Assembly: GCA_021772845.1 (NCBI GenBank)
Contig: JAJFLF010000038.1
Coordinates: forward strand, 1 to 33,998
Direction of reading: 5' to 3'
DNA: 33,998 nucleotides
Origin: Mariprofundus sp.
Lineage (GTDB): Bacteria; Pseudomonadota; Zetaproteobacteria; Mariprofundales; Mariprofundaceae
The position numbers and the translations under genes are program-made. Under the pieces are notes generated by a model. That model made no database searches, was not told the DNA's origin, and saw only the letters and a program-made list of their open reading frames with translations. Below are positions 1-33,998 of the stretch, piece after piece (position 1 is the first letter of the stretch; each line of letters starts with the position of its first letter).

Positions 1-345
1 GGTGTAGCTATGCATGTTGCAGCTGCCAACCCACGCTTTATTGCACGCGCTAATGTGGATGCTGAATCTGTTGAACGTGAACGCGCAGTACTGTCTGAAC
101 GCGCTATTGCCAGCGGCAAGCCTGAAGCGATTGTTGATAAAATCGTTACCGGTCAGCTCAACAAGTTCTACTCAGACATCTGCTTGCTTGAGCAGGATTT
201 CGTGATGGATACAGACACAAAAGTTGGCAAAGCTCTAGGCAACGCCAATCTGGTGTCCATGTCCCGTTTCCAGCTTGGTGAAGGCATTGAGAAAAAAGAA
301 GAAGACTTCGCAGCTGAAGTTGCAGCTCAAATTCAAGGCAGCTAA
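1..345 (+). CDS. tsf: Elongation factor Ts, C-terminal part (5' truncated by window edge)
   Basis: Frame open from base 1; MHVAAANP, GKPEAIVDKIVTG, LLEQDFV and RFQLGEGIEKKEEDFAAEV are EF-Ts C-terminal motifs; directly upstream of pyrH. Confidence 0.97.
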   Translation, partial: GVAMHVAAANPRFIARANVDAESVERERAVLSERAIASGKPEAIVDKIVTGQLNKFYSDICLLEQDFVMDTDTKVGKALGNANLVSMSRFQLGEGIEKKEEDFAAEVAAQIQGS

Positions 346-351
346 AAGCTC

Positions 352-1095
352 ATGACTGAAGCTTCTGGCAATCATGTAGAGCAGCGCCCGTACAAACGGG
401 TGCTGCTCAAGCTTTCTGGTGAAGTATTGATGGGTGACACTGCATTTGGTGTTGATGTTGAAACAATTAATCGCCTGGCTAAAGAGCTCATTGAAGTCCA
501 GAACACAGGCATCGAATTAGCTCTTGTGATTGGCGGAGGCAATATTTTCCGCGGCATGAGTGGCACTGCATCCGGCATGGATCGGGCCAGTGCAGATTAT
601 ATGGGCATGCTGGCAACAGTCATGAATGCTATTGCATTGCAAGATGCCATTGAACGTCACGGAGCAACTGTTCGCGTGATTTCGGCACTGGCTATCAAAG
701 AAGTGGCTGAACCATACATTCGCCGTCGTGCAGTGCGCCACTTAGAAAAAGGTCGCATTCTTATCTTTGCAGCAGGCACAGGTAATCCATACTTCACAAC
801 AGATACAGCGGCCAGCTTACGCGCCATGGAAATTCAGGCAGACGCTGTGCTCAAGGGAACGAAAGTCGACGGTATCTACACATCCGATCCGGCCAAGAAT
901 CCCGATGCGAAAAAATATGACACACTCACATTCACAGAAGCATTAACCAATCGTTTGGGCGTGATGGATTCCACTGCTATGTCACTATGCAGAGACAATC
1001 ACATGCCGATTGTAGTATTTGATGTTACAAAACCTGGACAAATGTTACGTGCAGTATCAGGTGAATCAGTTGGCACACTGGTGCAGGAGGGGTAA
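352..1095 (+). CDS. pyrH: UMP kinase
   Basis: [34 protein letters not shown] motifs; tsf-pyrH-frr synteny. Confidence 0.98.
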
Positions 1096-1641
1096 ATGTC
1101 TACCGATTTACAAAGCAAAATGCAAAAGTCTATCGCAGCATTAAGATCAGAATTGGCCACCATTCGCACAGGTCGAGCTAATGCAGCACTGCTTGATCAT
1201 GTCAAAGTAAACTATTATGGCTCTGATGTACCAGTTTCCCAAATTGGTAACATCTCGGTTCCAGAACCGCGCATGTTGATGATTACACCATGGGAAAGAA
1301 CTATTTTAGGGGATCTTGAAAAAGCCATTCTAAAATCTGACCTTGGTTTAAACCCCTCTAATGATGGCGAGGTTGTGCGCATTATCTTGCCTGAACTGAC
1401 TGAAGACCGTCGTAAAGATCTGGTCAAACAGGTTAAAGCTGCCGGTGAAAAAACCAAGGTATCGCTTCGTAATGTCCGCCGCGATGCAAATGACGCCATT
1501 AAAAAACAGGTTAAAGATGACGGCCTGCCTGAAGATGAAGGTAAACGTCAGCAAGAGCAAATTCAGAAAATAACCGATAAGTTCGTTGCTGAAACCGATC
1601 AGGTCATCGAACATAAAGAAACCGATATTCTGACAGTCTGA
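1096..1641 (+). CDS. frr: Ribosome recycling factor
   Basis: IRTGRAN, LGLNPSNDG, PELTEDRRKDLVK motifs; AGGAGG RBS upstream. Confidence 0.98.
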   Translation: MSTDLQSKMQKSIAALRSELATIRTGRANAALLDHVKVNYYGSDVPVSQIGNISVPEPRMLMITPWERTILGDLEKAILKSDLGLNPSNDGEVVRIILPELTEDRRKDLVKQVKAAGEKTKVSLRNVRRDANDAIKKQVKDDGLPEDEGKRQQEQIQKITDKFVAETDQVIEHKETDILTV

Positions 1642-2393
1642 TGTCTCCAAGCTCAGAGGAGACCTCTTCCAGCCTGCCTCTTCACGTAGGCATTATCATG
1701 GACGGTAATGGGCGCTGGGCCAAAGCGCAGGGTAAAAACCGCTTGGAAGGACACAAAAAAGGTGCTGAAGTCGCCCGCGATGTTGTGCACTGGTCAAAAA
1801 ACCTAGGCATTAAACAGGTCTCGTTGTTCGCTTTTTCGACAGAAAACTGGCAGCGACCCAAGCTTGAAGTACGTGGCCTGATGAGTTTACTGGCGATTCT
1901 CATACCAAAAACGTTACCTGAAATGATGCATCTCAATGTGCGATTCCGAACCTTGGGCGACATTTCCCCCCTACCTAACAGTGCTAAAAAATCTGTTAAA
2001 CAAGCAGTTGAAGCAACCAAAAACAATTCAGGTATCGACCTTATCCTGTGCCTGAACTATGGAGGCCAGCAAGAAATCCTTAGCGCAGCTAAAAATGCAC
2101 TGCGGCATGCGCTGCTTCAAGATAACCCCGAACAGGCAATGGAAGAACTAAATCCAACTACGTTTCGTGAGCTCATGTGGTGTGATGACATTGCTCCACT
2201 GGACCTGCTCATCCGCACAGGAGGGGAAAAGAGAATTTCTAATTTTCACCTCTGGGATGCGGCCTATGCTGAACTATATTTCACCGATGTACTGTGGCCG
2301 GACTATTCACAGGAGCACTTAGAATTGGCACTGGAAGATTTTAAGGCACGCGAGCGCCGCTATGGACTAACCAGCGAACAGGTACAATCATGA
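1641..2393 (+). CDS. uppS: Undecaprenyl diphosphate synthase (isoprenyl transferase)
   Basis: HVGIIMDGNGRWA, FAFSTENWQRP, DLLIRTGGEKRISNF; TGATG overlap with frr stop. Confidence 0.97.
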   Translation: MSPSSEETSSSLPLHVGIIMDGNGRWAKAQGKNRLEGHKKGAEVARDVVHWSKNLGIKQVSLFAFSTENWQRPKLEVRGLMSLLAILIPKTLPEMMHLNVRFRTLGDISPLPNSAKKSVKQAVEATKNNSGIDLILCLNYGGQQEILSAAKNALRHALLQDNPEQAMEELNPTTFRELMWCDDIAPLDLLIRTGGEKRISNFHLWDAAYAELYFTDVLWPDYSQEHLELALEDFKARERRYGLTSEQVQS

Positions 2394-3166
2394 ACGAATT
2401 ATCTAAACGCATCATCACTGCAATCATTCTTCTGCTTGTAGTTTGGGCCTGGTATTTCAACCTCGCATCACCATGGTTTGAACGCGGACTGGCTTTCTTT
2501 GGCTGGTTAACCACATGCGAACTCATCCTGCTTGTGAAATTACGTCGCCCATGGTTCTACATGGGTACCGCTTTCTTAGCGTGGTCGGCATTCTGTTTCT
2601 CTGCAGACCTACAGCCACTGCTGCTAATCATATTCATCTGGTTCGCATATTTTGTGTATGACTCGCGCAAAAGCCAAGCCGCATTTGATCATTTCTTTAC
2701 CGCCATCTGGATGCTTGGCTGGCTGTTTGCTTTTGCATTGGCTATTGCAGATACGCATCTGAGCAAGACAGGGCAGGGATTAATTATCGGCACATGCCTA
2801 GCTGTATGGATTTCCGATTCAGCAGCCTATTTTGTTGGCCGCGCCTGGGGTAAACACAAATTATGCCCTGCCGTTAGTCCTGGGAAATCCGTTGAAGGTG
2901 CAATAGGTGGTCTCATCTTTGGTGTTCCTGCCGCAGCGGCCTACTGGGTCTATTGTGATGTACTACCTCTGTTATCTGCGCTGTTATTGGCAATAGTAAC
3001 GGTTATTGCAGGCATGCTTGGGGATCTATCCGAGTCCTCTGCAAAACGTATTGTAGGTGCTAAAGATAGTGGACGCTGGCTGCCTGGGCACGGGGGCATT
3101 CTTGATCGCACGGATGCAATGCTGATGGCTGTGCCGGTAACGTGGATATTGTGGGGACTGCTTTAA
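2390..3166 (+). CDS. cdsA: Phosphatidate cytidylyltransferase
   Basis: Multi-TM protein; SPGKSVEG and GDLSESSAKRIVGAKDSGRWLPGHGGILDRTD signature. Confidence 0.96.
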   Translation: MNELSKRIITAIILLLVVWAWYFNLASPWFERGLAFFGWLTTCELILLVKLRRPWFYMGTAFLAWSAFCFSADLQPLLLIIFIWFAYFVYDSRKSQAAFDHFFTAIWMLGWLFAFALAIADTHLSKTGQGLIIGTCLAVWISDSAAYFVGRAWGKHKLCPAVSPGKSVEGAIGGLIFGVPAAAAYWVYCDVLPLLSALLLAIVTVIAGMLGDLSESSAKRIVGAKDSGRWLPGHGGILDRTDAMLMAVPVTWILWGLL

Positions 3167-4335
3167 TGGCGAGAGACCACATGCAAGCTACGCGCATGAC
3201 TGTTTTAGGCGCTACAGGCTCCATTGGATGTAGCACCGCCGATGTGATGCTTCAGCACCCGGACAAATTTTCTGCTTTTGCCCTCGTAGGCCACCGCAAT
3301 GCAGATAAAATGCTTGAATTAGCCTCTTCACTTCGACCCCAATGGGTTGTCATGACTGATGCTGATGCAGCCAAACAATTACTAGGAAGATTACCCACTG
3401 GTGTACGTTTAGAATCAGGTATGGATGCAGCAATCGAGCTCTCCTCTGCTACGGAAACAGATATGGTGATGGCAGCCATGGTTGGATCCGCCGGCCTGCC
3501 AGCCACATTGGCCGCCGTGCAGGCAGGTAAACGTGTTGGTTTGGCCAACAAAGAGTGTCTGGTGACTGCCGGACAAATATTCATGTCTGAAGCCAGGAAA
3601 GCTGGAGCCGAGGTGGTGCCTGTAGATTCAGAACATGCGGCAATACATCAATGCCTGGTTGGCCATGATCACGCCTCCATATCACAAGTCATCCTGACTG
3701 CATCCGGTGGCCCGTTTCGCGATCGAGATCCAGCCACATTGCACGCGGTAACTCCAGAAGAAGCCATTGCCCACCCCAACTGGGATATGGGCGCAAAGAT
3801 CAGTGTTGATTCAGCGACCATGATGAATAAAGCACTTGAGCTCATCGAAGCGAGATGGTTATTTAATATCGAACCGAGCAAGTTATCCGCCATCATTCAC
3901 CCGGAAAGCATAGTACACGGCATGATTGAATACAGTGATGGTTCTGTGCTGGCTCAACTTGCCATGCCAGATATGCGCATGCCCATTGCCTATGCAATGC
4001 AAGCTCAACCAAGACTTACAACTGGCATACCATGGTTAGATTTGGCTAAAACCGGTCAGCTAAACTTTCAGGCCGTAGACAAAGTACGCTTTCCTGCCAT
4101 GCGCCTGGTGCAAGATGTATTACAAGGTGAAGATGCACTGGCTATCACGTTGAATGCAGCCAATGAAGTTGCAAATGCAGCATTCAGAAACAGAGACATT
4201 GGTTTCATGGATATTGTAACGACTGTCGAAAAGGCGCTCCAACAGGTGGACAATACCCCCGTAGAAACACTGGATGATGTATGGTCACATGATGCCCATG
4301 CCCGAGCAATCGCAGTGGAAGTAATGAATGCTTAA
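3166..4335 (+). CDS. dxr: 1-deoxy-D-xylulose-5-phosphate reductoisomerase (MEP pathway)
   Basis: LGATGSIG, LANKE, PVDSEH, LTASGGPF, HPNWDMGAKISVDSATMMNK; start placed at the TAATG overlap with the cdsA stop (alternative ATG at 3181). Confidence 0.97.
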   Translation: MARDHMQATRMTVLGATGSIGCSTADVMLQHPDKFSAFALVGHRNADKMLELASSLRPQWVVMTDADAAKQLLGRLPTGVRLESGMDAAIELSSATETDMVMAAMVGSAGLPATLAAVQAGKRVGLANKECLVTAGQIFMSEARKAGAEVVPVDSEHAAIHQCLVGHDHASISQVILTASGGPFRDRDPATLHAVTPEEAIAHPNWDMGAKISVDSATMMNKALELIEARWLFNIEPSKLSAIIHPESIVHGMIEYSDGSVLAQLAMPDMRMPIAYAMQAQPRLTTGIPWLDLAKTGQLNFQAVDKVRFPAMRLVQDVLQGEDALAITLNAANEVANAAFRNRDIGFMDIVTTVEKALQQVDNTPVETLDDVWSHDAHARAIAVEVMNA

Positions 4336-4356
4336 AGCATTGGAGCGTAATCCATC

Positions 4357-5715
4357 ATGATTGAAATTTTACACACATCTCTCGCCTTTATCTTTGCAAT
4401 TGCGTTGCTGATTGCAGTGCATGAATACGGGCATTATTCGATGGCCCGCAGACTTGGCATTAAAGTAGAGAAGTTCTCTATCGGCTTTGGCCCCGCACTG
4501 TTCTCATGGCGCAGCAAAGATAAAGAAGTGCAATATATTATTGCAGCCATCCCACTGGGTGGTTATGTCAAAATGCTTGGAGAAAACCCGGATGAACAGG
4601 GGGAAGGTCTACAAGCAGAGCTATCTGAACAGGATAAAGCCAGAGCTTTTAACAATCAGCCCGTTTGGAAACGTGCTGCAGTAGCAGTTGCAGGGCCTGC
4701 CTATAACTTTCTGTTCGCCATCATCGCCTATATGATCATTGGCTGGCTTGGCCAGGCTGTATTGCCAACCATTGTCGGCCAGGTCAGCCAGGCATCCATT
4801 GCTGAACAATCTGGTTTGCGTATTGCTGACCGCATTGTATCGGTCGATGATCAACTGGTTCATTCATGGCAACAGATGGAAGAGAAGCTCAAGCAGAAGG
4901 TTGGTACATCAACGACACTGCAGGTAATGCGTGACGAGAGTACAATTGAATTGAATCTAGAGCTTCCAGTTCAAGACAAAGACCCTCTGCTCATAGACGT
5001 AGCTGATCAAGTTCTAGGCTTTAATCCCGGATTAATTGTACGTATTGAAAGTGTCCTTGAGGGATCCGCAGCTCAAAGCGGTGGTTTGCAAAAAGGCGAC
5101 ATCATTCAACAAATCAACGGCTGGCCAGTCTCCAACATGTCGCAGTTGATCGAGAAAATCAAAGCCCAACCTGAGCACGCTGCAAGCTTGACCGTACAGC
5201 GGGAATACACCCTCATGCAACTGCAAGTAACCCCTGCTATTGATCAAAATGGACAAGGTCGATTAGGTGTTAAACTGGCCTCACAAGCAATTCATGGCAC
5301 TGAAATGTACCGCATGAACGTATGGGATGGCCTCACATACGGCTTCACTCGCACCTGGGAGATGACCGCATTAACATTGAATGTATTTGGTAAAATGGTG
5401 ACATCCGCCATCTCTCCCGATAATCTCGGTGGCCCTATCGCAATTGCACAATTGGCAGGTAAAACTGCTGAGATGGGACTAGTTTATTTTATCGGTTTCC
5501 TGGCCTTAATTTCAGTAAACCTCGGGGTATTGAATCTGCTGCCTATTCCTATACTCGATGGTGGCCTGCTGCTTTACCTTGCACTGGAAAAAATAACTGG
5601 AAAACCATTGCAGCCGAAAGTTTTGGAAATAACCCAAATAATGGGATTAATTCTAATCATAAGCTTGATGGTATTTGCATTTTATAATGATATTTCACGG
5701 CTCTTTAGAGGATAA
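4357..5715 (+). CDS. rseP: RIP metalloprotease RseP with two PDZ domains
   Basis: HEYGH zinc motif, FSIGFGP, PLGGYVKM, NLLPIPILDGG. Confidence 0.97.
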   Translation: MIEILHTSLAFIFAIALLIAVHEYGHYSMARRLGIKVEKFSIGFGPALFSWRSKDKEVQYIIAAIPLGGYVKMLGENPDEQGEGLQAELSEQDKARAFNNQPVWKRAAVAVAGPAYNFLFAIIAYMIIGWLGQAVLPTIVGQVSQASIAEQSGLRIADRIVSVDDQLVHSWQQMEEKLKQKVGTSTTLQVMRDESTIELNLELPVQDKDPLLIDVADQVLGFNPGLIVRIESVLEGSAAQSGGLQKGDIIQQINGWPVSNMSQLIEKIKAQPEHAASLTVQREYTLMQLQVTPAIDQNGQGRLGVKLASQAIHGTEMYRMNVWDGLTYGFTRTWEMTALTLNVFGKMVTSAISPDNLGGPIAIAQLAGKTAEMGLVYFIGFLALISVNLGVLNLLPIPILDGGLLLYLALEKITGKPLQPKVLEITQIMGLILIISLMVFAFYNDISRLFRG

Positions 5716-5716
5716 T

Positions 5717-8059
5717 ATGACAAGCTTAATCAAATGGCTGCTAATCCATGTAATGTTCATGATTACTCTATTCTGCGGGCAAATTCCTTCCAGCGTTGCT
5801 GCTGAAACAGCTGCGAAACAACCTATAATTCTTTCTATTGATGTGGAGGGTAATCGTTTTCTGGAACGTGATGCCGTTCTAGTAAAGCTAAAAACTAAAA
5901 TTGGTCAACCACTTGATCGCCGTCTACTTAGTCGTGATGTGAGACGTTTGTATAATGCAGGATTCTTTTCTGACATTCGTTTTGTTGGCACCAGAACACT
6001 TCAGGGCATTAAACTGGTCTGCCATGTAAAAGAGTTCCCCCTGATTGCCAGTCTCAACATTGAAGGCAATGATGAACATCGAACCAAAGACCTTCAGCTC
6101 AGAATGAGGCTCAAACCCGGGCGTGTTTTCAACCCAATGAACCGCAACAAAGATCTCAACACTTTACTTAAAGGCTACCTGAAAGATGGATTTTATCAGG
6201 TAAAAGTTGATTTTATCCCCACCGAACGCAAGGACGGAAGAATTGATCTACTGGTCCGCATTCATGAAGGCAATGTCACACGCATCAATCGCATTCATAT
6301 CATTGGTAACAAAGCCTTCAGTGACTCCACGCTACATGGTCAGCTCGCATCCCAACAGATTGATTTACTATCATCATTTGGCAGCAGAGCAGTGTTTGAC
6401 CAAAAAAGATTTGGTGCTGATGGGCAAATGTTACAACAGTATTATATGAACAATGGTTACATGGATATAAAAATTGAGTCTCAACAGATTACCATCGCTG
6501 AAGACAATAAAACCTTTTCACTTACATTTAGCCTGCATGAGGGGCATCCCTACAAAGTAAGTACTACTGACATACAGGGAGACTTTGTCCCTGATGAACA
6601 AACATTGAAAGATCTGATTGAGCTTGAAGCAGGTAATACATACTCGCTCTTCGATATGCAAAACACCATCGCAGCCATGACCGAACGTATTGGAGATGAG
6701 GGGTATGCTTTTGCAACTGTCACCCCATTATTAAATCGCAACATCGATGACCATACAGTTTCAGTTGTGTTTGATATTGAAAAAGGTAAAGAGGTCTACA
6801 TCGAACGCATAGAAATTACCGGCAATGAAAAGTCAGATGATATTGTTGCACGACGATTAATCACCCAGGACGAAGGCGCGCGTTACTCTGGCTCGCAAAT
6901 AAAAACCTCTAGAGAAGCATTGGGACGTGCAGCTTTTGTTGAAGACCTGCGTATCTCTCTACCCAAAGGATCGGCTAGTGATAAAGTAAACCTGAAGGTA
7001 GATATCACTGAAAAGAGAACCGGATCAATATCAGGCGGTATAGGATTCTCCCAACGAGAAAAAATTATTTTGACTGCAAAACTTTCAGAATCCAACATGT
7101 TTGGAAAAGGATACCAAGCAAGCCTGAATGGCAGCTATGGCCGGGTAACGCAAGACATTAATGCAAGCTTCACTGACCCGTACTTTTTAAACACCAATAT
7201 CAGCGCTACTGTTAGTGGGTTTAAGAAAAAAACTGACCCTCTTAATACCATCACCTATCAAACAGATTCCGTCGGCGCTGCTCTTGGTTTCGGAATCCCT
7301 ATCACACATTACCTCTCCTACGGCATCAGCTATAGGATCAACACCACCAATTTAACCGGTGCTCCAGTCAATGCGTCCCTGATGACTCAGGCACAACTTG
7401 GTAAACAGACGATTGGTGAATTAATCCAATCGCTAAGCTATGACTCAAGAGACCGACTGATGGGAGCAAGAAGTGGTCATTTTGAAGCGATAAGCTTTGG
7501 ATTCTCAGGCCTTGGAGGGCAAACTAAATTCTGGGAAACATCTATTTCAAGCCAAGCCTATTTTTCCTTCGATGAAGAGAAGCTGTACACATTTAACCCC
7601 TCTTTCTCAGCGTCAACGGTTAAAGCATATTCAAAGTCAAACATCCCGCTCTGGCGACGTTATTCAATGGGGGGGCTTGGAAGCATGCGAGGTTTTGACG
7701 CAACCGGCATTAGCTTACGTGACCCTGCCACGCAAGAGGCTGTGGGGGCTGATAACCAGGCTAGAGCATCAGCCAATTTCTTTTTCCCAATACCTTTGAT
7801 GAAAGATGTAGCTGGTGTGCGTGGAGCGCTCTTTGTCGATGCTGGCACGGTTTGGGGATCTGTTTCTACAACTGTTGGAATTACCACCCTGAATATCAGT
7901 CAACCATTCTCTTTATCCCGCATCCGTTATTCGGCAGGGTTCGGTATTGAATGGATTTCACCAGTTGGTCCCGTTGGTTTAGTCTGGTCATTCCCGATAA
8001 AAACCGTACCCGGTGATATTGAAAGAACATTTGAATTTGCTTTAGGCTCATCATTTTAA
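5717..8059 (+). CDS. bamA: Outer membrane protein assembly factor BamA
   Basis: POTRA repeats (IxGN motifs), MRGF loop-6 motif, C-terminal beta-signal FEFALGSSF; start moved to ATG 5717 after AGAGGA RBS. Confidence 0.97.
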   Translation: MTSLIKWLLIHVMFMITLFCGQIPSSVAAETAAKQPIILSIDVEGNRFLERDAVLVKLKTKIGQPLDRRLLSRDVRRLYNAGFFSDIRFVGTRTLQGIKLVCHVKEFPLIASLNIEGNDEHRTKDLQLRMRLKPGRVFNPMNRNKDLNTLLKGYLKDGFYQVKVDFIPTERKDGRIDLLVRIHEGNVTRINRIHIIGNKAFSDSTLHGQLASQQIDLLSSFGSRAVFDQKRFGADGQMLQQYYMNNGYMDIKIESQQITIAEDNKTFSLTFSLHEGHPYKVSTTDIQGDFVPDEQTLKDLIELEAGNTYSLFDMQNTIAAMTERIGDEGYAFATVTPLLNRNIDDHTVSVVFDIEKGKEVYIERIEITGNEKSDDIVARRLITQDEGARYSGSQIKTSREALGRAAFVEDLRISLPKGSASDKVNLKVDITEKRTGSISGGIGFSQREKIILTAKLSESNMFGKGYQASLNGSYGRVTQDINASFTDPYFLNTNISATVSGFKKKTDPLNTITYQTDSVGAALGFGIPITHYLSYGISYRINTTNLTGAPVNASLMTQAQLGKQTIGELIQSLSYDSRDRLMGARSGHFEAISFGFSGLGGQTKFWETSISSQAYFSFDEEKLYTFNPSFSASTVKAYSKSNIPLWRRYSMGGLGSMRGFDATGISLRDPATQEAVGADNQARASANFFFPIPLMKDVAGVRGALFVDAGTVWGSVSTTVGITTLNISQPFSLSRIRYSAGFGIEWISPVGPVGLVWSFPIKTVPGDIERTFEFALGSSF

Positions 8060-8161
8060 ACTGAAAAGACACAGATCTATATATAGAAAGTTTTTAATTT
8101 GATGGTTTTTATGTTCAAATGCATCGCGTTTTATTGCGAAGGAAAAACTAAGGAGTAAATC

Positions 8162-8680
8162 ATGCTTAAAAAGTTGAAAATTCCAGCCCTTGCGGCATCA
8201 GTTGCGATTTTGAGTACGCTCGGTGCTATCTCTGTTCAGGCGGCTGAATTGAAAGTTGGCTACATTGATATCAAAACAGCTTTGGAAAATACAGCTGAAT
8301 ATCAGAGTGGCATGAAACGTTTACAAGCATTAAGCAATAACAAACTTAAAGCACTCAAATCTTTAAAAGCTGAAATTGATGCCGCTGAAAAAGATCTAAT
8401 GAGCCAATCTCTGGCGATGTCACAAGAACATCTGGCTCAGAAGCAGCAGAATTTGAAAGAGATGGGGAAAAAATTCCAACGTATGCAGCAAGATGCTCAG
8501 GAAGAGCTTGGTGCTGAGAAAAACCGCATGGATATTGCCAGCATGGCAAAATTTCAAAAAGTCATCACTACATATGCCAAAAAGAACAAATTTGATATGA
8601 TTATTCCACGTCCTGTTTTCCTCTACATCAACCCAAAACTTGATGTGACCGGTGATATTACCAAGCTACTCGACAAATAA
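8162..8680 (+). CDS. skp: Periplasmic chaperone Skp/OmpH
   Basis: Signal peptide (VQA-AE), KVGYID, long coiled coil, DVTGDITKLL; AAGGAG RBS; position between bamA and lpxD. Confidence 0.92.
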   Translation: MLKKLKIPALAASVAILSTLGAISVQAAELKVGYIDIKTALENTAEYQSGMKRLQALSNNKLKALKSLKAEIDAAEKDLMSQSLAMSQEHLAQKQQNLKEMGKKFQRMQQDAQEELGAEKNRMDIASMAKFQKVITTYAKKNKFDMIIPRPVFLYINPKLDVTGDITKLLDK

Positions 8681-8694
8681 TACAAACTACTCCA

Positions 8695-9714
8695 TTGCCG
8701 AAAACATTATCACTTGCTGAAGTTGCTGATCTCATCAATGGTCAGTTGGACGGCCAAGTAGAGGATATAAAACACATCCAGGTAACCGGAATCAACACAC
8801 TAAATGATTCTGGCAAAAATGAGATTTCCTTTCTTTCTAATAAGCGTTACCTGAAAGATTTAACATCAAGCAAGGCCGCAGCTATTCTGGTAGCAGATAA
8901 CGCCAAGGTTGATGAACACTTGTGTGTTATTCGCGTTAAAGACCCCTATCTTTCTTTTGCATGTTTACAGCGTTTCTTTCACCCTGATCTCACTGCAAGC
9001 GGTAAACGCCATGCTTCAGCTGTCATTGATGATTCTGCTATACTGGCTGATGATGTTGATGTAGCAGCAGGTGTTATCATTGATGCCCATAGCCGAATCG
9101 GAAAAGGCACTCGTGTCGGCGCTGGTTGCGTCATTGGCGAAAATGTACAGATCGGAACTGACTGTCTATTACATCCCAAATCAGTGATTGCCGATCATTG
9201 TATACTTGGCAATGAAGTAATCCTGCAATCTGGTGCCATCATCGGTTCCGATGGTTTTGGATATGCCTGGAGCGGCACGCAACATCTGAAAATCCCACAA
9301 GTCGGCCGGGTTATTCTCGAAGATGATGTGGAGATCGGAGCCAACACCTGCATTGATCGCGGTGCTATTGGAGATACCGTGATTGAACGTGGTGTTAAAC
9401 TCGATAACCAGATCCAGATTGCCCATAACGTTCGCATTGGTGCATATAGTATTATGGCTGGCCAAGTCGGTATCGCTGGATCAACCCAAATTGGTTCTGG
9501 GTGCCAGTTCGGTGGACAAGCTGCAATTGCAGGACATATCAATATTGGTGCCGGCGTTAAACTGGCTGCCAAAAGTGGTGTCATGTCTGATTTAGAAGCG
9601 GGAGGCATTTATGCAGGCTCACCAGCTATGCCGCACCGTTTATGGCTCAAAGTATCTGCCCTGACTACCAAGTTACCTGAAATTTGGAAAGCTCAGCGCG
9701 CAACAAAAAACTGA
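8695..9714 (+). CDS. lpxD: UDP-3-O-acylglucosamine N-acyltransferase
   Basis: Hexapeptide repeats, IGSDGFGY, KIPQVGRV, EIGANTCIDRG, KLDNQIQIAHN; TTG start. Confidence 0.97.
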   Translation: MPKTLSLAEVADLINGQLDGQVEDIKHIQVTGINTLNDSGKNEISFLSNKRYLKDLTSSKAAAILVADNAKVDEHLCVIRVKDPYLSFACLQRFFHPDLTASGKRHASAVIDDSAILADDVDVAAGVIIDAHSRIGKGTRVGAGCVIGENVQIGTDCLLHPKSVIADHCILGNEVILQSGAIIGSDGFGYAWSGTQHLKIPQVGRVILEDDVEIGANTCIDRGAIGDTVIERGVKLDNQIQIAHNVRIGAYSIMAGQVGIAGSTQIGSGCQFGGQAAIAGHINIGAGVKLAAKSGVMSDLEAGGIYAGSPAMPHRLWLKVSALTTKLPEIWKAQRATKN

Positions 9715-9738
9715 TAAAACAGTTTATGGAGTAACAAC

Positions 9739-10185
9739 ATGCCCGAATTAATGATCAATGATATTATGAAGCGTTTACCGCATCGTTACCCCTTCTTGCT
9801 GATTGATAGAATTCTTGATGTCGAAAAAGATAAAACTATTCGTGCCTTGAAAAACGTCAGTATCAATGAACCTCAATTTACAGGTCATTTCCCTAACCAT
9901 CCTGTCATGCCAGGGGTTTTACTGGTCGAAGCGATGGCACAGGCCGGTGGCATGCTTGCCTTTCAATCGGTGGAAGATGATCGTGATTATCTGGTCTACT
10001 TTACCGGTATTGACGGTGTACGCTTCCGCAAACCTGTTGTACCTGGTGATCAGGTTATTTTTGAACTGACATGTTTACGCCGTCGCGGATTTTTGTGGAA
10101 ACTGCGTGGTGAGGCATTTGTTGACGGCAAACTCGTTTGTGAAGGCACCCTTACGGCAACACTGGTGCCACAAGACGAAACATGA
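9739..10185 (+). CDS. fabZ: 3-hydroxyacyl-ACP dehydratase
   Basis: LPHRYPFLLID, FTGHFP, PVMPGVLLVEAMAQ, FRKPVVPGD. Confidence 0.98.
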   Translation: MPELMINDIMKRLPHRYPFLLIDRILDVEKDKTIRALKNVSINEPQFTGHFPNHPVMPGVLLVEAMAQAGGMLAFQSVEDDRDYLVYFTGIDGVRFRKPVVPGDQVIFELTCLRRRGFLWKLRGEAFVDGKLVCEGTLTATLVPQDET

Positions 10186-10985
10186 GCGCTATGATTCATC
10201 CAACTGCTATTATTGATGCAAAGGCTGAACTTGGCACTGATGTATCTATCGGACCTTTCTGTGTCGTTGGAGCCGATGTAAAAATAGGTGACAACTGTGA
10301 ATTGCTATCGCATGTCGTACTGACCGGGCATACAAGCATGGGAGCCGGAAACCGCATATTCCCGTTCACTTCGATTGGCCAGATTCCGCAGGATCTGAAA
10401 TATCACGGTGAACCTTCTGAAGTCATCATTGGTGATAATAATCAAATCCGTGAAAATGCTACCATCAATGCCGGCACAGAGGGTGGCGGCATGGTAACAA
10501 AGATTGGCAGCGGCAATCTGCTCATGGCTTATACGCATGTCGCACATGACTGCCTGTTGGGTAACAACATCGTACTGGCCAATTGCTCAACACTGGCTGG
10601 CCACGTTGAAGTTGATGATCAAGCCATTATTGGAGGGCTGTCTGCTATTCAACAGTTCGTTCGCATCGGTAAACTTGCCATGATCGGAGGTATGTCCGGT
10701 GTCACCAAGGATGTCCCCCCCTACTGCCTGTTAGCTGGCGGTTACCGCTCTGGGCTAAGCGGCTTAAATATCGTTGGCCTGAAACGTAAAGGCTATAACC
10801 TGAAGCAGGTAGGCCAACTGAAAGAAGTGTATCGTCTGCTATTACAAGAAAAGGGAAAGCGAGACGAACGTCTTACTCAGGCAGAAGCACTGTTGGATGA
10901 TAATGATGAAGTTGGACATGATCTGGTCGCTTTTGTTCGCTCCGCGCAACGTGGCCTTACAACCCATGGCCGCGACTCAGAATAA
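10182..10985 (+). CDS. lpxA: UDP-N-acetylglucosamine O-acyltransferase
   Basis: IHPTAII, PQDLKY, HVAHDC, LAGHV, GLNIVGLKR. Confidence 0.97.
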   Translation: MSAMIHPTAIIDAKAELGTDVSIGPFCVVGADVKIGDNCELLSHVVLTGHTSMGAGNRIFPFTSIGQIPQDLKYHGEPSEVIIGDNNQIRENATINAGTEGGGMVTKIGSGNLLMAYTHVAHDCLLGNNIVLANCSTLAGHVEVDDQAIIGGLSAIQQFVRIGKLAMIGGMSGVTKDVPPYCLLAGGYRSGLSGLNIVGLKRKGYNLKQVGQLKEVYRLLLQEKGKRDERLTQAEALLDDNDEVGHDLVAFVRSAQRGLTTHGRDSE

Positions 10986-10993
10986 CTACGCAG

Positions 10994-11800
10994 ATGAAAA
11001 AAATTGGTTTGATTGCCGGTTATGGTCATTTCCCTCTGGAACTGGCCGCCTCACTTACGTCGGCAGGTTTTGAAGTTCACACCGTTGCAGCTCGTGAAGA
11101 AGCAGATGCCGAAATCGAAAACCTGACCACTTCGACCTGTTGGTTACACGTTGGGCAGATTGGCGGCATGATTAAAGCATTCAAGCACGCTGGTGTTGAG
11201 CAAGTTGTGATGGCTGGAAAAGTACGTAAGCTTCACCTCTTCCGCAATTTCAGGCCTGATTTTACCGCCATGAAAGGTCTGATGCGCTTAAAGGACCGAC
11301 GTGATGACTCTATTCTTCTCACCATCTCTGATCTACTTGCTGAAGGTGGCCTTACGTTGATTGATCAAACCCTATACGCCGGTGATATGCTGGTCGGCGA
11401 TGGTCATTTGGCTGGCCCTGCACTTAAAAAGGGGCGTTTTTCCGATATCAGCTTTGGTTTTGAACAAGCCAAAGGTGTAGCCGCTCTTGATATTGGACAA
11501 ACTATCGTGGTGCAAAAACAAGCAGTACTGGCTGTTGAAGCGATAGAAGGTACGGATGAAGCAATCAAACGCGGAGGCCAGCTAGGAAGTGGTGATGCTG
11601 CTGTCATTAAAGTTGCCAAACCGAATCAGGATTTGCGTTTCGATGTACCTGCAGTTGGCCCAGACACACTTGAAATGATGCACGCTGCAGGTTGCACACT
11701 GTTGGCCGTTGAATCCGGGAAAACACTGATAATTGAACGCCAGCGCTTTTTTGAACTTGCCAATCAATATGGTATTTCTGTGTATGGCACATCTGGTTAA
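10994..11800 (+). CDS. lpxI: UDP-2,3-diacylglucosamine diphosphatase LpxI (DUF1009)
   Basis: IGLIAGYGHFP, DIGQT, AVEAIEGTD, KVAKPNQDLRFDVPAVG; lies between lpxA and lpxB. Confidence 0.93.
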   Translation: MKKIGLIAGYGHFPLELAASLTSAGFEVHTVAAREEADAEIENLTTSTCWLHVGQIGGMIKAFKHAGVEQVVMAGKVRKLHLFRNFRPDFTAMKGLMRLKDRRDDSILLTISDLLAEGGLTLIDQTLYAGDMLVGDGHLAGPALKKGRFSDISFGFEQAKGVAALDIGQTIVVQKQAVLAVEAIEGTDEAIKRGGQLGSGDAAVIKVAKPNQDLRFDVPAVGPDTLEMMHAAGCTLLAVESGKTLIIERQRFFELANQYGISVYGTSG

Positions 11801-11830
11801 GCAGCAGCCTCGAAAGGTTTTTCTAAACGG

Positions 11831-12958
11831 ATGACACGATTTTTTATCAGTGCCGGTGAAACTTCTGGTGACTTTCATGCAGCAACCGTTGTCAACGAAC
11901 TTACATTACGTTTCCCCAATGCCATCATTAGCGGCATTGCAGGCTCTCAGATGCAGGCACAAGGCTGTATTGCTGTTCATCATATGCACGAGCTCAATGT
12001 CATGGGTATTGGCGATGTACTGCGCTCTCTAAACCGCATCCGTCGTATTGAACAATCCATTTTATCATACTGTGTGGAACACAAACCTGATGTCGCTATT
12101 CTTGTCGACTTCTCCAGTTTTCATATGCGTCTTGGCCAAAAGCTCAGACAACGTGGTATTCCAGTCGTACATTTCATTGCTCCTAAACTATGGGCATGGG
12201 GCAGCTGGCGTGTTCGTAAACTCAGGAAATCTCAGGACAGACTGGCTTGTATTCTCCCCTTTGAAGTCGAATGGTTTCAAAAACATGGCATCGAACACAT
12301 TAAATATGTCGGCAACCCCAGCGCAGCATCATGTATACAAGGCTGGTCAGCGACTGAATTAAAGCGACACCTTGACATTAAAGATGAACAACCACTATTG
12401 GCGCTGTTACCCGGCAGTCGTCCAGGGGAAATTAAGACTCACGTTGCCGTTCTCGCAGATTCTTTAAAACAACTTCAACAACACATACCTGAGCTGGCAT
12501 GCGTAGTACCCCTCGCACCAGGCGTTGATAGCAAAGCCCTGGAGCCATTATGGGCTCTAGGTGCTAAACCGGTTGAACGCACACTGGATGGTTATGCAAT
12601 GCGTGCTGATGCTGCCATTGCCGTATCCGGCACAGCCACACTAGAACTGGCTTTATGGAATACACCAACCGTGTTAATTTACAAAGCCTCTGCCTTAGTG
12701 GAGTTTCTTGCCCGACGAATGTTTTCGCTGCGAAGCATTGGGCTAGCTAATATTATTCTTGATGACAAACCCGTTATGCCTGAATTACTTCAGGATAACT
12801 GCCATAGCGATCAAATTGTAACTGCCGTTTTACCGCTCATTCGCAATGAAGATGAAGCACTGCAGCAGCGCAAAGCGTTTGCATCATTACAATCAACCCT
12901 AGGACGGCAGAAACCCGCTTCCGGTGTTGTTGATATGGTGGAAGATCTTCTTACATAA
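11831..12958 (+). CDS. lpxB: Lipid-A-disaccharide synthase
   Basis: AGETSGD, PKLWAW, ILPFE, YVGNP, LLPGSR, SGTATLE, PELLQ. Confidence 0.96.
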   Translation: MTRFFISAGETSGDFHAATVVNELTLRFPNAIISGIAGSQMQAQGCIAVHHMHELNVMGIGDVLRSLNRIRRIEQSILSYCVEHKPDVAILVDFSSFHMRLGQKLRQRGIPVVHFIAPKLWAWGSWRVRKLRKSQDRLACILPFEVEWFQKHGIEHIKYVGNPSAASCIQGWSATELKRHLDIKDEQPLLALLPGSRPGEIKTHVAVLADSLKQLQQHIPELACVVPLAPGVDSKALEPLWALGAKPVERTLDGYAMRADAAIAVSGTATLELALWNTPTVLIYKASALVEFLARRMFSLRSIGLANIILDDKPVMPELLQDNCHSDQIVTAVLPLIRNEDEALQQRKAFASLQSTLGRQKPASGVVDMVEDLLT

Positions 12959-12981
12959 GAAGTATGGATATCATTGACTGA

Positions 12982-13449
12982 CTATGCAGAGCTTTTAGAT
13001 GCGGCATGAAGCTTTAGCATTAATTTGACTTGCGCCAAAGGTATATCAAGACGATCAGCAATTGCTTCTTCTGATTCGCCCTCACGTTGCATGCGCAAGA
13101 TCATCGTTGCCTGAGTGCTGTTCTGTGGTGGTAAGTTTTGTTGAGTTAAATCTACGCCATTGGCCGGAGCCTGATATTCGGATCGCTTCTGTTTAACAGG
13201 CTCTACACGTTTAGCAGAAGAAGATGATTTTTCTTGCTGCTTTAACTGCTCAATCGCGCTAGTCGCAAGAGACAAGTGCATCGTAGCTTCTTCCAGCTGC
13301 TGAGCAGTGCCAATCAATAGTTGCTCCATCTGCATTTGCCGTTTGCCATTGCGATACCATATCAACCACAAGCAAAACAGACCGACAAGCAATGCCACAT
13401 CGATGATCAAACTAAGCCATTCATTGAAAAATAGGGATATTGCATCCAT
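12982..13449 (-). CDS. Single-TM coiled-coil protein with C-terminal HTH-like DUF2802/DUF6115-type domain (FipA-like)
   Basis: N-terminal TM helix, coiled coil, C-terminal EEAIADRLDIPLAQVKLMLKLH; start overlaps the fliA stop. Confidence 0.6.
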   Translation of the reverse strand: MDAISLFFNEWLSLIIDVALLVGLFCLWLIWYRNGKRQMQMEQLLIGTAQQLEEATMHLSLATSAIEQLKQQEKSSSSAKRVEPVKQKRSEYQAPANGVDLTQQNLPPQNSTQATMILRMQREGESEEAIADRLDIPLAQVKLMLKLHAASKSSA

Positions 13450-14183
13450 TACTTGTCCAATCCCATCAGAGAACGTAAACGAAGCACCATCTGCGAGTGC
13501 AACTGAGATACGCGTGATTCGGTCAGCCCAAGAATAAGGGCAATTTCTTTCATCGTTAATTCCTCATAATAATAAAGCGTGATCAACACATTTTCGCGTG
13601 TAGGTAGAGCGAGAATAGCATCTGCCAACTGCTGCACGAATTCCATCATGGTGTTTTGGGATTCCGGCGTAAGCAATGGATCGGCTTCCAGTGTTTCAAG
13701 GATACTAAATTCATCACCATCACTGTTATGCATGGGAATATCATCAAAATGGATCACCGACATATAACGCACTTGATTCAGTCGTTCACGATAATCACCC
13801 AGCTTAATACCCAGATGATCAGCAATCTCTTGCTCTTCAGCAGGCCTGCCATGCAATTGCTCCAGCTCCATAAAAGCGCCCTGCATCTCTTTGGCATGAT
13901 CTCTGAGTCCGCGTGGCATCCAATCGAAAGCTCTGAGGTAATCAATCATGGAACCACGTACACGATAAGATACAAAGGTCTTAAATTGAACCTCTCGACT
14001 GTGATCAAAGCGTTGAGCACCATCGAGCAGACCAAGCACCCCGGCATTCACCAAATCGCCCAATTCAATGGAATCGGGCGTACGGCGCATCAGTTGATCG
14101 GCGTGATAACGCACCAGCGGCAAATATTCTTCCAGCAACTCATCCGGAGTTGGTGGCATATTGTATTGGGGCAGCGCACTCAT
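13449..14183 (-). CDS. fliA: Flagellar sigma factor sigma-28
   Basis: YLPLVR, FKTFVSYRVRGSMIDYLR, LYYYEELTMKEIA, ESRVSQLH. Confidence 0.96.
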   Translation of the reverse strand: MSALPQYNMPPTPDELLEEYLPLVRYHADQLMRRTPDSIELGDLVNAGVLGLLDGAQRFDHSREVQFKTFVSYRVRGSMIDYLRAFDWMPRGLRDHAKEMQGAFMELEQLHGRPAEEQEIADHLGIKLGDYRERLNQVRYMSVIHFDDIPMHNSDGDEFSILETLEADPLLTPESQNTMMEFVQQLADAILALPTRENVLITLYYYEELTMKEIALILGLTESRVSQLHSQMVLRLRSLMGLDK

Positions 14184-14401
14184 CAGTTTGCATCCGTATG
14201 CTCAGAATGGTGATCTGACTTTGAAGGTAAGAGTTGATTCAACCAGGCTAACATTACCCCCATCCAGGCGCCGGCAGAGGTAAGAATAAAAATGCGAAAC
14301 AGGGCATCGCTAACAGCTATGTTTTGGATAAGACAAATGGCCGCTCCAAACAACAGCCCAATCAACGCTCCTGAGACACCAGCATATGTTGGTTTCATCA
14401 C
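14183..14401 (-). CDS. Small two-TM hypothetical protein within the flagellar operon
   Basis: 72 aa with two hydrophobic segments; overlaps the flhG stop (ATGA) and the fliA start (TGATG). Confidence 0.75.
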   Translation of the reverse strand: MMKPTYAGVSGALIGLLFGAAICLIQNIAVSDALFRIFILTSAGAWMGVMLAWLNQLLPSKSDHHSEHTDAN

Positions 14402-15366
14402 GAAACGCTCTGGGCCTGTAATGAGCTGTTCACACTGACCTCATCACTATCATCATCCAAGCCTGCCGATAGCGTATGCTCCCAGAAGAATTGCAATCCC
14501 CCCGAACGAGATGCATCACGCGGCCTACTTAACACATGATCAAACAATTTATCCAGATATGGGCGTAAAGCAGGGTCATTATCATTCAACAAACGTTGCT
14601 GCTGAATAGCCTTTCGTACAGATGGATGTTGTGGCACGTGTCCAATATAATCCAGATAGACATCAAGATAGCGGTCTGTGACAGAAAGAAGACGTTTGAA
14701 CGTGATATGACCGTCAATTTCATCTGTTTGATTAATCAGAACCATGAATCTGCGTACACCGCGTTGCTGGGATAACACTTTGATCAGCGCATAAGCATCG
14801 GTCAATGAGGTCGGATCAGGCGTTAATACCACCAATGCAGTTTCAGCAGCCGAGGCAAAGTAGAGTACATTATCTCCAATACCCGCAGCAGTGTCGATAA
14901 GAATCAAATCATAATGTTCACCGGCTTCGCGCAAGCTGTCGAGAATAGTTTGTTGCTCAGATACATTTAAGTTGGTCAGTTCATACAAACCACTGCCACC
15001 AGGCAATACATCAAAGCCTTGCGGACAATGCACAATCAAATCCTCTAAAGGCTCCGTACCAGTTAACAGATTACGCATGGTACCTGAAGAATGAATACCC
15101 AACATAACATCCACATTTGCCAAGCCCAGATCAGCATCAATGAGTAACACCCGTTGCCCTGCTTTGGCAGCGTGCGCAGCCAAATGAACGGACATAAATG
15201 TTTTACCTACGCCGCCTTTTCCACTGCTTATTGAAATCACACGCGGGGAAACAATACGGTGGGGGGTATTCACCACAGACGCAGGGGCTTCAGCTTGACC
15301 AACGACACCCTGATCAGCAGCAGATGATCCATTCGCTAATTGTGAACTCATAGCGTCATCACTCAT
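14398..15366 (-). CDS. flhG: MinD-like flagellar number regulator FlhG/FleN
   Basis: SGKGGVGKT deviant Walker A, DADLGLANVD, IDTAAGI, PTSLTDAYALIK; follows flhF. Confidence 0.93.
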   Translation of the reverse strand: MSDDAMSSQLANGSSAADQGVVGQAEAPASVVNTPHRIVSPRVISISSGKGGVGKTFMSVHLAAHAAKAGQRVLLIDADLGLANVDVMLGIHSSGTMRNLLTGTEPLEDLIVHCPQGFDVLPGGSGLYELTNLNVSEQQTILDSLREAGEHYDLILIDTAAGIGDNVLYFASAAETALVVLTPDPTSLTDAYALIKVLSQQRGVRRFMVLINQTDEIDGHITFKRLLSVTDRYLDVYLDYIGHVPQHPSVRKAIQQQRLLNDNDPALRPYLDKLFDHVLSRPRDASRSGGLQFFWEHTLSAGLDDDSDEVSVNSSLQAQSVS

Positions 15367-16475
15367 ACAGCCGTTTCCCTGTAATATTTACTCAGCAAGG
15401 TTGTCAATGCAGTTGCATTCAACCAGCCCATCTGTTCAGGTACTTCAGGACCAAAGCTGCAATAACTCATTGGCAATGCCGATGCCATCGACCAATTAAC
15501 GATTTTCCCTGGTTTTTGTGTCTCATCCAGTTTGGAAAATGCGATATCGGTCATCTCTGATGTCATTGCGTGCTTGAGCTGCTGCATACCGTCCTCCTCA
15601 TCCATATTGGCCGGGAGCATCAATACACGTCGCTGTGATACATCTTTTGGCAATCTTTGAGAAAGTGCGTCCCATATTTCACCTTGCCGTTTCAAACCTG
15701 TATCGCGCTGAGGGCTCCAGCCTTCAGTGTCTATTAGCATGAGTTGTGCCGTTTGAGTCTGGTTTAGTACTTTTTCTACATCAGCAGCTTTCCTGAGCGG
15801 ATGAAAAGGTACGCCAAGCGTATTGGCGTAGGCCCTTAAGGAGTCCAGTCCGCCCATACGTTCGGTATCGCAGGACAGCAGTGCAACACGAATTCCCTTC
15901 ATACTGTAATGTGCGGCAAGCTTAGCCACCAACGTGCTTTTACCGCTACCGGATGGTCCTGAAAAGATCAGAGCACTATGCTTTTTGGCGGGATTAATGC
16001 GATTTGCCCAGAGTATAGTTTTACTTCCAAGTGGTCTTTTTTGACTAAAATCGGCCGCCATGTCAAAGGCATGACTACCGCACACACCAATCTTAACCAA
16101 ATGATCAAAGGCTTCCTGCTCGGAACCAGTGGTTAGTGCCTGACGCAAATTGGCCGACTCGGCATTACCCAGACCTTCCACAATGCGTTCAAGTCGGGCC
16201 AATGCCGCATTGGTATTTTTCGATGGTGCTTGTCCATCTTCAGACTTCTGTGCGAATGCAGCTGTTGATTTAATTTCTGGCACCTGCTGCGCTGGCCTGT
16301 GGCGCGGTTCTGGTGCACTGATTTGATCCAGGGCGGCGTGCACATGCCATACCATATCGCCATTGCCATCCTTGACCTTCTGACGATCAAGAATCAGTGC
16401 TTCAGGCCCCATATCCTTGCGAACTTTGGCCAGGGCTTCATGTAAATGGGGGGCAGTAAATACTTTAATTCGCAT
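15363..16475 (-). CDS. flhF: SRP-family GTPase FlhF (divergent motifs)
   Basis: N-terminal MRIKVF..EALAKVRKDMGPEALIL, GPSGSGKST, AKLAA, SKLDET; flhA-flhF-flhG synteny. Confidence 0.9.
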   Translation of the reverse strand: MRIKVFTAPHLHEALAKVRKDMGPEALILDRQKVKDGNGDMVWHVHAALDQISAPEPRHRPAQQVPEIKSTAAFAQKSEDGQAPSKNTNAALARLERIVEGLGNAESANLRQALTTGSEQEAFDHLVKIGVCGSHAFDMAADFSQKRPLGSKTILWANRINPAKKHSALIFSGPSGSGKSTLVAKLAAHYSMKGIRVALLSCDTERMGGLDSLRAYANTLGVPFHPLRKAADVEKVLNQTQTAQLMLIDTEGWSPQRDTGLKRQGEIWDALSQRLPKDVSQRRVLMLPANMDEEDGMQQLKHAMTSEMTDIAFSKLDETQKPGKIVNWSMASALPMSYCSFGPEVPEQMGWLNATALTTLLSKYYRETAV

Positions 16476-18549
16476 CGTATAAGCTCACTTTTGCCAAGGC
16501 CTGAACATCGGTTTGCGGAGGTATTTCTATAATCGATAACACCACAATACGCGTCATAATCTTACGCAATGCATGCGATAACGGACCACGTAATTGTGGT
16601 GTCGTCAGCAATACCGGCATATCCACATCATATTGGCTGGATACTTCATTCAAGCGGGATATAAAACGCTGCCATTCAGGCATATCCAGGGGTAACGACC
16701 AGCCGGGCTGCTGATTAAGTCTGTCCATCATACGCTGCTCCAATTCTCCATCCAACATAAACACTGACAGCTCCCCCTGCGCATTGAGGTAACGCTGGGT
16801 GATTGTACGGCCCAGACGCTCACGTACTTTTTCAACCAGATCAGTCAAACTTAATTGCTGGCCCGCATGATCAGATAGCGCTTCTAAAATCAACATCAAG
16901 TCACGAATAGGCACCCATTCTGCCAACAGGCGCTGCAACACATTTTGTAATAGCCCGGGAGTTACCTGTGCGGGCACGATCTCTTCCACCACTTTAGGGT
17001 GACGCTGTGAAAACTTATCTAACAATTCGTGAACCTGGGTTCTATCCAGCATTTCAGCCGCTTGTGCACGCAACAGCTCGGTTATATGGGTAATTACCAC
17101 AGTCGATGGCTCAACCACGGTATAACCGGACAGTTCAGCCTGTTGTCGTTTATCTTCGCTGATCCATAAGGCTGGCAAACCAAAAGCAGGCTCCTGCGTC
17201 GGTATACCTTCAATAGCAGGACCAATAATCTGACTTTCCAGTGCAAGTAGATTACGTGGACGAATCTCGCCCTTACCTACCACAGCACCACGAATAAGAA
17301 TCTGATAATCGGAGACACCGAGCTGTAGATTATCTTTGATATGCACTGGTGGCAGCACAAAGCCAATCTCCTGCGTAATCTGACGACGCACTTTCTTCAT
17401 CCGGTCCAGCAGATTTCCTTCACGACTGTTTTCCACCATATCAATCAGGCCATAGCCAATTTCAAGACGGATGGGGTCTTCTACCAACAGATCATCAAGC
17501 ATATCATCTTGCGATGGCTCTTCTACCGGAGTCACTTCTTCAGCGACCGGTTGAAGAAGTTTCTCCTGCTCACCCAGATGTAGATACCAACCGCTCGCCC
17601 CCAAACCAAGCGCCAGAATAAGGAAAGGAATAAAGGGGAGACCAGGCACCAGACTCATCAGCAGCAGCGCGACACTGGCAATCCAATGCACTTTGGGATA
17701 TTGGGTAAACTGCGCTTTCAACTCGATAGGAAGGGCCACATTTCCACTGGCCCGTGTGATGATGATACCGGCGGCAGTAGAGATCACTAATGCGGGAATT
17801 TGTGACACTAAACCATCACCCACCGTCAAAAGGCTGAATACCGACATCGCATCACCAGCCGGCATGCCATGCTGCATCATACCAATTACCAGACCACCAA
17901 TGAGATTAATCACAGTAATAATCAAACCGGCTACAGCATCACCACGTACAAACTTGGAAGCACCATCCATCGCACCATAAAACTCTGCTTCACGGGAGAT
18001 CTCTTCACGGCGTTTACGCGCTGTTGCTTCATCAATCAGTCCGGCATTCATATCAGCATCAATCGCCATCTGTTTTCCCGGCATCGCATCGAGTGTAAAA
18101 CGCGCCGCAACTTCAGCAATTCGGGTCGAACCTTTGGTAATAACAATGAAATTGATTAACACCAGAATAATAAAGATAATCAGGCCAACTACGGTATTAC
18201 CGCCCACAACAAATTGCCCAAAGCCTTCAATCACATGCCCTGCAGCGGCTGGCCCTTCCTGTCCATGCAATAAAATCAGACGGGTAGTGGCAACATTTAA
18301 TGACAAACGAAACAGCGTTGTTAACAACAGCAATGAAGGGAATACTGAGAACTCTAACGGCTTGGTAACATAGATAGAGGTCAAAAGAATCAATATCCCC
18401 ATGGTGATGTTGGCTGCCAGCAGCACGTCCATCAACCAGGTGGGCAATGGAACCATCATCACCAGCAAAATACCAAGCACAGCAATAGCCAGAATAATGT
18501 CTGGCTGGTTACCGATACGCTGCAATTTCATGGCTGCGGTTGATTGCAT
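16465..18549 (-). CDS. flhA: Flagellar export gate protein FlhA
   Basis: FPSLLLLTTLFRL, RIAEVAARFTLDAMPGKQMAIDAD, FYGAMDGASKFVRGD; AGGAG RBS. Confidence 0.98.
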   Translation of the reverse strand: MQSTAAMKLQRIGNQPDIILAIAVLGILLVMMVPLPTWLMDVLLAANITMGILILLTSIYVTKPLEFSVFPSLLLLTTLFRLSLNVATTRLILLHGQEGPAAAGHVIEGFGQFVVGGNTVVGLIIFIILVLINFIVITKGSTRIAEVAARFTLDAMPGKQMAIDADMNAGLIDEATARKRREEISREAEFYGAMDGASKFVRGDAVAGLIITVINLIGGLVIGMMQHGMPAGDAMSVFSLLTVGDGLVSQIPALVISTAAGIIITRASGNVALPIELKAQFTQYPKVHWIASVALLLMSLVPGLPFIPFLILALGLGASGWYLHLGEQEKLLQPVAEEVTPVEEPSQDDMLDDLLVEDPIRLEIGYGLIDMVENSREGNLLDRMKKVRRQITQEIGFVLPPVHIKDNLQLGVSDYQILIRGAVVGKGEIRPRNLLALESQIIGPAIEGIPTQEPAFGLPALWISEDKRQQAELSGYTVVEPSTVVITHITELLRAQAAEMLDRTQVHELLDKFSQRHPKVVEEIVPAQVTPGLLQNVLQRLLAEWVPIRDLMLILEALSDHAGQQLSLTDLVEKVRERLGRTITQRYLNAQGELSVFMLDGELEQRMMDRLNQQPGWSLPLDMPEWQRFISRLNEVSSQYDVDMPVLLTTPQLRGPLSHALRKIMTRIVVLSIIEIPPQTDVQALAKVSLYDAN

Positions 18550-18608
18550 GGGTGATCTACTCCTATATTTTTTTGCGCTTTATCTTGATACGCATGATGA
18601 TGGCTCGC

Positions 18609-19676
18609 TTAGCGCTGCTTTAATTTAAAGATTTCAGCCAAAATAATGGCAATGGCTTCGAACAGTTCCGCCGGGATTTCATCGCCAACCTCTACATGCT
18701 TAAACAAGGACCTTGCCAAAGGTTTGTTTTCACGCAGTGGTACACTGTTTTCTCGAGCGACTTCTCTGATTTTAGCGGCGATATGCCCCTTACCTTTGGC
18801 CACTACACGTGGAGCACCAAGCCCACCCGGCTCATAGGTCAGCGCCACAGCAATACGTGTCGGGTTGGTAATCACCACATCAGCTTTTGGTACATCAGCC
18901 ATCATACGGTTTTGAGCCTGCTGCATCTGAACTTGGCGTATTTTCGCCTTTAACTGTGGATCACCTTCCATCTCTTTATGCTCATTGCGTACTTCTTTTT
19001 TCGACATACGCATCGATTTCATATGTTCATAGCGTTGGTACAACACATCGGCCAGAGCGATAAAGGTGAAAATAATCGCCGCCAGCATCACGATCTGAAC
19101 ACCGCCCTGCACCATCAAGGACCCGATTTCAGAAGGGCCATGTAGAGCAGCCTGTAACATCTCGGGATAGAGATCAGATACTACAATCCCACAGGCTGTG
19201 CCAATAACGACAAGCTTGAGTATAGATTTAATAAACTCTGCCAATGATTTGGTTGAAAAAAGGCGCTTCACCCCTTTCATTGGGCTGATTTTTTCCAATT
19301 TCGGCTTTAGTGTTTCAACGGTAAAAACAGGTCCACTTACCGCCACCGTGACAAATATACCAAGCAAAACAATCGGAATAATAATTGGCAACGCCACCAT
19401 CGCCATATCAGCGCCTGTAGAAATCATCAGCTTTTGCACACCCTCACCTGTCGGCTCCAATGTACCTTTACCTGACAAGTAAAATGCCATCATGCGCATT
19501 AATACTTCACCCCACCATGAAGCCAGGCCGGTAACCACAACAAGACTGATGACAACAAATGATATCGCTGTTGAAGGCTCTTTACTGCTAGGTACTTGAC
19601 CCTTCTTGCGACCGTCCTCCAGCCGCTTGTCGGATGCCTCTTCGGTTTGTTGACTCTTGTCCTGGTCGTCAGACAT
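18609..19676 (-). CDS. flhB: Flagellar export switch protein FlhB
   Basis: TEEAS..R..GQVPSSKE, KEMEGDPQLKAKIR, ADVVITNPTR, APRVVAKG, PLARSL. Confidence 0.97.
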   Translation of the reverse strand: MSDDQDKSQQTEEASDKRLEDGRKKGQVPSSKEPSTAISFVVISLVVVTGLASWWGEVLMRMMAFYLSGKGTLEPTGEGVQKLMISTGADMAMVALPIIIPIVLLGIFVTVAVSGPVFTVETLKPKLEKISPMKGVKRLFSTKSLAEFIKSILKLVVIGTACGIVVSDLYPEMLQAALHGPSEIGSLMVQGGVQIVMLAAIIFTFIALADVLYQRYEHMKSMRMSKKEVRNEHKEMEGDPQLKAKIRQVQMQQAQNRMMADVPKADVVITNPTRIAVALTYEPGGLGAPRVVAKGKGHIAAKIREVARENSVPLRENKPLARSLFKHVEVGDEIPAELFEAIAIILAEIFKLKQR

Positions 19677-19820
19677 AAACAGCTAAAGCGTCAAAAAACA
19701 GACACTCATTCTCCCATCTCAGAACACAATCTCTTTCAATCAACACTCTGCTTCATTGCTCCTGATTGCCGCTATTGATGCATACATGCATGAAATACAG
19801 CAAAAATCTCATATACAACC

Positions 19821-19837
19821 TGCAATAAAGAGGCCAA
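19821..19837 (-). promoter_or_regulatory. Putative sigma-54 (-24/-12) promoter of the flhB operon
   Basis: Minus strand TTGGCCTCTTTATTGCA gives GG-N10-GC with TGGC and TTGCA boxes, about 145 nt upstream of the flhB ATG. Confidence 0.7.
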
Positions 19838-19894
19838 AGACAAATTTGAAAAAGATGACTAAGAAAGATGTTTGGTATTAAGCACTAAACACAG

Positions 19895-19912
19895 CATGCA
19901 ATGGCTTGCATG
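19895..19912 (-). terminator. Weak hairpin after the cytochrome c gene
   Basis: CATGCAA-N4-TTGCATG, 10 nt past the stop; poor U-tract. Confidence 0.3.
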
Positions 19913-19922
19913 AGAAAATAGT

Positions 19923-20270
19923 TTATTTAGAAGCCTGTGATTTCAGCCAGTCGATAATATCCTTGCGATCACGCTCAGAGAGCGGTGTCATCACCATTTT
20001 GGTATTCGCTTTGATGCGCCGGGGATTCATTATCCAGGCATCGAGGGATATCTCATCCCATACATCAAAAGGCACACCGACAATCGTTGGTGCTTTGCCA
20101 TATACACCAGCCAAAGTTGGCCCGACCTTGATATGTTTTATATTCATATGATGGCATGGTCCACAACGCACATCGGCAACCACCTTGCCACGCAAGGCAT
20201 CTGCATGCGCAGACAGTGACGAAACGAGTAGTAAACTACTCAGCAGGAGTGCTTTCAGGGGCCAGAGCAA
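19923..20270 (-). CDS. Periplasmic class I (c2-like) monoheme cytochrome c
   Basis: Signal peptide (AHA-D), CGPCH, KVGPTLAGVYGK, W...NP...NTKM axial Met; TTG start. Confidence 0.9.
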   Translation of the reverse strand: MLWPLKALLLSSLLLVSSLSAHADALRGKVVADVRCGPCHHMNIKHIKVGPTLAGVYGKAPTIVGVPFDVWDEISLDAWIMNPRRIKANTKMVMTPLSERDRKDIIDWLKSQASK

Positions 20271-20625
20271 AATTCACTTCTCCATGTTTACCATGATAAC
20301 GTAAGCGCACATGCAATCGGTCAGCATGAATATCATTTACTAACAATGCACGGCGATAAATCCCCAGCGCACCATCGGGTATGGCCTGTTTCCATTTCGA
20401 ACTATCGGTGCGAATATGCACCAGTAGATCGGGGATATGACGCCTACCTTCCCGATTCACCACGATTAAAAACTCATTCATGCCCTGACGTACGGATTCA
20501 GGACGCGTTTCAAAATGAATCGTAAATTCATCCCAGACTTGCGGCTCAGGTGTCCAGCCGGGTTCAGATGACGAGCAAGCTGACATCAACAGCAGCAACA
20601 TCATCGCAAATAATTTATTCTTCAT
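20236..20625 (-). CDS. Lipoprotein, possibly YtkA/FixH-like Ig fold
   Basis: Lipobox LLMSA-C; beta-rich sequence with PDGALGIYR; translationally coupled in the cluster. Confidence 0.55.
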   Translation of the reverse strand: MKNKLFAMMLLLLMSACSSSEPGWTPEPQVWDEFTIHFETRPESVRQGMNEFLIVVNREGRRHIPDLLVHIRTDSSKWKQAIPDGALGIYRRALLVNDIHADRLHVRLRYHGKHGEVNFALAPESTPAE

Positions 20626-20951
20626 GGTTGCACATCCTGTTGGGCATGGTTCTGCAAATAAGCCAATACTTGCTGTTTTTCTATATCAGTCATCTTAGGC
20701 AAAGCCCTTTTTTCACGATGTCGCAGCATTCGGTTCACCGTACTCATCCATTGCTGGGCTGTATGAATATTCGGCATCGGTGGACGATGGCAGCTCGAAC
20801 ACTGCTTAGCAAACTGTTTAAAACCTTCTGACTGTTGATCGGGATAAATATTTTTGGAGTGCTGCACTGAACGACTTGGATCATCACTACAGGCAGAACA
20901 AAAAAACAGTAATAACAATAGACAGGCGAAATTACTTTTTGTCATCACCAT
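20622..20951 (-). CDS. Small monoheme cytochrome c, probable lipoprotein
   Basis: FCSA-C lipobox-like signal, CSSCH, PxPxxHTAQQWxxxVxRM. Confidence 0.85.
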   Translation of the reverse strand: MVMTKSNFACLLLLLFFCSACSDDPSRSVQHSKNIYPDQQSEGFKQFAKQCSSCHRPPMPNIHTAQQWMSTVNRMLRHREKRALPKMTDIEKQQVLAYLQNHAQQDVQP

Positions 20952-21327
20952 CTTCTATCTGATCGATCCCTTCTTCTTTATCTATCTCTTCATCATTGGA
21001 GCCATACATTGCAGTCATAAAATAAACAAAACCGCCAAACACAATAACATAGGCCAATGCACCTACATGGCCCCAAGTAAACCATTCACGTGGACTATCT
21101 ACCCGGTCTCCCCAAAAAGGAACCGTCAGGCCATAAGCGATCAGCAGCATCACAACAAGAATTGCTAAAAACCACTTGGGTACGCGTTTGGATGATTCCA
21201 AACCTGAACCACTGGCAATGATTTCATCATCAGTCATACCTACTTTCTTTTTTTTCGCAGGTCTCGACTGACCACCTCCGAACAGGCGTTCGTTCTCTTT
21301 ATCAATTTCATCTTGTTTTGAACTCAT
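20932..21327 (-). CDS. Two-TM membrane protein, short paralog of the 227-aa CcoP-N-like subunit
   Basis: GAGGAG RBS; two TM helices; motif matches to 28910..29593 by manual alignment. Confidence 0.75.
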   Translation of the reverse strand: MSSKQDEIDKENERLFGGGQSRPAKKKKVGMTDDEIIASGSGLESSKRVPKWFLAILVVMLLIAYGLTVPFWGDRVDSPREWFTWGHVGALAYVIVFGGFVYFMTAMYGSNDEEIDKEEGIDQIEDGDDKK

Positions 21328-21362
21328 TTGGATATTCTCCTCATATCAGCTCTCTATCTGTT

Positions 21363-22661
21363 TCATTTGCCTTCGGAAAAATAGACCACTTTAAATGATT
21401 TTTTCCAACCATCGTCACTCTCGGCATGCACAGTTAAACGATGCAACCCTTTTTCAAGATCCTGCGAGAAATGCAGCATCACATCTTTACGTTCTGCATT
21501 TTCTATCACCACATCAGTTTGCTCCAGGCGATACATGGATGCAGGCATACCTTCGACCACAAGATGTAATTGGGTCGGCTGGTAACGTTTATTAGCAATA
21601 TTGATGCGGTAATCCTGAGCTGTCATACCCGGCATCAATTGGGCACGATCGACAACCATAGAGTAGGGCTCATAACTGAAGATGCCCAATACAAAACAGA
21701 AAGCGCCGACAAGCGTAACTGCCCCGGCAGTTTTCGTGCGCGATAACAGAGAGCCCAAATTACTCTTCTCTCCCGATTCACCAAATGCGAAAGACAACAA
21801 ACCAGGCCCTTTCATTTTCTTACTTTTACTATGCAAATGATCACATGCCGCTACACAATCACCACAATTAATGCAGCTATCAAATACCAAAGTCTGACGA
21901 GGATCAATATCCAGAAAACAGCTATCTTCACAATAGGTACAATTCAGACAGTGATCACTACGGCTTTCATCATATGCGATATGTAAGGTATCACGGGTTT
22001 TAAACGAATGTTGCCAGATACGGTAAATACACATGTACTTACACACCAGATGTCGCATCACGCTCGCATCCACAAGCACTACCAAAATACATACACTATA
22101 AATCCACAATAGGTTCTCTGCATCTGGCACAGGCTGAAGAATCAAAAATGACCAGATCACGTCCGGTGGGAAAAAGTAAAGCAGTGGAATAATCGCAAAC
22201 AACATCGATACCAGTATGAATGCGATCGCCAGCAGGATTTTATTCATCCAGGCATCTTTACGTCGTGCCACCTGCATCTTCAGGCCGGTCACATCCATCA
22301 TCAGTGCCCGTCTTCCCAGCAATTTAGCCGTCAAGGTATTGGCCCATTCCGATATTGTGTTCTGTGGGCATACCCAACCGCAAAAAACAGAGCCTGCCCA
22401 CGAGTACATAAAAATAAGCCCGGTGGCGACCATTAGCCAAAAACCCATAACAATAAAAATATCTGAGAACCAGACCTGATAATCGAGCAATCGGAAAGCT
22501 CCAGCCATAGGATCAATACGGAACAGACCAGTCACTGGAATCAACACAAGCAGTAAAATTACCAGATATTGAGAGGCACGCCGCCAGACGCGCACCGATT
22601 GCGCCCCCGGCACATGCTCTTCTCGTATTGAAATGTTTTTTAACTGTTCCTGTGCGTTCAC
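21363..22661 (-). CDS. ccoG: CcoG/FixG/RdxA-family 4Fe-4S membrane protein
   Basis: FCGWVCPQ, CKYMCIY, CLNCTYCEDSC, CINCGDCVAAC and a C-terminal Ig-like domain (YRINIANK); GTG start. Confidence 0.8.
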   Translation of the reverse strand: MNAQEQLKNISIREEHVPGAQSVRVWRRASQYLVILLLVLIPVTGLFRIDPMAGAFRLLDYQVWFSDIFIVMGFWLMVATGLIFMYSWAGSVFCGWVCPQNTISEWANTLTAKLLGRRALMMDVTGLKMQVARRKDAWMNKILLAIAFILVSMLFAIIPLLYFFPPDVIWSFLILQPVPDAENLLWIYSVCILVVLVDASVMRHLVCKYMCIYRIWQHSFKTRDTLHIAYDESRSDHCLNCTYCEDSCFLDIDPRQTLVFDSCINCGDCVAACDHLHSKSKKMKGPGLLSFAFGESGEKSNLGSLLSRTKTAGAVTLVGAFCFVLGIFSYEPYSMVVDRAQLMPGMTAQDYRINIANKRYQPTQLHLVVEGMPASMYRLEQTDVVIENAERKDVMLHFSQDLEKGLHRLTVHAESDDGWKKSFKVVYFSEGK

Positions 22662-22717
22662 TTCACATGCCGCCTGTGTTCGTTCATTGTGCCATCAATC
22701 ATCAAAACGGGATACTA

Positions 22718-25306
22718 TCACAGGGCAGAATCGAAAGAACCTGTGCTATCATAAGGAGTAACACGCAAGAATCTCTCTCTGTATTGTTGCGCTGCTTTCA
22801 AATCCCCACGCCTGTTGAGTAAAACCACCATAGCCTTCAGAGCACCTTCATGATCGGCACGAATATCAAGAATTTTCTGCAATGCCTGCTCATGTGTCAT
22901 GTTCTGAGGTACGCCGTGCTCCAGACTGGCAAACATCGCATCGGCCAAAGCAAAACCTGCCCATCGATCATTCGGATTGGCACGATAAGCCAGCGACTGT
23001 AGTCGCTGCACGCCGGGTTTACCCTGCAACATTGCGATCTGGGCACGCTGACTCAATTCAGTTGCAGCCCATGCCCGCTTAAACGAAACCAGATCGGATT
23101 CGCTGACTGACCAGGCGCTGGCAGCCTCTCTGAAGGAGATACGACGCTCCATCAACCAGTCCATCAACTCAGGTAGAACATGCTCCTTATGGCGCATATG
23201 TGGCAGATCAAATTCAATCACCGGCGCCCATTCACCCTGCACCAGACCCGTCTCTGCATCATCAAGCAATCCGGATGCGCTACCCCAATAACGCCCTAAC
23301 CATGTCCAACCACCTTCGCCACCCCAGAGATCTGTAGCAGGTGCAGCAGAAACCAATGCGGCGGCACTATTATGCTGGCCCATAAAGCCGATCAGGCCAA
23401 GACGATACCCATCCACAAACAGTGCATTATTCGGAAACACCTGTGCAAAACTACGTAAAACAACCTGCATGGATTGCTTGTCGAATTGATTGAATGCCAG
23501 CCACTGCACAAACAGGCCGTTTTTTGTCAAATGCGCTTTGGCTCGTTGAAACTGCTCAAGCGAAAGCAATGCCCCACGGCCAACCATATCCGGATGAAAC
23601 AGATCACCGACAATCACATCGTAGAATTTCTCACTACGCATGAGAAAACGACGCGCATCATCGTTCTCAATAGTGATCTTTGAAGTCAGACCATCGTTAA
23701 CCTTATCAAAGTAGCTCTGAGAGGCAGTTATCGCACCCTGTGAGAGCTCAATGGCATATAACTTCGCATCTCGCCACGGCAATGCACCAGAGGCAGTAAT
23801 ACCGGTACCCAGACCTAGAAATAGTACGTTCTGAGCTTCAGCCTGCAAAAACATAGGCAGACGCGCCTGGTTTTTCTGTACTGCTACAGATGTCGGATCA
23901 CTGGATGCATCCATTCGTTGCAGATCAGCCAATAGAACACGCTGCCCATCCTGCCGCTCTACTACATGGGTAATAGAAATCGCATCTTCTCTCTGATACA
24001 GATCAGTGGATCGTGGCAATTCAGCTTGCAACAACGTCGATGCAGAAGGCAGCTGGTAGACAGGCCATGCCAATATAACAAAGGCTGATATGCTGAGCAG
24101 GATCATCTGCAACCGTCTGGTTCCCACCAGCCAATAACATCCACAGAGCATGACTAACGCCGCGGCAAGTAACCATGTGCCGGCAGTTCCCAGCCAAGGA
24201 ATCAGAACAAAACCAGCCAGCAATGCGCCAATACATGCACCTACACTGTTGGCTGCATACAGCGACGCACCTTCATCATTGTTGGCGATCAATGGTAACC
24301 ATGCCCCCAATGCCAGTGTTACCGGCAAGGTACAGGCCGCAATCAACATGCCTTGAAAAAGCAGAGCGCTAAAGAGTGAGTCAAATATTGCACGTTGACC
24401 CCAATCATTCACATATGGAAACAGATACAGACCGGCAATAGCAATCAATGCGACAAGCATCGGCAGCAGTTGCAACGCACGCACACGCGGCAGATGTTTT
24501 GCAACCACACTGCCCAAACCTATGCCTATCAAAAAAACTGCCAGTATCACTGCCAGTACATATTCCGTGCGTAAAAGGATCATGCCGTATGCTCGCGTCC
24601 ATGCAATTTCCAGCATCAGGGCACCTGCCCCCATACCGGCATAGGCAAATAACATACTTAGTTGAGGATATTGATGGCCTGCATGGACATGGCGATCAGC
24701 AACTTCTGTTTTAGCGTTGATCGACATCCAAAATAGCCCTAAACCGACTGTCACACCCAAGGCTGCGACCCATTGTAAGGATGTTAGCCAGCCAAACAGA
24801 GGCAATAGCAGCAATGGTAACAGTGCACCAAGCGCACCACCGATCGTATTAGCACCATATAGTGAACCCAAAGAAAGATTGAATGATTTACCGACACGAA
24901 GCATGGCAGGAAATGCAAAACCCAATGCCATAGCTGGCACACACAACACCCACAACGCCGTGGACATTTGCCAAAACTGCCATGTCTGCACATCATCAAC
25001 AGACAGCCACATGCCTTGCAGCCACTGCATCAAAAGTGGTAATAACAGGGCGTACGCGGCCACTGCAATTTCTATGCCGGCCAACAGACGCAATGTGTTT
25101 TTAATGGATGAGAACCAACGGCTCCCCATAAAGCTGCCGAGCCCAAGACCTAACATGAAAGCAGCAACCGTAATCACAACACCCAAAATACTGATGCCAA
25201 ACAACAGGCTCAGCATACGCGTCCAAAGCACTTCATATGCCAGCGCAGTTACACCCGACAATCCATACAGCAATAACAATATGGAAGCTTGTTTGGATGA
25301 ATTCAT
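22718..25306 (-). CDS. Fused multi-TM (MFS-like) / spermidine-synthase-like SAM-dependent transferase with helical C-terminal domain
   Basis: Duplicated TM unit (EVLWTR..LYGANTIG and EIAWTR..LYAANSVG), VLFLGLGTG, DDARRFL, YDVIVGD, GLFVQW. Confidence 0.88.
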   Translation of the reverse strand: MNSSKQASILLLLYGLSGVTALAYEVLWTRMLSLLFGISILGVVITVAAFMLGLGLGSFMGSRWFSSIKNTLRLLAGIEIAVAAYALLLPLLMQWLQGMWLSVDDVQTWQFWQMSTALWVLCVPAMALGFAFPAMLRVGKSFNLSLGSLYGANTIGGALGALLPLLLLPLFGWLTSLQWVAALGVTVGLGLFWMSINAKTEVADRHVHAGHQYPQLSMLFAYAGMGAGALMLEIAWTRAYGMILLRTEYVLAVILAVFLIGIGLGSVVAKHLPRVRALQLLPMLVALIAIAGLYLFPYVNDWGQRAIFDSLFSALLFQGMLIAACTLPVTLALGAWLPLIANNDEGASLYAANSVGACIGALLAGFVLIPWLGTAGTWLLAAALVMLCGCYWLVGTRRLQMILLSISAFVILAWPVYQLPSASTLLQAELPRSTDLYQREDAISITHVVERQDGQRVLLADLQRMDASSDPTSVAVQKNQARLPMFLQAEAQNVLFLGLGTGITASGALPWRDAKLYAIELSQGAITASQSYFDKVNDGLTSKITIENDDARRFLMRSEKFYDVIVGDLFHPDMVGRGALLSLEQFQRAKAHLTKNGLFVQWLAFNQFDKQSMQVVLRSFAQVFPNNALFVDGYRLGLIGFMGQHNSAAALVSAAPATDLWGGEGGWTWLGRYWGSASGLLDDAETGLVQGEWAPVIEFDLPHMRHKEHVLPELMDWLMERRISFREAASAWSVSESDLVSFKRAWAATELSQRAQIAMLQGKPGVQRLQSLAYRANPNDRWAGFALADAMFASLEHGVPQNMTHEQALQKILDIRADHEGALKAMVVLLNRRGDLKAAQQYRERFLRVTPYDSTGSFDSAL

Positions 25307-25346
25307 CTTAAATACGTTAAGGTGTTAGCTATAAAGAATGTTATTA

Positions 25347-25772
25347 TTACAACAATCGATCTGGGTAGAACCAGACAAAAGCAACAACAGCATGGGCTAT
25401 CGCAAGGGTTGTAGCCAAACCGGCAGAAAGCACATGCCAGAGAAACACCTCTTTGCCAAATATACCCATCGCTACACCAAAACCTGCGGCCAGCAGAATG
25501 AGACACAACAGTGCACCACCCATCCAAAAAAGAATTTGATGTTTACGATTGGTGGAAATCGCACGTTCAGATGCCAGTTCCTTTTCCTGGTTAAACTCCC
25601 GCATCACATCAGCTGAATGTTCAAGTTCAACAGCAGTTTCTGATGTAATATTTCCATTAGCATTAGCAGCTGCAGTTGCAGCAACGGATACAGAAGCAAA
25701 ACCCAGACTCAACATCAGCAGACTCAAACAAAGAAAAAGGCTTTTACGCATCATTAACATCGTCACCTTCAT
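25347..25772 (-). CDS. Signal-peptide-bearing membrane protein with an H-x13-H helix
   Basis: Signal-like N-terminus, two TM helices, WHVLSAGLATTLAIAH; true start may be one of the downstream Mets (25760/25754/25751). Confidence 0.78.
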   Translation of the reverse strand: MKVTMLMMRKSLFLCLSLLMLSLGFASVSVAATAAANANGNITSETAVELEHSADVMREFNQEKELASERAISTNRKHQILFWMGGALLCLILLAAGFGVAMGIFGKEVFLWHVLSAGLATTLAIAHAVVAFVWFYPDRLL

Positions 25773-25977
25773 CTTTTTTCAAGGCATAGCGCCAATAGAG
25801 AAATACGGCTAGACCCATGGGTGCGAACACCATAAAAAACAAAAATACAAAAATAGTCCATGGGGTATCAATACTCACATGCAGATAGCGGTAACTATCC
25901 ATTGCCCAGGCAGGCATCGCCCAACACAGAGCAAGCGTTAGCAATATCATGCTTCTGATCTGTTTTAAGCCGTTCAT
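25744..25977 (-). CDS. Small signal-peptide plus single-TM protein
   Basis: AWA cleavage site then one TM helix and an acidic tail; GAGG RBS; ATGA overlap with the upstream gene. Confidence 0.78.
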   Translation of the reverse strand: MNGLKQIRSMILLTLALCWAMPAWAMDSYRYLHVSIDTPWTIFVFLFFMVFAPMGLAVFLYWRYALKKDEGDDVNDA

Positions 25978-27032
25978 GGTTTCACCTCATTAGGTTTGTT
26001 ACTGGATGCGCATCGGAATCCATAAAAATCGGATGCCATATTTGGCAAAGAATAATTACGATGATAACTCTCTGTTGAAAACGGGTCGCTTTTCCATGAG
26101 CCGCCACGCATTACCCGGTGTATAGTGCGTTCCACATCTTCACTGCCCGTACCGCTGAACTGATCAACTTCCGGTTGAAATGAAACCTGCTCGCCTTCAG
26201 CCACTTTATAGGGTTTAAATACGTCAAACACCCATTCCGTGACATTGCCCGCCATATCCATCGCACCATAAGGACTGGAACCATGTTCAAAATGGCGCAC
26301 ATCATTGGTGTGCCCAATGCTGTAATAGGTATTCAGACGGCTTACATCCATTTTATTACCCCAGGGCCAACGATTCGCCTTGGTTCCACGTGCTGCTTTT
26401 TCCCATTCAGCCTCTTGCGGCAGACGCTTACCTGCCCAAGCGCAATAATCCCGTGCATTATACCAGGAGACCAAGGTCACAGGGTGCTGTTCAAGGCCGC
26501 TCGGAATTTCACCATTGTCCCAGTTCAAGGGGGTGCGATACTGTTTGGCCACAACAAAATGAGCATATTGAGCTTGGGTCACCGGATACTTATCGATCCA
26601 GAATGCTGGCACATCAACCTGATGCGCTGGTCTATCTGTCTGATTACTGCGCACGGCATTGGTGCCCATTTCAAATCGACCTGCCTCAACAAAGACCATT
26701 TGGTCTAATTCTTTTTTAACGTCTGAACTCAACAGCGTTTTAAGTGATTCAATCGAGTAGGCTTGTTTATCGTTCTCGCGCGCCTCATGGGCTGCCTGTA
26801 TACGGATATCTTCACCGGCTGCACGAATATGATCCTCTACTTCAGCAATGTCATAGCTGACCTTTCCGCGCATCTCATCCATACGCATTGCGCCAAGCTC
26901 AATCACATGCAATGAACCACCAATCATGGCAGCAGCGACACAGGTTATTAGCACCGCCATTGCAAGGTTTTTACGTTTTTTTAACTCTTTTTCAGAAATG
27001 GGTTGTCGCGACATTGGATATTTATTTACCAT
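25974..27032 (-). CDS. Membrane-anchored formylglycine-generating-enzyme (SUMF1/NirV/PvdO-like) fold protein
   Basis: FWIDKYPVT, HPVTLVSW, GKRLPQEAEWEKAARG, DMAGNVTEW, RGGSW, GFRC; N-terminal TM anchor. Confidence 0.9.
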   Translation of the reverse strand: MVNKYPMSRQPISEKELKKRKNLAMAVLITCVAAAMIGGSLHVIELGAMRMDEMRGKVSYDIAEVEDHIRAAGEDIRIQAAHEARENDKQAYSIESLKTLLSSDVKKELDQMVFVEAGRFEMGTNAVRSNQTDRPAHQVDVPAFWIDKYPVTQAQYAHFVVAKQYRTPLNWDNGEIPSGLEQHPVTLVSWYNARDYCAWAGKRLPQEAEWEKAARGTKANRWPWGNKMDVSRLNTYYSIGHTNDVRHFEHGSSPYGAMDMAGNVTEWVFDVFKPYKVAEGEQVSFQPEVDQFSGTGSEDVERTIHRVMRGGSWKSDPFSTESYHRNYSLPNMASDFYGFRCASSNKPNEVKP

Positions 27033-27540
27033 TATCCCTGGGAATTATTTCAGAATCAGCTGGAGCATAATCCGCTGTACCCGGCAAATCCCATGTACCA
27101 TAGTATTTTTTCAGCAACAGCTCACCGATCACACCGCCAACTGCACAGAATTCCATATTTAAGATCACAAAGAATCCCCACCACATTAATGGGATCAATT
27201 TAGCGCCTTCTGGCGCTCCAGTGGTTGCTGTTAAATAATAGTTGATTGCAAGAATGATCAGAGGCGGGAAATGGGCGACTAACTTGCCTCCCCAGCCATA
27301 GATAAAACCAATGGCTATACCTGCAGTCACTGGCAGAGCAAACATTGTTGCTACCCAGGCCAGATCATACCCAGCTACACCCCAAAAGAGCTCTATGCGA
27401 ACATCGAACCACAAATTACCAAGTTCATATATTAAACCAGCTGCAAAGAAAGCGATTAAAAAGCGCTGCCATTTAGGTGCCCATGGTTGAGGTAATTGTT
27501 TTTGCATGTCTGAAGACTCCGTCAATGGATCTACAATCAT
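27022..27540 (-). CDS. Four-TM hypothetical membrane protein
   Basis: 172 aa, four hydrophobic segments, overlaps both neighbours. Confidence 0.8.
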   Translation of the reverse strand: MIVDPLTESSDMQKQLPQPWAPKWQRFLIAFFAAGLIYELGNLWFDVRIELFWGVAGYDLAWVATMFALPVTAGIAIGFIYGWGGKLVAHFPPLIILAINYYLTATTGAPEGAKLIPLMWWGFFVILNMEFCAVGGVIGELLLKKYYGTWDLPGTADYAPADSEIIPRDNGK

Positions 27541-28037
27541 TACTGATTGTTTTGTTTAGGGTAAGGGTTTCCTGTTAGTTTTTTGTACTCTGCGGCCTTT
27601 ACTTCTTCCAGATACCAATCTTTTACACGCAGACTTGAAAAATATTTAGCCATAAAACGGCGATCCTCTTCTGACAAGGAAGCATAAGAAGGCATCGCAT
27701 ATTTCGCTTTCAGGCGCGACGGAAGAATTTCCTGAGGATTATCTGCAGAAAAGTATTCATACAACCATTGTTCACTGCGCAATGAGCCAATACCATCAAG
27801 ATTTGGAGCAGGCACAGTTTCCATAATGTTTTTCACACCCCATAGGGAATGACAATCGCGACAGCCCATGTCACGATACATATCAGATGCTTTTGTTTGC
27901 ACTTCCTGGCTGGCCGTTGAATAAAATGGAATACCCTCATCCTTAACCGGATGAAATATATTATACGTACCTTTGCCTACAGCAAAGACTACAACCAGGC
28001 CAATTAGCCCCGCAATTAACCAATCACCTTTTCGCAT
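27540..28037 (-). CDS. Membrane-anchored monoheme cytochrome c with CcoO-like fold
   Basis: N-terminal TM, GCRDCH, APNLDGIG..RSEQWL, YAMPSY axial Met. Confidence 0.88.
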   Translation of the reverse strand: MRKGDWLIAGLIGLVVVFAVGKGTYNIFHPVKDEGIPFYSTASQEVQTKASDMYRDMGCRDCHSLWGVKNIMETVPAPNLDGIGSLRSEQWLYEYFSADNPQEILPSRLKAKYAMPSYASLSEEDRRFMAKYFSSLRVKDWYLEEVKAAEYKKLTGNPYPKQNNQ

Positions 28038-28040
28038 GTA

Positions 28041-28298
28041 TTACTTAGAATCCTCGTACTGTTCGTTCAACAGTTCTGTACGACGATTTTCCTGCTTGGC
28101 AGTAGCTTCCTGATATTTTTTAAACTCTTCCGGACTCATTTTGTCCCGATCATTATCATCAAAAACAAGATATTTAATATCTTCATCAAACTGTTCGTTC
28201 TGACTTGCCCAACGTAGTCCAAATACCACGGCGATTAATATGGATGCTCCACTGACCAACCATATATAAATAGTCCAACCATCACCCCATTCAACCAT
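28041..28298 (-). CDS. ccoS: CcoS/FixS-like cbb3 oxidase maturation protein
   Basis: Single TM followed by WASQNEQFDED..LVFDD, similar to the CcoS WAxxxGQFDD...ILxDD motif; AAGGAG RBS. Confidence 0.7.
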   Translation of the reverse strand: MVEWGDGWTIYIWLVSGASILIAVVFGLRWASQNEQFDEDIKYLVFDDNDRDKMSPEEFKKYQEATAKQENRRTELLNEQYEDSK

Positions 28299-28327
28299 AA
28301 CACACTCCTTTGTATCGCAAACTTAGT

Positions 28328-28645
28328 TTAAACAAGAAAACCATCTAACATTTGTACTGCTGCAAAAATAGCTGACACAATCACACCCAGTACAATCATT
28401 CCCATCAACACTTTTTCACCGGTTTTTACACTGCTCATATCTGTTTTCATATAAAACAGAGCAATCACACCAACAAACACAAGCATCGATATAATCATAA
28501 ATATGAAAATACCTATACTGTATTCCTGGCTACGCATACTTTCGATACCAAGATCAAATACCTGCTCTTCTGCCGCATGCGATAGACCTGTGGAGCAAGC
28601 AAGAGATGACGTAGCTAGTGTGATATAAGACAAGATTCTATTCAT
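28328..28645 (-). CDS. Signal-peptide plus two-TM hypothetical protein
   Basis: Start placed at ATG 28645 (MNRILS), because the longer TTG start lies in the terminator tail; SHA-AE cleavage site; two TM helices. Confidence 0.72.
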   Translation of the reverse strand: MNRILSYITLATSSLACSTGLSHAAEEQVFDLGIESMRSQEYSIGIFIFMIISMLVFVGVIALFYMKTDMSSVKTGEKVLMGMIVLGVIVSAIFAAVQMLDGFLV

Positions 28646-28654
28646 GATGGGCGC

Positions 28655-28682
28655 ATTGTAGACCCGATGCATAAAATAGAAA
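28655..28682 (-). promoter_or_regulatory. Possible internal sigma-70 promoter for the accessory arm
   Basis: Minus strand TTTCTA-N16-TACAAT followed by GCGCCC, 9 nt before the ATG at 28645; no RBS. Confidence 0.35.
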
Positions 28683-28697
28683 GCGCTGTCATCACGC

Positions 28698-28727
28698 AAA
28701 AAAAATGCCGCCCAAAGGGCGGCATTT
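28698..28727 (-). terminator. Intrinsic terminator ending the core oxidase operon
   Basis: AAATGCCGCCC-TTT-GGGCGGCATTT, with the T run extending to 8 on the minus strand. Confidence 0.88.
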
Positions 28728-28748
28728 CATATTACGTATTGTGCTATA

Positions 28749-28883
28749 TCAGAACTGTCTATTGCGTGGATCTGGAGTACCTTTTTTATGGTTATCAATA
28801 AAGAAACTATAAAGAACTGGTACCAGCAGAGCAATTGCGATAATTCCAATGATAGCGATTTGTGCATTGTCCATATCAATCAT
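28749..28883 (-). CDS. 44-aa single-TM protein, CcoQ-like small subunit candidate (absent from ORF track)
   Basis: AGGAG-N7-ATG; MIDMDNAQIAIIGIIAIALLVPVLYSFFIDNHKKGTPDPRNRQF; lies between the CcoP-like gene and the terminator. Confidence 0.8.
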   Translation of the reverse strand: MIDMDNAQIAIIGIIAIALLVPVLYSFFIDNHKKGTPDPRNRQF

Positions 28884-28909
28884 ATCAAATCTCCTAATCT
28901 ATTTTATTA

Positions 28910-29593
28910 TCAGTGTGCAACACTATGATCAGGCTTCCAATCGATTGGAGGAAGACGTTTCACAGCAATAATAACGGCAACACAGAAGCCAAAGAACCAC
29001 CAGATCGCAGCCTCATAACCTTTATCCCACCATGGCTGTTTCTTTTCACGGGTACCATCAGCTTTGTAGACACCTTCAAAGTTAGCCAACACAATATCCG
29101 CACCAATGATTGTGTACTCTTCTAGATCAACTCCTGGCTGCTGCTGCAACTCAACTAGCTGATCTTCCATAATACGCAGGTCACTCATAGTGATCGGGTG
29201 CTGTGTGCGTTGAAATTCATACTTGGACGGGAACTCAGCCAATGCTTTTTCAATCATTGCCATTGCTCTTTCATCAGCTTCTTTCGAAGTTAATGTAGTA
29301 TCATTCAAGACACGCTGTACAGGATCAGATTTATAAACCCCGATGTAATCAGCATAGATTGCTGCAGTAGCTCTCTGACCAAACAGAGGGAACGTCCAAG
29401 CCATCGCTGTCAAGAAGGTCAGAAGCAACAAACCAACAACCGGGCGTGGAAGAGGATTATTATTTTCTGCAATCCCACCCAAACTTTCATTTTCCCAGAT
29501 GTGTTTCGCATCTTCAATCATCTTGTCATCAGACATAGTCTTAAGTGGACTACCAAGCTTCAAGCCATCAAATAATGGTAAATATTTAGACAT
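28910..29593 (-). CDS. Heme-less two-TM subunit with a CcoP/FixP N-terminal-like motif
   Basis: HIWE..GGIAENNNPLPR plus TM helix resembles the CcoP H.WDGIEExDNPLPRWW motif; no CxxCH; follows ccoO. Confidence 0.78.
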   Translation of the reverse strand: MSKYLPLFDGLKLGSPLKTMSDDKMIEDAKHIWENESLGGIAENNNPLPRPVVGLLLLTFLTAMAWTFPLFGQRATAAIYADYIGVYKSDPVQRVLNDTTLTSKEADERAMAMIEKALAEFPSKYEFQRTQHPITMSDLRIMEDQLVELQQQPGVDLEEYTIIGADIVLANFEGVYKADGTREKKQPWWDKGYEAAIWWFFGFCVAVIIAVKRLPPIDWKPDHSVAH

Positions 29594-29606
29594 CTCTATC
29601 CCCCTC

Positions 29607-30551
29607 TTATTTCAAGTTCATTACGAAATCCATCAAATAACGGATTTCGGAATCATCTGCGTATTCAGGAACTTCTGGTGGATAAACACTTTCACCATCA
29701 CGGTATGCTACAAACTCTTCATCCCATTTAGCCAGATCAATATCGTTACCGGCTTTGTCTTTAGGGCCCCACAGGTAATCATAACGCGGCATGATTGAAT
29801 GTGGCTGAACCAGACGTGGGTTAAAGAAGTGCAATGTCATCCATTCAACAGATGAGTTGCGTGAAGCTACGTGCAATAGATCCGGTGCTTTACGGTCAGA
29901 ACCAAACGTAGTTGGAGACTCACCATTGAAATCACCTAGAACTGGAGGTCGACCAAATGACTGCCAGTCATGTGTCTGCTCAGGCAGTAGTGTATGACAC
30001 CACCAGCAACCCTCACGAACGAACATTGTTTTACCAGCACCCGCAAGGATGGTTTCAGATGCCGCATTCAATGTTGCATCAACACCCCAGCCACGTGTAG
30101 CTGTTGCAAATTCAACATAAGGTGTTTCAACACCATTTGTCACTTTAGAGCTCACAAGGAAAACACCACCAGTAGCTTCTGCTGCCTGGTCCATTTTACC
30201 CATAGAAACACTCAACGCCTGAACTTTTTCGCCCAGGATGTTGTCATGCTTCAAGCCACTTGGAAAAGATGTTCCCGCTGTAAACACATATGCTGCAGTT
30301 TCGTCCATCTTAGCGCCTGTAACCGGATTCTTTTTCAAGATCACTTTTACAGGTTTATCAGCTCCATGCAGGAACAGATCGCCGTAGGTAAACCCACTAT
30401 TCCTACCATAGGTTAACTGTTTTTCTAATGCTGTAGCAGTAGATGATACACCTGAAATATCTAAACTAGGCATATACATTGTAATTACCATGGATGACGA
30501 CAACGCCACACCAAAAAGAATCGATCCAACTCGGTACTCTCGGAATCCCAT
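29607..30551 (-). CDS. ccoO: cbb3-type oxidase monoheme subunit II with a long insertion
   Basis: GKTMFVREGCWWCH, GSDRKAPDL, HFFNPRLVQPHSIMPRYDYL; GGAGGAG RBS. Confidence 0.9.
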   Translation of the reverse strand: MGFREYRVGSILFGVALSSSMVITMYMPSLDISGVSSTATALEKQLTYGRNSGFTYGDLFLHGADKPVKVILKKNPVTGAKMDETAAYVFTAGTSFPSGLKHDNILGEKVQALSVSMGKMDQAAEATGGVFLVSSKVTNGVETPYVEFATATRGWGVDATLNAASETILAGAGKTMFVREGCWWCHTLLPEQTHDWQSFGRPPVLGDFNGESPTTFGSDRKAPDLLHVASRNSSVEWMTLHFFNPRLVQPHSIMPRYDYLWGPKDKAGNDIDLAKWDEEFVAYRDGESVYPPEVPEYADDSEIRYLMDFVMNLK

Positions 30552-30591
30552 TCTAACTCCTCCCTATATTATTTAAATTCTGTATAAATAA

Positions 30592-30613
30592 CTGGAGCCC
30601 GCGAGGGCTCCAG
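30592..30613 (-). other. Intercistronic GC-rich hairpin between ccoN and ccoO
   Basis: CTGGAGCCC-TCGC-GGGCTCCAG followed by TTATTTAT on the minus strand. Confidence 0.75.
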
Positions 30614-30624
30614 CCCTATCTATC

Positions 30625-32031
30625 TTAACGTGCGTACGCGATATCCTGTGGCTGTAGACCTTCAGGTAGTTTTTCACCTACTTTCACAGTCATGTACATA
30701 TTGTACAACCATACGAAGTTACCTAGGAATACCATTGTACCACCCAACCATCTTACGATCATGTAAGGATGCTCAGCAATCACGATGTCCATGTATGGAA
30801 CTTCGTAGATCTTACCAGCGCCCTGAATCAGACCAGCGATAGTCATAGATACCCAGTACAAAGAGAAGCCGATCAACAACATCCAGAAGTGGAAGTTAGC
30901 CAAGCTCAATGAATACAGCTTACGACGTGCGATTGTCTGAATACCGTAGTAGACAGCAGCCGCTTCCGCGAACGTTGAGAAACCAAGCAATGCCAAGTGA
31001 GCATGTGCAACGATCCAACCAGTACCATGTACATACCAGTTAATTGCACGTGTCTGCTGGAAACCACCCTGCATATTCAATGGGGTTGCCAACAACACAC
31101 CAGTAATTGTGTATTTGATTTCAACGTTTTCAACAAACATTGCCCATTTACCCTGCATAGTCAGAAGAATGTTACATACGTATGCAACAGCTGGAACCAG
31201 AATCAATACACCTTCAACAGATGCGAATGATTTTAGCCATTCTGGCAGTGGAGAACTCATCAGGTGATGTGCAGCTGGAGTTGAGTAGAACACAACGATT
31301 GACCAGAAGTGCAAGTGACCAACACGATGTGAATAGAGTGGGTTACCCGTTACTTTAGGAACAATGTAGTATGTGATCGCTGCAGCAACTGGAGTAATCA
31401 ATAGACCCAGTACGTTATGTGCGAACCACCATGTCATGTACGCTTCGTTCAAACCGGTTAAGTGGAAGAACTCAGGTGCATTACCGATCAGGAACACAAT
31501 GATAAGCATGAAGAACGAGCCGGCGAAGAACCAGTTCGTTGTATAAATACCCTGTGTACGACGAGTAACGATAGACATGAAGATGTTAATGAACAGTGGC
31601 AACACCATCGCCAATGCAATGAACAAATCGATTGGCCAGATGAAGTCAGAATACTCACGACCTGAAGTCATACCGAACCATAGTGTAGCCAAACCAAGAG
31701 CAAGGCCGACGTTCCACAACATACAGTTCCAGACACCGAGCTTCTCAGACCACAACTTAGTGTTACCCAACTGTGGAACAACATACATCGCTGATGCAGC
31801 AAACGCACCTACGATCCAACCAAAAATTACAGCGTGAACATGCACCTGGCGCATGTGGCCAAACTGTAGAGCGTACAAATGTGTGAACCAATCCGGGAAC
31901 GCTAATTTAGCTGCGTTGAATGAACCGATCCCCGTACCAATAATAAACCACATAATCGCCGAAAAACTGAAGAAGATTGCTGCAGTACCGCCAGGAATAT
32001 CCTTCTCTTTCGCAAACAGATATTTAATCAT
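30625..32031 (-). CDS. ccoN: cbb3-type (C-family) heme-copper oxidase catalytic subunit I, divergent
   Basis: FGHMRQVHVHAVIFGW, REYSDF, WWFAHNVLG, HFWSIVVFYSTPAAHHL (C-family Tyr plus HH), WIVAHAHLALLG. Confidence 0.93.
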   Translation of the reverse strand: MIKYLFAKEKDIPGGTAAIFFSFSAIMWFIIGTGIGSFNAAKLAFPDWFTHLYALQFGHMRQVHVHAVIFGWIVGAFAASAMYVVPQLGNTKLWSEKLGVWNCMLWNVGLALGLATLWFGMTSGREYSDFIWPIDLFIALAMVLPLFINIFMSIVTRRTQGIYTTNWFFAGSFFMLIIVFLIGNAPEFFHLTGLNEAYMTWWFAHNVLGLLITPVAAAITYYIVPKVTGNPLYSHRVGHLHFWSIVVFYSTPAAHHLMSSPLPEWLKSFASVEGVLILVPAVAYVCNILLTMQGKWAMFVENVEIKYTITGVLLATPLNMQGGFQQTRAINWYVHGTGWIVAHAHLALLGFSTFAEAAAVYYGIQTIARRKLYSLSLANFHFWMLLIGFSLYWVSMTIAGLIQGAGKIYEVPYMDIVIAEHPYMIVRWLGGTMVFLGNFVWLYNMYMTVKVGEKLPEGLQPQDIAYAR

Positions 32032-32082
32032 GTATTTCCCCTTTTAATATACTTGAAGCTTTAAAACTAATTACAACTGAGA

Positions 32083-32190
32083 TCAATCATCATGCTCTTC
32101 GTCATGCTGACCTGGCATTAACAAATACCATGCAAACCACATGCTTGAGAACGCCAATATAATACCCAATACTGATGCAAAACCAGCCAT
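32083..32190 (-). CDS. 35-aa single-TM protein with His/acidic tail (absent from ORF track)
   Basis: GGGAGAG RBS; MAGFASVLGIILAFSSMWFAWYLLMPGQHDEEHDD; directly upstream of ccoN. Confidence 0.8.
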   Translation of the reverse strand: MAGFASVLGIILAFSSMWFAWYLLMPGQHDEEHDD

Positions 32191-32218
32191 ATTACTCTCC
32201 CTAACCTAGATTTATTTA

Positions 32219-32482
32219 TTAATCTTTCTGATAGCCTTCGTTAACCGCATGCAATTTAAGCGCTGTTGCAAGAATCCAAACGAATCCAAGACCAAACACA
32301 ATCATTACCCAGTTGCCGAAACCTTCAAATGTGAACGGCGAATACGCATCCGAACCCCATAAACCAGCCTCAGGAAACGGTCCGCGACCCACTGCCAATT
32401 GAGTGGCAATGGTAAATACAGAGCCATTACCCATTCCAGTAACGAAACCAGCAACGATTATTAACCATATTGAATTTTTCAT
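32219..32482 (-). CDS. 87-aa membrane protein, first gene of the oxidase operon
   Basis: GGGAGAGG RBS; two hydrophobic segments flanking a Gly/Pro-rich loop. Confidence 0.8.
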   Translation of the reverse strand: MKNSIWLIIVAGFVTGMGNGSVFTIATQLAVGRGPFPEAGLWGSDAYSPFTFEGFGNWVMIVFGLGFVWILATALKLHAVNEGYQKD

Positions 32483-32528
32483 GCCCTCTCCCTATTAAGA
32501 AAATATGAATTTTTTTTAACACTTCGAA

Positions 32529-32556
32529 ACCTTATTGTCTTTCGACACGCTGTCAA
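32529..32556 (-). promoter_or_regulatory. Putative sigma-70 promoter of the oxidase operon
   Basis: Minus strand TTGACA-N16-TAAGGT, 46 nt upstream of the first ATG. Confidence 0.6.
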
Positions 32557-32624
32557 GCCCATAAATGGATCATGGTTTCTTTTATCGCTATTGCCAGTTC
32601 GTCAAATTTGTTCATGATTCAGCC

Positions 32625-32819
32625 ATGCGTGAAATACTTATTTATGGCATCAGTGGATGCGCTTCTCTCTTTATTCTGGGCTACACCGTACACATCTTCA
32701 TTGGCGGCTTGGTTGACGAGCAAACAGAACTTATCAGCATCATTGTCGCAGTCTGCCTGGGTGCACTGCTTGTAGGCTGGATGGCCTGGGACATCTTAAG
32801 AAGTCGACGCCTTAAATAG
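32625..32819 (+). CDS. Small two-TM hypothetical protein, divergently transcribed
   Basis: MREILIYG..GYTVHIFIGGLV..WMAWDILRSRR; start at ATG 32625 preferred over 32565; followed by a bidirectional terminator. Confidence 0.7.
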   Translation: MREILIYGISGCASLFILGYTVHIFIGGLVDEQTELISIIVAVCLGALLVGWMAWDILRSRRLK

Positions 32820-32880
32820 AACCTGGATCCGGCAAGCGCCTGTGTCTGCAGAGTGTTAATAATTGGTTTAAAAACTGCAT

Positions 32881-32924
32881 AAAAAAAACACGCAGCACCT
32901 TATTTAGTGCTGCGTGTTTTTTTT
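32881..32924. terminator. Bidirectional intrinsic terminator
   Basis: A8-CACGCAGCAC-N8-GTGCTGCGTG-T8 between convergent genes. Confidence 0.92.
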
Positions 32925-32988
32925 AATAGCTGAGATGAATCAAACAGTTGCGCCATGCATATAAAACACTAGCACGACCCATGTATAA

Positions 32989-33459
32989 TTATTTATAGAA
33001 CTCCAGAGCCTTGCTCACAGCAGCATAATCTTCCGGAGTAAACTGCCCCTTATGAAACACATACTGCTGCTTTGCACCAGCATCATCCACACCAGTCAAA
33101 CCAAATGACTTACCTGCCTTATCAGAAAAGTAGCGTAGATTTTTCATCAACAGGCGACGCTTACCATTTTTAAGACGGAACGTAATTTGCTCTTTACGCA
33201 CATCCAGGGCCACCGGCACAGAAGGCAACAACAGCAAGCGACGGAAAATACGTCCACCACCAACCAGCAGGAAAAAGAAACCAAGGAACATCAAACCCTG
33301 GCCCATCCACTGATCGTCAGTCCCATACCAAACTTTCAAACCCCACAGAATCAGGAATAATACAGTCGGCACATAGAGTAAGAGGTCCCAGAAGATACCA
33401 GTCTTGTCGGGATGCAACTCACATGTAACTTCTCTCCACGACTTAGCCATCCTTGCCAT
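32989..33459 (-). CDS. Two-TM protein with soluble C-terminal domain, hypothetical
   Basis: 156 aa; GGGAG RBS; overlaps the upstream thioredoxin-like gene. Confidence 0.8.
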   Translation of the reverse strand: MARMAKSWREVTCELHPDKTGIFWDLLLYVPTVLFLILWGLKVWYGTDDQWMGQGLMFLGFFFLLVGGGRIFRRLLLLPSVPVALDVRKEQITFRLKNGKRRLLMKNLRYFSDKAGKSFGLTGVDDAGAKQQYVFHKGQFTPEDYAAVSKALEFYK

Positions 33460-33973
33460 CTCCCATCAGCCTCTTCAACACAGGCATCATTTCACTATAC
33501 AACATTCGACCCGGAGCAATGTGATGCACTTTGCCTTGACCATTAATCACAAACGTCCATGGCTCACCACGCACCTGAAAAGCATCATACGCCTCTGGAT
33601 TATAATATTGATCCATGTGCAGGAAGATTATCTGCTCTTCATACGTCTCCATCACCACTTTCAACATCTGTAACTGCTGATCACATTGCGTACAATGACC
33701 CGGCGTTGCAAACTCCATGATGATTGGCTTGCCTGTTTTCAACGCATCATCAAAAGATAACTGATACATACGAGGATCAGGATAACGATAACTGGTGATT
33801 TTGGACATATCACCACCAACATCAGCCAGTGTTTTTGTCCTTAGCGAAGGTACTTCCTGCCCAACAGTAAACACGCCGCCGCCACCAACACTAAAATCCA
33901 TATCACACGCAGCTACTAACAACAGAGGTGACATCAATAGCAGCAGGGCCAACCTTCTTAGATGAGACATCAT
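33443..33973 (-). CDS. Thioredoxin-fold lipoprotein
   Basis: Lipobox LVAA-C, GKPIIMEFATPGHCTQC (CxxC), cis-Pro motif GEPWTF. Confidence 0.85.
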   Translation of the reverse strand: MMSHLRRLALLLLMSPLLLVAACDMDFSVGGGGVFTVGQEVPSLRTKTLADVGGDMSKITSYRYPDPRMYQLSFDDALKTGKPIIMEFATPGHCTQCDQQLQMLKVVMETYEEQIIFLHMDQYYNPEAYDAFQVRGEPWTFVINGQGKVHHIAPGRMLYSEMMPVLKRLMGDGKDG

Positions 33974-33998
33974 TACCCTTTATCCCTATTTTTACAGG

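What the first reader, a model, noticed from the sequence alone, without database searches (positions are those of the whole stretch)
19923..33973. Large non-canonical cbb3-type oxidase system (~20 genes) with its own apparent assembly and electron-delivery kit
Seen: co-oriented, mostly overlapping genes with a core unit (87 aa, 35 aa, CcoN, CcoO, 227 aa, 44 aa, terminator) and a 12-gene accessory arm. Established: canonical loci are ccoNOQP plus ccoGHIS. Here there is no diheme CcoP, no CcoI Cu-ATPase and no Sco (CxxxC) in the window. Instead there are three extra monoheme cytochromes, an FGE-fold protein, a TM/SAM-enzyme fusion and many orphan membrane proteins. Inference: a distinct high-affinity oxidase supercomplex and biogenesis pathway, plausibly the terminal branch of microaerobic Fe(II) oxidation. 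Divergent ('distal') cbb3 clusters have been noted in iron-oxidiser genomes, so the locus may be known while most of its components remain uncharacterised.
Basis: partly seen in the sequence, partly recalled or inferred. Interest (0 to 1): 0.85.

Follow-up and report, generated by a model that had tools for sequence, protein, structure and literature searches.

The report
Distal cbb3 oxidase with haem-less CcoP
This is an already described, conserved gene cassette for a divergent oxygen-reducing respiratory enzyme of iron-oxidising and other rock-eating bacteria, in which one "orphan" gene is likely a haem-less form of the supposedly missing third subunit and the enzyme likely receives its copper without the usual dedicated copper pump.

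Summary
The genes are real: 21 co-oriented minus-strand ORFs (arm of 13, not 12; 8 of 20 junctions overlap), continuing beyond the window. The locus is known: the "distal cbb3 conserved cassette" of Zetaproteobacteria, Gallionellaceae, Ferrovum and Tenderiales, listed gene by gene by Eddie et al. 2022; this scan also met it on another genome. Synteny is strong (55 of 62 testable beta/gammaproteobacterial loci in exact order). Several "orphans" map to known parts: the 227-aa protein is likely a haem-less CcoP (FixP_N in 40 of 61 homologues, channel-entry Glu kept, predicted docking on CcoN 0.74 vs control 0.00), 85 aa is CcoS-like, 432 aa CcoG-like, 129 aa YtkA/FixH-like. Not found in print: CcoI-type ATPase is absent from 24 of 24 near-complete relatives carrying only this oxidase but present in 26 of 27 with the canonical one; CcoN keeps all O2-reductase ligands but swaps E323→Q, Y317→A, S240→G in 101 of 101 copies. 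It is not iron-specific (nitrite oxidisers, thiosulfate growth), though cyc2 (17 of 80) and ACIII (29 of 80) often sit in the cassette. Known locus, untested biochemistry.

The parts
33443..33973 (-). Thioredoxin-fold lipoprotein (176 aa), H93-C94-x-x-C97, H119; likely periplasmic thiol-redox or copper-relay helper (inferred)
   Evidence: Pfam Thioredoxin E 3e-6; H93, C94, C97, H119, P138 in 46 of 46 homologues; last gene-but-one of the upstream cyc1 module
32989..33459 (-). Two-TM membrane protein (156 aa) with soluble C-terminal part; function unassigned
   Evidence: No Pfam/NCBIfam hit; always follows the thioredoxin gene
32880..32925 (-). Strong hairpin (20 pairs) with A/T tails on both sides; likely terminator separating upstream module from core
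32219..32482 (-). 87-aa two-TM protein with invariant TGMGNGSVF; candidate small subunit or assembly factor
   Evidence: 76 of 80 beta/gamma loci; directly upstream of ccoN in 63, moved next to cyc2 in 13
32083..32190 (-). 35-aa single-TM protein (CcoQ/CcoM-sized; homology not shown)
   Evidence: 76 of 80 loci; hhalign to CcoQ only 9.8% probability
30625..32031 (-). Distal-clade CcoN, catalytic haem b / haem b3-CuB subunit
   Evidence: COX1 E 1e-76, TIGR00780 246 bits (<583 cut-off); best PDB match 3mk7_A; ligands and substitutions; separate clade
29607..30551 (-). CcoO monohaem cytochrome with an extra ~125-residue periplasmic domain between anchor and haem domain
   Evidence: FixO E 5e-17 at 166-262; C182/C185/H186/M254 in 97 of 97; model pLDDT mostly 83-97 over 61-170; best Foldseek rows are CcoO chains
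28910..29593 (-). Likely haem-less CcoP: CcoP-type N-terminal motif with Glu43, TM1 (50-70), periplasmic domain, TM2 (193-212)
   Evidence: FixP_N in 40 of 61 members; E43 in 94 of 97, CxxCH in 0 of 97; register to P. stutzeri CcoP E49; predicted complex with CcoN 0.74 vs 0.00; model
28749..28883 (-). 44-aa single-TM protein, last gene of the core; candidate small subunit
   Evidence: 78 of 80 loci; hhalign to CcoQ 5.6%
28702..28728 (-). Intrinsic-terminator-like hairpin ending the core
28328..28645 (-). 105-aa (listed as 123-aa ORF to 28699) membrane protein, signal peptide plus two TM
   Evidence: 75 of 80 loci
28041..28298 (-). CcoS/FixS-like maturation protein (85 aa)
   Evidence: hhalign to canonical CcoS 94.4%, E 9e-8; FixS hits in 3 of 5 homologues scanned, below cut-off
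27540..28037 (-). Membrane-anchored monohaem His/Met cytochrome c (165 aa), CcoO-like; candidate electron-entry subunit replacing the CcoP haems
   Evidence: CxxCH in 91 of 91, M115 in 84 of 91; hhalign to CcoO 78%; 76 of 80 loci, moves together with the CcoS-like gene
27022..27540 (-). 172-aa multi-TM protein, invariant E50/E130/E140; unassigned
   Evidence: 1 chance-level Pfam hit in 12 homologues; 68 of 80 loci
25974..27032 (-). Membrane-anchored FGE-sulfatase-fold protein (352 aa); lacks a conserved active-site Cys pair
   Evidence: PF03781 E 1e-58; conserved C31, H42, M54, M122, H137, M228, H324, C341
25744..25977 (-). 77-aa small membrane protein with conserved DSYRxxHV
   Evidence: 63 of 80 loci
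25347..25772 (-). 141-aa membrane protein with two invariant His 14 residues apart; candidate half of a dihaem cytochrome b (inferred)
   Evidence: H113, H127 in 61 of 61 and 55 of 55 distant representatives; weak cytochrome b561 and DUF4079 hits in 9 of 61 each; Atlas gave no named family
22718..25306 (-). Fused ~12-13-TM / spermidine-synthase-like SAM-fold protein (862 aa)
   Evidence: NF037959 above cut-off; SAM-site residues T501, E520, D550, D568 and H571 in 69 of 69; in 37 of 37 near-complete distal carriers
21363..22661 (-). Divergent CcoG-like membrane ferredoxin (432 aa)
   Evidence: TIGR02745 121 bits (<317 cut-off); 12 Cys in 65 of 65; 23% identical to the canonical CcoG on C112, 47% to a copy on C299
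20932..21327 (-). 131-aa two-TM protein; unassigned
   Evidence: follows ccoG
20622..20951 (-). Monohaem cytochrome c lipoprotein (109 aa); variable member
   Evidence: DHC E 1e-4; 14 of 20 zeta loci, 5 of 80 others
20236..20625 (-). Lipoprotein (129 aa) with likely YtkA/FixH-type fold (CcoH-like)
   Evidence: Atlas features of homologue P0137: YtkA 83%/FixH 13% cluster at 0.93; hhalign to CcoH only 2.3% over 85 columns; no Pfam hit
19923..20270 (-). Soluble class I monohaem cytochrome c (115 aa)
   Evidence: Cytochrom_C E 3e-6; C36/C39/H40/M92 in 15 of 15

Best explanation
The cassette encodes a divergent cbb3-type (C-family) haem-copper enzyme that likely reduces oxygen to water, with a predicted core of CcoN, an enlarged CcoO and a haem-less CcoP, likely fed with electrons by separate cytochromes and likely loaded with copper without CcoI. 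Shown: CcoN keeps the six His ligands, the helix VII Tyr and most proton-channel residues; the 227-aa protein has the CcoP N-terminal motif and no haem site; CcoS-like and CcoG-like genes are in the arm; CcoI does not accompany this oxidase. Inferred mechanism: (1) protons enter through Glu43 of the 227-aa subunit, which is predicted to sit on the CcoN 231-235 loop as CcoP Glu49 does, into a remodelled channel (S240→G, Y317→A, new His235/His239/Glu356); (2) the two CcoP haems are outsourced to the anchored 165-aa cytochrome and the diheme Cyc1, so electrons from Cyc2 (Fe(II)), ACIII (quinol) or other donors converge on CcoO; (3) copper is reduced by the CcoG-like protein, exported most likely by a housekeeping CopA-type ATPase, and inserted with the CcoS-like, YtkA/FixH-like and HCxxC thioredoxin proteins standing in for CcoI/Sco; (4) the small TM proteins, FGE-fold protein and SAM-fold fusion are assembly or stabilising factors. 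It would serve as a constitutive general terminal oxidase of microaerophilic lithotrophs, not an iron-only branch.
For: Ligands: H64, H205, H255, H256, H343, H345, Y249, T213, Y221, H241, N287, E126 in 101 of 101 distal copies; no Glu at HxxxE. Haem-less CcoP: FixP_N in 40 of 61 members, all other families 1 each; E43 in 94 of 97; ungapped register with E22 of the genome's own CcoP, which aligns to residue 49 of 3mk7_C; predicted complex score 0.74, best of 3 controls 0.00, runs agree in at least 91% of contacts, partner pLDDT at least 78, mark reached by 116 of 157 solved and 2 of 215 mismatched pairs, E43 among the closest contacts to CcoN 231-232. CcoS-like: 94.4%, E 9e-8. Co-occurrence in 64 near-complete genomes: CcoI 0 of 24 distal-only (14 genera), 26 of 27 with canonical ccoN; no strong Sco hit in 13 of 37 distal carriers. 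Synteny: 14 of 20 zeta loci complete, 55 of 62 others in exact order; cyc2-motif gene in 17 of 80 and ACIII genes in 29 of 80 loci. Expression in ES-1 on both donors.
Against: No biochemistry found for this clade in 10 literature searches. The complex pass may reflect likeness to solved CcoN-CcoP structures, and my own alignments were used. FixP_N scores are under the curated cut-off and hhalign of the 227-aa family to zeta CcoP gave only 2.8% and picked a different segment. E323→Q, Y317→A and S240→G remove residues recalled as important in canonical enzymes, so activity or pumping may differ. The CcoI test detects only the FixI-type N-terminal domain; 3 of 24 distal-only genomes gave no CopA-type hit and 17 of 24 have Sco elsewhere, so the copper route is open. 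The 87- and 35-aa genes leave ccoN in 13 loci. Functional roles of the numbered canonical residues are recalled, not read here.
Confidence: 0.7

Rival explanations
1. The cassette is a dedicated Fe(II)-oxidation/electron-uptake supercomplex (Cyc2-Cyc1-ACIII-oxidase).
For: Carriers are largely iron oxidisers and electroautotrophs; cyc2-motif gene inside the cassette in 17 of 80 loci, ACIII in 29 of 80, both in 12; cyc1-like gene upstream in this genome.
Against: Present in Nitrotoga and Chromatiales MAGs; 227-aa gene not found in 25 of 64 near-complete Zetaproteobacteria, including two single-contig genomes; in ES-1 the proximal, not the distal, genes rise on Fe(II) (log2FC +1.2 vs -0.2/-0.3); no cyc2 found in this 71%-complete genome.
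Confidence: 0.3
2. The accessory arm is a fully self-contained, new copper-delivery pathway (SAM-fold/MFS fusion or 172-aa protein as copper transporter, 141-aa protein as a dihaem b electron wire from CcoG).
For: CcoI absent from 24 of 24 distal-only genomes; 7 of those also lack a strong Sco hit; 3 gave no CopA-type hit; the fusion is in 37 of 37 carriers; invariant His pair in the 141-aa protein.
Against: 21 of 24 have a CopA-type ATPase; the fusion's membrane part has only two conserved Met and no conserved Cys/His; cytochrome b hits are weak (9 of 61) and outnumbered by a nonsense family; Atlas named no family.
Confidence: 0.25
3. The enzyme is not a proton-pumping O2 reductase but a non-pumping O2 scavenger or an NO/nitrite-reducing haem-copper enzyme.
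For: Clade-wide loss of E323, Y317, S240 and gain of E273, E356; canonical cbb3 already has NO/nitrite activity (review passages); a copper nitrite-reductase-like gene is inserted upstream in one relative.
Against: Cross-link Tyr, three CuB His and channel T213/Y221/H241/N287 are invariant, no NOR-type HxxxE Glu; it is the only cbb3-type CcoN in 24 near-complete genomes; highly expressed in microaerobic ES-1 cultures.
Confidence: 0.12

Closest known systems
'cbb3-1/cbb3-2' region of Ca. Tenderia electrophaga and Tenderiales (Eddie et al., bioRxiv 10.1101/2022.05.06.490989; passages and figure legend read)
   Same: Same order: diheme cytochrome, monohaem cytochrome, truncated CcoN, thioredoxin, small proteins, CcoN, CcoO, unknowns, monohaem cytochrome, CcoG, monohaem cytochrome, second truncated CcoN; called 'a sort of alternative complex IV'.
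   Different: That paper leaves the gene after ccoO and most others unnamed; here they are assigned (haem-less CcoP, CcoS-like, YtkA/FixH-like, FGE fold, SAM-fold fusion). This genome's copy has no second truncated CcoN at the downstream end within the window.
'Conserved cassette' with distal CcoN in Zetaproteobacteria, Sideroxydans, Ferrovum (Field et al. 2015, not held; as cited in McAllister et al. 2020, PMC7029218, passages and one supplementary figure text); distal cbb3 of Ducluzeau et al. 2008 (not held)
   Same: Distal CcoN within a cassette with cyc1 and other cytochromes; co-exists with a proximal ccoNOQP locus; homologues named Mariprofundus, Sideroxydans and Ferrovum appear.
   Different: No difference of kind found; the papers seen treat CcoP as missing (Ullrich et al. 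2016, PMC4725956, passages, suggest co-localised cytochromes replace it).
Canonical cbb3 oxidase ccoNOQP with ccoGHIS (P. stutzeri 3mk7; R. capsulatus; C. jejuni, PMC8267372 passages)
   Same: C-family CcoN ligands and Tyr, monohaem CcoO, CcoP N-terminal Glu motif, CcoG-like and CcoS-like genes.
   Different: About 30% CcoN identity; CcoP has no haems and a second TM; CcoO has an extra domain; E323→Q, Y317→A, S240→G; no CcoI; about 12 additional conserved genes.

Membership tests
C-family (cbb3) haem-copper O2 reductase | [quoted passage not shown] | tested here: met
   H64, H205, H255, H256, H343, H345 in 101 of 101; register to 3mk7_A
C-family (cbb3) haem-copper O2 reductase | Cross-link Tyr on a different helix (VII) from the CuB His | tested here: met
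   Y249 = Y251 of 3mk7_A, 101 of 101; the covalent link itself not testable
C-family (cbb3) haem-copper O2 reductase | Single K-type proton channel residues | tested here: inconclusive
   T213, Y221, S234, H241, N287 kept; S240→G238 and Y317→A315 lost in 101 of 101; residue roles recalled
C-family (cbb3) haem-copper O2 reductase | Monohaem CcoO as subunit II, no CuA | tested here: met
   FixO E 5e-17; CxxCH and Met invariant
C-family (cbb3) haem-copper O2 reductase | O2 reduction with high affinity and proton pumping | not testable with these tools
   needs purified enzyme
Canonical (proximal) ccoNOQP-ccoGHIS | Diheme CcoP | tested here: not met
   0 of 97 homologues of the 227-aa protein have CxxCH; only the N-terminal motif is shared
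Canonical (proximal) ccoNOQP-ccoGHIS | Glu H-bonded to the haem b3 His (E323) | tested here: not met
   Q321 in 101 of 101 distal, E in 18 of 18 proximal
Canonical (proximal) ccoNOQP-ccoGHIS | CcoI Cu-ATPase | tested here: not met
   Not in window; PF12156 in 0 of 24 near-complete distal-only genomes
Canonical (proximal) ccoNOQP-ccoGHIS | CcoG and CcoS | tested here: met
   Divergent homologues, both below curated cut-offs
Canonical (proximal) ccoNOQP-ccoGHIS | CcoH and CcoQ | tested here: inconclusive
   129 aa: Atlas YtkA/FixH 0.93 but hhalign 2.3%; 35/44 aa vs CcoQ 9.8%/5.6%
Distal cbb3 'conserved cassette' (Field 2015; Eddie 2022) | Gene order cyc1 - monohaem c - truncated CcoN - thioredoxin - ... 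- ccoN - ccoO - ... - ccoG - monohaem c | tested here: met
   against the list
Distal cbb3 'conserved cassette' (Field 2015; Eddie 2022) | CcoN in the distal subtree | tested here: met
   25 cassette CcoN vs 18 proximal split at SH-aLRT 99 in a quick, unrooted tree; carriers match those named; Ducluzeau's reference sequences not included
Nitric oxide reductase (cNOR/qNOR) | Glu four residues after the first active-site His; no cross-link Tyr | tested here: not met
   H205-N-V-L-G209 and Y249 present; NorB match only E 2e-5; motif recalled
Spermidine synthase | SAM/dcSAM-binding loop and DxxD amine-binding motif | tested here: not met
   SAM-site residues kept, but D568-L-F-H571 has His at the second Asp position in 69 of 69; speE scores far below cut-off; motif recalled

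The most novel reading that the evidence does not exclude
The distal cassette is a second, independently equipped branch of C-family oxidases: a haem-less CcoP acts purely as proton-gate subunit, the proton channel and haem b3 proximal pocket are rebuilt (Q321, E273, E356, H235/H239), interchangeable cytochromes plug Cyc2, ACIII or other donors into CcoO, and CuB is inserted by a previously undescribed CcoI- and Sco-free route encoded in the arm, possibly with a homodimeric dihaem b wire (141 aa) and single-repeat 'mini-CcoN' haem chaperones.
Probability: 0.25. Interest if true: 0.75.

Novelty: already known. Interest (0 to 1): 0.45.

Why it matters
A 2026 review still calls the terminal oxidases of Mariprofundus 'of currently uncertain identity' (PMC13741234, passages), and this oxidase is the only cbb3-type CcoN in 24 of 64 near-complete Zetaproteobacteria and the more highly expressed one in ES-1. 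The cassette is in print, but its subunits were unassigned. Identifying a haem-less CcoP separates CcoP's two jobs (electron entry and proton gating) and gives a one-residue test (E43). The strict absence of CcoI, which is essential for canonical enzymes, makes copper insertion in this clade a concrete open question, and the clade-wide E323→Q / Y317→A changes are a natural experiment on C-family proton pumping.

Tried and rejected
Fold searches of the 227-aa model (Foldseek no E<=0.001; VIA best Z 5.9, helical only) and of the CcoO model (only cytochrome c domain matches, best Z 5.8; the extra domain was not searched alone) gave no named fold; this does not show the folds are new. Profile search of the 227-aa family against PDB sequences: nothing under E 0.2. 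hhalign of 19 cassette families against 7 canonical families: only CcoS, CcoO, mini-CcoN/CcoN and the two CcoO-like cytochromes passed 70%. Pfam scans of 87-aa, 172-aa and 129-aa homologues: no family. 141-aa family: 75 representatives, no convincing fused form; Atlas no named family. RNA runs: none was listed. FNR-like boxes upstream of the core: 13 of 91 vs background 48 of 1050, 1 of 16 for proximal loci; not pursued. Promoter scan below shuffle expectation (18 vs 28). cyc2 not found with motif or one query in this 71%-complete genome. The tree is the quick version, careful search unfinished, long branches flagged. Papers not held: Ducluzeau 2008, Field 2015, Barco 2015 and a PNAS paper on the proton entrance; their content is known only second-hand or recalled, and Ducluzeau or Field may already note the haem-less CcoP. 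bioRxiv supplements (Eddie et al. Table S4) were not seen and may carry further annotations. Searches for 'heme-less CcoP'/'truncated CcoP' with cbb3 found no paper holding those terms; searches for E383Q, E49/Y321/S244 and single-unit HCO homologues found nothing relevant. Rejected: artefact or chance ORFs (synteny); a spermidine synthase; a cNOR; an Fe-only role.

Full report
Observation. The span 19923-33973 holds 21 co-oriented minus-strand ORFs, flanked downstream by flagellar genes (flhB, flhA, flhF by sequence) and upstream by the contig end. The core (87, 35, CcoN 468, CcoO 314, 227, 44 aa) and its terminator-like hairpin at 28702-28728 are as described; a second hairpin at 32880-32925 cuts off the thioredoxin and 156-aa genes. 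The arm has 13 genes; 8 of 20 junctions overlap. Homologue names place the genome among Zetaproteobacteria. It is 71% complete and also carries canonical ccoNOQP-GHI on C112. Comparison with relative G086 shows that contig C267 continues the cassette upstream: diheme c4 (Cyc1-like, name by context), two opposite-strand lipoproteins, a monohaem cytochrome and a ~170-aa protein homologous to the last third of CcoN with the HxH motif.

Conservation. Of 133 genomes of the class, 70 have a CcoN at 76% identity or more and 57 a canonical one at about 30%. I fetched 20 of the 70 loci: 14 have the whole core and 13-gene arm in order, 2 end at contig ends, 2 have core only and 2 a partial arm in place. 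A genome-collection scan confirmed 349 of 377 candidate stretches and returned the best 80, biased to the betaproteobacterial first sequence: Ferrovum, Gallionella, Sideroxydans, Nitrotoga, Steroidobacteraceae, Burkholderiaceae, Chromatiales. CcoO and the 227-aa gene are in 80 of 80, the 44-aa in 78, the 85-aa in 77, the 87-aa, 35-aa and 165-aa in 76 (flanks limited to 10 kb). Nine genes from ccoN to the FGE gene are in exact order in 55 of 62 loci with enough downstream DNA. A quick tree separates 25 cassette CcoN from 18 canonical ones (SH-aLRT 99, unrooted, long-branch warning).

It is in print. Eddie et al. (bioRxiv 10.1101/2022.05.06.490989; passages and legend) list 26 conserved proteins in the same order and call it 'a sort of alternative complex IV'. 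McAllister et al. 2020 (PMC7029218; passages, supplementary figure text) state that only the distal CcoN lies in the conserved cassette of Field et al. 2015. Ullrich et al. 2016 (PMC4725956; passages) noted the missing subunit III in Ferrovum; Hoover et al. 2023 (PMC10734462; passages) find proximal or distal ccoN in most Gallionellaceae.

CcoN. Against 3mk7_A, all six His ligands, Y249 (=Y251), T213, Y221, S234, H241, N287 and E126 are present in 101 of 101 distal copies (kin, not independent), and there is no NOR-type Glu. Equally invariant are E323→Q321, Y317→A315, S240→G238, E125→D129, and gains H235, H239, E273, E356. From recall, E323 H-bonds the haem b3 ligand and Y317/S240 line the proton channel; I could not read papers on this.

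The 227-aa protein. It follows ccoO in every locus, has no CxxCH in 97 homologues and Glu43 in 94 of 97. FixP_N matches 40 of 61 members at E<=0.05 (best 9e-5, under the cut-off), every other family one member. Its motif at 39-50 aligns without gaps to the genome's own CcoP, whose E22 corresponds to residue 49 of 3mk7_C; E49 as channel entrance is recalled. Against this, hhalign to zeta CcoP gave 2.8% and chose a C-terminal look-alike segment. The model shows a TM hairpin (50-70, 193-212) around a periplasmic domain (pLDDT 85). The predicted complex with CcoN scored 0.74, best of 3 controls 0.00; runs agree in at least 91% of contacts, partner pLDDT at least 78; the mark was reached by 116 of 157 solved and 2 of 215 mismatched pairs; residues 41-46 touch CcoN 225-235. 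Likeness to solved CcoN-CcoP complexes may contribute. I conclude it is likely a haem-less CcoP.

Accessory genes. 85 aa is CcoS-like (94.4%, E 9e-8; FixS in 3 of 5 homologues). 432 aa is CcoG-like with 12 invariant Cys. The 129-aa lipoprotein resembles YtkA/FixH by language-model features of a homologue (0.93) but not by profile comparison (2.3%). The 165-aa cytochrome is CcoO-like (78%) and moves with the CcoS-like gene. The 862-aa fusion passes NF037959, keeps SAM-site residues and has His at the second Asp of the spermidine-synthase motif in 69 of 69. The 141-aa protein has H113/H127 in 61 of 61 and 55 of 55, a cytochrome b-like spacing by recall, with only weak support. The thioredoxin has invariant HCxxC and H119.

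Copper supply. Among the 64 genomes at least 90% complete and at most 5% contaminated: 24 distal-only, 13 both, 14 canonical-only, 13 neither. The CcoI-type domain PF12156 is in 0 of 24, 13 of 13, 13 of 14 and 1 of 13 (one distal-only genome also has a fused ~970-aa CcoN-like protein). Over all 133, 4 of 47 distal-only genomes have it, all 70-83% complete. Strong Sco hits (weak ones dropped) are in 17 of 24 distal-only genomes and missing from 13 of 37 carriers. CopA-type ATPases are in 21 of 24, two as partial hits. The fusion is in 37 of 37 carriers, 3 of 14 canonical-only and 1 of 13 neither; the 227-aa gene in 39 of 64, all 37 carriers plus two fragmented genomes. CcoI is essential for canonical enzymes (PMC8267372 passages). 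So this oxidase assembles without CcoI; whether through CopA or the arm is open.

Physiology. A gene with the Cyc2-defining motif (bioRxiv 10.1101/228056 passages; porin not verified) lies in 17 of 80 loci and ACIII-type genes in 29 of 80, both in 12. But the cassette is in Nitrotoga, missing from many Zetaproteobacteria, and in ES-1 distal ccoN/O are at the 97.8-99.5th percentile in long-term cultures on both donors, log2FC -0.2/-0.3 on Fe(II) vs thiosulfate at mid-log while proximal genes are +1.2 (PMC8788666 passages and supplement part 1). It looks like a constitutive oxidase for several lithotrophic donors.

Verdict. Real, conserved, already described as a locus, untested biochemically as far as 10 searches show. 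The additions here (haem-less CcoP, CcoI exclusion, clade-wide active-site changes) make it directly testable; interest 0.45.

Noticed in passing
G000:C267:2-436 (-); L005:1774-2283; second copies e.g. L011:17555-18067, L077:7695-8195: ~170-aa 'mini-CcoN' proteins matching the last third of CcoN with HxH kept (COX1 E 1e-17, weak DUF2871), paired with a CcoO-like monohaem cytochrome; many cassettes carry two paralogues. Could be single-repeat haem-copper-oxidase units that oligomerise or chaperone haem. Noted as 'truncated CcoN' by Eddie et al.
   Followed up: partly
L039, L040, L043, L045, L046, L050, L052, L058, L062, L069, L071, L090: Soil Steroidobacteraceae-type gammaproteobacterial MAGs carry ACIII genes, the distal oxidase cassette and a cyc2-motif gene in one co-oriented block; the 87- and 35-aa genes are moved from ccoN to just upstream of cyc2. 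Suggests unrecognised soil iron oxidisers and a link of these two small proteins to Cyc2.
   Followed up: partly
window 29607-30551, residues ~40-165: Confidently modelled extra periplasmic alpha/beta domain in CcoO with conserved H102; no fold match when searched as part of the whole model.
   Followed up: partly
G000:C299:447-1799 (-): A second distal-type CcoG-like gene (47% identical) elsewhere in the genome, upstream of a MotA/ExbB-like ORF by eye.
   Followed up: no
L072:7818-9257 (-), L087:3844-5289 (-) and 17 other loci: A conserved ~480-aa multi-TM protein with no NCBIfam hit lies on the opposite strand in or beside the cassette in 19 loci.
   Followed up: no
L068:8516-9277 and 8 other Gallionella-type loci: An Fnr gene (above NCBIfam cut-off) sits directly upstream of the core.
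   Followed up: no
L015:16097-18274: A copper nitrite-reductase/multicopper-oxidase-like gene and two cytochromes are inserted between the upstream module and the core in one relative.
   Followed up: no
L121:2497-5409 (G015; similar in G019): A ~970-aa fused CcoN-like protein, distant from both proximal and distal clades.
   Followed up: no
window 1-19676: Ordinary housekeeping block (tsf-pyrH-frr-uppS-cdsA-dxr-rseP-bamA-skp-lpxD-fabZ-lpxA-lpxI-lpxB, + strand) and flagellar genes (fliA, flhG, flhF, flhA, flhB, - strand), named from the translations by recall.
   Followed up: no
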